NCBI GenBank assembly: GCA_965178125.1
Contig: OZ237748.1
Coordinates: forward strand, 682,001-746,000
Direction of reading: 5' to 3'
Length of the DNA: 64,000 nucleotides
Source of the DNA: Bilabrum cf. latius
Taxonomy: Eukaryota
Part shown: piece after piece, positions 1 through 64,000 of the stretch
Layout: every line of letters begins with the position of its first letter
Numbering within the stretch: position 1 is the first letter of the stretch
Position numbers and translations under genes: made by a program
Notes under the pieces: model-generated
Seen by the model: only the letters and a program-made list of their open reading frames with translations
Database searches by the model: none
Told to the model about the DNA's origin: nothing

Positions 1-2
1 TG

Positions 3-1718
3 GACGGGTCCTCCAAGGGCTACGGGTACGTGCAGTTCGACTCGATGGAGCACGCCCAGCGGGCCATCGACCAGTTCAACGGGCTTACCGTGGATGGGCA
101 CAAGCTGGAGCTGGAGCACTACAAGCGCAGGGACCAGCGCCGCAAGGACGGGGCCAACCAGTGGACCAACGTGATCGTCTTCGGGCTGCCCCCCCAGTGG
201 GGAGACCAGGCGCTGGCGGCCATGGCCAAGCAGTCTGGCTTCGATGCGCAGAGCTGCAAGGTGGCGGTGGACTCGGAGGGCAAGAGCAGGGGGTTTGGGT
301 ACGTCAACCTGCGCTCGAACGGGGATGCGGTTGCATTCACGAGCAAGGTGACGGGGAGCATCTGGAGCGAGGACGTGGATCTCGTCAAGGCGGCGCCCGC
401 CCCTCAGGAAGAGGGCAAGGTGGCGGGGGGAGATGGCGAGAAGGCGGGGCCGGGGGGCGCAGGGGAGGACGAGGGCGAGAGCAAGGACGGGGAGGGCAAG
501 GAGGCAGCTGCTGCCCGCCCTCTGCTGGGCTCGCAGGAGTCCAGGAAGAGGGCGGGGGCTGCCGATGACGGGTCGGGGTACGTGCTGGACGCGCGGCGGC
601 ACATGACCCGCGCCGAGATCGGCCGGTAGAAGGAGGAGCAGAGGCGCAAGCTGCGGGCCTCCCGTGCCAAGAGCAACTCGAACCTGTTCGTGCGTCAGCT
701 GGACGAGGAGGTGACGGAGGATGACCTGCGGGCCGAATTCGAGGACTGCGGGCGCATCACGAGCGTCAAGGTGGCCCGGGACCAGGAGACGGGGGTGTCC
801 CGCGGGTTTGGCTTCGTGGCTTTCTCCAAGGACGAGGAGGCGCAGGAGGCGCTGCGCAAGGACCGTACCCTGCTGCGTGGCAAGCCCATCAAGGTGGTGC
901 TGCACGTGCCCAGGGACCAGCGGGCCAGGCAGCTGGCGGAGAAGAAGCGCAAGCAGGCGCAGAGGCAGGGCATGATGGCGGCTCAGGGCATGGGCATGGG
1001 CGGCGGGCCCGGCATGATGGGCGGCCCCATGGGCATGATGGGGGTGATGGGCATGCAGATACAGCCCATGATCATGCAGCGCGCCGCCCAGCTGCTCATG
1101 CAGCTCTCGCAGGAGGCGCAGAGGCAGAAGGGGGCTGCCCTGTCCATGCAGGAGCAGCAGCAGCTCATGCAGCGGGCCTTCATGGGCGCCCAGCAGGAGG
1201 TCATGCAGCAGATGTACCGCCAGCAGATGGCCATGATGCAGCAGATGCAGCAGCAGCAGCAGCAGCAGGGGGGGCAGCAGGGGGGGAGGGCCGCGCAGCC
1301 GCCGCAGGTGGCACAGGCCCAGCCCCAGGCACAGGCCCAGGCCCAGGCCGGCCAGCAGGCAGGAGCGGGTGCAGGCGCGGCCCAGCAGGCCCCCCCTGCA
1401 GTGTCCGCCTCGCAGCCCTCGTAGGCCGCCGCCTTCCTCGAGAGGATCAGGCACATGGCGCCCAACGAGCAGAAGCAGGCCATCGGCACCGAGCTCTACT
1501 CGCTGCTGCAGCGGCTCCCGTACGAGCGCCCAGCGATCAACGGGGTGGATGATCTGGAGGGGGCCATCACGGGCATGCTGCTCAATGGGTACCAGGGCGG
1601 AGACCCGGGGGCGCTCGTGGGGCTGCTGGACGAGCCAGCGACGCTGCAGAACCAGGCCAAGGAAGCTGTCTCTATGCTGGTTTCTTCTCGCGGGCTGCAG
1701 GGTGCACCTGCCCAGTGA
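3..1718 (+). CDS. PABPC: Polyadenylate-binding protein (RRMs, Q/M-rich linker, PABC/MLLE domain); 5' end outside window
   Basis: ORFs 30-629, 690-1424 and 1455-1718 share one frame and are separated only by TAG (627-629, 1422-1424). RNP1 motifs KGYGYVQF, RGFGYVNL and RGFGFVAF; PABC-like EQKQAIGTELYSLL...GAITGMLL; ends TGA. Confidence 0.9.
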
Positions 1719-2003
1719 TTCAATGGAAGCTAGCGATCTGTGCGGCAAGAGATGGATACTGGCCCAATGGTCCCATGGTTTCAATCGGCACTTGGTGTGG
1801 CATCTGGCCACGTTGCCCATGCTCTGCTCAACCAGGCCTGCAGTTGCAATCATTAAACACTGCAAGCGATATGTATTCTTATTGCAGTTCCGTACAAACT
1901 GTCCGAGTTAGTCTTGGCCCTTGGCCCTCACACTCGTACTAGAAGTAGCCCCGCAAACGCCCCAGGCCTACAGACTAGACTACTAGCAGTCGAGTGGGCG
2001 CAT

Positions 2004-6362
<4,359 letters not shown>

Positions 6363-6841
6363 GGCCCAGATTGAATCTGAAAAACTAAATTCCTTCAGTG
6401 CTACACAGGCATCTGTGGTGGATGAGTGGCTCAGAACATTGACGCGGATGCACTCTCAAATACAATACTTGGGCATTTTAGATCATCCACGAGTCGAATG
6501 CCTAACTATTAGATGACTAGGGATGGCATAACTGCAACGACACGTCCAAATAGTAGCATTTCTTGCTGAGACCAAGGTGCCAGAGTACGAAATGCTTGGC
6601 CCCAGAATCCTCGGAAAGCACCCGTTTCGCCCGAAATGCACAATACCATAGCCAAGCACAGGTATTACGAAAATGAGAGGCAGATTGGAATCATGATAGT
6701 AACTTTATGGATTGCAACTATGACTCACGCGACAAATCGAAAAATTATCTCTCGAAAAGGGTGACAAATTTCAACGACGCGGTCGTTCCTTTGTAGCGTG
6801 ATGATACTATATCGTAAGACTGATTTGACCCATTAGAGGGC

Positions 6842-8584
6842 ATGTCCTCCCGCGATCGAGTGTAGTCGCCCTCAGGAATTGGTTGTTGTAGTAGATTGTT
6901 TGGTGATGGGTCGACAGAGTGCGGCAGGGGGGTCGGGATCGGTATTATTCTTGGCCTCTGCATTACGACAGCTGTGATGATTGGGCTGCCCTCGCCCCGA
7001 GGCCATGGGTTACGAGACCGGCTGCGCGTTGAATTGGAGAAAAAAACAGAAATATTAAACTCGAAGCTCAAGCGCCGCGTTGATTAGATCGGAGAGCAGG
7101 TCAGAGAGCAGACCGAACTGCTGGCCGAGAAGGAGCCGGAGGAAGACGACGGTCACTCGATCCCTATTGCAGCACCCGATAGTCCTCTGAGTGGCTAGAA
7201 GTCGGTGCCAGTATCTAGAGGGATTTCCGGAGGGGCGTCTACCGGGCACGGTGCGAATCAGGCATCCCTGCCTGCTCCACTCGTGCTGCAGTCCGCCGCG
7301 GCGCCTTCCCGAGGCAGCGGGTCAGCCTCTATCTCGGATCTCCCAAAGGGACTGGCTGCTGGCTAGCTGTCAGCGGCTACTGCTGCGCTGCACATGCGGT
7401 TCGGCTGGCAGGGGGACTCAGGTCCATGGGCCGAGGATGACTTGCCGGAGCCGGTGCTCCCGTACGAGCTGGCGTACCCTGCTGATGCCCGGCGGCAGGC
7501 AGGCGAAGGTGACGGCGCCGAGCCCTTCCTGGACACGGATCTGCCCCTGTGGGGGATCCACCAGGAGCCGGACGAGGATTGGTTCAAGCGGGCGATAGAC
7601 AAGGCAGTGCGGTGCGAGAGGGGCGTGCAGGCAGGGGAAGAGAGTGCCGAGGAGAAGCAGGGCTCGGGGGAGTGGCCTTACAACAAGGGACACGAGTACA
7701 GGGAGGACCAGTGGCCGGGGGAGGAGGATTTCAATGATGACTTCACGCTGGTGACCACTCTGATGGACCTCAAGCGGGGCGAGGGCAGGAACGGACAGTT
7801 CAAGAGGTCCATGGGAGAGTACTTTTCCCGGTTCCAGAGAGTCATCGACAGAGGATTCAAGATGGTCATCTACATGCCGAAGGAATTCGAAAAATCCCTC
7901 CGTCTGGACCCGGGCAAGCACAAGGTGGTGCACATGACCACGGATGACCTGGAGGAGTACTTTGAGTACTACGCGAGGGCGCAGGCAGTGAGGACGAGCG
8001 ACCTGTGGGTGAGACAGGGCAAGGCGCTCAACTGGCTGTGGCACGCACCGCAGTCCCAGCTGCAGCACTACGTGCCCCTGGTGATGAGCAAGATGTTCAT
8101 GCTGCGAGATGCAGCCAGGTGGAATCCCTTTCGGTCCAGGTACCTCATGTTCCTGGATGCAGGGCACTACTGTGCGGGTGACCTGGTGCCGGGCAAGATG
8201 GGCATGTACAAGAGACACATGGAAAACGGGTTTTTCTGCACCCACTGGCCCTACGGCAGCGCCACGGAGGTGCATGGGTTCGGAGACAGGGCCTTCCACC
8301 GGTACATGGCCCAGAGGCAGGACCCCTTGCAGATCGTGAGGGGGGGCATCCTAGGGGGGACGAGGGCCAGCATCGAGTGCGTGTCGAAGGTGTACCAGAC
8401 CGCCATCCGACAGACGCTGTAGGACGGGTACATGGGAACGGAGGAGAACATCCTGGCCATCGCGCTCAAGAGGTTCCCGGGGCTCTTCGATGCATTCGAC
8501 AACAACTCGCTGGGGGGACACGGGGACAATTGCGCGTCCTTCACGGCCAATAGGCAGCGGGCCCACAAGCACCCACCGGCGTGA
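6842..8584 (+). CDS. Membrane-anchored HtrL/YibB (WlaTC)-like putative glycosyltransferase
   Basis: One frame with internal TAGs only. N-terminal hydrophobic segment VGIGIILGLCITTAVMIGL; TLVTTLMDLKRG, MVIY, YVPLVMSKMFML..AARWNPF.S.Y..FLDAG, GGILGG, GYMGTEE (after TAG 8420); ends TGA. Confidence 0.65.
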
Positions 8585-8967
8585 TTGGTGGGTGGGGGAT
8601 AGTGTAGAAGGTGAGCGTAGGGGCCGGGCGGGGGTGGGCGGACTGTGAACCCACTGGAAGGTGGACTCTGAGTTGCGGGTGAAATCATAACCATGTGATC
8701 AAAGCTCAATGCTCAATGCGTGCAGTCTGCACAGCCTGCCCGCGGCAAGCGTGTTGTGTTGGTGTTGTCGTCATCACCCCTGGTCATCACATGTGCCTTC
8801 GCCGCGGAGCAGAACCGCCACCGCCACTGGGTGGCAGTGGGCTCGGAGCCGAGCAACGATGCTTCCTGCTCTCTTGCGCACTTTAAGCTGCAATGCTGGT
8901 CTAGATTCCAGAACGAAACGCTGGATTTATTCGTCAATCCAACTAAAACTATTGTTTTGCTAAGCAA

Positions 8968-11900
8968 ATGCGACAGTATGAGGCAGAAGCAGCAGCGGGA
9001 GCACGCCACAGCACTTGGGTACGGCACGTGCAGCAGGACGAAATGAGGGGCTTGCTAAAAGCGTCTGCCCAGCATGCATCCATTGTTTTTAAATAGGATG
9101 TGACAGCTGCATCAAGAAAGGCAAGTCGGGGATCGTAGCTTGCGTTGAATCGCCTAGTTGACCCCAGATGGGCTTCTGCAACGGCCAGGCCAGACACGTC
9201 CGGCGGCGCAGCAACACCGTACGTATCTAGATTTAGTAAACGTTATTTAATGGCCAGAATGCCAAAGGAGACTGTAGCAGTGAATCCCGATGACTACTTC
9301 GACCCCAGGGTGCATCGCGCCGACGACAAGGGCCTGCCTCCCATGGACCGGGTGCGCGTGCAGCTCGACGAGATCAGGGAGAGGAAGCGACTGGCACAGT
9401 CCGGTGGTAGCAAAACATTGGACGACGTAAAGCAGGGCCCGCTGGGCACTCTCCGCAACCTGCTCCTCCGAAATGCGAACTCTCCCGACCGCCTCCCTCC
9501 CCGAGACAGGTACCGCCGCAGCATCCACGGGACTGCGGATGATCTGCCCCCCACATTCGGGCTGCCCACCAGGCCCGCGCTAGAGGACAATGCCACGCAG
9601 CATCGCGATGCACTGGGCGATGCCTCAGGCAAGGGCACCGGCAAGATGCCCCGTGGGCAGTACTACGACCCTACCGAGGAGAGGGGCGTGGCTGAGCTGG
9701 AGAGGACCATGCCGCATCGACTGAGACCCAGCGACGCCATGAGGAGATTCTCGCTGTTCACGATGCCTCCCATGAAGATGATACCGAGCTAGAAAGGGGA
9801 GAAGTGGGGCGGCGCACAGCACAGATGGACCTACTAGTAGAGCCAGGACCCTGAGGCTGCATCGCGGGCAGTGGAGTAGCCCACGCAGGCAACCGCACAG
9901 GCACAGGGTCTGTCAGATCCTGAAGGTGACGATCCCAGCAGAGACGAACCCCCTGCCAGTGGCCTATCCGGACCCTATGACGCGCTGCTGGCCTCCTCGA
10001 GGCGCCTGCAGGACTCGAGGGAGGAGCAGCAGAGGCATGCCGCGGCAGTGGCGCTCATGGGCACTGCAGGGACAGGCCCCGGGCTATTCGACATGGTGCC
10101 GCTGCAGGAGCATGTGCGGACAGGGCCCCGCGATTCGCCAGAGCAGGAGCTGCAGGACACGGCTGTAGCACACGGCGTGAGGTTCATTCTGGACGGGGAG
10201 CAGGAGCAGGAGCAGGAGATCTAGGATAAGGGGCGGGTCCAGGCGAGGGGAAGGGGTGGTGATGGTGAGGGAGCGATGGGAGGGTCCAAACGGCCCGGGC
10301 ATGCGCTGCGAGAGGCGCAAGGGTCCTCTCGAGGAAGGCCGCACGCTCGCATGTTCGATGAGCAGGCAGCCGCGATCCAGAGGAAAGAGGCCGAGAGGCA
10401 CAGAGGGAGGGGCAGGCAGGACCCCTCCCACCCGCTGCACCGCCCCAATGCCGGCGAGATAGGGACATCCGGTGTGAGCCAGCTCAACAGGAGGGGAGAC
10501 ACGAGAGCAGCCCCCAACTATGCCACGCGAGAGGGGAGCGGCATGATACGGGGCACGCTGTCGGTGGGGTATGAGGCCGTGCGGGAGGCAACAGCGTGCG
10601 CCCGTCGGTTCGGGAGCATCCTGGACACGCGGTACATGGACGATTTCGTGGAGCTGCAGATGGTCTTCATGCCCGAGTTCTACGAGCCATTCGTGGCGGG
10701 TATGCAGGGGGCCATTGGGAGCAGCTTTCACTTCGCGCCAGAGGTGAGCCCGCCGCTGTTCGTGGCGCAGATCGGCAAGTCTGTGAGCGACATGAAGAGC
10801 GAGAAAGGCGCCCGGGTGGTTGGTGGACAGGAGCAGGGGCAGGAGAAGAAGCAGGGGCGGGCGTCGACGGCTTCAGCTCAACCAGCTGCTTCTTGTTCAG
10901 GCGGTGCAGCAAATAGCAAGCCATCGAACGCTTCCAACCTTCAAGCAGCGGCAGCAACGCCGCAACCGGCACCAAACCCATCAGCCGCCTAGGGCACATC
11001 GGGTGGCAGGCACGTTACACCTGCCGCGCAGCTGTTCAAGCTTAAGGAGCTGCAAGCCACCGAACAGATGCAGGTCCTCGTGGACGAGAGGTTCCGGGAG
11101 CTTGCATCCAAAGGGGCAGAGCACGACCTGAGAACATACATGAAGTGGGGCGCTCCTGTGGAGGTAGACGCGCCCGATGACCCGCAGGAGGACGTGGAGG
11201 CCAGCAAGCTCGCGTCCAGGGTGGGGCCCAGCCGCACCCGCAAGCGGAGCCGAGGCAAGAAAAGCGCTGCACAGGAAATGCTGACGGACCGCCGCAAGCG
11301 GGTGCAGCACCTCGAGAAGGAGAGGCGGGCCATGATCCGCATGGGGGGGCCTGCTCCCGAGGACCAGAGGCCCCGCGTGTATCCCGCGCTGGACGGACAG
11401 GACGAGGAAGGGCACACGGCGCTCATGCTGGCGGCGAGCCACGGTCACCCAGCAGCCGTGCGAATGCTGCTAGGCATGGGTGCCAAGGCGAGCAAGAGGA
11501 ACAACAAGGGCAGGTCGGCTTTGGACCTGGCCCGGCTGCAGTCCAACGCAGCCTCGCTCGCCCTGTCGTTGCATGCCCAGGGGGCTGCGGACCGCAAGAA
11601 AAGGGCGGGACAGTGCGTGGTGCTGCTGGACCAGCGCAGTCTCCTCCAGTGCGCCAAGGACGGCGATCTCCGGAAGGTCCGCCGGCACATCGACCACCTG
11701 GGAGAGAGCCCCAACCTGACCAATCGGTATGGGCAGACCCCTCTGCACTTTGCTGCCATGAACCGGGACTTGCCCATGGTGCAATTCCTGGTGTCGAGGG
11801 GGGCGGATTTGGGCAGGAAGAACAACCTGGGGCAGTCGCCGGACGTTCTCCTGGGGGACGAAGAGGACCGGGAACTGAAAGAGGCACTGCTGCAGGCGGT

Positions 11901-12678
11901 GCATCGGGGTCAGGCTGAGAGAAGGAAGCAGGAATCCAGGGAGAGGCAGCTGGCGAGGGCCCAACAGGAGAGAGTCATGAAGGAGGAGAGGGCGCTGAGG
12001 CAGCTGCGGGCACTGACGCGGGGCACCACCGCGGCGAGGAGTGTGTTCCCTGCCCTGAGGGAGAGGGAGAGGGAGCGGGAGAGGGGCGCGGGCGCGGGGC
12101 AATGGGCCTCCGAGGGTTCGCCGTAGCTCCAGCAACAATCTAGCGGTGTCGCGCCCCTGCCTTTCTTGCCTGGGGGGCACCCCGAGTCTGCTCCCGACCG
12201 GGCCAAGCGGCTGGCGGCTTCTCATGGATCCATGGGGGGCAGCATGGTGGCGATGGAGCGGGCCCGATCCAAGCTGGCACACAAAGGGAGGAAGAATGGG
12301 GGTGGCATCGGGCTGCTGGGAGGAAAAGAAGATGTCTGGTCCACCGCTGGATTGGACAAGGATCCTGCCCTTCAGCTGAGCTGGACCCGGCACGCCACTC
12401 GGTTCGCAGACTCGATGGCGCGCGCGAGACAGGCACAGGTGCAGCGGAGGCGCGTGAGGGGGGCGCTGCAGGAGGGCAGGGGGGAGATGACTGCAGGGGC
12501 CACTGCCTATGTCCCCTTGGAGGGGGACCTAAGGGTGCAGCGGCAGCGGGGGGTTCTTCTGGCCACCGTGCACGCCCCCGAGCTAGAGGCAAAGAGCCAA
12601 GCGCCAGACCCGCGGGACCCAGCCTTCGAGGCGTGGTTTGCCATGCGGTTCGGGACAGTGGCGGAGGAGGACGGCTGA
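8968..12678 (+). CDS. Large ankyrin-repeat protein
   Basis: ORFs 9145, 10276, 11068 and 12166 share a frame and are joined by TAG only. Ankyrin motifs GHTALMLAASHGH, GRSALDLA, GQTPLHFAAMNRD; ends TGA. Start codon tentative. Confidence 0.75.
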
Positions 12679-12827
12679 GGGCAAAGCGTGGAAGCAAATA
12701 CTTACACAATATGCCGCTGGTTCCATCACCGTTCACTCGTCACCGTGCTGTGGACCACACCGGTGGATTGCCAATAGAAAATGCGGGAAAGCACTCTACT
12801 CGATGCATAAGGGACTAAATCTAAGGC

Positions 12828-13355
12828 ATGGAATCCGAGCAACCGGGTAATGTGGAGGACAATAGTCAATTTTGTGGCTTTCGGGGAGACGAAGCCCCGG
12901 CGCGCGTCTCGCTGGCACTCGCGGGAGCTACTTGGATGGGTGCGGTGATGTGTTTCGAAGGCGCAAGCGGGACAGAAGAGGGGGCTGAGGACCTGAGTCA
13001 TGCAGCAAGCTGGACAATAGCAACTGCTCGAGTTTTAACTATTGTTTTTTCCTGTTCAGCTATGCTGACTGCGGGTCTGGCTGCAAGACAGCGATTGATC
13101 CGATTCGTGCACTTGACGTGCGCCATGATGGCCATTGCCGCTGCCGGCCTTCTGGCGCTTGTGGCGACTAGTCGCATGCCCGATAGTATGTTAGTAAGTT
13201 TTGTGGGGTTCTCGGTGCAGCTTATAGCTTGCTCGTCCCTCCTTTACCTATCTACTCAGAAGAGAAGAGGGGCGGAGAGCAGCGGAGAATTAGTCCGGCC
13301 GCGAAAGCAAGGTGGTAGGAGCAGCCGATAGCCTCCAGACTACAGTATGGTATGA
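12828..13355 (+). CDS. Small multi-pass membrane protein, unknown function
   Basis: About four hydrophobic segments; reads through TAG 13329 to TGA 13353-13355. Confidence 0.45.
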
Positions 13356-14250
13356 ATCGCATGGGTATAACTAGACGAGGTCAAGCATGAAGGTTTGTCT
13401 CCACTGACCGGGGTTCACTGCCCAACTGCAACCGCAAGTGCAGAATGCGGGGGTACGAGCATACGCGCTTCACATCAGGCTGAGACGCCATGATGCGATT
13501 ATCATTAATTGTGTGCATAGAATAGTTGCGATTTCGCACACTGATTACATCTTAACATTAGTATCAGTCAAGGAGAGCATGTCTATTGCGTCCATCGCTG
13601 GAGTGGGCAAGACCGATTCGTGTTTTAGCTTCCTAACGACCTCGCTGAGCTCGTAGCGGACAACCTGAGTTTACAGATAAACACAATTACCTGTCTTAGC
13701 AAAGAAAGAATGCTGGCCTCTACAGGCTGGCTGTCTGTTTGTGCATCAATTAACTCATATTCATCACCGCACAAAGCGGATGATCCCAATCGTGCCACGT
13801 TCCCACGTTTTGACGGCTACAGGGGATACGGCCCGCGCACGAGTTACGGTTGCATTAAATTTAAACGAGCATGGCGATCCGACTTCATCATTGGATCATA
13901 TCGGTCGCTGCCGTAGTTGCGGTGAGACGCCAACCTGCGGCTGGACCCGTTAGCTTATGCACGCGCGATTGTGGAAACAGTACTGGCTTAAATTGCAGCA
14001 TGCGTCTATTGTACGAATTTTCGCATACCATTTTTTTCTATTCTGGCATTGCCAACTTGATTAAACGCCGAATTCCTTCGACAGAACGAGGTGACGGGGC
14101 TTGTCGTCCAGCCACCCATCGCCACCCACTACCTAGTCACGCATCAATTGCTGCCCTGCACGCGCTAGGATAATGTCATATCATGATACTAATTTCGAAA
14201 TTATTATACCCATCGAATCATGTTTAAGCCTGTTATGTCCGCAGAATACG

Positions 14251-15564
14251 ATGCTGCTACTGATGTACGCTCCCTTCGGCCCCCAGATCCACCCGAGCTT
14301 CCCCGGCGCTGATGCGCTCCGCCCCGAGACCACGTCTGTGCTCGTCCCGGCCGTCATGTCCTCTGCTTACTTGCTCTTCTTGGCCGCCACCCGCATGGCC
14401 TGCGGGCCCATCTCGGAGCGGGCCGGGCTGGACAAGGGGTCCAAGGAGCCCTCGTGGCGCGCGCATGAGGACAAGCAGGTGCACCAGCGGGTGAACAAGA
14501 CATTCGCCAAGGAGGGGCAGCGGGCTGCAGACAAGGCCGCAGAGGAGCTTGCCGCCGATCTGCCCGAGCGCACCGCAGCCAGCGTGCAGGGCCGGGCGCA
14601 GGCTATGCGTGCAGCCGCTTCCCGCGCTGTGCTGCTTCCCGAGGCCAAGATCGTGTACAACGCCTACCAGGTGCTGATGAACATCGGGATGGTGTCATTC
14701 TTCCTGTACGGTGTGTATGACATGGTGCGGGCCAGCAGGGACACTCCCGAGGGCAAGGACCTCGGGTGGGTGCAGGGCGTGCTGCAGCTCTCGCAGCCCT
14801 TCCACGTGGTGCACGGAGAGCCAAAGACCAGCGGACTGCCAGGGGGGCTGGCCCCCAGCGGCTGGCTGCGGTGGGCCTTCTGGGTGCACTACACGAACAA
14901 GTTCGTCGAGTATGCAGACACTGTGTTCATGGTGGCAGAGCAGCGCTGGCAGCAGGTGACCTTCCTGCACACGGTGTGAGTACAAGAGGAGTGATATCGT
15001 TTGGGCGGGGAGGAGGGGGAGGGGGGAGGGGGGCACAGTACGAATGCCCTGCTTTCCGCCCAGGCTGCTGTACCGTGCATATACCCGCCATCGTTCGTCC
15101 TTTCCTTTTCGTTCCTTCCTGTCTCCCGGCGCAGGCACCACTTCATGATGGGCTGGGTGTGGTGGACTGGCTGCACCATCCCCGCAGGAGCCGCTCCGTC
15201 TTTCTTCAGCGGTGCCTTCAACTCGTTTGTGCACATCGTGATGTACACGTACTACCTGGTCAAGGCGGTGACCCAGCGCGACGTGTGGTGGAAGGAGGCC
15301 GTGACGTGGCTTCAGCTGGTGCAGTTCGTGTGCGTGTTCGCACACGCTGCATTCTACATGGTCACAGATCCAGAGCACAAGATTTTCAGTAGCACGCTGA
15401 CTCTTCTGGCAGTTGGAACTTCTACCTTTATGTTTTTCCTGTTCTCGGATTTCTTCGTGAAGACGTACTGCAAGGGGAAGCGACGCGGCAAGGGAGGAAG
15501 CGATGGCCCGCGAGCGCAGCGGTCGGGATCTCGCGCGAATGCGACAAAGCCCAAGGAGCAGTGA
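14251..15564 (+). CDS. ELO: Fatty-acid elongase (ELO/GNS1-SUR4 family), copy 1; intron 14976-15134
   Basis: YNAYQV, NKFVEYADTVFMV, histidine box FLHTVHH restored by splicing GTGAGT...CAG, NSFVHIVMYTYY, TWLQLVQF, LFSDFF..TY. An upstream exon is possible (CCGCAG just before the start). Confidence 0.88.
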
Positions 15565-16008
15565 TTTCCAATCGTATTTTACAATTGACAGGCAATGCAA
15601 CTGATTCAGTCTGTTCTATCGTACCGCAACGGTTGCATATGTTGCAGCTCCGAACGAGTCCTTCGCAAACCCCAACAATTGTATTTCGTTGGACATTTTC
15701 GAGGCGTCACTTCTATTGTACCGAGTTCGGTGGATCAGTTTCGACAAAAGCAGCGGCTCGGATTTGCAAAGATGTTGAGCAGCACTGTCCAATGGCTGCT
15801 AGCTACTGTAGCTGTTGTTGCAGTAAGTCAAACAAATGTATAGAGCTCGCTTCCCTTCTGCCAAAATTACGTTCATTGGTTTTAACTGCACATGAAATAG
15901 CATGAAGTTGAAACGAAAGGAGTACTGACACAAGCATTCCCGACCCACAACGCCATACCGTACAACGACACTTCGAATGCTGCCAACCGCATCCTCCCGC
16001 AGAATACG

Positions 16009-17322
16009 ATGCTGCTACTGATGTACGCTCCCTTCGGCCCCCAGATCCACCCGAGCTTCCCCGGCGCTGATGCGCTCCGCCCCGAGACCACGTCTGTGCT
16101 CGTCCCGGCCGTCATGTCCTCTGCTTACTTGCTCTTCTTGGCCGCCACCCGCATGGCCTGCGGGCCCATCTCGGAGCGGGCCGGGCTGGACAAGGGGTCC
16201 AAGGAGCCCTCGTGGCGCGCGCATGAGGACAAGCAGGTGCACCAGCGGGTGAACAAGACATTCGCCAAGGAGGGGCAGCGGGCTGCAGACAAGGCCGCAG
16301 AGGAGCTTGCCGCCGATCTGCCCGAGCGCACCGCAGCCAGCGTGCAGGGCCGGGCGCAGGCTATGCGTGCAGCCGCTTCCCGCGCTGTGCTGCTTCCCGA
16401 GGCCAAGATCGTGTACAACGCCTACCAGGTGCTGATGAACATCGGGATGGTGTCATTCTTCCTGTACGGTGTGTATGACATGGTGCGGGCCAGCAGGGAC
16501 ACTCCCGAGGGCAAGGACCTCGGGTGGGTGCAGGGCGTGCTGCAGCTCTCGCAGCCCTTCCACGTGGTGCACGGAGAGCCAAAGACCAGCGGACTGCCAG
16601 GGGGGCTGGCCCCCAGCGGCTGGCTGCGGTGGGCCTTCTGGGTGCACTACACGAACAAGTTCGTCGAGTATGCAGACACTGTGTTCATGGTGGCGGAGCA
16701 GCGCTGGCAGCAGGTGACCTTCCTGCACACGGTGTGAGTATAAGAGGAGTGATATCGTTTGGGCGGGGAGGAGGGGGAGGGGGGAGGGGGGCACAGTACG
16801 AATGCCCTGCTTTCCGCCCAGACTGCTGTGCCGTCCATATACCCGCCATCGTTCGTCCTTTCCTTTTCGTTCCTTCCTGTCTCCCGGCGCAGGCACCACT
16901 TCATGATGGGCTGGGTGTGGTGGATCGGGTGCACCACTCCTGCAGGAGCCGCTCCGCTCTTCTTTGGGGGGTGCTTCAACTCGTTCGTGCACATCGTGAT
17001 GTACACGTACTATCTGGTCAAGGCGGTGACCCAGCGCGACGTGTGGTGGAAGGAGGCCGTGACGTGGCTTCAGCTGGTGCAGTTCGTGTGCGTGTTCGCA
17101 CACGCTGCATTCTACATGGTCACGGATCCAGAGCACTTGGTGTTCGATCAGCGCATGGCCTGGCTGGCCATGTTCACAGCAACCTTTATGTTTTTCCTGT
17201 TCTCGGATTTCTTCGTGAAGACGTACTGCAAGGGGAAGCGACGCGGCAAGGGCGGAAGCGATGGCCCGCGAGCGCAGAGGTCGGGATCTCGAGCGAACGG
17301 GACAAAGCCCAAGGAGCAATAA
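16009..17322 (+). CDS. ELO: Fatty-acid elongase, tandem copy 2; intron 16734-16892
   Basis: Duplicate of copy 1 at offset 1758 bp with the same motifs; ends TAA. Confidence 0.88.
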
Positions 17323-17411
17323 GATCCTAGACTTAAGCCCTCTCATCTGATGCATGATGATACCCATCAGTCTTTTGAGGTCATCTGCATTACAGATTTT
17401 ACCAGAGAATC

Positions 17412-17611
17412 NNNNNNNNNNNNNNNNNNNNNNNNNNNNNNNNNNNNNNNNNNNNNNNNNNNNNNNNNNNNNNNNNNNNNNNNNNNNNNNNNNNNNNNNN
17501 NNNNNNNNNNNNNNNNNNNNNNNNNNNNNNNNNNNNNNNNNNNNNNNNNNNNNNNNNNNNNNNNNNNNNNNNNNNNNNNNNNNNNNNNNNNNNNNNNNNN
17601 NNNNNNNNNNN
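17412..17611. other. Assembly gap (200 N)
   Basis: Run of N. Confidence 1.
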
Positions 17612-17612
17612 A

Positions 17613-18161
17613 GTCGTCCAACCAGGCAATGGCAGAGGAGCACGCCGCGCCGTTGAACAGGAGAAAAGGGGAGCAAGTGGCGCAAGGAGTGGAGCAGCAG
17701 CATCACTGCCTCGTCAGGACTCTGACGAAGATGAAGAGGACATCGGTGGTCGGTACCGCGCAGACGCAGCTGGAGAGCAGGACGAGGACGACGCTCCAAT
17801 GGGGTTTGAGCAGCAGGACGAGGAGGATGAGGAGCAGCTGGTTGAGGAAGAAGAAAACGACGGCCAGAACCAGCAAGACGACTCTGACAACAACAGTGGA
17901 ATGGAGGACACCGCCTTCACCGACTAGCAGCGGCACCTGGTGGACCGCATCCTTGCTGCCTGCGATGACAGCGCGATGGGCGTCAGCCGGACTCTCAAAG
18001 ACATGCGCGAGGACGTGGAGGCAACAATTGAAGAGAGGGACCGCGAGTTGGAAATGTTCGCAAACCTGATGACGGCCCTCGAGAAGACGGCGAAAGGAGA
18101 TCTCAATGCGGCAGACGTCGACGCTGTGGAAGCGCTCCTAGCAGCTTTCGGTGACGAGTGA
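17613..18161 (+). CDS. 3' part of an acidic (D/E-rich) protein, 5' end lost in the gap
   Basis: Open from the gap edge, one internal TAG (17925), ends TGA. Confidence 0.55.
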
Positions 18162-18414
18162 GAGGCAGGCAGGGGGACGGCAATTGAGGTCAGTGGCAGC
18201 TGGGCCAGCTTGTGAGAGGAGTTTGCCAAAGTGTCTGCCATTGACCCATTCGGACGCAGCATTAGGAGCCGGGAGGCATTCTGTTGAGTCTTGACGTGTC
18301 AACCAGTTAATACCTTAGATCAAAGCAATCCACACAGCAAATACAACTGTCATGTACACCATACCCATTCTACAATTGACAGATAAACCATGCATATTGA
18401 ATAAACATGCAAAT

Positions 18415-19334
18415 CTTCATACACCCATATCGGCGCCGCGCGGCCAGAACGGAACCTGGGGAACATTTGGCCCATGTTGTGCTCCCAGGCCGTCCCGATG
18501 CAGTTTGAACGGTCTTCATATCACCTGTAGTTGCCGAGATCGTAGCACGTCGTTTTTCGGTGTGAAATTCTTCATACACCCATATCGGCGCCGCGCGGCC
18601 AGAACGGAACCTGGGGAACATTTGGCCCATGTTGTGCCCCCAGGCCGTCCCGATGCAGTTTGAACGGTCTTCATATCACCTGTAGTTGCCGAGATCGTAG
18701 CACGTCGTTTTTCGGTGTGAAATTCTTCATACACCCATATCGGCGCCGCGCGGCCAGAACGGAACCTGGGGAACATTTGGCCCATGTTGTGCCCCCAGGC
18801 CGTCCCGATGCAGTTTGAACGGTCTTCATATCACCTGTAGTTGCCGAGATCGTAGCACGTCGTTTTTCGGTGTGAAATTCTTCATACACCCATATCGGCG
18901 CCGCGCGGCCAGAACGGAACCTGGGGAACATTTGGCCCATGTTGTGCCCCCAGGCCGTCCCGATGCAGTTTGAACGGTCTTCATATCACCTGTAGTTGCC
19001 GAGATCGTAGCACGTCGTTTTTCGGTGTGAAATTCTTCATACACCCATATCGGCGCCGCGCGGCCAGAACGGAACCTGGGGAACATTTGGCCCATGTTGT
19101 GCCCCCAGGCCGTCCCGATGCAGTTTGAACGGTCTTCATATCACCTGTAGTTGCCGAGATCGTAGCACGTCGTTTTTCGGTGTGAAATTCTTCATACACC
19201 CATATCGGCGCCACGCGGCCAGAACGGAACCTGGGGAACATTTGGCCCATGTTGTGCCCCCAGGCCGTCCCGATGCAGTTTGAACGGTCTTCATATCACC
19301 TGTAGTTACCGAGATCATAGCACGTCGTTTTTCG
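18415..19334. repeat. 155-bp tandem repeat, about 6 near-identical copies
   Basis: Unit CTTCATACACCCATATCGG...GGTGTGAAATT; 155-bp periodicity is also visible in the ORF track. Confidence 0.95.
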
Positions 19335-19394
19335 ACAAATATTGAAGATGAAAATATTTTTTCCCCGACCCTGTCCCTGACTTTATATTAGATA

Positions 19395-20292
19395 CCCTAA
19401 CCCTAACCCTAACCCTAACCCTAACCCTAACCCTAACCCTAACCCTAACCCTAACCCTAACCCTAACCCTAACCCTAACCCTAACCCTAACCCTAACCCT
19501 AACCCTAACCCTAACCCTAACCCTAACCCTAACCCTAACCCTAACCCTAACCCTAACCCTAACCCTAACCCTAACCCTAACCCTAACCCTAACCCTAACC
19601 CTAACCCTAACCCTAACCCTAACCCTAACCCTAACCCTAACCCTAACCCTAACCCTAACCCTAACCCTAACCCTAACCCTAACCCTAACCCTAACCCTAA
19701 CCCTAACCCTAACCCTAACCCTAACCCTAACCCTAACCCTAACCCTAACCCTAACCCTAACCCTAACCCTAACCCTAACCCTAACCCTAACCCTAACCCT
19801 AACCCTAACCCTAACCCTAACCCTAACCCTAACCCTAACCCTAACCCTAACCCTAACCCTAACCCTAACCCTAACCCTAACCCTAACCCTAACCCTAACC
19901 CTAACCCTAACCCTAACCCTAACCCTAACCCTAACCCTAACCCTAACCCTAACCCTAACCCTAACCCTAACCCTAACCCTAACCCTAACCCTAACCCTAA
20001 CCCTAACCCTAACCCTAACCCTAACCCTAACCCTAACCCTAACCCTAACCCTAACCCTAACCCTAACCCTAACCCTAACCCTAACCCTAACCCTAACCCT
20101 AACCCTAACCCTAACCCTAACCCTAACCCTAACCCTAACCCTAACCCTAACCCTAACCCTAACCCTAACCCTAACCCTAACCCTAACCCTAACCCTAACC
20201 CTAACCCTAACCCTAACCCTAACCCTAACCCTAACCCTAACCCTAACCCTAACCCTAACCCTAACCCTAACCCTAACCCTAACCCTAACCTA
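19395..20292. repeat. Telomeric repeat (CCCTAA)n, about 150 copies
   Basis: Perfect TTAGGG-type array. Confidence 0.98.
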
Positions 20293-20507
20293 CCCCCCAA
20301 CCCCCCTGGCTGCTGGAACGCCTGGAGCAGCGCATGGCCTACATCACAGGAGTCCTGGATGCCCGCCAAGCGGCCGCAGCAGCACAAGCTGAGGGCGAGG
20401 AGCATTGAAATGCCTAAGTTCAAAGTAATCCTCACTGCCAATCGAACCATGTATATCACTGATTCACTCTTCTGATCCAACCCTAAACCTCAATAAAAAA
20501 ACCCTAA

Positions 20508-21626
20508 GATCCACATACAACCCAAACAGGCCCGCTCACACAGCCCCTGAGTACCCGTCCTGGCGCCCACCTGCCAACCCTAGACCTCCGTGTATCTCGC
20601 TTAATATTGAGAAATCGACCCTAGGCAAAATTTTTACGGATATCTACGCATCGAGACGCGTCGGATGGGGCCTGACAATATCGACTCCGGATTGACCCCT
20701 TGGCGAAACCGCTCGCACAAGCCATTTCAAGCCGCCTGCGGAACCGGCGCCGCCGAAGCACTGACAGGGCACACGAGCGGTGCATTCCACATTGTTGGCC
20801 ACAGGGAACAACCACATACACACATGCATGGTCCAATCGATCCACATACAACCCAAACAGGCCCGCTCACACAGCCCCTGAGTACCCGTCCTGGCGCCCA
20901 CCTGCCAACCCTAGACCTCCGCGTATCTCGCTTAATATTGAGAAATCGACCCTAGGCAAAATTTTTACGGATATCTACGCATCGAGACGCGTCGGATGGG
21001 GCCTGACAATATCGACTCCGGATCGACCCCTTGGCGAAACCGCTCGCACAAGCCATTTCAAGCCGCCTGCGGAACCGGCGCCGCCGAAGCACTGACAGGG
21101 CACACGAGCGGTGCATTCCACATTGTTGGCCACAGGGAACAACCACATACACGCATGCACACTCCAATCGATCCACATACAACCCAAACAGGCCCGCTCA
21201 CACAGCCCCTGAGTACCCGTCCTGGCGCCCACCTGCCAACCCTAGACCTCCGCGTATCTCGCTTAATATTGAGAAATCGACCCTAGGCAAAATTTTTACG
21301 GATATCTACGCATCGAGACGCGTCAGATGGGGCCTGACAATATCGACTCCGGATCGACCCCTTGGCGAAACCGCTCGCACAAGCCATTTCAAGCCGCCTG
21401 CGGAACCGGCGCCGCCGAAGCACTGACAGGGCACACGAGCGGTGCATTCCACATTGTTGGCCACAGGGAACAACCACATACACGCATGCACACTCCAATC
21501 GATCCACATACAACCCAAACAGGCCCCTGAAATTTGACGCTCCCATGGTGACCCTAGACCTCCGCGTATCTCGCTTAATATTGAGAAATCGACCCTAGGC
21601 AAAAATTTTACGGATATCTACGCATC
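20508..21626. repeat. 331-bp tandem repeat, 3 full copies plus a modified partial copy
   Basis: GATCCACATACAACCC recurs at 20508, 20839, 21170 and 21501; units contain ACCCTAG telomere-variant words. Confidence 0.95.
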
Positions 21627-21714
21627 AAGGGCTATCTAAATATATATAATGTGCGACGGTTTATTTTTTGGTGCAAAAATGGGCGTGCCCCGATCCTAAC
21701 ATGACCCCCAGATA

Positions 21715-21845
21715 CCCTAACCCTAACCCTAACCCTAACCCTAACCCTAACCCTAACCCTAACCCTAACCCTAACCCTAACCCTAACCTAACCCTAAACC
21801 CCTAACCTAAACCCTAAACCCTAACCCTAAACCCTAAAACCCTAG
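21715..21845. repeat. Second telomeric tract (CCCTAA)n degenerating to CCCTAAA/CCTAA variants
   Basis: Seen directly. Variants on the right side are typical of the proximal edge of a telomere. Confidence 0.95.
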
Positions 21846-22291
21846 GCTGTACTGCGACAAGCAGGTCAGGAGTGCGAGAGGTTGATGGGGCCATGGTGGC
21901 TGTGCGGAGACAAGCAGGTCGGGAATGCGGGCGATGGATGGGGCCATGGTGGCTGTGCTGAGACAAGCAGGTCGGGAATGCGGGCGATGGATGGGGCCAT
22001 GGTGGCTGTGCTGAGACAAGCAGGTCGGGAGTGCGGGCGATGGATGGGGCCATGGTGGCTGTGTAAGGAAAAGCAGGTCGGGAATGCGGGCGATGGATGG
22101 GGCCATGGTGGCTGTGCTGGGACAAGCAGGTCGGGAGTGCGGGCGATGGATGGGGCCATGGTGGCTGTGCTGAGACAAGCAGGTCGGGAGTGCGGGCGAT
22201 GGATGGGGTCATGGTGGCTGTGCTGAGACAAGCAGGTCGGGAATGCGGGCGATGGATGGGGCCATGGTGGCTGTGCTAGGACAAGCAGGTT
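21846..22291. repeat. 53-bp subtelomeric minisatellite, about 8 copies
   Basis: Unit GAGACAAGCAGGTCGGGA(G/A)TGCGGGCGATGGATGGGGCCATGGTGGCTGTGCT. Confidence 0.92.
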
Positions 22292-25117
22292 GGGGGGACG
22301 GATGATGGGTTGCCCTTTGACGTTAGAGTTGGTGAGGTCAGCAAGGTTTCTGAGATTGAGGTCGCTCGGTGGGCGCAGGACCCGCTCGAGGTGCAGGTGC
22401 AGATGCGACGTAGCGATACGGAGAAAAGAGAGAGAAATATAGGCTAGTGATGCAGACCAGGAGCGGCGGCGACTCGGGGTGGGCGACGGATGGGAAGGGG
22501 GGGGGGGGGGTGGTGTTGGTGGAGCAGAGAGAGAGGGCGAGGGGTGGGGGGTCGGGGAGCAGAGAGGGCGAGCGGTGGGATGGGGGGGGGGGGGGGGGGG
22601 GGTGGGCAAATCAGAGGGGAGGGGGGGGGGGTGGGCAAATCAGAGGGGAGGGGGCGGCGGTTCACCAAGTGGGGAGGGAGTAGTGGAGGAGAAGATGAGT
22701 GGTGGGGTCATCGGCAGGCCTGTACAACTTATAAAGTATGATATAAGTAGCTCCCACGGCCAAAATCAGCGTATAAGTGGCATTCTTCAACTTGATTTTC
22801 AGGCTAACCAGGAGGTTTTGTGAGTAAATAATAGCAGAAATTCAATATTTAATAGATGAAATATTGTATTGTGCGGTGCTTGCCCCGCAATATGGCGTGG
22901 AAGTCTCGAGAGTGAACTCCACGTAGGCATGCTCCCGAGCCGCGCTCCCGTCACGTGCCTGGGCCCAAACGCTCTGTCACAGGCATCGTGTGCGGCATCG
23001 AATGCCCCCAAGTGCTTCAATTAAGAATTATTGAATCATTTCTGTCCCCCGATTTGTCTTGAGTTGTATTGGTGCAGCAAAAGCTTATATCCTCCAGCGC
23101 CAGTTGGAATTCGGCGGCCGTTCATTTACACCGATGTGGAAGATGGTTACGCCACAGAAGAGACTCCAATATCATTATATCGGCGTTTGTGTGCTCAGTC
23201 GTGTCACTCTCGCCACGTTCGGGCTTGGCTACGGCTGGGACAGCTGATGGCTTCCGTGCCCGTATCTACAGCTCAGGTGGAAGGGACGGTTGCACGGATT
23301 GGAAACGCTCTCGAATGATTACACATGAGTGCGTGCAGGCTAAAAAGGCTAATGAGCGACTAAAGCTAGCAATCCTCGCCATAGCCGACCATGGCGAGAG
23401 CTCACTTACGCGAAGGCATACATCGCCTAGACCTTCAAGGCGATTTTCAGCAGCACGATGAAGGCCGCGGTTGCACACCCAAATGGTGATGATGCAAAGG
23501 GGTGCAACAGGGATGATGAGAGCAGCGACTCCGAGTAGAATGAGCTTGTTCTCGGTGGCGGTCGCCCGTAACGAAGTATGTCTCTCGACACTGTCAAAGA
23601 TAACTGGATCTGCTGATCAAGGTAACTCGGTACGAGCCTTAGGAAGCAGTAGTGTGCCTCTAGGTAGAGCTTGTCTTTCTCCGGCAACTTTAAAGCTTGG
23701 GAACAAGCGCGCCCCGCCCAAATCTACACCTTTTTGTGACCTCGGACTTGGTGACGGCAGCTGTCTACAGATTCCGGGGACGAATACGAAGACGCCGCAG
23801 CGGGGTTCAGGAAGAGCTGTGTCGACGATAAGAATGCCGACCTGTGCGTGGGTAAGGCCGAGCCACCATCATTAGATGACAACCTGAGCGGGGAACGACT
23901 GGGTGAGGGAGGCTGAGGTCGTGGGCTGGTCACAGCGCTTAGGCGAGTCGACAAGTCGCGTGGCATGATTGAGGTGAACGAACGGGAGGTGGATGGAATG
24001 GAGGAAAGGTGGACGGGGTGGACGGGGTGGATAAAGCATGGGGCACAGATAGGGCATGAATGTATGAAGGGACGGTGGGGCCCGGAGGGGTTCCGGATTA
24101 GGATGGGGGTAGGAGAGGATAAAATCTCCCCATCCAGATGCCGTCATCGGAAGGATCGGCAGTCACAGATAAGTCGGACGCGGCGCCACTGCCATTGGCG
24201 ACAAGAGAGCGAGATGGAGGACTCTGAACTGCTGTACACAAAGGCGTGATGCAGAGGTGGTTACTCTCGCGCCAGAGCCGGATCGGGTGCGTCTACAGGA
24301 TGGAACGATGGTGAGACCAACGAGTCTGGCTCAGTTCCTTGAGCTCCATGCCCGGAACGGAACGTGGGAACACACGATCCACGTCGATGCGCTCGCAACG
24401 GTAAAGGAGGGGTATTGGTCTACAAGACGGTCCGATCGTTCAGAGACGTATCTGTTGGGTCTAAGGAGGTCGGCGTCGAGTACGATGGAGGCACTACACG
24501 TCTATTCCTGGGCGCAATTCCAGAGTGCGTGAGATGGCACGCTACATGCGAGATCGACTGGCATTCAGGGGCTGTCGGTAAGACAGGTGGCGTGGTGGAG
24601 AACGTCGGCCAGGAGTCACCAGATCGGCCTCTTAGGCGGCCACAGTGCATATATCTTTGCAATTGAATGCCAGAATACCGGTGGGCAAACACTATAGTGT
24701 ACACAGAACAACGTTTTAGTCACTGTAGAGTCAGGGAACAGTGTCCAAAGATATAAGTGTCCGCAGAGGCCAAAAACAGCACATAGGATGCCTTTATAAG
24801 TTTCCTACTTATAGGTTCGAACTCTGTTTTGACCACATAAGGTGTACAGGCCTGGTCATCGGGTTGATACGGCGGATTGGAAGGGGGAGGCACAGGCCGG
24901 GCAGGTGGGGCTTTGGGCATGTGTGACGAGTGACTCGGGTCAGGGGGATCGGATCACCCAACCACATGCGGATGTGGAAGTTGAGAGGTCACAATTAGAC
25001 GCGAGAGGCAATCAAGCCGCGTGCTATTCGGGCGCTGAGGGGCAGCGCTCGCCAGTTTTCTTGAATGTGAGGATGATGAAGGGCGCCGTGGTAGTGACCT
25101 TTCCTGTATATTTTTAG

Positions 25118-25461
25118 GCTCGGGCAAAAGACAACTTTGCCCAAGCCGAATAATTTTATAATTAAACTGGGTTTGCCTAACCCGACCCCTGGTCGGGCAA
25201 GCAAGTCGAACTGCACACCGGCGGCGATGCCAGCTCTATCTACCAAACAAACAGCCAAACAAATACCCGTGCCCGAGCCGAAAAAAAGAAAACCCTTGGC
25301 TCGGGCGGAGGGCGCCCCTGCCCGAGCCCAACGTTCGGCTCGGGCGCAGGTGCTCGGCACCCGAGCCTAACATTCCGCTCGGGCGCGATCGCTGAAATTG
25401 CGGCAAACCCAGTTTAATTATAAAATTATTCGGCTTGGGCAAAGTTGTCTTTTGCCCGAGC
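25118..25461. mobile_element. Foldback/MITE-like element with perfect 60-bp inverted repeats
   Basis: 25118-25177 is the exact reverse complement of 25402-25461. Many GCTCGGGC/GCCCGAGC sub-repeats inside and just beyond. Confidence 0.6.
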
Positions 25462-25598
25462 GGAACGTTTGGCTCGGGCATCCGATGGCCGTCGTCCCGG
25501 GTTCCGCTGCGGCGCCACTGGCAGCGGGGGACGCACACTGTGGCACTGTGCAAGTCACGATACCCCGCGCTGCAGCAGTGCTATTTGTTGGTACTAGC

Positions 25599-28500
25599 AT
25601 GGCAGCGTATGGGGGCGCGAGCAGTGAGGGTGATATAGACGCCATCAAGCGCGCTATCTAGCACAGGGACCATTCAAACTTTAGAAGGCTGCTTCAATCC
25701 GATTCCATAGCGGGCGATGCATACCCCGAGCTTCTACTTGCCGCATGTAGATGGTCCAATGTTGTAGCAGCACGAGAGATACTGAAGAAGATGAGCTGTG
25801 CAGCGCTGAGATTGGGACACATGCGTGCATGTTGCAGAGCCAAACCTTTCTCAGGGCAAGGGCTCGCTATTGCAAAGGCTATCTTCGAGAAGATATCCAG
25901 CCAAAGCATGCCCGATGATGCTACAGAGTGGATTTTGAGCCATTAAAACTTAGTGCCCGAAACCCTCATGCCATTGCGCTCGTCGAGCTTTGCGTTCACA
26001 ATCAGACATTCGTGGTATTAAGGAGACAGAGTCTGATTCGTTGTTGACGTCAAATGAGATGATAAGCGTCTGTGCGATGAGGATGGCTCTGCGAAGAAGG
26101 AGAACGCCGCAACACCTTGTCCGTAGGTGGGAAGAGGAATTGTAGCGTTAGACATCGTAATCTGATTAACGGAAGAGGCAGGCCACGAAGAGTGGAGGTT
26201 GGCATTTCTCCAGTCAATCGCCTCCATTCGGGGTGGAAGAGCTCAGGACTGACAGATCGTCTTGAATTCTTTTCCCACCCGCCCGGGCCCGGAGAATTCG
26301 TTGTGTGTCTCCGCTGGTGGACAAATCCATCGGTGGATTCAGGCACATGGCGACGGCTCTGTGTTCGATGCCACGAAAACTTGTCAACTGCAATTGAATT
26401 GCGTGGTATAAGCGAGTCGTACAACACCCTTACATACATAGTTGCAATTAATTTCAAGTTGCAGGATAGTTTAGACGCAGGAACGGCATATAAGGCCGTG
26501 AAATGGTACCACGAAGGGGACCATGATGCGCGATCGCAGGCCGCCGTCTTTAATCTGCTGGGGGCCTACAAGGGGGAGAAGCTCCCACTTGAGCAGTATG
26601 ATTTTGCTGAAATCGAGGCAACTGAGTGGCGCAGTGAAATCGGGTCTATCCCTGAGGCGCAGGCAAAAGCGCGGGCTAAAGACTAGCATGTGCCGGCCCT
26701 TTGCCTTGCTGTACGGGCCCAGGACCCCACGCTGTGCTCGCTCTTGCTGCAGCATGGTGCAGATCCCAACGTCAAGATGGCAAGCTGCCCCCCCCCCCGT
26801 GATATGTAACGGATGGAATAGCAGCCGTTCAGCTTAGTATAGGCCCCTGTGGGGGGATTTTGCTCACGGCCAGTACGAAAATGAAAACAAAGGCGACCCG
26901 CAGTACTTGCTCCCCCTTGCTGAGGCCTGGCTTCTCTTTGCCAGAGGCAGCAGCGACAAGGGACTGGCTGTAATCAAAGAGCTGATTCGGGGCGGGGCCG
27001 ATCCATGCTGCATGCAGGAAGTGCTTCATGGCTGGTAGGTGTGGCCTTTGCACGTGCCACGCCCCAGACGTGGAGGAATGTATGCTACCACCGCGGCCCG
27101 CTTTAGGTTTCGCACACCAAAAGACGATGTCCCGGACGATAGGATGACTTAGGGGCGTGTTCCTCTCCTTGCTGCGGCTGTGGCGTGGCTGGGCTTCCAC
27201 GGTCGTCTCAACGACGAGCAGAGCTGCGAGGGCATCCGACTCATGCTGGCCTCGGGGGCGGATCCCATGCAGCGGATTCTCCCGGATGTAGGCATTCCTG
27301 AGAGCTTTGATTGCATGTATAACTATGACGAAGGCGATTCCGACTCGGACGGCGGTTCCGACTCGGACGTTGATCGACCCATTGCCGGAGTTGACATGTT
27401 TACCATGGACAAAGAGCGCTTCCAATCCCGCTTTCGCACCCGACGTATTCGCGACGACGAGAAGGTCTGGGATTCCATGAAGGAGGGTTTTGTCCTCGAT
27501 GGAAGAATTTGCGGACTCGTGCCGGACGACTTTGATGCTGCAGTGCTTAGGCTGGTCAGGGAACACATTTCGAACCCCCCTGATGCGGCCGCTGCAGCGG
27601 GCGGAGTCGCTCTAGTCCAGAGATATCTCTGGCAGAATGGATCAGGGACAGGGACCAGCTGCTCAGGGCACGAACAGCAGCCGAGGAGCAGCTGAAGGAA
27701 AATTAGCAAGCATAGATGGCTCTGCAGCGGCAGAGGCAGGAGTTGGAGCGACTGCAAGAGGCACCGAAACAAGAGAACCCCGAAAACTGCAGCAGGAGCA
27801 GCGCGCGGCAGAAAAGCAACGGGAGCTTGCCGAGCAGCAGCAGCGTTCTTCTGGAGCTGCTGAGAGGAAAGCATAGGCGGCGGTCGCATCAGCTGAGAAG
27901 CGTCTGGCAGAGGCAAATGCCACTTTGAAGCGGGCGCGCTCAGCCGAGACATCCGCAGCCCAGTCGCGCCAGTCGTACGAGAGCCGCAAACAGGCAGAGC
28001 AAGGTGCCCTACAGCGAGCCAGGGAGGCCGAAACTGTGGCTGCAAAGCTGCGAAAGCAAGCAGAGCAGCACGAGGCCCGCACTGGCTAGGCGAGCCGAGA
28101 GGCAGAATCCCTGCGTGCTGGCCTTGCTGCCGACCACGCCTAGGCCAAGGAGGAGACAGCCAGGGCAAAGAAAGCGCAGCAAGAAGCACAAGAGCGAGTG
28201 GAAGCAGCCAGGGCAGCCGAAGCGAAGGCCAGTGCTGCTCAGCGCGAGGCGAAACAGGCTGCCGACAGGGCAAGCAAAGCCGAGAAGGATCTTCGAATCG
28301 CTCACGAGCAGGCCGTGCGCTCCGCAACGAAGGCGAAGCAGGCGGAGTAGGCTGCAGCGACGGACCGAGAAGCGGCCAGGCAGACCCGAGCCGAGGCGGA
28401 GCAGATAAGGCAAAAGCAGCAGCAGGACCAAGCGGTGGCGCAGGCACGCATAGAGCAGCAGCTGAAGCAGGCGGAGGAGACGAGGGCAGCTGCAGCCCGA

Positions 28501-30702
28501 GAGACAGCCGGTCTGCAGTAGGACCGAGAGGCCGCCCGGCGGCAGGCAGCACAGGCAGAGCGCCGGTCAAACCGGGCCCGGGTGCAGCGTCAGCAGCTGG
28601 CAGCCGAGGCCGCCCGGCTCAAGCGAGAGGCCGAGCGCCAGCGGCGCATCGAAGCCCAGAGGCTAGACATTAGCGTACATGCCTCCAGGATGATGCTGGA
28701 CGACGGGGGTAACCCGGTGAAGGTGCATGCATGCAGAACCGTGCTTGCTGATGGAACCGTATCGGAGACGGAATTCCGATTTCGCGCCCTGGAAAAGATG
28801 CGCACTGACTTGGTCCAGCAGCTGGTACGAGAGGCGCCCCCTGCCCCTGGGTCGTAGCTTACTTGGGAAGCGCGGCTGCCACAGGTGCCGCACAGGGCTG
28901 CAGCGCACCGGTTGGCTGTCTGGATGGGAATCGGGCGAGCAGCTCTCAGAACGCCCGCAATGCTGGCGGAGAGACGCCGTCAGATCGAACTGTTCTTACA
29001 CGACCTGGAGGAGTTCGGGCCTAGGGTAAGGAAGGCAGAGCCTTTCCTGAATTTCCTCGGGGTGCAACGATCGGCCCTGCTGCAGTCGGCAGAGCTGGCA
29101 GGAGCTGCGGGGGCGGGCAGCGGCGCGGCTGGCGGGCGCATCGTTGCGTTTCGAAAATACGACCCAACCAAGGTGCAGCTCCTGCGGTCACTTGGCGGGG
29201 GTGCCTTTGGTGACGTATTCGCCGCCACCTCTGCCGAGCTGCCAGGCGTGCGCTTAGCCCTCAAGCGGGCCCGCATCGGGGGCACTGCCAAGCAGCAGGC
29301 AGCAGCACGGAATGCACTCGCTCGAGAGCTGGAGGTGCTGTCAAAAGTCAGCCAGCGCATGCACCCAAACGTCGTGCGAGTGTTCGGGCTGGTGGTTGGC
29401 AAGGACGAGAGAGGCGAGGAGGTGGCTCCCGGGATTCTGATGGAGCACGTGGGTGGAGGTTCTCTCGACAAGGCCATCCGCAGGGGTGTGTACAGCCGCA
29501 TGGATGAGGCATTGAATGCAGCGGCACAGGTGGCGGCGGGGCTTGCGCACCTTCACTCCGCGTGCGAGGTGCTGCATCGGGACCTCAAACCGGAGAATGT
29601 GCTGCTGGCATCGGGTCTCGGTACGGAGGTCAAGCTGACCGACTTTGGAGTGTCAAAGGAGCTTGACATGGTGGATACTGCTGCCGCAACTGGTGCCGGT
29701 GGCACTGCCACCGGCATGCATGGTCCGGCATCGGGAGTGATGTACAGCGGCGGCGTCTCTGCCTACTTCCAGACAGATTGGCGCTATGCCCCGCCCGAGT
29801 CGGTGAATTGCTCCGCTGCAGCCGTGGCTGAGGTGCACGCGCACGCGGTGCAAGCCGAGGGGGGCGTTGCCACCGACGGGGGCCCTGCGGCGGGTGTGCA
29901 TTCTTCTGTGCTTCCATCTTCACGGATCTATGGCCGATCAGGTGATGTTTTTGCGCTAGGGCTGACCCTGCATGAGTTGCTGAACGGGCGGCCAGCGTTC
30001 GCACCCGAGATGGTTACAGTACCAGGATTGCGGGGAGCGGTCGGCTGGGATGCTGACTTCGAGCCTGACCCAGAGGCGTTGGATGAATCCGCTGCAGCCT
30101 CCTCACGGGCAGGAAGGGACTCGCCTGCGCCATCGGGGCCGCACAGAGGCACGCTGTGGGACATCAGCGTCGGCGCATGTGTCCAGAACGCCTCTGATGC
30201 CAAGCAGGCCGCTCAGGACGCCTTGATGCGCGGTACGGAGGCGGTCGGGTCGGTGCAGCAGCGGCTTTAGTTGGCCGCAACGTCGGCTGGCTGGGATGAA
30301 GCGGTGCCTCGTGAGGTAAGAGAACTTGTCTTGGCTTGTCTGCAGCTGCGGCCACAAGACAGGCCCTCTGCCGACATGGTACGGGACAAGTGCTGGGAGC
30401 TGCAGCGGCGAGCGACGGTGGCGGCGGAGCTAGCTGCGGGCGGTCGCCCGTCAGCACCAGACGCATCCGATGCGCATGCGCCGGACAGCGGGAAGCGGCT
30501 AGCTGCTGCTAGACGCGGGGGTGGTGAGGGTCCTCATTTGACTAGGGGGAAGGCGGTGGTGGGGTCCGAGAGAGGAGGCAGTCATGGGGTGGCGGTGAGT
30601 ATTAGGTACCAGGCGACTCACAATCACACACCTGGAGGGCACCAGGCGACTCAAGGAGGTCCAGCTGTGGAGTACCAGCCGATTGACGGGGAGGGAATGT
30701 GA
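25599..30702 (+). CDS. Ankyrin-like repeats + coiled coil + PX-like domain + protein kinase; 5' half frameshifted (pseudogene or assembly errors)
   Basis: 27637-30702 is one frame with TAG only. Kinase motifs GGGAFG, ALK, HRDLKPEN, DFG, YAPPE, DVFALG. PX-like LPQVP...LAERRRQIELFL...FLNFL. Upstream LLLQHGADPNVK, ELIRGGADP, LMLASGADP; frame changes at the C-run 26788-26798 and ~27630-27780. The 5' boundary is uncertain (TAA at 25944). Confidence 0.65.
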
Positions 30703-32923
30703 ACGCCGACGCCCACCAGGTGGAAAATCGGTTTCCAGGGTGGAGCTCGAGTACTAATCAGTAGACAGCAGCAGGTCGGCTTTCCGTTGTAGACGGGCGT
30801 TCTGACGAGATCTCATTCGAACTGCTTGCATCTTGCACCTCTCATTGAACAATAATATTGTGTTATTGCTTTTTTTTGAGACAGCCAATCATGCCATACA
30901 TACTCAGCACCAGCAAAGTTTGCTGGGTCAAATGGGAGATTCTTGTCTGTCTATGCAAGCCAACGATCAGTACACTAGCAGCTGTGTCCGAATTCTGAGA
31001 TGAGGGTAAAATGCATCCTTCACAGAATTAGAAAAAGCAATCAGGGTAAACTCGATGCCTGGCTGTAATCTATAAATATTAGTTGTTTTGATAAGACTAT
31101 GCTATGATTTTCGGTATTTCAGATGTGTCGGATGCTGTTTGGCCATTTATTCGATATTGTTCTGTTAAGCTATTTATTTTTTAAGCGTGGAACCAGCGGC
31201 ATTGCTTAGAACCTCAAGTAAGGCCATTCATTCGACCATCAATGAATGCGGGAAGCAAAGTGGCAGGCTTACAATTGAACCAACTTCTGTTTAATGAGCG
31301 AACGACAAACTAATGTGTAAGACTAAATATGCGACTCACTTACCAGTTCTATGTATTCCATTTGAAAGCAAACTGCCTTTTATTCTATTGATTTAGTCAT
31401 AATCTAACCCTAACCTATATCGTGTCAAAAAGAAGAAGCCCAACAAAGAAGGATTAAGGTATCAGGTGGTCTCTGCATCATGAAGCGAGTACAGACATAT
31501 AAGTTCTAAAGTCAAAGTAGGTTCAATAAGGCTCGATCAATATGTAGATAAGGTGTAAGGTAGCATGTAAGGTAGGATATCCTCCTGACTGTTAGTTTGT
31601 CGAGTTAGTGGCCATGCTTGTTTGACATTATTAAGACCTATGATATCTCTACTCAAGTTCAGAAAACTAACGATTAATGTTCGATATATTGCACAGCTTG
31701 GTAAGAGCCTAATATTGAAACATGACTCAGTATAAACACCAAGAATTCAACGAGCTCGCTATCATCAATTGATAGAGGATTTCTGTTCAACCTTCGAACC
31801 TCACTCAGTTTTGTAAGCTAGAAAAAGTACCTTGCTTGGTCAATGGATACAAGTTACAAAAGACACGAAGACCATTGTACTATCTGTAACCCTAGCCTTG
31901 TCTGACAAGTAAAGATAAGAGCCTGGCTCTTATCCATTGAATGAACTCACCGATGATCTTGTGACAATTGAAAATACAATTCTTCATAGAAAATATGATT
32001 GAAGAATACTTATTAAATTCAAGATTTCTAAAGTAGTGATAGATGTCGTTTTGAGTAAGAAAGAAGTCGATAGTTTGATAGTTTGGGTAGGTACCAATGC
32101 ACTGAATGAAATCAGAAGATATTTATAATGAATGCAAGTTGATATGACAGATTTTAGGAACTGATTTTAAACATGGATCTGTGATACCATCTAGCACTAG
32201 ACTCAATGCAAAACTCAACAATCTAACTGCATACTACACAAAAACTGTAACTAGTGTAGGATAACACACTTGCTGTGTTTCTAAGGAGTCAACTCATGGC
32301 GTGTTACGAAATGCTGCCGAAAATCTTTTATAGCAAATGACAACTACTATTATTTTGAATTATGGTGCGCGGGGCGTATCTGAGCGTGGCGCATTAAGAA
32401 TTGTTTTGTTGTAGGATGACGTATGGCGTTGCGATTTGTGGTTGTGGGATAGGTTTGGGTCCCGGGACCGAATCCGAAACCACAACCACAAATCGCATGT
32501 GCTATTTTAAGGTGCGTCGTAACACGGCATCATCCATTATGGTTACGCTAGTTATCAAGTTCGCAGCAATAGTAGTAAGTTATGAAAATGAAGTGATCCT
32601 TGTTGCGGATACAGAAATGTTTTTTTGTACGAAACTAACGAGATATTTTGATATATTAGCTCCGACTCAATTAGACAAACGTTTTTAAATCATTCAACTT
32701 GTCTTTACGCGGCGCATGTTGCTGTGCACAGCAGTCCTTTAGGGACAAGCAAACCTAGAGTATCATGGCAAATAATTGTGCGACAAAATAACCCAATCCA
32801 ATTACTAGCCATGCATTGGTATCCGACTTATTCCAAAACGACCGGAACAATGACCCATGTGCCGTAATGATGATTGGTACCCATGATTGAGTCTCGGTCA
32901 CATTACTTATGAGTATAGACTTC

Positions 32924-33112
32924 ATGCCAGGGAACCTACGTTGTACTCTCTATCTAGTGCTCGATCTGGCTGAGGCGGTGAAAGCCGACGACCTTCTTGT
33001 AGTAGCCCCACTCACTGCCTGGCCCGCCCCGCGGGGCGGGCGGCTTGTGACCAGACTTGCGTAGGCATGCGACATCAACCGAGATGGATCCATTTCTGCA
33101 TCAGAATTGTAA
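32924..33112 (+). CDS. Short ORF or gene fragment with one EF-hand loop
   Basis: Reads through TAG 33062 into DINRDGSISASEL, a canonical EF-hand loop. Confidence 0.3.
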
Positions 33113-33119
33113 GCATTTC

Positions 33120-35360
33120 TTATTCCGAGGCAGCTTTACCTTGATGCTCCAAAGTCGATTTCCGTTGTTGAGACCCTTGATGTCGATGCGCGACAGACCA
33201 CTTTAAGAGTCTCACGCACTCATTGTGCCCACCGGCCTACGCTGCCTCCAAGGGCAAGACTCGCCGCACAGGCCCATCCTCAGCTCTCAGCAAGCCCGTG
33301 ATCTATAACCCGCCTGCTAGTATTCCAAGCTTTAGTCTTTTAGCCAGCTCCATGGGCCTGCCCTCGCTGGCTGCTTGGAACACCATACCAGCGTCTCGTT
33401 TGGCCTCCACTGCCCGCCTCCAATTCAGCAAGCGCCCGACACGGCGTGCTCGCTGCCTGGTGTCCATCATCAATTGCACGAGCTTACCAGTGGGGTCTGA
33501 TTGCATGGCCAGGTCTACCGGTGTGCCACCATCCTGCGAGCCATGGCAGAACCAGGATAGCGGTATGAGCTGGCGCTGTTTGCTGCCACAGGTGTGACTG
33601 TTCATCACTGCCAAATAGCTGGAAGCATGGATGATAGCTAGTGTCTGATTGACATCATGCCAGGCGCAAGAGCCAGGTGTTCCAAGTGTAGTACAATAGA
33701 TAATTGCTGCACAGTCTTCTAGATCAACAATATTAGAAGCTGTGCATGGTGGCGCAATCGAATGCACTGGCGTACAGCTGATAATCTACTCACCTAGGCT
33801 GCAGCCAGCAGCGGGGCACCTGCCTTGGCCAACTCGAAGACCGTCCTAACCTATAGAGAGTCCATGGTCGCGTCTATCTTCGGCTTGTCCCTCAAGGCGC
33901 GGTGGAGGGGGGTGTCGTCCTGCGCGAGCCAGTGAGAAGACAACATCGCCTTGCATATGCGTACAGCTTGGCGGCTTGCAAACACTACTGGTAGGCACAG
34001 AGGGAGCGTGAGGGCACAAGTGGTGGGCCCAATGCAACCCATGCGATGCATGCATAGCGGCTAGCCTCACGTTCTTTGACCTCAGCGCGACCGGAGCTCC
34101 GAACTGGATCAGCAAGCGGCATGTGCCCCCCTGGCACGCATCGGCGGCACAGTGCAATGGCGAGGCACCGTCCTGTGATGTGAGTGCACAAGGGACCGGA
34201 ACAAAATCTAACAAATCCGACCATTTTGTATGACTGCGCCGTTGGGTCGGTCATTAGCTCACGCTGTCAACGGCATGCACGCTTGCATTCGCGCGTAGGA
34301 GCAGCATGCAAATTTCCTCGCTGCCTGCCCTCGCTGCGATGTGCAGTGGAGTCATTTTTCTCTGCGAGCACAGGTGCAGCGCCGAATGAATAGGGAAGCG
34401 CAGGGGAGCCATGCCAGTGGGGCCAAAGCGAAAGAAGAGCGACTCGCAAAGCATCATTAAAGCCACGTAATAGCTAAATACAGCCGTCGGAAGAGCTCCC
34501 GAACAGGGCCCAACCTCTCCCAGCGATGACGCAGCCAGCTGGTCTCAACGAATGCTGCCGAGCCCGAGCTCACGTTGCCAGTGTCGTTGACTTGAGCCCC
34601 TACGTCGATCAGCAGATCCGTGATGACTGGGTAGGCAGAGTCGTCGAAGCCGTGCTGCCTGCAGTGCAGCGCAGATGCGGCTGCGACGTGCAGGGCTGAT
34701 CCATTCGTCTGCGGGTGGACGAGGAAGAGCAGAAGAGCAGAAGACCGACCTGTCCGAAATTTCCGAGCTGGCTGGCAGCGTGGATAGCAAATACGCCCCA
34801 TACGCCCCATGGACATGGAGCGGCAATGCAACTGTCGTGGTGCTAGCAGCCTGGTATCCAGCCGGGCCTACCTGGCGATGGAGCAAAACCCTCGGAATGC
34901 AGTGCGTGAAATAGCCCCGTAGGATCCAACTCTATTCATAATAGCACCCTCCTCATTCCCGCCAGATTGTGATGCCAGTGGGGTTGCTGCTCGGTCACTC
35001 ACCATGTCCTGCATGTCAGGCTCCGCACCGTGCTCGAGTAGCAGCGACACGCCGTCGATGTCCCCCTCATACACGGCGTCATGAAGGGCCGTGGTCCAAT
35101 ACTGCGATAAAATACGGGCACCCGTACCGACTGCCACGCTGTGCCCGTGCTTGTATACTACTATAAATGAGAGCCGATACTTCATTGACGAGCCATGCAT
35201 CGAAGTCAAATGAAAACGCACATGAACCAATGCTCACGTCACTATCTGCGTAATTGACGCATTTAGAGCCTTCCTCCGAGCTCAAAAAGTCCATGGCAGC
35301 CTCAGTTTCGCGGTTCTTGATCAGTGCACGCAGGAACTCGGAGGCTTCGTGGTCATCCAT
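33120..35360 (-). CDS. Seven-exon ankyrin-repeat protein
   Basis: Exons 35360-35238, 35101-35003, 34708-34574, 34361-34263, 34172-34071, 33919-33794 and 33533-33120 with GTGAG...CAG introns. TALHDA, SALHVA, TPLHIA, SPLHCA, TPLHRA motifs; internal TAGs; ends TAA. Confidence 0.8.
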
Positions 35361-35604
35361 TGCCAGCTGCGACAGCACGGCTGGACCAAGCAGACTAGAC
35401 ACCAAACAATTACTTAGATAGCGGGCTAGGTTCTACAATGCTTGTTTGCTTCTTGGCCTCGATCGCCAGTTGCAACTTTCGCGGCTCCGAATCGCTGAAC
35501 CAATGCTGCTGGTCGCAGCAAAGCAAACATGCAATGTGTTTCCATTTCATGCGATCACTCTGCACTGGCTGCAATCTTGTGAACCTACGCCCCGTCGTCG
35601 CTCG

Positions 35605-38600
35605 TCACACCCCGAACGCGCGGGACACCCACCGCTGGAGCGAAGCCACGCCGGCTGACCCCGCGCTGCCGCCGGTCGCAACCGAATCGTCGTCACACCC
35701 GGGCAGCTCCGCCAGCCGCATCGCGAACGCCATCAGCGCCCGACCCAGCGCGCGGCGCCGTGCGGAACCGATGGGCGGGTCAAGCGCGGCGCACCCAGCC
35801 GCCTGCGCCGGCAGCGCCGCAGAAGCCTCGATGCCTGCCCTGGCGCAGACCTCGCGGAGAATGCGCGGCGCCAGCAGCGGAACCAGTCTCCGCCGGAGGG
35901 TGTCGAGGTCCTTTGCAGCGGCCTGGAGGGCGGGGGACCGGGCGAGATCCACGGATGGATCCACCACCGGTGGAGTCGGCCTGGAGGACGGTGCTGGTGC
36001 TGGTGCTGGTGCTGGCGCTGGTGCTGGTGCTTCAGTCGTCCCGCCGTCATCGCCCCCATCGCCAGCTTCCGATTGCTTCTCCTTCTCGCCATCCAACACC
36101 TACCCACCCTCACTCGTCACACCACTCACCCCCTCCCCCCCCCCCCTCCCCCTCCCCCTCAAGGCCCCACGCAGCACCCGCGTCCCCCTCCGCCTCCAAC
36201 GCTGCCGCCGCCCGCCGCACCCGGCCCGCCGCCACCTCGCCCAGCCGGTCCCGCAAACCGGAACTGAGTGCTAGAGCCGACTCTCGCGCGGCGCCCACGG
36301 CGGAGACGGCGTCCCCCCTGCCCTGCGGAACCAAGGGCCCGAGCGCGGCGCCGGCCAAGCGCAACGCGGCGGCGAGCGCCTCGGCGGATCGCAGGGCAAC
36401 ACCCACGTGCCGCGCGGTGAGGTTCCGCACGGCACCAGATCGCGCGGCGCCGCCCTCCTGCACGGCAAGACGGGTGGACTCCACCCATGCGGAACCTATT
36501 TGCGCGGCGCCGCGGGCGCATGCAGCCGAGAGAGCGCCCGCTCCAGCGGCGTCCAGAAGCGGAACCGGCGCCGCGACCACCTCGCTCGCACTCGTCACAC
36601 CCAAGGCCCACCCCCAAGCCCCGCTGACTCCCGCCCCGCGCCCAGCCGCAGCCTCGAACGCCCCGGCGGCATCAGCGCTACCATGCGATGCACCTGAAGC
36701 CCCCCCTTCACCACCCGGATGGCAATCCACCCCCTGCGTTAGGCCCACCTCCCCCAGGGGGGGCATGGCCGCCGCCACGGCATCGTGGATCCCCCGCACC
36801 GCCACGAGCCACCCGCCGCTGACTCTGAACCTGCGGGAGGCCAGCCCCTCCTCGTCCTCGTCTTTCTCTTCTTCTTCTTCGTTTTGGGAAGGGGGACTAG
36901 GGCGCTTCGGATCCTGTGCTGATGCTGCTGGTGCTGACGATGAGGATCCACCGGTGGATTGGTGCTTGCTTCCTCCCTTGCCCCCTGCCTCTGGCGCCCC
37001 TTCCTCGCCCCCCCCCTCTGCCCCGAGTTCCGCGGGGGGTGCCGGCCTCGATGCACCACCGTGCGATGCACCCCGCAGCAGCTGTCCCAGCGGCGGCACG
37101 CACACGAATGACCTCGGCCAGCGAGCCTGGGACGAACGTTCCCCCAGCTCGCACAGCCGCGCAGCTGCCGCCTGCACCAGGGCCTCCTGCTCCCCTCCCC
37201 CTCCACTCGTCACACTATCATCCACACCGCCCATCCCGGCGGCCCCCTTGGCACCCCCGGCCCACGCCGCCAGTCGCGCCACCATGCGCTGCACCTGCAC
37301 GGTCACGGGAGCCCTCCCCCACCCGTCCGCCGACACCACCGTCCTGACGCTCGTCGCCGCGCGCTCCGCGGCTGCGGAACCGGTTCCGCAGAGGGCCTCC
37401 CGCGCGGCGGCGAGAAGACCCCCCGCGGGGCCTTCTGCGCTCGGGGGCGGCAGCGGAACCAGCAAGCGGACGTGCGCGGCGCCGACGGTGGGTGTGGCGC
37501 CGGGTGCCAAGGCAGCGGCGGCGGCACTGCCGTGCAGTGCACCTTGCATCAGCCACACAGCGCTGTTCCCTCCATCATAGCCCCCTTCTTCTTCTTCTTC
37601 TTCACCCCTTGTCCCGCTCGCACTACCATGCGATGCACCCTGCGACACCGCCCGCGCCACCCGCGCCAGCGCTGCCGCCGACACCCACGCGGATGCAGCG
37701 TCGCCCACGGCCGCCCTGGACTCCGCCGCACTCGTCACACCCCCGGCAGCAGCAGTGCCTCCGCGCCCCACCCCCTGGGTCCCCCCTTTAGGCCCCCTCC
37801 CCCTCCCCCTGAGCCCCAGCAGCAGGCCCATGTGCCTGCAGGCCTCGGCCGCAGCAGCAGCCGCCACGCCCCGCGCCCCCGCCCGCACCCGAGCCGCCCA
37901 GGAAGGGGACAGCCACGGCTGCGGAACCTCTGCCAGGAATTGCGCGGCGCCGATCCCGGCCTCGTCTGTCTCCTCGGCTACGGACGCCTGGCCCTCACTA
38001 CCGTGCAGTGCACCCTCCCGCAGCGCCAGCTCCAGCGAAGCGGAAGCCCCGAACGGCAGGCGCAGCACCCGCCCCGTGCTCTCGCTCGCACTCGTCACAC
38101 GCAGAGACACCACCCCCTCAGTGCACGGCGCCCTGGGCACCCCTGCTCTTGTTGCCTCTGCCGTGGCACTTTGTGCGCCATCGTGCGATGCACCAGCATT
38201 TGCCAGCTCCACCCTCACATTGAGGACGTCCGGTGCAGGCCCGCCACCGGTGGATCCGGTGGGCAATCCACCGGTGGATCGACGCAGCGGTCCCCCGAGC
38301 CTCCGAGACTGCGACCCACCCGCCCCCGCCCCCGAGACCGATGCCGTTGCCGCCGCTACACCTCCTTCCGGCAAACTCCCGCCACCCATCCCCACCATCC
38401 CCACGGACCTTCTCGCAGCCCCCAGCAGGTGCACCAGCCCCCTCGTCCTCGCCCCCTCCCCCCCGGCCCCCGATTCCGATTCCGAGTCCTGTGCATCCCT
38501 CCCCTGCCTCCTACCCCTCGCCTCGCACTCGTCACACACGTCCTCCAGCATGGCCACCATCGCAGCCACGCGGCCCAGGGAGCCGCACAGCGCCCTCGAC

Positions 38601-41600
38601 AGGCGCCTGGCCACGCGGGCGAAGGTCTGAGACGAGAGGGCTGCGATGGCGCTCGCACTCGTCACACCAGCAGAAGCACCCCCCGCGCCAGTCCTCCTCC
38701 CCCTCGCACTCGTCACACTCTCCACCGCCACCGCCTCCCTCACCTCCGCCCTCACCCTGGCCCTCGTCTCCTCCTCCAGCCGGCGGGGGAGGTCGCCCAG
38801 GGCGGCGAGCAGGGAGCGGGCCGCACCACCGTGCGATGCACCCAGCGCCTATGAGGCTCCTCTGGCATCCCCGGAGGCAGACGATGTCCCCTCCGGCGCA
38901 CCTGCCGCACTCGTCACACCTCCAATGGCCGCACACGCGGCTTCGGCCCGCAGCAGCAAAGACGTCCTCGCCAGGAACACGGCCCGGGCGCTCTCACGGG
39001 GACCAGGGGAACCTTCGCTGGGGGTTCGCTGAGGGGCCGCACCGGCCGAGGCGAGTCTCCCCTCCATCCCCGTCTTTGTTTTCGTCTTCGTCTTCGTCAT
39101 TGTCCTCTGTTTCCCCATCGCCGCCACCATGCCCCGAATCCCCCGCGCCACCCCTGCAGCCCCCTCGTCCGCCCCCGCCACGGCCCCAGCCGCATCCAGG
39201 ATCGCCCGGAGGCCCCTGAGGGACCAAGGGGGGCAAGAGGCGGAGGCCCCGGAGCCTAGTTTCGATTCCGAGTCCTCGAGCTCCGCGAAAGCACTCGTCA
39301 CACTGCCGGCGTCCAGCCACAGCTCCGATACGACCTCGACTCTAGCCGCCGATCCAGCCCCCCCTGCACCGGAGCGCTTGCGGGGGGCGAAGATCGCACT
39401 CGTCACACCGCCTGACCGCATCCCATCGCCGTTGAGCTCCCCTGCAGCGATCGAGGGCAGCAGCAGGCGCCGCCCCGCCCCCACAGCACTCGTCACACCC
39501 GACCCAATCCCCCCGTCGTCGTGCCAGGCCTCCCCCCAGGCGCCCCACGCGGCCGCGTCCGCCCACGCACTCGTCACACCGCGGGCCCCACCCCCACCCG
39601 CTCCTCCCCCCAAGGTCCCAGCCCCGCCTTCGGCCCCCGCACTCGTCACACCCCCGCACAGGTCCAGAGCCGCCCTCGTCCACGCCCTCGCCCCGTCCTC
39701 CACCGCCCGACGGGCCGTCTGCGCGGCGCCGCGCCTGATGGACTTCCCTGCGGAACTTCTCGCCGCCGCCGCGACAGCCTCCCGCTGCGACTCGGAGCTC
39801 GCCGCCAGGGAACAGCGACCGCCACTCCCCACACTCGTCACACCCACCACCGCCAGCGACCTCCAGGCCGCCAGGCAACACCCCAGGGCGGGGATGCCTC
39901 GCCCCGATCGGAGCAGCCGACCCGCCGCTTTGGCCAGGTCCCTCGCCGCCCGCAACCTCCGGACGGCCCCCACCGACGCTGCGACCCTCTCCAGCCTCCT
40001 TTCGGTCGCAACCATCCTCAGCCCCGGGAGCGCCCCCCTCCGCCTCGCCATCCGGACCGAGGCGCGGGCGGCGGCACAGGCGGCGCCAGCCCGGGCCGCC
40101 ACGTGGGCCAGCGCATCTGCGGCTCCCAGAGCACGGAAGAGCCGCCTGCGCCGGGCGTGCAGGGCCAGCACCAGGGCGGCTTCAGCCTGGTCCTGCCACT
40201 CCACCAGTGGACCATCCACCGGTGGAGTGTCAGAGGCACCGGCCCCGGTCCTCTTCTTCCTGCTGCTGCTGCTTATGCTGCTGCTGGTGGCATGTTTGGA
40301 ACCGGACCTGCGGCCTCCACCGGTGGATTTGCCACCTCCCTATGCCTCCCCTTCCCCTCCATCCCCACCCTCCCCTTCCTATTGTTCTCTGGCCTGTTCT
40401 AGTGCCAGCCGGACCAGCTCCACCCACGGGGCTGCCTGCCGCCGGGACGCAAATGCCCTGACCCCGCCTCTGCCCCTGCCTCTGTTCCTGCTGCCTGCAG
40501 CCCCACCCCCTCTTTCCGACTCCGAATCGCGGTCCGGCTCCGGGTCCCTCAGCGCCGCCCGCGGGAAGGAGAAGGGCAGCAGGGACACGGCGCCGTCTGG
40601 GGGCGGCCGGGCCACGCCCACCTCGGTGTGACGAGTGCTGGCGCTTGTGCTGGTGGAGCCTCCCTTGCCCTCTGCTCCTCGTGACGCACCGTCGTGCGAT
40701 GCACCCAGCCCCTGCTGCTGCTCCTGCTGCTCCACCGCCAGCTGACGGCCACGCTCTACCTCCGACAGCGGAACCGGCGCCGCGGCCAGCGCCGCCGCCA
40801 CTCGCCCCGGTTCCGCACGCGCCGCGCGCCAAAGCGCCGCTGGCCACTGCACCCCCAGCCCCACGGGCCTCCGGGTTCCTATACCACTCGTCACACCGGC
40901 TCTCCAAGCAGACACGGCCCCCACGGCCCGCCCCACCGCGGCGGCATCCGCGGCGTCTTCCCTGGCCTCCCTCTCCGCACCACCGTGCGATGCACCCCCA
41001 CCGGCCCGCCGCCCGTCCGCCGCTGCCTCGAGCAGCATCTCGAGCTGGGGCTGGGCCCCCGCACCACCGTGCAGTGCACCCTCACCACCCTCACCGCCCG
41101 CCTGACTCCCGCTCCCACTCGCCACACCACCACCATTCCCGCTCGTCACATCCCCATCCTCCTCGTCCTCCCCTCCATCCACCCCCGGATCCAGATCAAG
41201 CCCCCCCCACGCACCCACCCCAAGGCCGCTCCACCGCCGCAGCTGCCACCCCCTAACCGGTTGCAACCTCCCTCCCTCGCCGGGTCCACCACCACCCTCC
41301 CCCTCTCCCGCCGCGCTCGCGCCCCCGCCGCGGCGATATTTCGATTCCGGGTCCCTCGCCAGCACCCAGGCGCCCTCGTCACCCACCAGCACGCCCCGCC
41401 GGCCCACGCCACCCACACTCACCCAGCTCCTGCCGGCTGCCCCACTCGTCACACTGCTCCTATTTGTTCCCCGGTGACCGTTGCCCATCTTAGAGTCAGT
41501 GGGCAGCGGGAGCACGCTCCGGACCCTAACCGCACGCAACAAAGAGGACAAATCGGACGCCACAGCCGGACGCACCCGCGCCAGGTCCCTCCCCCCGGCC

Positions 41601-43078
41601 CTTCCACTCGTCACACTCCCCACCGCCAGCAGCCCCGCCCCGCTGCCCCCCCCCGGACCCCCGTTCCCCGCCCCCGCCCCCGCCAGCGCCGCTCTCAGCC
41701 TCCTCCTGTGGGCGTCCAGGAGTGCGGAGGCACTGGCCAGCTGGCCCACCGATCCACCGGTGGATGACGACGAAGAGGAAGACGGCTGGGGGCCCGCGGA
41801 TCCACCGGTGGATTGTTGGTGACCCCCTCCGCCAGACGACCCATCTCCGGCGCCACGCATCCCTGCGGAACCTCCCCTTGGCAGCACGGGGGGTGCCACT
41901 GGAGCGGGCAAGGGCACGCGGGCCGCGGCCGACAACGCCGCCTCCAGCTGCTCGGTTCCGCCGGCGCCGCGCGTCGCCGCCTCGTCCGCAGCGGTGCGGG
42001 CCGCCCGCCACACCGCCTCCGAGTGCGCGGCGCCCCCCTGCGGAACCGGCACGAGCGCGCCCAGCCCCTCCAGCGCACCCCCCAGCGCGCCCATCATCGA
42101 CCGCTGGACCGGTCCCCGACCCGGAGCCGAAAATGGCGCGGGCACGACCCCGTGGACCTGTCCCCTCCCTCGGCCTCGGCCCTGAGGCGTGCTAGGGGTG
42201 TGACGAGCGCCCCGCAGCACGGCGGCGGGCATCGGCGACCCCCTGCCCCTGCCCCTGCCACTGCCGCTGGCCCCCCCGCTGGCACTGCCGCTGGCACCGG
42301 CATTGATATGACCATGGGTAGCGTTATTGCCAGTGCTGGAACCCCCGCCCGTCCCACCAGTCCCGCCGCCAGCACTCGCAGTCGACGCGGCACGGAGCGG
42401 GGAGGCACCTGCCCCCGCGAAACCGACGGCCGCCCCGCTCACTGCCGCCAGCAGCCCCGCGGCCCTCGAGGCAGCGGCGGCAGCGGCGGCCTCGTCCCCC
42501 TGGGAGGGGAAGGGGTCCTGGAGGAGGGCTCGGGGGGATAGGGAGGTGTGACGAGTGAGATGGCCGGCAGGTTTCGCCCGTGCTGCTGCTGCTTGCTCTG
42601 GGGCAGTGGCTTGCCCGGCCGCTGATGGGTGCACTGCACTGCCATTCCCGCGTGCCGGGGGAAACAGTGGGAGTAGTTGATCGGGAAGAGGCGGCTGGTG
42701 GTGCTGCATTGCACTGCGGTGCATATTCGGTGCCCTGCGTTGCAAAAGACCTCCGGGCCTCTCAGCCTCTGCCGTTGGCCTGCCGGCACCAGCGGCTAGC
42801 TGCCCGTTTTGACCCGCTGCAGTGGCCGTCGCGGCATGATTAGATTTAATTCCAGCCTGCCCACCGTCCCTGGCCTGGCTGGCTCCGCCTGTTGCCGGGC
42901 CGCTGCCTGCTTGCATGGGCTGGTCCTGTGAATTCGACCCAGCTGTTCGATCAATCGCTGCATTATCGCTATCTGCGACACTTGCATCGTTTTTATTATT
43001 ATCATCTGAAATAGTCGCAGATTCTCGCCTTTCGGCTCGTTTCGGGCTTGCTGCGGTCCCTGCCGTAGCTTGCGACAT
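35605..43078 (-). CDS. VPS54: Highly divergent Vps54-like (GARP complex) protein with G/A-rich low-complexity expansions
   Basis: 43078-36110 is one frame with TAG only; probable homopolymer frameshift at the C-run ~36135-36146. DQAEAALVLALHARRRRLFRAL...GLRMV...LLRSG..IPAL resembles Vps54_N; LAVQEGGAARSGAVRNLTARHVGVA resembles Vps54 QLVLGAGA...KSITAKHLALA. Confidence 0.55.
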
Positions 43079-43942
43079 TTGCTGGCGGCGACAATATCGC
43101 CTAACTGAAGGTCGAAGAAGTCGACACTTACAGCCCACCGTTTAGTGCCGAAATGTTTAATATAAATAAAACAGAAGAAAGTAGCTGACCAGCAGAATGA
43201 GCTCTCAAAGGCTTCAGGTCTAATCTTTGGCATGTGCCGGTTCACGAACGTTCCACATGAAGGCTCCGATCGAAACAAGATGTCTCACGTAGGTACAGGT
43301 GGCGCCGCTGCAACCCGGCATAGTATACCTTCGGACAAGCATGGTGAGCGTATCTGTTCAGTAGATCTAATACATGTATTAATCAGTCCCATGTTTTGTT
43401 GATGTTTGGGTGACATTGAGATTGAATCCGAAATGCTAGACATGAAGCACCTGAACAAGGGTACATGCTGATGTGCGCAGTGCATGACTCCATGATTGGC
43501 GTAGTATTGCACGCCGGTTGTTTGTGACACAAGTAATGATGTGCTTTGCGGCGCTTGTGCTCGATTTGGACGCAAACTACGCGCTTTTGCGCTGGTTCTT
43601 CTGCGGACAGAATCCACGTAGCGACGTGGCCGGCGGGCGACGGGGCTAGCCCAGGTTTATCTTCATTCCATGATCGGCTTTGTCCTTGTGTGCGTTTTAA
43701 ATTATAACTTGGTAACGATGCGATATGTTCGATTGCTTGAACGGTGCCTTGTATCGCGGCTTGGTTCCCAGCTCGACTGCTGGGCTCGCTGCCCTCTGGC
43801 CGGCCCGTCCGTCTCTCACTGCGGAGGAGGAGGAGGAGGAGGATCCCACGCCACCACGACCCATTCCCGCGCTGAGACCAAGCGACAAACCATAGTCCAT
43901 TTTTCCCTACCCCTCTTCGGCTTCCAATCCCCCCTCCCGCAG

Positions 43943-44278
43943 CGCGTGACCGGAGCCTCTCGATCCCTGCGCCGCCTCGTGCCCCTCGCCGACCGTGTGC
44001 TGGTCAAGCGGGTGGCCCAGGAATCCAAGACCGCCGGGGGCATCCTGCTGCCCGAGGCCTCCGCTGGCAAGAAGAACGAGGGTGAGGTGATTGCCGTTGG
44101 ACCCGGAGCCCTAAACAGGGAGGGGGAGAGGATTGGCATGCAGGTGGCTGTTGGCGATCGCGTGCTCCTGCCCGAGTACGGTGGGCACACTGTGAAGCTG
44201 GACGGTGCCGAGGACGAGGAGCTGCTTCTGTTCAGGGACGAGGACATCCTGGGCAAGCTGGAGGAGGGGAGGCAGTGA
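43943..44278 (+). CDS. HSP10: 10-kDa chaperonin (HSP10/CPN10), main exon; first exon not resolved
   Basis: LVPLADRVLV, KTAGGILLPE, GEVIAVGPG, GDRVLLPEYGG, LLFRDEDILGKL; polypyrimidine tract plus CAG acceptor at 43940-43942. Confidence 0.92.
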   Translation, partial: RVTGASRSLRRLVPLADRVLVKRVAQESKTAGGILLPEASAGKKNEGEVIAVGPGALNREGERIGMQVAVGDRVLLPEYGGHTVKLDGAEDEELLLFRDEDILGKLEEGRQ

Positions 44279-44645
44279 GCCCGGCTGGGTGACTTGGGGG
44301 GGGGGGGGGGGTTGTGCCTCTGTTACGATGTGGAATAAGGGCACTGAGAAGAGGATGCGGTTGATCGTGCCATGGTTTGAACAGTCTGATTTAAAGTCGT
44401 TGACACACCCCTGCCTGGAGGTAGCACGAGTGTACAGAACTCCACAGAGCCACACTAAGTCGGAGTCACAAGATCATGCATCTATACAGGATTGTCTGGC
44501 CAACGCATTGATACGTCCGGACCACGGCCAAGACCGGGTGACTTCATAGCCCCCGCGTAGCATGTCATTTTGATCACATGAATGGATCGTTCTCTCTTGG
44601 CATCGGATCGTTGGCACAAGTGTACTGGAGCGAAGACCGCCTCCC

Positions 44646-46058
44646 TCACTTCTCCTAGGACTGGTTCAAGTAATCGAACACGGCCGTTTCCATCGGGTTT
44701 CCCTCAGGAGGATACCCAGTGATCGGAGTATCCTCATACTAGACCGGGTATGGATTTGTCTGCCAAACTTCTTTGCGCGAAGCCTGCAGCTGCAGGGACA
44801 GGGTGATGTCATATAACTTCAGCTACTCGGCCGTGGGTCGCATGTAGGACGTGTTGATGCTCCACAGATACGCCCCGCTGTCCATGTCCACGAGGGCAAG
44901 ATCTCCCGTGCGGTCGCACTCCTCCCCCGTGATGACGAGTGCGCACTTCTGGGCCTTGCCCCGAGTATCCGTCTTCCAGCTGAGTTCTCCTCTGTAGTTC
45001 ACCTCCACCAGGTTGCAGTCGTCCTGCATCGTCAGAGTGGCCTTGCTGTCGCCCCCCTTCCGGAGCGACTGCCCCATGGCCAGCACCTGAGTGTCCCACA
45101 GAGTGCGCTCCTTGGCGGCGGGTCGCTTGGCGAGCTTCTTTGGGTCGCATCTCGGAGCCGATTTGATGGCCGCCTGCAGCGCCTTCATCTTGCGACCATT
45201 GCCGAAGGTCTTGTCGTCGTCAGGACTGTCCAGGTCCGCCGACCCCGCAGACCACGCGATAGCACCCCCCTGCTGGAACAGGACGGCATTCCCGTCCCCT
45301 TGCAGACGAAGGGTGTCTGCACCCGGGTCCATCAGCGAGGTAGGCACCCGCCAGATGTACTGCCCGGAGGCACTGTCCACGATGGCCAGGTCGCCCTAGG
45401 TGTCGCACCCGTCCCCCGTGATGACGAGTGCGCACTTCTCATCGGTACCCTTACCCCTCGTGTTGGTCGCAAACACGTCCTTGCCCCCTCGGTACACCAC
45501 CAGGTTGCAGTCTCTCTGCATGCGCAGCTCGGCCCCCTCGCCCGCCTTGAGGGCGGCCCCGGCTTGCAGCACCTGCCCCGGAGACAGCACGTCGCCGTCG
45601 GTCACTTGGTGGTATGACGACTGCATGGCCCCTGCATCGCACTGCAGGTTGTGCACGTCCTCACGCACCTCCAGATCGTAGTGGAAGAGCCCCAGCCACT
45701 TAGGTTTGGGACCAGGCGAAGAATCTGTTTGTGTGCTCCACAGCAGCTGCGCGCCTTCCTGGAGGAGGACGACATTGCCGTCCCCCTGGACCAGAAGAGT
45801 GTCCGCCTCGGGTGTGAAAATAGAGGAATGCACTCGCCAGAGGTACTTGCCTGTATCCGTGTCGATGATGGCCAGGTCTCCCTGCGTGCTGCACGATGCA
45901 TCCGTCATGAGCAACGCGCAGTGGCCGTCATGCTCCTCGCGGTTACCCGAGACGAACAATTCCGCTTTTCCATTGGCATCAACGACCAGTTTGCAGTCGT
46001 CTCGGACCCGCACCTTCGTCGAATCCTTGGACAAAGCGTTATCGGACGAGACGTGGGT
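44646..46058 (-). CDS. Bulb-type (GNA/B-lectin) repeat protein; 5' part cut off by the virophage insertion
   Basis: QxDxNxV motifs VQGDGNVVL, MQRDCNLVVY, LQGDGNAVLF, MQDDCNLVEV in three internal repeats. The frame stays open (TAG only) from the element boundary to TGA 44646-44648. Confidence 0.75.
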
Positions 46059-46159
46059 TGTTATCCGCCAAAATGTGGAGTTATGATAACTCTATTTCTA
46101 CTATATAGTAGAAATAGAGTTTACTTATATAAAAACTACACACATTTTGGCGGATAACA
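46059..46159. repeat. Terminal hairpin: 19-bp inverted repeat enclosing a 34-bp perfect palindrome
   Basis: TGTTATCCGCCAAAATGTG (46059-46077) pairs with CACATTTTGGCGGATAACA (46141-46159). Palindrome AACTCTATTTCTACTATATAGTAGAAATAGAGTT at 46088-46121. Confidence 0.9.
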
Positions 46160-47544
46160 TAAGAGGTCAATATTAACCACTTCACAACATCTTAAGCCGT
46201 AGTCCTTCATAATGTCCTTCACTTGAACATAATAATTTAATAGCTATTTATTCATATATCTACCTAATTTAATACCTTCGCGCCGTTAATGTCTATCTGT
46301 TAGACCTTTACTTTACTTAATCTGTTGAGTGAATCCCTAGCCTAAGTCTTAGGATATGCCCGCCCGAAATTGCGGAAATATATAGTCATTTAAGAATATA
46401 TGTTCGCAATTCTGGGCGCGTAGGTGTATTGAGTTTTATATTATGATTTGGTTTTAAGTATCAATTGACATTTACCACTTTAGAAAATAACTAAATAAAT
46501 ACTTAAAGAGATTGACAGAAGTATTAAAGTCTTTTTAATACTTCCAATGAAAAATTTAAATTAATAAATAAAACTAAACTAATATATCAACTTAATTTAT
46601 CTCTTTTTTTATTACTTGTCAATCTATACTTAAATAATTGAATATTTAAATATAACTAGAAGGAGATATTAATCACTTTATAAAGTCTTTTATATGTCAT
46701 CTCTTCAAAACTTCAAATATAAGGGTATCCCCTTAAAAATACATTCTTTTATCTATCGCCCGAAATTGCGGTAATATTATAGCTATTCAAGATATATTTC
46801 TGCAATTCTGGGCGCGTAGGTGTATTGATTTTTATTTTTCATAATTCTTTAAATATGTTAAAGTCCTTTGTTTGAGTATATGATATAAAGGAATACAAAG
46901 CGGGATAACTTAAAAATGATAAATGTTTTGACGATGACTTTAAAATGACTCAATGAACTGGTTTATGTCAAGTGTATTACTTTGAAATGATTAATCACTA
47001 GATTAAATGGAAAATATAGGATAATAAAATATGGTATAGTATAATACTAGCGCCCGAAATTGCGGTAATATATTAGGATATTAAGATATATTGTCGCAAT
47101 TCTGGGCGCGTAGGTGTATTGAGTTTTATATTTTGTTAATTTTGACATAGTTATCTTATAGAGGTGTAATTTTGTAATAAAGATATTTCTAGTATGTGCT
47201 ATATTAAATGTCCAGAAATGACGGCCCGAAATTGCGGAAATATATTAGGATATTAAGAGATATTGTCGCAATTCTGGGCGCGTAGGTGTCTTCAATAATT
47301 AATAATCAACTACTTCTTTATTTTGATTAATTTTTTTGACTTACCGTTCATTTTATTGACCACTTAACGGGATATCACAAAAAGACTTAACCACTTGACG
47401 AGATATTTTAAAATAACTAATAATAAATATGACCGCCCCAAATTGTATCTCCAGATATGACCGCCCCAAATTGCGGAAATATATAAGTATCAAGAAAATT
47501 ATGTTTGCAATTCTGGGCGCTCACCCGTATTCAATTTTACATAT

Positions 47545-47754
47545 TCACTAACTCATACCACTTGAAGTGGTCCATTTGATCTTGTGTTCATATTTAGAAT
47601 GTCCTTTAACTTGTATCAATGTATTGAGTACTTCTTCTAACTAGTCCTTAACAAATGATTTTGTCTTATGATATGTCTTGGTAGTCTTCACCTATTTAAT
47701 AACTAATTTACAAGTCTTACCGACAATATACTAAGTTAATAAATCTTGTATCAT
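47545..47754 (-). CDS. Small viral hypothetical protein (69 aa)
   Basis: ATG to TGA with 4 internal TAG and no TAA/TGA in AT-rich DNA; head-to-head with the gene at 47763. Confidence 0.55.
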
Positions 47755-47762
47755 AATATATT

Positions 47763-48170
47763 ATGTATGAGATAATTATTGATGGATTCAAATATAAACC
47801 CTCTACTCGTAGAAATAAGAAATATGATGTATTCAAAAATGGTAAGTATATCACTAGCTTTGGTGATGCACGATATGCTCAATACTTTGATTTGATTGGT
47901 AAGTATGGAGATAATAACCATATTGACCCTAAAAGACGACGCCTATACTACCGAAGACACGGGAAGACTACCGATACTAATAGCTCAAAATATCACAGTC
48001 ATAAAATCTTATGGGGAAGTGATAATGCTATTAAGGACTACTTAACAAAACTAGCCAATGGAGTATTAGATGTAAAAAGGTATGTTAAAGGGGATACTTT
48101 GGAAAAATGGTTAGATGACTATAGGTCTAAAGTGGACGCAAGACTGAAACAATTAAAAATATTAAATTAA
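47763..48170 (+). CDS. Tlr6F-like (DUF5754-like) protein
   Basis: KKYDV...SFGD..Y..Y...H.DPKRRRLYYRRH...S.KILW pattern typical of this virophage/PLV/giant-virus family. Confidence 0.7.
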   Translation: MYEIIIDGFKYKPSTRRNKKYDVFKNGKYITSFGDARYAQYFDLIGKYGDNNHIDPKRRRLYYRRHGKTTDTNSSKYHSHKILWGSDNAIKDYLTKLANGVLDVKRYVKGDTLEKWLDDYRSKVDARLKQLKILN

Positions 48171-48327
48171 AAAGTCAATACGCCTAAACGCCCAGAATTG
48201 CGAAAATATATCTTGAATAGCTATAATATTACCGCAATTTCGGGCGCCCAAATTTGAATCGAGCTTAAGACATCTCGTTTAATTAGACTTAAAAATAATA
48301 TATTATTATAGTATATACTATATTATA

Positions 48328-48861
48328 ATGTGCTATAAATGTCGTAACTTCATAATCAATAAGCTAAAGATTAATGACTGGAATAAGATAGCCCCTCTAT
48401 TAATACCAGCTGGAGAGACTAGAGAAGAAGACGGAAAGTGTATCTGTGATCACCAAATTAAGGAAGTTCATTTCGTTGAGTATCCCCCAACTGGTGATAT
48501 ATTTAAATTAGGTTCTGAATGTATTAATAACACATTCGAAAAGGATCATGATGTGTATAAGGCTTGTATGTATAAGACTTGTGATGTATGCTCTTGTGTT
48601 GTTAAAAAGTCAAGTTATAGCAGTCATATTAAGTCCATCAAACACGAAATGAATGAAGACATATTAAAAGAGAAAAAGAGATGCACTGATTGCGAAGACT
48701 GGATTGAAAAGACCTCTTGGAAAAAGACTTGTCTTAGTTGCTATTACAAAAAGAAAGGATACAAATAGTGTAAAAGGTGCGAGAGGTATCTATTAAAACC
48801 TGATACCACTTATTGGTATTGCTTTACATGCTACTCTAAAAAGAAGAAATATAAGAAGTAA
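48328..48861 (+). CDS. Cys-rich zinc-ribbon/finger protein
   Basis: CICDH...GSEC, CDVC...H, CTDC...CLSC and, after TAG 48766, CKRC...CFTC; ends TAA. Confidence 0.7.
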
Positions 48862-48918
48862 TACTCGTTTAATTAACGCCAATATATACTATTAAATTAC
48901 ATATATTTAATAATATAA

Positions 48919-49584
48919 TTAAGTGGATGTCTTAACCTTAGACTTCTATTCTTTTAATTGCTTTCTTTTAAGTCTTCGTCTTTCGTTTATCTTGTCTTTA
49001 TTCTTGTGATAGTAGTCAAGAGAATATTTTTTTAGTTTTTCTTTATTATTTTCTTCGTACTTTTTATGATTTTCTTTTATTTTGTCTCTATTTTTGTCTC
49101 TATACTACTGCATCATTTCTTTATTATTCGAATACTTTAGATTTTGACGTTCATTTATAATATGTCTATTCTTTTCGGCGTATAGTCTTTGCTTAGCGAC
49201 TATATTGCCTCTATTATCATCATAGTATTTTCTCCATCTTTTCTATCTCTATTCTTTTGTCTCATTGTAATACTCTTTTCTAGTTCGTCCTGCAATACAC
49301 TTATTGACACATTTATATTTCCTGATATACCCTCCTTCAATCTTGCCTAACTCTTCTCTATCTTTGCACGGACATTTTTCTACTAATTCAATTTTTACAT
49401 CACCTAAGTCATAAATAATGAATGAAGTAATAAAAGGATATTCTCCTTTCTTATAATTCTTATAGTCTTTTGTGTGTCCTCCCTTTCTCTAGCTCAATGT
49501 CTAACAAGTAGAGCCATAATATACTTTTGAAGGATCATTAAGTGAGTAAAGTCTGTATATCTTTGCATTTGAGAAATTTACCAT
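48919..49584 (-). CDS. GIY-YIG endonuclease (not in the ORF track)
   Basis: AKIYRL...VYYGSTC*TLS*RKGGH...IELVEKCPCKDREEL..IEG.YI...CVNKCIAGRT followed by a K/E/Y-rich tail; * = TAG. Confidence 0.85.
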
Positions 49585-49682
49585 TGTTTAAGGTTGGTTT
49601 ATATTGTTATTAGTTGTTTTATCTTTAAGTCAATGTGTGTTTTATTCTATTAAGTTATTTTCGCCACTATATATATATAGAT

Positions 49683-51338
49683 ATGTCAAACAAAGGCAAG
49701 ACATACACTAGAGGTAAAATATCTTACACGTACGGTGATAAGCCAACAAAAAATCAAAAAGATAGTGATGATTTAGACGCCACTATTAAGGGACTACTTG
49801 ATAAAGGGTTTGAAGAGGTGCCAACCACCAAAGCTAGTATTAAAAAGCTACCTTTATACTCTTATATATCGTACATCTCAAATATCAAGGGAAAGCCATT
49901 GTTTAGAAGAGGTGGGATTATTAACTCAATATAGAAGGATGGAGACTATTTTACCTTGTATAACCTAATAAATAAAGTTCATTTTAGTGTTCAATAGTCT
50001 AACCTTGTTCGCCTTTTTTATAAGATGACTAAAGCTTAGACAAAAAAACTTAATAAACCAACCGGTAAATTAATAGAAATAGAAGACAAACCAAAGAAAG
50101 ACGAATTTAAATATAAGCCAATATTAAAGAAACTATATTATGAAGAAGGTAATGTAGTCAGTCGTGATGCGTTATATGACCTAGCTAGACAAAAAGATAG
50201 GAGAATAAAACGAAGACAAGTTGAAAAGTGGTTAAATGGCCAAATGCTACACTAGCTCACGAAAAAACGACCTAAACAGTCAGCAGTAAGTTCTTTTGTA
50301 CCTACTAAGCCTTTCTCAATTTACGCCTTGGACTTAATAGACATGCAAAAGTATTCAGACACTAATGACGGCTATAATTGGATATTAAATATAATGGATA
50401 TATTCACAAAATACCTATGGAGTATTTCATTAAAAGATAAGACATTAGTTAATATAATTCGTGAGATGAAGAAACTATTTAAGAAACCTAATTGGAGAAA
50501 ACCGACTGTTATGTTAAGTGATAATGAGTTTAATAAAGAGGCATATATTAAATTTATGAATGACAATGACATAAAACCACTATTCACCATCGCAGGAAAT
50601 CCATAGTCTAATGGTGCAGTTGAAAGACTTAATAGGACTATAAAAGAATAGATTAGAAAAGACTTTGCTATTAAGAATGACAGTGATGGTGTTTGGCATA
50701 CGTCATTATAGAGACTAGTAAGAGCTTATAATAAGAGAAAACACAACACTATAGGAATGTCTCCACTAGAAGCAATGAAACCCGAAAATTTAGAAGTAGT
50801 TAGATCTAGAATTGAAAATAAGAAATTATCCAATAATTTCGACGGGAATGATAAAGATCTTAATGTAGGGGATAGAGTTAGAGTATTACTTGAGAAGAAC
50901 AAGTTTAAAGGAAATTTATTTAATTGGTCTAGAGAAGTCTTCACTGTTAGATAGAAGACCAAACCAAGAAATCCTAAGTAGAGGATTAAATATAAAGTAA
51001 TGGACAAAGAGGGAGAACCTCTTACTGGATTCTTTAATGCTTCACAGTTATAGAAAATAGACAATGTAGAACACGAAGATAAGGTAAATGATGACATAGA
51101 CAAGGAAAGTGAAGAGCCTGAAATTGATAATGTTGAAGGTTTAGAAGTAGAACCAGACACAATAGAGAAGTTTTTAGATAAAAGACAAAATAAAGATAGA
51201 CTTATTGAATACTTAGTCAAATATAAGGGATATTCTAATAAGTTTAATGAATGGATTACCCGTAAGAAATTAGAATAGGATTATGGGAAAGACCAAATAC
51301 GACCACTTGCGAAAGACTATTCTGATAGATAGAGATAA
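49683..51338 (+). CDS. Retroviral-type (rve, DDE) integrase with C-terminal chromodomain
   Basis: DLIDM, DIFTKY, SDNEF, NP*SNGAVERLNRTIK, YN...H.TIGMSP, VGDRVR, NWSREVF; chromodomain IEKFLDKR...EYLVKYKGY...NEW; ends TAA. Confidence 0.92.
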
Positions 51339-51568
51339 TTAATCTAGTAATATACTTTATGGCATAATACCAGCGCCCCAAATTGCGATAATATATTAGG
51401 ATATTAAGATATATTTCCGCAATTCTGGGCGCGTAGGTGTATTGATTTTTATAATTTTATCATTTTATGTTAGCCAGTGTATAGATACGACTTTTGAAAT
51501 ATTAATTTTTTCTAGTATTTACCATATTAATATAAAACAAAGTCAAAGAAATTATTTATAATAAGTAT

Positions 51569-52249
51569 ATGGAATTGTTAAATATAACAAGATACAAAAA
51601 TAAAGACCTTCTAAAAAGAGTAGTCAAGTTAAGTGAAAAGTACAAGTGGTCTCGTGATGACTTAAAAATGTTATGGATTAACAAGCATTATTCAAGTTTA
51701 TAGGGTGAAATAGATGATGAAGGGGACGAGATAGCAACTATAAATTTAGTGAGACAACCGTCTAAAATAGAACCTATCTAGTTAAAACCTCCACAATTAG
51801 AACGACAATAGGCTATATTGGAAGATGTTGAATTAGATAGCGAAGACATAGAGGATAATAAAGAGGAAGACTATTTGAATGATACATATAGTGATACAAG
51901 TAGTGAAGTAGTGAGTGAAGTCATTGAAGAGAAACCAATTAAAGAGAAACCAAAACCAAAAATCAATATTAGTGATCTTACAGTGAGTGATAAACCTGAA
52001 TATGTTTATTGTGTAGAGATTAATGATACAAAGGTATATTTTAACAAAAAGAATACATAGACTTATCCTGATGCTTTAAGAAGAGGTAAATCACACGCTG
52101 ATAAAATGAGAAAGCGAGTATTAGGACATATTCATTTTGATGAGACCGATATGTATGACAGCAACTTATGGTATGCTAAAGTGTGCTGGGGTGATAGTGA
52201 TAAAATTCATGATAACTTTACAAAGTTTAAAAATATCTTATTAAAATGA
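51569..52249 (+). CDS. Viral hypothetical protein; acidic middle, C-terminus weakly Tlr6F-like
   Basis: Continuous frame with TAG only; ends TGA. Confidence 0.65.
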
Positions 52250-52268
52250 CCACTATATATATAGGTAA

Positions 52269-52775
52269 ATGAAAAACACAATTTGGAAGTTTTTAAATGA
52301 ATACTTTGATGTCTTTAGTTTAATACTTAAAATACGAGACGAAAACCCTAGTGATGTCATAAGTACTATAATAGCAATGTATGAAGAGAGCGAAATAGAA
52401 GACCCAAAAGAGATCCATAAACATATGAGTGAAATACGTCATAACTTGGAACTTAGATTTAAAACAAAGTATGTTGAAGTATTAAGCACAGATCACGATG
52501 ACAAAGCAGAAAGTTATCTCCATCTTAATAATATATTATGTAATATTGAAGGAGAGCAATATGTGGAGGATAGCAAAATCAAGATGTCCGAGAAAAAACA
52601 AGTATTTATAAAGACTTACGGTGATGTGGATAAATTCAACGAGACGGTCCAAGAGATGGAACAAGAAGACGAAAAGACTAAAACAGGAGTAGAAAAAGAA
52701 ATAGATCAAAAGTTAAGTCTATTATGTAATACTTCTAAACAACCAGACAATATTTGTCTAGATTATAAATTGTAA
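52269..52775 (+). CDS. Viral hypothetical protein (168 aa)
   Basis: ATG to TAA ORF preceded by the CTATATATATAG motif. Confidence 0.7.
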   Translation: MKNTIWKFLNEYFDVFSLILKIRDENPSDVISTIIAMYEESEIEDPKEIHKHMSEIRHNLELRFKTKYVEVLSTDHDDKAESYLHLNNILCNIEGEQYVEDSKIKMSEKKQVFIKTYGDVDKFNETVQEMEQEDEKTKTGVEKEIDQKLSLLCNTSKQPDNICLDYKL

Positions 52776-52887
52776 TATCAGTATGTATTTTAATTATAAA
52801 AATACAAATTGACAGGTTAGATACGACCGCCCCAAATTGCGGATATATTATAGCTATTCAAGATATATTTTCGCAATTCTGGGCGTC

Positions 52888-53202
52888 TCACCGTGTTGAT
52901 TTTTCCACACGTTTTAACTCATTCATAATTTCTAAATCAAGTAAGCCATTAATAATACGAAAATCTTTGTAATCTTGCGCCATCTAAAACATTCCTTCAT
53001 ATTTAGGCAACATAGCCATTTTAAGACCTAGGATAGACTTAATATCTTCGTAGGTAATAATCTAGTCTTTTTCTACTTCTTTTAGCTCTTCAACTTCACA
53101 AATACGAAGGTCCTTTCCATCAAAAAATTGATCAAAAGCTGTCTTTACCTTTTTTAATATATTGTTCAAACTTTTTATGTTATAAATATTATTAAAGTTC
53201 AT
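52888..53202 (-). CDS. Viral hypothetical protein (104 aa)
   Basis: ATG to TGA with TAG read-through; the stop lies in the tail of a hairpin repeat copy. Confidence 0.6.
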
Positions 53203-53358
53203 TTCTATATATATATAGTAAATATTTTTTGGCGGAATAATTAAACTTAGGATCTAACCGCCCGAAATTGCGGAAATATTATAGCTATTCAAGATATATT
53301 TGTGCAATTCTGGGCGCGTAGGCGTATTGACTTTTGTATTATTTTGTATTTATTTGTA

Positions 53359-53997
53359 TTATATTTGGTACCCTAACTAGAGGCAATTCCTCAATTTATC
53401 GTGAAGCTATTCGTAAGTATTATAAATGTAATAGCTAGAAGGGTTCAACTCTTTGATATAAGAGTTACGGTCTTCTAACATAGACTTCTATTTATCTACT
53501 TTCTAATTCTTTAAAGTCTTCTAGAATAGTGAATTAGATGGAAGACATACAACTATACTTTCTTTTTTAAATAACTCATTAGCTAGACTTAACTCTTTAG
53601 TAAAGAATATTACTCTCTTCTCGCTACCTTCATTCAACCAGTTATCTTTTACCCATTGAAGGGCTTCTTTACTGGCTTTTCTATTAAGTATATTATAATT
53701 ACCCCAATCACTTTTTAACTTACATTCGTCTAGTTTCATAAGTAATTCGGGCTCCTAGACATATACTCCTAGAGTACTATCTAAATCAACAAGTAAACAG
53801 TCTTTAGAACTAGACCGTAATATTTGACAAGCGGTAGACTTACCACTACCTTCAGGCACACAGATACATATTTTTTTACGTTTATGTAAAGGTTTATCCC
53901 ATAACCACTACCAACAAGACATACCACCAGAGTATGCTAGAGGTAGTAAGACACTTAAACCTCCTACAACGACACTGCTTGAACTGATTCCATCCAT
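53359..53997 (-). CDS. P-loop NTPase/kinase-like protein with hydrophobic N-terminus
   Basis: VVVGGLSVLLPLAY; ICICVPEGSGKST; LLVDLD; many internal TAG; ends TAA. Confidence 0.65.
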
Positions 53998-54040
53998 TTT
54001 ATTATATTAATAAAAAAGATATTTCTATAATTAAACTCAA

Positions 54041-54763
54041 TTATCCTGTTAAGAAAATACAAGGTACGACTTTATATTCTACTCCATTAGCATCAGTAGA
54101 AGTACCACTTGAAAAGTCTTCATCTACTAGAGCTTTTGCTACAATAGTCTAATCAACAGAGACTGGTTGAGGATTAGGCGCATAGACATATCCACTATCA
54201 GAGCTATTAATTAAGTAATCACCCGCACTTACATCTCCTCCATTTTTATTTACTTTCACAGCTCCATCACCTAAAGATGCCACAAGTACTTTACCATCAT
54301 CATGGTGTTCTCCTACATATACTCCAAAAGGTGGTGAATGTTGAGATGCTTGACTTACGACATATTCATTTGTAGTGGGTCCTTTATTAATTACACTATC
54401 AAGAGTAACCACTGACCCAATACCAGCTGGTAAACTAGAAGCAACATCACTACAAGATGCAACATGTGTACCGGTAAATGATAAGAAGTTGGTTGCTGTC
54501 ATAGTACTGGTTTGAGTTCCATCACCTGCGACATTAATTGAGATAGATGCACCTGCTGATGCTGAGTTTTTACCTATTCTCCATGTGAAAGACTTAGCAT
54601 CTTCATTAGTACCACTCATAATATAGGGTAGTGATTGACCATTGAAGTTAAGTCCAAAGTTAGCGACTCCATCAAAGCCTTCTGCTTTAATTGATTCTAC
54701 TTCAATAGACTTACTCTTTAATTCATATTCATTTTTGTTTAAGAGATTGTATATTCCTGCCAT
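54041..54763 (-). CDS. Putative fibre/spike-associated protein with viral C-terminal chaperone-like domain
   Basis: SFTGTH...VASLGDGAVKV...GDYLINSS..GY...TIVAKAL..DF...C resembles C-terminal domains of phage and giant-virus fibres. Confidence 0.55.
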
Positions 54764-55006
54764 TACTTATATTATATTAGCTAGACTAGATATTTTTTTT
54801 TTAAATTACGAGATTTTAAAAAGTTAGTAGTATAAGATATAGTATAATACTAGCGCCCCAAATTGCGATAATATATTAGGATATTAAGATATATTTCCGC
54901 AATTCTGGGCGCGTAGGCGTATTGATTTTTATAATTTAGTCATTTTTAATATAGCCACCTCTTACAATGTAATATTTTTAAATTAAAATATTATAGTATA
55001 TACCAT

Positions 55007-56449
55007 TTAAAGACTTCTTAATCTTGAATCTAACCAAGATATTAGAGTATCAAGTCTCTTATTAAGACCTGAACCTTCACCAGTCTTACTTTCACTTGCT
55101 CCACTAGATGATTGACCTTGTGCTTCTTGTTCTTGTTCTTCCCGTTCTTGTGCTGCTCGTGCTGCTCTTGTTCTTGCTTCTTGACCTTTACCAAGATCTT
55201 CACCTGCATCGCTTGCTACAAATTCTCCATCTGGTTGTCTTTCTAATAGTGTCCCTTCTGTCTCATCATCTAAAGGTTCATTACCTCTTGCTATCTATTC
55301 AGCAGCTTCATTCATTACATCACTTAATGCGGCTTCTCTTCGTAAGTCTGGATCTTTTTCCTTAGCTCGTCTAAGTCTTTCTTTAAGTGGAGTTCCTGAC
55401 GGTTCTGCACGACTAAATGGGTTTGTTTGTCTTTTTCTAAGTGATAATTGTCTTTCAATATCTTTCTTTGCGTCATCAAACTTGATTCTATTTAAATTTA
55501 CAAATCTAGTTTTACTGTCAAGTCCCGATTGTCTTCCAGTCTTAATATCTTGAAATAAGCTCTATAAATCATAATACTACATATCATCTATTGGCACACC
55601 ATCATATTCATCACCTAATAGTGCTTTAAGTCTATCTTTTAGTACTGGTGCTTTAGATGTGGCTTTTGTTTTATAAATATCATTTATTGCTTCCATTCTT
55701 TTATTAAGTACATCTCTTTTTAGTTTAACTCGATCAGTTTGGCTTCGTAATCGTTCCAAAGCATAGCCTTTTGACTTTTTATCTCCTAATCTTTCTAATA
55801 GAGGTACTATTTGTGTTCCTTTTGCTCTTTGTCTAACTTTTACAAGTCTTGATGCCATTGAATTAAGTTGAGCCTTAGAGAGACCATTTAAAGTTGAATC
55901 ACTTACACCTCTCTCTTTAAGAAACTTCTTCAACTAGTCTACTGTTAAGTCATTCTCTAAGTCTTTGACATCTTTAGGTAAATTGTCTATCTCTTCTGCT
56001 TCAATAAATAAGTTATTTAATGCGTCGTTAAGTTTTGACTCAGCTTTACCTTTTTGAAATAGAGTATTAGATGAGTTCATATATGGAATATTCTATATCA
56101 TCTTAGCAATAGCTTCAGCATCTTCATCAAGTAGTTCATTATCTTTAGCTAGTCTTACAACTTGATCTATATCTGCTACTTTATACTTTTTACCTTTCTT
56201 ACTGTTATCTTTAACTCTTTTTAAAGTCCTTTTCATAAGATTTGCTATTCTTTTTAATTTTCTCTTTTCTTCTAATGGCATAAAGTCCTCTTCTAATTGA
56301 ATTTTTTGTTTTCGTTTAGCTTCTCCTATAGCTGCTCTTATGGCTCTCTCTTCGTTTCTTACCTTTCGTCTTGCTTGACTTGTAGGGGCTCTACTTTCCA
56401 CAAGTCCATCGAGTAAGTCTTCCAATACTGCTGTTCTTTTTTTAGACAT
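55007..56449 (-). CDS. Charged coiled-coil viral protein (~480 aa)
   Basis: ORFs 56093-56449 and 55577-55933 are in frame and joined by TAG; E/Q-rich C-terminus; ends TAA. Confidence 0.65.
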
Positions 56450-56488
56450 CGTATAATTATATTATGATAATAGATAATATTATTAAAT

Positions 56489-56932
56489 TTACATACCATT
56501 TTCTTTTAATATTTTACTTGCTTCTCCTAGACTTACGCCATACTTCTTCATTACCGCACTCACTAATTTACCTCTTGCTTTAGCTTTTGGATTAGGTTTC
56601 CTCTTACGCTTAGCCTTTCCAAGTCCTACAGTCTTAAGTGCAGCATCAAGAGGGACACCAACTTCAGGGGCTACAAACTTAAGACCTGTTCGTATTGCCT
56701 TTCCTACATTACTTTTAATACCTTTTTTAATTGTTCGCCCTACTTTCTTGAATTTACGACCTACTTTTTTAAAAAAGCGTCCAACTTTTGAACCACCTTG
56801 AACACCATTCATTTGATAGTCTTCAAATAATTCAAGTAGTTTTTGCTTAAATTCGTCTTTTAAATTGTTGACTTTGGCATTAGAGGGTGATTTACCTAGT
56901 TGCTATAGTCTTTGTCTTATGAAATCGTCCAT
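56489..56932 (-). CDS. Basic virion core protein precursor
   Basis: VQGG/S putative cleavage site, amphipathic FFKKVGRKFKKVGRTIKKG, and C-terminal RGKLVSAVMKKYGVSLGEASKILKENG resembling virophage/polinton core proteins. Confidence 0.65.
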
Positions 56933-56966
56933 TATAATAAAGAACTATAATATTTCTTATTAATAT

Positions 56967-57785
56967 ATGGTTAAATTAACAAAGTAGTAGCTAAAGTATT
57001 ATTCACGATTTGATAATAAGATATTCAAGTCTTTTAAAATAAATAGAAGTGATATTTATTTAAATGGTTCATATTCATTTACTCATAATATGCTTTCACT
57101 TTGGGCTGGAGACATAGACCTATACTCTCCCGTTAAATTGTCTGATGTCAATAGTGTTATAAATGAATTAAAGACCTTAAGAGGTAGTAGATTAATACAT
57201 ATTTATAACGTTGAATATGATGATAATGGCGTCTCTTTAGATACATTTCTTGATACTAATAGACCTAAAATATTAAAATCTTTAAAATAGTAGAATAATC
57301 CTATGATATTCGTTGAAAGTTGGGTCTATACTGGATATATTGAAGAGGTTAGTATATTATATGATATTGGAGGTAAGATATTGAAAATGAAGCCTAAACA
57401 AGTAGCAGATAGGATGATAGATGACATAAAAGACTTACAAAAAGAACGAAAATATTTCAAGATATTAAAAAGACTAGATGTTATATATGACGAATTAGGG
57501 CAAAAGAAGAAACAGGAAGAGATTGAACAACTTATAAAGAATCCCGATGTAGGCTTTCTTTACTTGACTATTACAAGATTAAAAAGTTTATTACTTCCAA
57601 CAGTTCCATTTAAATTAAAAAATAGAGTTATTGATAGACTTAAGAATGATGTACGTAAATTAGGACTTATTAAACCAGTATATCAATACTTTAATACGTT
57701 CAATAGTAAAGATGTAAGTATTATAATTAAATATTTAGAAGACTAGCTCAATAAAAGGGTCGTTAAATTAGTTTCACATAATTGA
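56967..57785 (+). CDS. Pol-beta-superfamily nucleotidyltransferase-like protein (Sputnik V21-like)
   Basis: YLNGSYS...AGDIDLY (hGS...DhD); one frame with TAG only; ends TGA. Confidence 0.6.
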
Positions 57786-57979
57786 ATACACCTAAACGCC
57801 CAGAATTGCAGACATAATTTTCTTGATACTTATATATTTCCGCAATTTGGGGCGCCCTATATTGTGAGATTTTCATTAGATTGACCCGAAAATGTAAAAC
57901 CTCTAACAGCCTACGCGCCCAGAATTGCACAAATATATCTTAAATAGCTATAATATTACCGCAATTTGGGGCGGTCGTC

Positions 57980-58501
57980 TCACCAGTCACTATAAAATAG
58001 CTCGTCAATGTCTTCTTCGTTAAGTTTATTAACTTTTTCTGTCGGATGGAGGGGATTATCTGGTCGTATGTCATGTAAATAACACTTAAGTCTGAAAAAT
58101 TTTAGATATTCATAAATTAACTACATTTGAAAAAAGTCTTTTTTAAATAACCTTTCCCACTCAACGGATTGTTTAAATTGTTCTATACATTCATTTATTT
58201 TCATTGAATTAGCATAGTCAAAGTTGAATGTTTTTAAGTGATCAAAAGAAGACGATACATATCCGTTATCATTTAACGTAAAATCCATATCATAATAGTA
58301 CTTTTTACTGCAATTGATAATACATTCTCTATACTTACGAGCAATTAGAAGACAAGTTATATAATTAGTATAGCAATCTACTCTATCAGTTGTCATCATA
58401 TTACGCTACTCTTCTGCTTTCTTATAGTACTAATTAACTTTACATGAGTACTTATAAAATGATTTAATATATCTTTTTGAAATTAGAAGTTTGTGATCCA
58501 T
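57980..58501 (-). CDS. Viral hypothetical protein (173 aa)
   Basis: ATG to TGA with TAG read-through. Confidence 0.6.
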
Positions 58502-58646
58502 AATTCTATATATTTATATGATATTTTAATCATATTCTTAAGACTGTGCACTCTAAAATGAATATTTGAAATGGCTACTTCTCACAATATACCTTTTGAA
58601 CCCACTAATTATTAGAAAAATAATAAATATTAACATATAGTATATA

Positions 58647-59714
58647 ATGTCATTATCATACGATGAAATACCAAATAGTCATTTAGTTGCTTTAAGAGAA
58701 TACAAGCACAAGAAGAGGAACAAAAGCGTCTTTTTTAGTGAAGATGTAGGGGAAAAAGTCATAACTCCAGAAGATATAAGTGATGATTTACTTGAAGAGT
58801 ATTATGGAAAGAGAGCAATTAAATATGAGAAGAATAAAAAAGCATTACGTGAAGAGATGTGTAAGCTAGTGAATGGAAATAAAAAACTAGTTAGAAAGAC
58901 TAACGAGTTAAGAATAGATGATAAGAGTTAGTTTGAAATAGTCCCATTCTTTGATGATGAGACCAAAAGACAAATACACTATTTAAGTGGTTAGGCTGGT
59001 GCTGGTAAGTCTTATATTGCTAAGTCTTTACTCAAGTATTATCATATGTTCATTCCAAAGAAGAGGGTTTTAGTCATTACACCAGTACAGGAAACAAATC
59101 CAACTTATTTAAAATATGGTAATTTTATTGATATTGATAAATTAGTAGCAGTAGATAGAAACGATAGTTATGATGACTTAATGAGGAAATACAAAGAAGA
59201 AAAGATATTCTTTAGGTAGGAAAAGAAGTCATTAGAACCTCATGAATTAATTAAAAGAGAGATAGAGATAGAAAGAATGAAACCAACAAGTAAAGACAAG
59301 ACAAAGGCATCATTTACCACTACTCCATTGTATGAAGAATGGGCAAAATAGGGTCCTTCTGTGGTGGTATTTGATGATTATGAAGCCTTAAACGGTGATA
59401 AAAAGTAGAGAGCGTTATTCTTAATTAAGCGTATAGGTGAAGTTGGAAGACATAGCTCAACAAATATGATAGTTATAAGTCATTTAACGAATGATTATGC
59501 GAATACTAGGTCAATAGTCATGGAAAGTCATAATATTATTTTATTTAAGAGAAATCTATGGAAATTTAGCAAATATTTAATGAAAGCATATTTAGGATTT
59601 GATGCAAGTCTTATAAATCGTGTTTATAAATTGTTTGGAGAAGGTAATAGATGGCTATGTATTAATAAGACTTATAATTTTATCACTTGTCCTAAATAGA
59701 TGTTCGTATATTAA
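58647..59714 (+). CDS. FtsK-HerA/A32-like genome packaging ATPase
   Basis: Walker A YLSG*AGAGKS, Walker B VVVFDDYE, GRH motif, IVISH; ends TAA. Confidence 0.9.
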
Positions 59715-59733
59715 TTTTCTTAGTATTAAGTAT

Positions 59734-60282
59734 ATGGATATAACCACTGCATTAAGTCCTGAAGAGGTACAAAGACTATACTTTACATTTACAAAGTAGC
59801 ATATACCAGTTATAATGTATGAAGAAATAAGTGATACTAATAACATCAGACAATTTCTAGATGAAAATCCTTTATTTGTCCTTTATTATCCTAACTTAGT
59901 AGAAGGAGCAACAATGAGCGGTCATTATACTGCGGTCATATTTAATAAATCAAAGAATACTCTTTATTTTTGGGATAGTTATGGTCAATTACCTGATACT
60001 CATATTCCAGTCGTAGGAGGAGTCATAGACCCATAGAAGCTATATGATAGAAGTAGTCTTCTAATAGATCACGTATTAGATGCTGGTATTAATGTTGACT
60101 ATTCAAATCAAAAGAATCAATTAATATCAAATAACTCTGCCACATGCGGTCGGTGGAGTGTGCTCAGACTTCTCTTTCATAATTTAACGAATGATTAGTT
60201 TAATAGTCAATTAAAGAAGGCTTTTAAAAAGTATGGAGGAGGACTAGATAATGATGAACTTATTACTTTGATAATTAGTTAA
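59734..60282 (+). CDS. Virion maturation cysteine protease (adenain/Ulp1-like)
   Basis: GHYTAV (His), YFWDSYG (Asp), Q...SATCGRWS (Gln, Cys). Confidence 0.88.
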
Positions 60283-60629
60283 TATGACATATACCATAAA
60301 TTTTTAGATATTGAAAATTGATATCTATAAGGTGGCCATATTAAAAAGACTAAAATATAAAAATGAATACGGGTACGCGCCCAGAATTGCGGAAATATAT
60401 CTTAATATCCTAATATATTATCGCAATTTGGGGCGCTGGTATTATACTATATCTTAAGATACTAAATTTTTAAAATTTCGGAATATTGGATTTTTTCAAT
60501 GAGTCAAATAATTAATAAAAACTTTTTTAAAAAGTCAATACGGGTACGCGCCCAGAATTGCGGAAATATATCTTAAATAGCTATAATATTACCGCAATTT
60601 TGGGCGCTCGATATCTAAGTCTTAAGTAT

Positions 60630-61055
60630 ATGACTAATAGTAAAGTTCCCTCAAATATTTTGGATTCAAAACTATACCTTGATATCAAGAGTATTATTTA
60701 GGAGAAGTATCCTAAGTCTTCAGCATATAGGTCAATGTTAATAATTCGTAAATATAAAGACTTAGGGGGAAGACTATCAAAAAAGAAAAAATCAAGTAAT
60801 AATTTAAAAAGATGGTCTCGTGAGAAGTGGGTCAATCTTAGCCCGTATGTATTGGGTCTAGTAAAGTCTATTGATAAGTGTCCTTCTTGTGGTAGTAAGC
60901 ATCCAGAGTAGGGCATTATCCCGTCAATTTGTAGACCTACTATTAGGATCAATGATTCTACGCCTAATTTAGCTTACAAGTATTCAAAAGAATAGATGCT
61001 TAAAGCACTCATTAAAAAAATTAAGTCAAAAAGAATTGAGTGGACTAAATTATAA
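60630..61055 (+). CDS. DUF5872-like viral protein
   Basis: SAYRS...KYKDLGG...LKRWSREKWV...CG...CRP.IRI...TP pattern seen in giant viruses and phages; TAG read-through. Confidence 0.6.
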
Positions 61056-61167
61056 TAACTCAATACGGGTACGCGCCCAGAATTGCGGAAATATATCTTA
61101 AATAGCTATAATATTACCGCAATTTGGGGCATTAGACAAGACTTATTTTCTTGATAAATGTTATAGA

Positions 61168-62094
61168 ATGGTGGAGATTCAAGAACCAGATATCTTTTAT
61201 ATTAACTCATAGGATACTATAACATCTATTAATACTAATAGACCAGTATCAATACATGAACAGCGTCAAGGTAATATCTTGACAAATTCACAAAACTACT
61301 TATTATCACTTGACCGATGGACTCTTAAATGTCGTATTCCTTTATTTGTAGCAAGTAAAGAAGTAAAGAATAGCGATAATTAGTCAATTTATAAGATGTC
61401 GTTTGTGAAGAAGAGTGATGGAACTACTTACACTCGTAATATTGTCTTAACTAAGCCGTTATATTATAGTCTTAAGACCCTATCTAATGAATTTAATAAT
61501 ACTCTTAGTGATTTATGTGGAGATGCTAGTATTCCAACTGATAGTATAGTATTTGAATATCACGGTAAGACTAAAACATTTAGTTTCACCCGTTTAGCCG
61601 CTTTTACAAGTGCGTGGACTTTAAGTTTTAACTTTCCTTTATTCTCTATATTTGAGACATTTGAATATGACGATGAAGGTAAAGACATCAAGAGTGATAC
61701 TTATATAAATCTATTAGATGGATATAATGAATAGAGTGCTTCTACCTTAGATTAGTTTCCTACTATGGAGTATATTCAAATTATTAGTCCATCACTTCCA
61801 ATACTTCCAGAATTTACGCCATCATATAAAAGTACATCTAGTACAGAGATACAAAGTGAAAATATCTTAAGTGATTTCAAGATAGACAATACAACAGGAA
61901 CGAGTTTTATTAAAATAAACTTTAGTAGTGGAGGAAATCATAGATGGCAATAGTTCTATAGATCAGCATTTAATAGTTATAGTATAGTACCGTATTTTAG
62001 AGATACTTTTGGAAACTTATACGAAATACCCTTTACTTTTGGACAAGGACTTAATATAAAAGCTCTATTTAAAAGTAAAAAGTTAATAACTTAA
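61168..62094 (+). CDS. Minor capsid (penton) protein
   Basis: EQRQGNILTNSQNYFISLDRW...IPLF N-terminus, ILSDF, IKALFKSK C-terminus; lies directly upstream of the MCP. Confidence 0.8.
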
Positions 62095-62136
62095 AGTAAA
62101 AAATAAATAAATATCTTTAGTCTTAATATATTTATA

Positions 62137-64000
62137 ATGTCTGATATGGATAATGTACCTGTAGCAGCACAAAGCAAAGTCGTAGATGACGTCTCAGAAC
62201 TACCAGTAACTCAAATAGCTGACGAAAAACTCAACTTTGTGGGTGATAGTCAAGCTATTACTCTAGGAACTACCCTTGGATACTCTTCCAAGTTCCAAAA
62301 CCACTATGAACCAGATGGTGGTAACTCTAGCGCAACTAATGCATTTAGAAGTAATTACACTTTTGTCGTGCCATCAAATCAAGGAATGACTGACAGTAAT
62401 CCCCGTCTAAGAGTTTCATTTGACGTATACATCTATGATAGTTAGAACAATGGAGCAGTAGCTCAAACTGATATCGTCAATAAGGTAGCCCCTTCTACAT
62501 TTATGGTAAATTCAATGATCACAAGTTCCACAGTTAAAATGGGAGACTTATCTCGTAGTTCATCACCTTATCAATTAGTCAATTTAATAGCTAGAAGTCT
62601 TGACCGTGCCACTCTAGCACAAATAAGTCCTGTCTTTTAGGCTGATAACACTTGGGAATTTAATACTGCCGCAAATGGTCTTGCTAAGTCTGTCCTTCAA
62701 TGGGGTGTAAATGATGATAGTATTATGGAAGCTCGCGGTCCTGGTAAGAATTACCGCGCAACACTTGAAAAAGTGGATGCTAATACTCCAATACCTAATA
62801 ATAATGTAACACCAACTCAAGACTATGTCAAATTACATATTGAAATCTCTGAAGCACTTCTTGCACGTCCTTTCCAATATATGATGGGTGGTAATGCTAG
62901 ACCTTTTGTTGATCATCCACAATTAAATGTTAATTTACAAATGAGAAATAACTTAATTGATAAGATGTTTAATACTTCAAGTGATTGGAATGGAGACTAT
63001 GCTTTTGCTTTATCCGATTGCTAGATCCATTTTGATGTCTTTACTTATAATACTCATCTTAACTTCTTGAAGAAAGTACCTAAACAAATATTCTACAACT
63101 CTGTTGACTTTGAACTACATGAAGAGCCTAAACTTGATAATCCTATCACTACTAAAGGTGTCCATACTTTTAATAATTATCAACTTTAGACTTGCCCTTC
63201 TTGGTTTGCTGTGTGCTTAGTTGATTCTCAATATGGAGAAGCTAGTGGTACACCTCATAGAACACTTGCCATTAACAATATTAAAGTACAACTTAGGTCT
63301 TAGGGTTCTATTTTAGGAGAACTTACACAAGACGATATCTTTAGACTTAGTGAAAGAAATGGATCAAATAGTGAGTATGCTTCTTTTACTAACTTAGATG
63401 TAACTGTAGGAGGTGCTTCTAAAGTATACGGATCTAATGGCTGGCTCTTATTTAGACTTAGTGATTTAAATACTCCTGAAACTATTCAAAGCAACAGTGC
63501 TGACCCTATTAGTATTCGTGTTCAAGTAGCCTATGACGAACCCCCAACCGCTGCTATGTCTCAAGGATATAAAGCTCAATTATTCTGTGCCTATGACAAG
63601 ATTATCGTGAATACTAGAGGTGCCGCTATTGAATGGCGTGAAGATAGTGCTTCTGTTGACCCTGAGAAAGTGGCTAAACCTTCTAATTATACATTTTCTA
63701 ATATGAACTACTCTAAGAACGTATTAGGTGGAAGACGTCGTAAAGTGATGCAATTCTTTAAGAGAGCCTTTAACAAAGCTAAAGACTTAGGACGTAAAGT
63801 GGTAGACTTTGGAAAGAAAGCTAAAGCTAAATTTGATAAAGTGAAACCAGCTCTTCGTAAAGCAAGACAAGCAGTAAGTGAATACTTACCCGATGAAGTG
63901 AATGACCTAGCTGAACGTGTTGGAGCAGGTCTTTTAACTAGTGGTGGAAGTCTTTTGACCAGTGGAGGTAAGAAATTAACTAAGGCTCAACTTATGAAAC
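62137..64000 (+). CDS. Major capsid protein (double jelly-roll), 3' end outside window
   Basis: More than 620 codons open with TAG=Gln; beta-rich; FVVPS, ISEALLARPF; basic C-terminal tail after VLGG with repeated LLTSGG. Confidence 0.8.

Follow-up and report, generated by a model that had tools for sequence, protein, structure and literature searches.

The 64-kb stretch of DNA analysed here (the window) raises the question of how TAG is read in an organism whose genes carry it in frame and end at TGA or TAA. The earlier note on this DNA had put forward that UAG alone has been reassigned to glutamine in the host nuclear code. Its underlying observation was confirmed, and every coordinate that it gave proved correct, TGA being present at 1716, 2004 (minus strand), 8582, 12676, 15562 and 44276, and TAA at 17320 and 33120 (minus strand). 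We favour a reading where UAG is an ordinary glutamine codon while UAA and UGA are the sole stops, the GC-rich 46 kb of the window being nuclear DNA of a stramenopile-like heterotroph, and we assign to it a probability of roughly 0.87. The evidence comes from this one window and from a single 2.3-kb contig of a relative (L005).

The GC content of the host part is 54–72%, and its nearest named homologue comes from Cafeteria roenbergensis. Halocafeteria seosinensis was rejected as the source because its reported GC content, 46.8%, falls below this range. Pfam bore out most of the proposed gene names (PABP, zf-C2H2, HtrL_YibB, Ank, Pkinase and B_lectin; Table 1) and also names Cpn10 and ELO genes in the window. 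The designation “Vps54-like”, given to the ORF of 2,322 aa, could not be upheld, as no Pfam family was found and a weak atlas match scored 0.78, below the line of 0.9. For the ORF ending at position 33120, the TAA is there as claimed, but the gene itself is doubtful, its ankyrin matches being weak.

Table 1. Features of the window, with in-frame TAG codons and stop codons.
Feature	Position	Strand	In-frame TAG	Stop	Remarks
PABP gene (5' end cut by window)	3..1718	+	2 (627, 1422)	TGA 1716	
C2H2 zinc-finger gene	2004..6362	-	9	TGA 2004-2006	zf-C2H2 E=1.1e-14
HtrL_YibB-like gene	6842..8584	+	5	TGA 8582	Pfam domain aa 300-551
Ankyrin-repeat gene	8968..12678	+	9	TGA 12676	Ank E ~1e-16
ELO (fatty-acid elongase) paralogue 1	14173..15564	+		TGA 15562	two exons
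ELO paralogue 2 (start uncertain)	15892..17322	+		TAA 17320	Pfam ELO
Coiled-coil protein kinase	27499..30702	+	8	TGA 30700	Pkinase E=9.2e-34
2,322-codon ORF, family not assigned	36110..43078	-	3	TGA	no Pfam family
Cpn10 gene	43670..44278	+	0	TGA 44276	Cpn10 E=6.2e-29, aa 103-196 of 202
B-lectin-like gene, three repeats	44646..45908	-	4	TGA 44646	B_lectin E=6.6e-11
Virophage-like integrated element	46141..64000				AT-rich, ~30% GC; cut by window end

In-frame TAG in the host genes

Codons were counted in eight host ORFs, namely those for PABP, the C2H2 zinc finger, the HtrL-like protein, the ankyrin protein, the kinase, the large ORF, the lectin and Cpn10. Their 7,850 codons include 40 in-frame TAG, with neither TAA nor TGA occurring before the ends, while the other two frames of the same ORFs hold 34 and 37 TAG, 16 and 19 TAA, and 118 and 92 TGA. 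TAG is thus as common in frame as off frame, without any hint of avoidance. Among the established glutamine codons, CAG occurs 464 times and CAA 100 times, as against the 40 TAG. ORF length was also considered as a test of the code and was dropped for the GC-rich part, where reading through TGA extends ORFs still more than reading through TAG. As length is undecisive there, the case is built on homology across TAG codons and on the frame statistics.

Same-frame homology on both sides places TAG within conserved coding sequence in the HtrL-like gene (8420), the kinase (30268), PABP, and the viral integrase and ATPase. The key codon of the HtrL-like gene, TAG 8420-8422, corresponding to aa 527, occupies position x of the ungapped conserved block AIRQTL-x-DGYMGTEENI, and conservation runs past it to the C-terminus common to the homologues. 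From these flanks, which are conserved and ungapped on to the shared C-terminus, we conclude that TAG 8420 is very probably translated. In PABP, RRM_1 (E=4.4e-35) and MLLE (E=9.3e-09) are found in a single frame across both TAG codons, and the alignment with yeast Pab1 spans the one at aa209; a homologue search returned distant PABPs alone (partial, <=46% identity), against which the TAG codons at aa209 and aa474 are uninformative. Kinase subdomains likewise lie on either side of TAG 30268 in one frame.

The majority of the host TAG codons are found in poorly conserved or low-complexity stretches, and for this reason few host TAG columns are informative. The C2H2 zinc-finger gene has long Gln/Ala/Gly microsatellite tracts and hexamer repeats. 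For the ankyrin-repeat gene, a homologue search for shorter proteins gave three matches, none spanning any TAG column that lies in conserved sequence.

If the standard code were in use, the frames broken by TAG would have to be pseudogenes, unspliced introns, or products of sequencing or assembly errors. Introns do exist in this genome, as ELO paralogue 1 has a GT-AG intron, read from the sequence, at 14976-15134 (159 nt, in frame and containing a TGA). However, the host interruptions consist of TAG alone, and the ungapped conserved sequence around TAG 8420 places this codon outside any intron. Contigs from the source run X1 are identical to the window over the kinase gene and over the ORF of 2,322 codons, and within the 33–45 kb stretch there are partial matches to shorter pieces from other runs. 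The independent metagenome contig of the relative also carries in-frame TAG. Finally, the standard code would break or shorten all 17 ORFs of the viral element described below. We consider an explanation by the standard code extremely improbable and already close to refuted.

The residue read at UAG and the codons that end genes

The close relative L005, known from its metagenome contig, shares 83% amino-acid identity with the window over 344 positions, and synteny is kept. It has in-frame TAG codons of its own within conserved stretches, and its HtrL gene ends with TGA. Opposite TAG 8420 the codon in L005 is CAG, and CAG is also found in the L005 ortholog at TAG 9136-9138 (aa 57) of the ankyrin-repeat gene. 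In the reliable part of the alignment, CAG is paired with TAG in 2 of 6 columns involving TAG, the other four having GTG, GTT, GCT and AGC; when all columns involving TAG are counted, CAG is found in 4 of 11.

The repeats of the lectin gene permit a comparison within the window, which had been offered as an internal control and which we could reproduce: CST-Q-GDLAI in repeat 1 has CAG at 45882-45884, and the paralogous position of repeat 2, CDT-x-GDLAI, has TAG at 45396-45398, corresponding to aa171. Other lectin copies in four read sets, compared as assembled contigs of uncertain kind, have G at 45398, so that their coding strand reads CAG there. Another lectin TAG, at aa362, aligns with Thr in both other repeats. 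Glutamines in the database proteins P0001 and P0121 were dropped as evidence. P0001 has a GTG start and Q where L005 has TAG, and P0121 has Q at all 12 TAG codons; these residues probably stem from a gene caller using a table with TAG as Q, and so are not independent evidence.

An alternative is that UAG specifies some other residue than Gln, or several residues; reassigned stops elsewhere are known to encode Leu, Glu, Tyr or Lys. Many TAG columns are indeed variable; that of HtrL TAG 8420 in the wider alignment shows Q in 4 of the 18 homologues covering it and R, M, S, T, G or A in the rest, and in the reliable L005 comparison four of the six columns pair TAG with codons for V, V, A or S. Against this, both orthologous replacements with conserved flanks are CAG, as are the lectin copies, and each well conserved TAG column is Gln, including those of the viral integrase discussed below. 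Dominance of another residue in TAG columns, named in the earlier note as counter-evidence, was found in no conserved TAG column. We regard a residue other than Gln as highly unlikely and retain Gln.

Gene ends are equally informative. Nine of the ten host genes end with TGA and one with TAA; together with 16 viral ORFs this gives 26 ends examined in the window, a small sample, of which 14 are TAA. That UGA is a stop is indicated not only by the host ends but also by the C-termini of the HtrL-like and ankyrin proteins, which coincide with those of their homologues (for the ankyrin protein, with the end of P0273). In Cpn10 the TGA follows 6 codons past the end of the domain. The tandem ELO genes bear on TAA. 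Exon 1 of paralogue 1 covers positions 26-119 of Pfam ELO, and exon 2 covers 121-240. Both copies have the C-terminus TKPKEQ with the same last residue, after which copy 1 has TGA and copy 2 has TAA. To judge from these paralogous ends and from 13 of the 16 complete viral ORFs, TAA is still a stop, and in-frame TAA does not occur among the 12,458 codons that the host and viral ORFs comprise.

A subtler alternative is that UAG is ambiguous, being read as Gln within genes and serving as a context-dependent stop for some of them; context-dependent stop reading occurs in Condylostoma and karyorelictids. The sample of just 26 examinable gene ends leaves some room for this, and one TAG is located three codons upstream of the lectin TGA stop, so that the true end of this gene cannot be told. 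However, gene ends at TAG, which the earlier note had also listed as counter-evidence, were seen in 0 of 26 cases (10 host, 16 viral), and the frame statistics given above lack the avoidance of in-frame TAG that such a dual use would suggest. We consider an ambiguous UAG very unlikely. The proposal of a UAG-only change to Gln is thus supported by the very probable translation of TAG, by Gln in the well conserved columns and by the retention of TAA as a stop.

More distant relatives differ. In L013, a contig of the Cafeteria clade, the HtrL exons are free of in-frame TAG, and TAG is the stop met first where the homologous C-terminus is reached; its RNase HII gene has no TAG in 864 codons. In L009, TAG immediately follows the conserved end. 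On this sequence evidence, TAG is a functional stop in both.

As to mechanism, a predicted tRNA-Gln with anticodon CUA would decode UAG and not UAA, and would stem from tRNA-Gln(CUG) by a single anticodon change. An eRF1 with weaker recognition of UAG would let this tRNA prevail, and TAG codons would then come chiefly from CAG via C-to-T transitions. No tRNA genes were found in the 64-kb window, and the eRF1 gene lies outside it. For the eRF1 of I. spirale, a change in the GTS motif is reported. The passages drawn on here from the report on Iotanema spirale propose the same tRNA-Gln(CUA) and eRF1 mechanism for that organism (PMC5304391), and we would expect the two cases to be alike in this respect.

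A virophage-like element beside the host genes

The AT-rich end of the window carries an integrated element, the left limit of which was set at the start of a multi-copy contig; the host-virus junction, at about 46.06-46.16 kb, is spanned by none of the listed contigs. The element encodes a virophage-type major capsid protein (MCP_V20_C, E=3.1e-07), an integrase of retroviral type (rve, E=9.6e-08; Chromo, E=4e-07) and a DUF5872 protein. The capsid protein and the integrase, together with a packaging ATPase recognised by a weak match, form the combination by which virophage or mavirus-like elements are identified. The protease match is also weak, and the penton protein was assigned from its position alone. 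No polymerase was seen in the part of the element inside the window, which cuts the element at its end, and the capsid protein had no match in IMG/VR.

There are 17 ORFs in the element, with 67 in-frame TAG. Next to 103 CAA and 6 CAG, TAG makes up 38% of the Gln codons, and in-frame TAA is not found. Of the 16 ORFs that are complete, 13 have TAA as their stop and 3 have TGA, and none has TAG. The largest ORF has 232 codons in the standard code and 631 when TAG is read, compared with 381 when TAA is read and 232 when TGA is read.

These figures weigh on the possibility that both UAA and UAG specify Gln (UAR code, NCBI table 6), UAA being rare in the host genes through their GC content. With CAG so strongly preferred over CAA in the host, a rare sense TAA would be expected, and its absence from the host genes is compatible with that code. 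The viral element, by contrast, favours codons ending in A, and still has no in-frame TAA. The TAA ends of most complete viral ORFs, the ELO paralogues with TGA and TAA at the same residue, and the far smaller extension of ORFs by reading through TAA than by reading through TAG also count against a UAR code, which we find hardly tenable. The assignment of UAG alone to Gln is retained.

The integrase bears on the residue. Three of its TAG columns are well conserved, with Q in 39/39 (aa191), 27/39 (aa308) and 31/39 (aa457) sequences, for a background Q frequency of 4.6%. The remaining 9 of the 12 columns are variable, Q being commonest in none of these nine, and three are mostly gaps. In a scan for related integrase loci, an alignment of 40 sequences was too diverse, while one of 7 sequences led to four distant loci in IMG/VR, none of which shows TAG in frame within the region matched. 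At aa191, the DNA of all three related loci that were checked has CAA. A TAG is also located inside the Walker A motif of the viral ATPase. The integrated element appears to be written in the same code, with UAG as Gln, as the adjoining host genes; its codon usage and alignments provide what we take to be an independent showing of the code of its host.

Wider reading and comparison with known systems

We see even odds for a broader interpretation, namely that this is the first nuclear code change in a stramenopile, that it arose recently in a Cafeteria-like lineage, that the whole host-virus system runs on it, and that it forms a code barrier confining the viruses. The recent origin would follow from the trait being common to L005 and absent from L013 and L009. 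In the literature searched, neither a nuclear code change in stramenopiles nor a virophage using a code with UAG as Gln was found, and the Halocafeteria preprints make no mention of a code change.

If this interpretation holds, TAG has taken over 38% of the Gln codons in the endogenous virophage, the helper giant virus would by inference have to share the altered code, and the code change would act as a barrier restricting these viruses to hosts that share it. With a virophage written in the code of its host, it would then be possible to test directly whether a changed code limits the range of hosts open to giant viruses and virophages. This free-living organism is closely related to the culturable model Cafeteria, and its standard-code relatives at moderate distance form a natural pair with it for following the joint change of tRNA-Gln(CUA), glutaminyl-tRNA synthetase and eRF1. 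In practical terms, gene calling with the standard code will cut short a large part of the proteins of this genome.

Code changes are frequent in ciliates, and the UAR code is used by many of them as well as by hexamitin diplomonads and some ulvophytes. That code resembles the present one in the change from stop to Gln and in having TAG in Gln-rich contexts. It differs in that UAA is a sense codon there and ends genes here, and so the host is not a member of this group.

The element has its closest parallel in the EMALEs of Cafeteria burkhardae, which are likewise AT-rich virophage-like elements in a GC-rich Cafeteria-like genome, and which share with it an rve integrase with chromodomain, an ATPase, a protease-like ORF and a virophage-type major capsid protein (PMC8547959). 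The element described here needs TAG as Gln for 67 codons, whereas the passages of the EMALE paper drawn on here do not mention a non-standard code (PMC8547959).

Codes that split UAG from UAA are rare and, according to the sections of two reports used here, show that a mechanistic uncoupling is possible (PMC5304391, PMC11687900). The present case would add another independent origin, in a supergroup for which a nuclear code change has not been reported. UAG alone is also Gln, with UAA a firm stop, in the phyllopharyngean ciliates Hartmannula sinica and Trochilia petrani, where UAA is described as the preferred stop (PMC11687900). The earlier note had rightly cited I. spirale (Fornicata) as an example, since the same table, with UAG as Gln and UAA and UGA as stops, is given in the relevant part of that report (PMC5304391). 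The assignments found here are those of NCBI table 15. The two organisms belong to unrelated supergroups, I. spirale being a metamonad and the host a Cafeteria-like stramenopile. They also differ in the main stop, which is TGA in this GC-rich genome (9/10 host ends) and UAA in I. spirale, and in the material from which the code was read, a transcriptome in I. spirale and genomic sequence in the present study (PMC5304391).

Sense and stop codons in the window

The earlier note, written from the sequence alone, proposed that the host nuclear code reads UAG, and no other stop, as glutamine. The observation is real, and of the interpretations considered this one, with UAG as glutamine and UAA and UGA as stops, has the best support (confidence about 0.87). 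All of that note's stop and TAG coordinates proved correct on rechecking.

The GC-rich section, bases 1 to ~46,100, holds eukaryotic genes identified by Pfam; as far as 44 kb, its GC in windows of 4 kb is 0.54–0.73. GC falls to 0.45 in the 4-kb window spanning the junction and to about 30% beyond it (see table). Among named homologues of the HtrL-like protein, the closest comes from Cafeteria roenbergensis (62% identity).

Features of the window
Feature	Location	Evidence or description
PABP		Pfam RRM_1 (E=4.4e-35), MLLE (E=9.3e-09)
C2H2 zinc-finger protein	GC-rich section	Pfam
HtrL_YibB-like protein	GC-rich section	Pfam
Ankyrin-repeat protein	GC-rich section	Pfam
ELO elongases, two in tandem	14173-17322	Pfam and sequence; one GT-AG intron per gene
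N gap	17412-17611	near telomere-type repeat
155-bp tandem repeat	18414-19334	beside (CCCTAA)n
Telomere-type (CCCTAA)n	19394-20290; 21714-21837	~150 units; ~20 further units
331-bp tandem repeat	20508-21626	beside (CCCTAA)n
53-bp tandem repeat	21845-22294	beside (CCCTAA)n
Protein kinase		Pfam, E=9.2e-34
2,322-codon ORF	36110-43078, minus strand	67–72% GC; short recurring peptide motifs GVTSA, GASHGG
B-lectin-like protein	GC-rich section	Pfam
Cpn10		Pfam, E=6.2e-29
19-nt perfect inverted repeat	46059-46077, 46141-46159	at the GC-to-AT junction
34-nt perfect palindrome	46088-46121	between the arms of the 19-nt repeat
Virophage-like element	46141-64000	~30% GC; adjoins GC-rich genes; right side cut by window end
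Five ~105-nt repeat copies	46341-47547	non-coding left part of the element

The TAG at 8420 (HtrL residue 527) lies within the block AIRQTL-x-DGYMGTEENI, which aligns without gaps to 18 homologues and is followed by strongly conserved sequence up to a C-terminus coinciding with that of the closest homologue, so that a stop, an intron or a pseudogene can be excluded at this position. The kinase N-lobe and subdomains IX and XI share one frame and all match solved kinases, with the TAG at 30268 between subdomains IX and XI; the RRM and MLLE domains of PABP are in one frame across two TAGs, and the Walker A motif of the viral ATPase contains a TAG. Judged from such alignments, TAG is translated in host genes and the viral element alike.

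The eight host ORFs (PABP, zinc finger, HtrL-like, ankyrin, kinase, the 2,322-codon ORF, lectin and Cpn10; 7,850 codons) contain 40 TAG, 464 CAG and 100 CAA codons in frame, but neither TAA nor TGA, and all eight end at TGA. In their two other frames TAG occurs 34 and 37 times, TAA 16 and 19 times, and TGA 118 and 92 times; TGA and TAA are therefore kept out of these eight frames, and TAG occurs at neutral density. With the two ELO genes included, nine of ten host genes end at TGA and one at TAA, the ELO paralogues stopping after the same residue by TGA (15562) in one and TAA (17320) in the other. Gene ends at TAG, named beforehand in the earlier note as contrary evidence, number 0 among 26 genes in the window. 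TAA and TGA are retained as stops.

Reading TAG as sense extends the longest frames of the GC-rich section from 920 to 2,343 codons, but in this section ORF length cannot settle the matter by itself, because reading TGA lengthens the frames more in total. The test clearly favours TAG as a sense codon in the AT-rich section, where the standard code gives no frame longer than 232 codons; the maximum is 381 with TAA read and 232 with TGA read, and the five longest with TAG read have 631, 569, 484, 385 and 330 codons.

Several other features of the GC-rich section were noted. The ELO duplicates are near-identical, including a 159-nt intron, and differ in the 5' region and stop codon. Distant points of the 2,322-codon ORF are joined in many read-set contigs, which suggests short dispersed repeats within it; its earlier designation as "Vps54-like" finds no Pfam support, only a weak atlas lead (score 0.78). 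The (CCCTAA)n tract represents an interstitial telomere or else chromosome ends joined in scaffolding, and an apparent "ORF with 150 TAG" at 19388-20344 was rejected, being nothing but this repeat.

The amino acid at TAG

What we consider the best host evidence for glutamine is a comparison with L005, a 2.3-kb metagenome contig of a close relative, which encodes an HtrL orthologue (83% identical over 344 aligned residues) and then an ankyrin orthologue, as in the window. It has CAG opposite the TAG at 8420, in identical context, and opposite the ankyrin TAG at 9136. Of the 11 TAG-involving columns in both alignments, 4 have CAG as partner codon, as do 2 of the 6 in the reliably aligned part; the others there (GTG, GTT, GCT, AGC) are at variable positions. 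Across the 18 homologues the HtrL TAG column is itself variable (Q in 4, otherwise R, M, S, T, G or A). In the lectin, TAG in repeat 2 corresponds to CAG in repeat 1 and ACG in repeat 3, and other copies, from four read sets and on contigs of uncertain kind, have G at 45398, giving CAG on the coding strand; a second TAG (residue 362) corresponds to Thr in both other repeats. The lectin ORF is open upstream of its first ATG to ~46100. In each of the four runs, summed contig depth over 44500-46000 is far above that of the adjoining sequence and variant contigs are numerous, which suggests a large family of lectin genes in many copies.

A comparison of the viral integrase with 39 homologues provides the strongest statistical evidence for glutamine. 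Three of its 12 TAG columns are well conserved, with Q in 39, 27 and 31 of 39 sequences (background 4.6%); the remaining nine vary, Q being commonest in none and three being mostly gaps. In the DNA of related IMG/VR loci, the three conserved columns have CAA in 3/3, Gln in 0/4 and CAG in 2/4, respectively, and no in-frame TAG was found in the matched part of the four loci. Two database proteins were discounted: P0001, nearly identical to the L005 sequence, has a GTG start and Q opposite a TAG of L005, and P0121, nearly identical to the integrase, has Q at all 12 TAGs, so that their gene caller probably read TAG as Q. In part at least, the gene calls in the searched databases seem to come from a TAG=Gln table, and such Q residues are not independent evidence for a code.

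L005 has its own in-frame TAGs inside conserved stretches and its HtrL gene ends at TGA; the trait is therefore common to at least two related, independently assembled genomes. In L013, from a more distant relative, the HtrL gene (68–83% identical to the Cafeteria protein) has four matched exons without TAG and, where the homologous C-terminus is reached, TAG as its first stop; its RNase HII gene has no TAG in 864 codons. In L009, from another (51% identity), TAG immediately follows the conserved C-terminal residues. As both codes look standard, the change seems limited to the lineage that comprises the window and L005.

The virophage-like element

The element encodes an rve integrase with a chromodomain, an ATPase, a protease-like ORF, a DUF5872 protein, a putative penton protein and a capsid protein that matches the MCP_V20_C domain of virophages. 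A search of IMG/VR gave no close relative. No polymerase was seen in the part of the element inside the window, which cuts off its right end. It has adopted the host's code, with TAG as 38% of Gln codons (67 TAG, 103 CAA, 6 CAG). Given its preference for A-ending codons, in-frame TAA would be expected to be common if UAA encoded glutamine, but there is none, and of its 16 complete ORFs 13 stop at TAA and 3 at TGA. Every ~105-nt repeat copy holds the inverted pair GCCCGAAATTGCGG ... CGCAATTCTGGGCG; these repeats are possibly promoter or terminal-repeat units. A multi-copy contig of the element begins at 46141, and none of the contigs listed links host to element; the integration site is putative.

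Mechanism and comparison with known codes

What the sequences show directly is the codon assignments; the machinery behind them is proposed. A predicted tRNA-Gln(CUA), one anticodon change away from tRNA-Gln(CUG), would pair with UAG and not UAA, and this would account for the retention of UAA as a stop; eRF1 would have weakened UAG recognition. A search of the 64-kb window for tRNA genes and other RNA families gave no match. The papers on Iotanema spirale (PMC5304391) and UAG-only ciliates (PMC11687900) argue for the same scheme.

In full-text searches of main texts, mostly from outside the subscription journals, no nuclear code change in a stramenopile or bicosoecid and no virophage with TAG as a sense codon came up, so an earlier description is possible. 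A figure legend in PMC5304391 lists variants of the nuclear code in fungi, Amoeboaphelidium, oxymonads, Blastocrithidia, ulvophytes, ciliates, a rhizarian and Iotanema, and none in a stramenopile. A variant code is mentioned neither in the passages retrieved from the Cafeteria EMALE paper nor in two 2026 Halocafeteria preprints; the GC content of the Halocafeteria genome (46.8%) is not compatible with the window.

[quoted passage not shown] Its wider interest lies, first, in the host lineage that carries it and, second, in a virophage written in its host's code, with TAG at 38% of Gln codons.

Follow-up and report, generated by a model that had tools for sequence, protein, structure and literature searches.

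From position 46059 to its end at 64000, the analysed stretch of 64,000 nucleotides (the window) most probably holds 18 kb from the left end of a mavirus-like provirophage in GC-rich eukaryote nuclear DNA, with UAG read as glutamine and UAA and UGA as stops (probability about 0.85). The element has 30% GC and adjoins eukaryotic DNA of 55–73% GC; by window stretch, GC is 0.60 at 44001–46000 and 0.29–0.36 across 46001–64000.

Reading frames and gene content

The preliminary description held that the viral genes are broken only by TAG, end in TAA or TGA, and would be missed by standard gene callers, and the reading frames agree with this. With the standard code, ORFs within 46059–64000 reached 204 aa at most; with TAG as sense, the same region held 18 tightly packed ORFs of 104–621 aa. 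TAG occurred in 16 of these (69 in-frame TAGs in total), and the count of in-frame TAA and TGA, zero in 4,713 codons, is zero by construction since these triplets delimit the ORFs. The 17 complete ORFs terminated in TAA (13) or TGA (4), and none in TAG. As a chance control, the lengths of ORFs of at least 100 aa were summed under each code assumption and compared with 100 shuffles. TAG as sense gave 6,294 aa (longest ORF 631 aa), far above all 100 shuffles (mean sum 533, maximum sum 1,240, longest ORF at most 213 aa). The sum was 3,011 aa with TGA as sense and 2,529 aa under the standard code, while TAA as sense gave 5,833 aa vs. up to 5,306 in shuffles, with a longest ORF of 381 vs. 325 aa. 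The ORFs of the element were as follows:

47763–48170, + strand: DUF5754-like ORF, 135 aa, no TAG (Pfam PF19058, E 5.9e-6, 26.7 bits, slightly below the cut-off of 27.4)
48328–48861, + strand: Cys-rich ORF, zinc-ribbon-like by composition, 177 aa, 1 TAG, no family match
48919–49584, − strand: ORF with a GIY-YIG-like N-terminal motif (KIY...YYGST...R...H), 221 aa, 6 TAG
49683–51338, + strand: rve integrase with C-terminal chromodomain (Pfam, PDB), 551 aa, 12 TAG
51569–52249, + strand: ORF without assigned family, 226 aa, 4 TAG
52269–52775, + strand: ORF without assigned family, 168 aa, no TAG
52888–53202, − strand: ORF without assigned family, 104 aa, 2 TAG
53359–53997, − strand: small P-loop protein (GSGKST), 212 aa, 7 TAG (Pfam AAA_18, E 0.0042, below cut-off)
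54041–54763, − strand: Gly/Ser/Thr-rich ORF without assigned family, 240 aa, 1 TAG
55007–56449, − strand: charged low-complexity ORF, 480 aa, 5 TAG (weak SAP motif, E 0.0038, below cut-off)
56489–56932, − strand: ORF with basic repeats resembling the C-terminal tail of the major capsid protein, 147 aa, 1 TAG
56967–57785, + strand: ORF without assigned family, 272 aa, 5 TAG
57980–58501, − strand: ORF without assigned family, 173 aa, 3 TAG
58647–59714, + strand: P-loop ATPase (Walker motifs) in the packaging-ATPase position, 355 aa, 6 TAG
59734–60282, + strand: putative cysteine protease, 182 aa, 3 TAG
60630–61055, + strand: DUF5872 protein, 141 aa, 3 TAG (Pfam PF19197, E 1.4e-19, 71.2 bits, cut-off 27.5)
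61168–62094, + strand: penton (minor capsid) protein, 308 aa, 5 TAG
62137–64000, + strand: major capsid protein (MCP), 5 TAG

The two capsid proteins are of virophage type. The MCP, of which just the final 7 of 628 residues lie past the window end, matched Pfam MCP_V20_C (30.4 bits, cut-off 27) and PDB 6g45/6g43 (E 1.2e-15), and had 60 representative relatives at E ≤1e-3; among 36 aligned members, MCP_V20_C matched 34 and Sputnik_MCP_1st matched 8. The penton matched PDB 6g41 at E 7.2e-13 ("Minor capsid protein") and 3j26_N at E 4.7e-5 ("Minor virion protein"). The integrase, expected for a mavirus-like virophage, passed the Pfam cut-offs both for rve (32.7 bits against 32.6) and for Chromo (30.3 bits against 25.1), also matched PDB integrases and chromodomains, and had 20 relatives. 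The other two of the four virophage hallmarks that had been claimed stayed below the curated Pfam thresholds, and both proteins are weakly recognisable from their sequences. The ATPase carries a Walker A motif GxAGAGKS, in which x is TAG, and a Walker B motif VVVFDD, with sub-threshold matches to AAA_10 (25.2 bits against a cut-off of 27.5) and AAA_22 (25.9 against 27) and no relative found in PDB. The putative protease matched Peptidase_C57 around the His motif (E 0.0043, 16.3 bits, cut-off 24.5), gave no match in PDB, and its AF2 model had a mean pLDDT of 45. Likewise, the GIY-YIG assignment stands as a motif (GSTCxTLSxR was found as quoted), while Pfam, PHROGs, and PDB searches returned no match and the AF2 model had pLDDT <50 across residues 1–106.

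Pfam and PHROGs searches identified no polymerase, primase, or helicase gene among the 18 visible ORFs. Dependence of the element on a giant virus is suggested purely by analogy, and a self-mobilising Maverick/PLV-like element, or a defence element kept by the host, could carry a virophage-type capsid with no need of a giant virus. We consider this unlikely, though it keeps some weight: neither giant-virus sequence nor a shared promoter was identified, an upstream motif search in the element gave nothing clear, no replication gene is visible, and copy number is apparently high. To our knowledge, however, all characterised viruses with this type of MCP and penton are giant-virus dependent, and the absence of replication genes of its own also fits dependence on a helper.

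Glutamine as the probable meaning of TAG

Glutamine is the best-supported meaning of TAG in the element, judging from homologue columns and codon usage. Residues were scored over 14 usable TAG columns, five from the MCP and nine from the integrase, using distant homologues only, a method that was correct for 35 of 39 sense codons. Scores were 5.1 for Q, 4.3 for K, 2.4 for R, −14.5 for L, and −16.6 for Y. On resampling, the observed Q-minus-K score fell within the distribution of Gln codons and was reached by 1.0% of Lys-codon, 1.2% of Glu-codon, and 0.7% of Arg-codon samples. Q was the plurality residue in two conserved integrase columns (7/17 and 8/17 distant homologues), and the TAG of the NPxSNGAVER motif (position 50604, residue 308) aligned to a Q of the retroviral integrase PDB 4pa1. 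The five MCP columns are variable; four of them can be aligned to the mavirus-type MCP in PDB, whose residues there are D, K, N, and D. Codon counts were CAA 105, CAG 6, and TAG 69, and the glutamine share rises from 2.36% to 3.82% once TAG is counted. The replacement of CAG by TAG parallels that of CTG (1) by TTG (30).

There is a small chance that TAG, while a sense codon, encodes a residue other than Gln (Lys, Glu, Arg, Leu, or Tyr). By rank alone, Lys lies near Gln over the 14 columns, several of which are K-rich, and codes with UAG as Leu or Glu have been described in other protists (PMC5304391, PMC11687900, and PMC10553269, in the text available). Resampling nevertheless rejects a behaviour like that of Lys, Glu, or Arg codons at the ~1% level, the column scores disfavour Leu and Tyr, and CAG is depleted exactly like CTG, with the T-initial synonym favoured in each case. 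Host sequence also speaks for glutamine: the B_lectin-repeat ORF next to the element has three internal repeats, where a TAG in one corresponds to CAG in a paralogous repeat, and host TAGs are located in Q-rich tracts. The preliminary description had placed the TAGs at glutamine sites, and all of the motifs it quoted were found.

Junction with the host and the code of host genes

The left border is exact at 46059, the first base of a 19-nt perfect inverted repeat (46059–46077/46141–46159) that surrounds a 34-nt perfect palindrome (46088–46121). Non-coding parts of the element contain a repeated hairpin with a 56-nt, GC-clamped core (GCCC...GGGC). The features of the junction and the hairpin cores, which have no strand unless given, were:

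44646–46058, − strand: host B_lectin-repeat ORF reaching the insertion point, start codon absent (Pfam B_lectin, E 4.3e-13)
46059–46159: left terminus, nested palindrome starting with TG (inverted repeat and palindrome)
46160–47762: non-coding terminal region with five hairpin repeats, no ORFs of at least 90 aa
46362–46417: hairpin core in the terminal region
46758–46813: hairpin core in the terminal region
47052–47107: hairpin core in the terminal region
47224–47279: hairpin core in the terminal region
47463–47518: hairpin core in the terminal region
48190–48245: hairpin core 20 nt past the stop of ORF 47763–48170 (dG −20.4, z −4.4)
51375–51430: hairpin core 37 nt past the integrase stop
52829–52884: hairpin core between convergent ORFs 52269–52775 and 52888–53202
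53260–53315: hairpin core beyond the 3' end of ORF 53359–53997 (dG −21.8, z −3.4)
54855–54910: hairpin core beyond the 3' end of ORF 55007–56449 (dG −29.3, z −5.0)
57798–57853: hairpin core 13 nt past the stop of ORF 56967–57785 (dG −17.6, z −3.6)
57917–57972: hairpin core 8 nt from the stop of ORF 57980–58501
60379–60434: hairpin core downstream of the protease gene
60550–60605: hairpin core
61075–61130: hairpin core 20 nt past the DUF5872 gene stop (dG −22.4, z −3.7)

Where they follow the 3' end of a transcription unit, the hairpins are probably 3'-end or termination signals. The terminal region may be a long terminal repeat; the window shows the left end of the element only. The B_lectin-repeat ORF is likely the target gene interrupted by the element. 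This ORF stretch belongs to a repeat family, with very high word depth in sequencing run X2. The element was present in six sequencing runs, from two coded organisms and two studies, along with deletion variants and a contig with a 96.5%-identical integrase. One variant, lacking 48162–48885, occurred in runs X2 and X3; another, lacking 55360–55944 (585 nt), occurred in X2, X3, and X6. The preliminary description had proposed a metagenome search for free copies; when IMG/VR and JGI metagenomes were scanned, no relatives turned up.

Host genes in the same window carry in-frame TAG, as had been claimed in attributing the code to the host. The ORF of a poly(A)-binding protein (3–1718) has two, and an RRM (E 4e-35) and an MLLE domain (E 9e-9) lie downstream of them; five Pfam-supported host ORFs hold 33 TAGs in 4,956 codons. 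All seven host ORFs examined stop at TGA.

An assembly chimera, in which a TAG-recoded virus of another culture organism (e.g., an AT-rich ciliate) or a free virus was misjoined to this contig, is improbable. The GC break is sharp, the junction adjoins a high-depth repeat (44668–46001) that is error-prone for assemblers, no contig bridging 46059 was among the longest Logan contigs listed, and word depth of the element in X2 is ~17 times that of the one flanking host contig (485–533 vs. 29.8). However, the GC-rich side likewise has TAG as sense, so a rare code is common to both sides, and two further X2 contigs with different GC-rich flanks, each stopping exactly at 46059, link this position to other GC-rich sequence. 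The same GC contrast with surrounding DNA has also been published as the signature by which endogenous mavirus-like elements stand out in Cafeteria (PMC8547959, in the portion available).

Even less probable is a recoding owned by the virus, as in code-15 phages, with its own suppressor tRNA in a standard-code host. TAG is far commoner in the element than in the host ORFs, published virophage genomes include some with tRNAs, among them an ochre suppressor (PMC6905037, available text), and the right end of the element lies beyond the window; yet host genes require TAG read-through to retain conserved domains, no tRNA gene was found within the 64 kb, and opposite GC pressure on the two would account for the higher TAG frequency in the element. 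A decayed, pseudogenised relic with TAGs as disabling mutations is scarcely credible: the standard code does interrupt 16 of the 18 genes, and premature stops are frequent in published endogenous elements (PMC10120064, as far as its available text goes), but each of the 69 interruptions is a TAG, which off frame is the rarest stop triplet (291, share 0.246, vs. TGA 341 and TAA 550), with no TAA or TGA and no need of frameshifts, the penton (308 aa vs. 307 in relatives), MCP (628 vs. 550–632), and integrase (551 vs. 548–554) are full length, and the frames are also open in relatives at 74–88% identity.

Probable long residence under a TAG code and relation to known systems

For the provirophage, long residence under the TAG code rather than decay fits the codon counts, because CAG has been almost wholly replaced by TAG. 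AT mutation pressure would have produced this through C-to-T changes that turned nearly all CAG into the now-synonymous TAG, and the near-complete replacement therefore suggests long replication in hosts with this code. This part of the claim that the virus is intact and not a relic holds up, while intactness itself extends to the visible 18 kb, in which no replication gene was seen. The element would be translated by host ribosomes using host tRNA-Gln(CUA). By analogy with mavirus, the rve integrase would insert it and giant-virus infection would reactivate it, in which case the helper giant virus would need translation under the same code.

In a standard-code cell, 16 of the 18 visible genes would be truncated. 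Host range may be limited by the genetic code. Standard gene finders see the apparently intact element as broken because TAG serves as a glutamine codon.

Our literature search found no virophage with a reassigned code, nor a TAG-only case. Giant-virus MAGs that annotate best with reassigned codes have been reported (PMC13524828, in the part available). The idea is not wholly new, as recoded PLV-like endogenous elements are already published: according to the available text of Bellas 2023 (PMC10120064), Streblomastix strix carries endogenous PLV-type elements with the code of their host, code 6, in which both TAA and TAG are glutamine, whereas the present element reassigns TAG alone.

Reading frames of the element and the meaning of TAG

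The reading we favour, at a probability of roughly 0.85, is that a virophage-type provirus has integrated into the DNA of a GC-rich eukaryote and that UAG is read as glutamine in both, with UAA and UGA as stops, the pattern of NCBI table 15. GC content was 0.48–0.73 before position 46059, compared with 0.29–0.36 from 46001 to the window end. Read with the standard code, this AT-rich stretch contained short open reading frames (ORFs) only, the longest of 204 aa. With TAG read as a sense codon, it resolved into 18 closely packed ORFs of 104–621 aa, which made up 79% of 46059–64000. In-frame TAG occurred 69 times in 4,713 codons, spread over 16 of the 18 ORFs. Among the 17 ORFs complete inside the window, 13 terminated in TAA, four in TGA and none in TAG, and most of these terminators were backed up by further stops a few codons on. 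That these ORFs lack in-frame TAA and TGA follows from the way they were delimited, and shuffled sequences were therefore used as a control. ORFs of at least 100 aa, with TAG as sense, summed to 6,294 aa (longest 631), whereas 100 shuffles gave a mean sum of 533 aa, a maximum of 1,240 and a longest ORF of 213 aa. Freeing TGA instead of TAG gave a sum of 3,011 aa; freeing TAA gave 5,833 aa, little over the 5,306 that shuffles of this AT-rich sequence attain. Off frame, TAG was the rarest stop triplet (291, against 550 for TAA and 341 for TGA). The preliminary description had proposed that most viral genes are broken only by TAG, and re-prediction agreed: the packed ORFs far exceeded all 100 shuffles in sum, and TAA and TGA, expected in frame as often as TAG under a rival reading, were not seen there even though TAA is the commonest stop off frame. 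The three TAG-containing motifs it quoted were all found, with the integrase TAG at 50604.

The residue specified by TAG was investigated in alignments of the major capsid protein (MCP) with 34 distant representatives and of the integrase, for which 17 distant relatives were used. Database proteins closely related to the element's (P0003 and P0063–P0065) were excluded since their Q may be translated TAG, and TAG was entered as X in the homologue search, which kept the word index from favouring Q. At three of the 12 TAG columns of the integrase, fewer than five homologue residues were available; dropping these left 14 columns in total. The per-residue log-odds method returned the correct amino acid for 35 of the 39 sense codons having at least eight columns. 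Over the 14 TAG columns it scored Q at 5.1, K at 4.3, R at 2.4 and E at −0.6, with L, Y and W far lower. Because the lead of Q over K was small, sets of 14 columns were resampled at Gln, Lys, Glu and Arg codons of the window itself. Among the Gln-codon samples, the Q-minus-K difference seen for TAG fell at the 24th percentile, and the observed score was attained by 1.0% of Lys-codon, 1.2% of Glu-codon and 0.7% of Arg-codon samples. A TAG behaving as Lys, Glu or Arg was rejected at about the 1% level by this resampling of 14 element columns. At two conserved integrase TAG columns, Q was present in seven and eight of the 17 distant homologues. The TAG of the NPxSNG motif aligned to Q in the retroviral integrase 4pa1 and to R in the retroviral integrase 7z0h; the MCP TAG columns were variable and uninformative taken alone. 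Across the TAG columns Q came first, in a small sample of 14 columns drawn from element genes only.

Codon usage provides independent support for TAG as glutamine. The element used CAA 105 times, CAG 6 times and TAG 69 times, so that TAG made up 92% of G-ending Gln codons, and Leu codons ran parallel, with 30 TTG in place of one CTG. Counting TAG raised the Gln share of element residues from 2.36% to 3.82%. If CAG and TAG are synonymous, AT pressure would produce the shift from the one to the other; this replacement implies dozens of separate substitutions and therefore a long history under a code with TAG as Gln.

The GC-rich side of the window was eukaryotic, encoding a poly(A)-binding protein (PABP), a protein kinase, ankyrin and C2H2 proteins, Cpn10 and a B-lectin repeat protein. 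Against a protein atlas, the Cpn10 ORF scored below 0.9 throughout, with matches spread over mixed eukaryote taxa. In the PABP frame (3–1718), TAG occurred twice in frame. The RRM (E 4.4e-35, residues 228–297) and MLLE (E 9.3e-9, residues 483–559) domains of PABP came after the first TAG or after both, and its alignment to a solved Pab1 chain crossed the first. Five Pfam-supported host ORFs held 33 TAG, 386 CAG and 78 CAA in 4,956 codons, with the TAGs located in Q-rich contexts. In the lectin gene, one repeat carried TAG at a site where a paralogous repeat has CAG (a single such pair). TGA was the terminator in seven of seven host ORFs examined, and no tRNA gene was found within the 64-kb window. 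The host, too, therefore appears to read TAG as sense, in which case a suppressor encoded by the element would be unnecessary. The PABP domains past TAGs and the 33 TAGs in five host ORFs agree with the earlier proposal that the code is the host's.

A eukaryote that is both GC-rich and intron-poor and in which TAG alone is reassigned may merit attention in itself, and several further features of the host part were recorded. A 2,343-aa Ala/Gly-rich ORF (36113–43141) was kept out of the code evidence, as it had no Pfam domain and may contain introns. Two short motifs recurred inside it, at 36110–42641, almost all on the minus strand. The motif GGTGTGACGAGTGC had 19 matches at one mismatch or fewer (18 in 36110–42641, one at 6053) versus 0.02 expected, and GGTGCAYYGCAYGG had 12 versus 0.27 expected. 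These may mark the boundaries of introns, or they may be introner-like inserts through which the frame stays open, giving GVTSA and GA(S/L)HG. Tandem repeats occupied 18253–22635 (a 155-nt unit seven times, a 12-nt unit at least 77 times, a 331-nt unit three times and a 53-nt unit eight times, with G-rich tracts). An exact 300-nt duplicate (14239–14538 and 15997–16296, 1,758 nt apart), accompanied by a 94% duplicate at 15424 and 17182, adjoined a scaffold gap of 200 N (17412–17611) and may stem from a tandem duplication or from an error of assembly. A 2.1-kb host patch of 33–43% GC (30800–32900) was without a long ORF, and neither blastn nor tblastx matched it to the element.

Gene content of the element

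The element is, judged from its capsid genes and integrase, virophage-type, virophages being taken as the class Maveriviricetes or Lavidaviridae-like viruses. The genes that carry this assignment are the following.

49683–51338: integrase
61168–62094: penton, 308 aa
62137 onward: MCP; the full protein (database protein P0001) has 628 aa and reaches 7 residues past the window end

The MCP, of the double jelly-roll type found in virophages, matched the Pfam family MCP_V20_C at 30.4 bits against a cut-off of 27 and, over residues 68–533, the PDB entries 6g45 and 6g43 ('putative major capsid protein') at E 1.2e-15. A scan of 1.84 billion representatives returned 60 relatives at E ≤1e-3, and identity was at most 32% to every representative beyond its own cluster. 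Of 36 aligned relatives, 34 matched MCP_V20_C and eight matched Sputnik_MCP_1st. The penton matched 6g41 ('minor capsid protein') at E 7.2e-13 over residues 24–279 and 3j26_N ('minor virion protein') at E 4.7e-5. We take 6g45 and 6g41 to be mavirus entries and 3j26_N to be a Sputnik entry. A Polinton/Maverick or a polinton-like virus was not supported, as the MCP matched virophage families only and pPolB was not found among the 18 ORFs. The integrase exceeded the Pfam cut-offs for both rve (32.7 bits, cut-off 32.6) and Chromo (30.3 bits, cut-off 25.1), and its residues D217, D280 and E314 were invariant or nearly so in 21 sequences.

The C terminus of the MCP (63720–64000) is a basic, Lys/Arg-rich tail past a near-invariant LGG (G531 and G532 in 36 sequences), and a 147-aa ORF at 56489–56932 has similar basic repeats, likewise placed after GG. 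By analogy with mavirus, in which capsid maturation involves protease processing, these tails could be protease processing sites.

Support was weaker for the other two hallmark genes. The ATPase ORF (58647–59714) contained Walker A and Walker B motifs, and its position beside the protease fits a packaging ATPase of the FtsK/HerA type. Its Pfam matches to AAA_10 (25.2 bits, cut-off 27.5) and AAA_22 (25.9 bits, cut-off 27) both fell just under the cut-offs, and no PDB relative was found at E ≤5. A protein search returned close relatives only, hence no TAG columns were gained from it, and PHROGs gave weak P-loop matches to Dda-like and DnaB-like helicase families (E 4.8e-5 and 0.0067). The putative protease ORF (59734–60282) had a weak match to Peptidase_C57 (E 0.0043, 16.3 bits, cut-off 24.5) and no PDB match, and its AF2 single-sequence model (mean pLDDT 45) was too poor for a fold search. 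Read by eye, its residues follow the order H...D...Q...C, which we take to be an adenain-like cysteine protease motif. The genes lie in the order ATPase, protease, DUF5872, penton, MCP, presumably the mavirus order with DUF5872 as the one addition. The GIY-YIG-like ORF 48919–49584 was without a match in Pfam at E ≤0.01, in PHROGs and in PDB at E ≤10, and its AF2 single-sequence N-domain (pLDDT <50) was again too poor for a fold search. Among the 18 ORFs, no polymerase or primase was recognised with Pfam and PHROGs, and no likely true helicase match was seen beyond the weak P-loop matches of the ATPase ORF. A polymerase or helicase gene could sit to the right of the MCP, past the window end.

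The preliminary description had named four virophage hallmark genes, an rve integrase and a GIY-YIG protein. The capsid proteins fit virophage profiles, with the MCP over its Pfam cut-off and both MCP and penton matched in PDB, and the integrase stood with both its domains. The ATPase and protease were carried by matches below Pfam cut-offs, and the GIY-YIG assignment kept its motif, seen by eye, and gained no profile or structure match.

Termini, copies and hairpin repeats

The left end of the element lies at 46059 with host DNA alongside, and the right end lies past the window, so that one terminus is visible. This terminus (46059–46159) starts with TG and has a 19-nt perfect inverted repeat enclosing a 34-nt palindrome; ends processed by retroviral-type integrases start with TG. 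On the host side, a lectin ORF on the minus strand (44646–46058) stayed open as far as the junction and had no start codon, so the element probably interrupts a lectin gene. The lectin stretch 44668–46001 had a word depth of ~1,500 in X2, one of the public sequencing runs, versus ~30 for a neighbouring contig, and therefore belongs to an extensive family of repeats or genes. With the contigs from four runs placed on 44001–64000, two X2 contigs joined 46059 to different GC-rich sequence. Because no contig bridging 46059 was among the matches listed for the four runs, the junction rests on the window's assembly and on these alternative flanks.

Between 86% and 95% of element words were present in six public runs (two organisms, two studies). 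Word depth in X2 was 485–533 for element contigs versus 29.8 for the one flanking single-copy contig; this ratio is not a copy number; many copies would fit it, as would extrachromosomal replication. Copy variants in the public runs included a 724-nt deletion (48162–48885) that takes out a Cys-rich ORF and a 585-nt in-frame deletion (55360–55944) within a 480-aa ORF. An integrase contig of run X3 (49890–51393) had 96.5% identity to the window, with 53 differences in 1,504 nt, and the capsid region diverged less (four differences in 2,275 nt). Similarly, the database integrase P0063 differed from the window integrase at 19 of 551 residues, and the MCP was identical. Region 50004–51337 was without contig cover in X2 and in the run X6, and X7, from the second organism and another sample, had next to no element words (matching pieces of at most 47 nt); neither is proof of absence. 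A joint of 47343 to 60505 was set aside, one side being just 23 nt and inside hairpin repeats.

The free copies that the preliminary description had suggested seeking in metagenomes did not appear. No relatives of the element were found in IMG/VR (with the MCP, two MCP alignments and one distant integrase relative as queries), in JGI metagenomes (with an MCP alignment and the MCP itself) or among phage records by tblastn. The metagenome patterns were back-translated, with Q probably as CAR, a choice that TAG-using relatives could escape.

A 56-nt core, GCCC..AATTGC...GCAATT..GGGC, occurred in 15 GC-clamped, sequence-conserved copies from 46362 to 61130, all in the element; the 46 kb of host DNA held zero copies, with zero expected by chance. 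Five of the cores fell within the terminal non-coding region of 1.7 kb. Intergenic positions, 4–97 nt past gene 3' ends, were taken by the remaining ten, which bounded blocks of co-oriented genes. Five cores folded as RNA gave −17.6 to −29.3 kcal/mol (z −3.4 to −5.0), and no Rfam family was found in the window. From their sequence and placement, we read the hairpins as putative 3'-end or termination signals for transcription units; an alternative is that the core is a MITE-like repeat. The proposed signals resemble the hairpin rule for transcript ends in mimiviruses and differ in that the hairpin sequence itself is conserved. Short-read contigs were also observed to end at hairpin copies. Upstream of the 18 element ORFs, the search for a shared promoter gave AT-rich words only and no clear motif. 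A ACTATATATATA..G box was ahead of three of the 18 starts, and the promoter motif TCTA was in five of the 18 upstream regions versus a background of 0.36. Giant-virus sequence was absent from the window.

Meaning and comparison with known systems

Capsid genes, rve integrase, TAG columns and host TAGs together support the central claim of the preliminary description, an endogenous virophage in the host's TAG=Gln code. To known kinds of system the present case adds a provirus of virophage type, a reassignment of TAG alone that its GC-rich host appears to share, and a codon usage that is at equilibrium. The code would be expected to limit the host range of the virophage, and its helper giant virus presumably shares the code. 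More tentatively, and at less than even odds, the data may reflect a whole host–giant virus–virophage system under UAG=Gln in a GC-rich non-ciliate lineage, with a code change that is perhaps undescribed. The virophage would have been long confined there, with its Gln codon usage at equilibrium and its host range strictly bounded by the code; the same host would harbour a giant virus whose genes use TAG as sense, and the 56-nt hairpin would have evolved into a modular signal for the 3' ends of transcription units.

Endogenous virophages are regarded as inheritable defences against giant viruses. Pipelines built on the standard code would consistently overlook those in a reassigned code or label them 'degraded', and virophage lineages could become locked to their hosts via the genetic code. 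The host is flagged as a high-GC, UAG-only recoded eukaryote, one that would be useful for studying the split between UAG and UAA decoding. It is also a concrete cellular host in which to seek giant viruses with reassigned stops, so far inferred, according to PMC13524828, from metagenome bins only; the same paper reports that for some giant-virus MAGs the best annotation is obtained under a reassigned code and that every isolate came from a standard-code host.

The nearest likeness is to mavirus and the EMALEs of Cafeteria burkhardae, which were annotated under the standard code. Shared features are the rve integrase, the block of penton and MCP preceded here by a putative packaging ATPase and a putative protease, multiple non-identical copies, and a low-GC element within high-GC host DNA. 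The element differs in having TAG as a sense codon, a DUF5872 gene between protease and penton and a conserved 56-nt intergenic hairpin repeat, and in lacking a recognised pPolB or helicase in its visible 18 kb. For the Cafeteria EMALEs, PMC8547959 describes the GC signature and TIR-flanked copies.

Tlr elements of Tetrahymena thermophila, which use the ciliate code, are likewise integrase-bearing virus-like elements in a host with reassigned stops; unlike the present element, they belong to the ciliate germline, are of Maverick type with code 6, and are not virophages. They are named in PMC10120064 (Bellas et al. 2023), which also describes PLV-type elements, endogenous in Streblomastix strix, that follow their host in reading TAA and TAG as Gln; from this its authors infer a long-term virus–host association. 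The Streblomastix elements are similarly integrated small dsDNA viruses following the host's reassigned stops, but with PLV/Metamonada-group MCPs and code 6, in which TAA and TAG are both reassigned. By contrast, our element has a virophage-type MCP and TAG alone reassigned, with TAA as its chief terminator (13 of 17). A full-text literature search, with most subscription journals and supplements (including those of PMC10120064 and PMC8547959) outside its reach, returned no description of a virophage with UAG as a sense codon.

Code-15 crAss-like and other gut phages have genes that are open only if TAG is Gln and that standard callers miss, according to PMC9523058. The bacterial hosts of these phages keep the standard code, from which the phages depart with the help of suppressor tRNAs that they bring, whereas the element and its host appear to share a code. 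Finally, UAG as Gln with UAA kept as a stop is described in PMC5304391 and PMC11687900 for Iotanema spirale, Hartmannula sinica and Trochilia petrani, in which the meanings of UAG and UAA are decoupled as in the element. Those hosts are one fornicate and two phyllopharyngean ciliates, whereas the present host is characterised by 55–73% GC, long intron-poor ORFs and TGA as the terminator in seven of seven ORFs.
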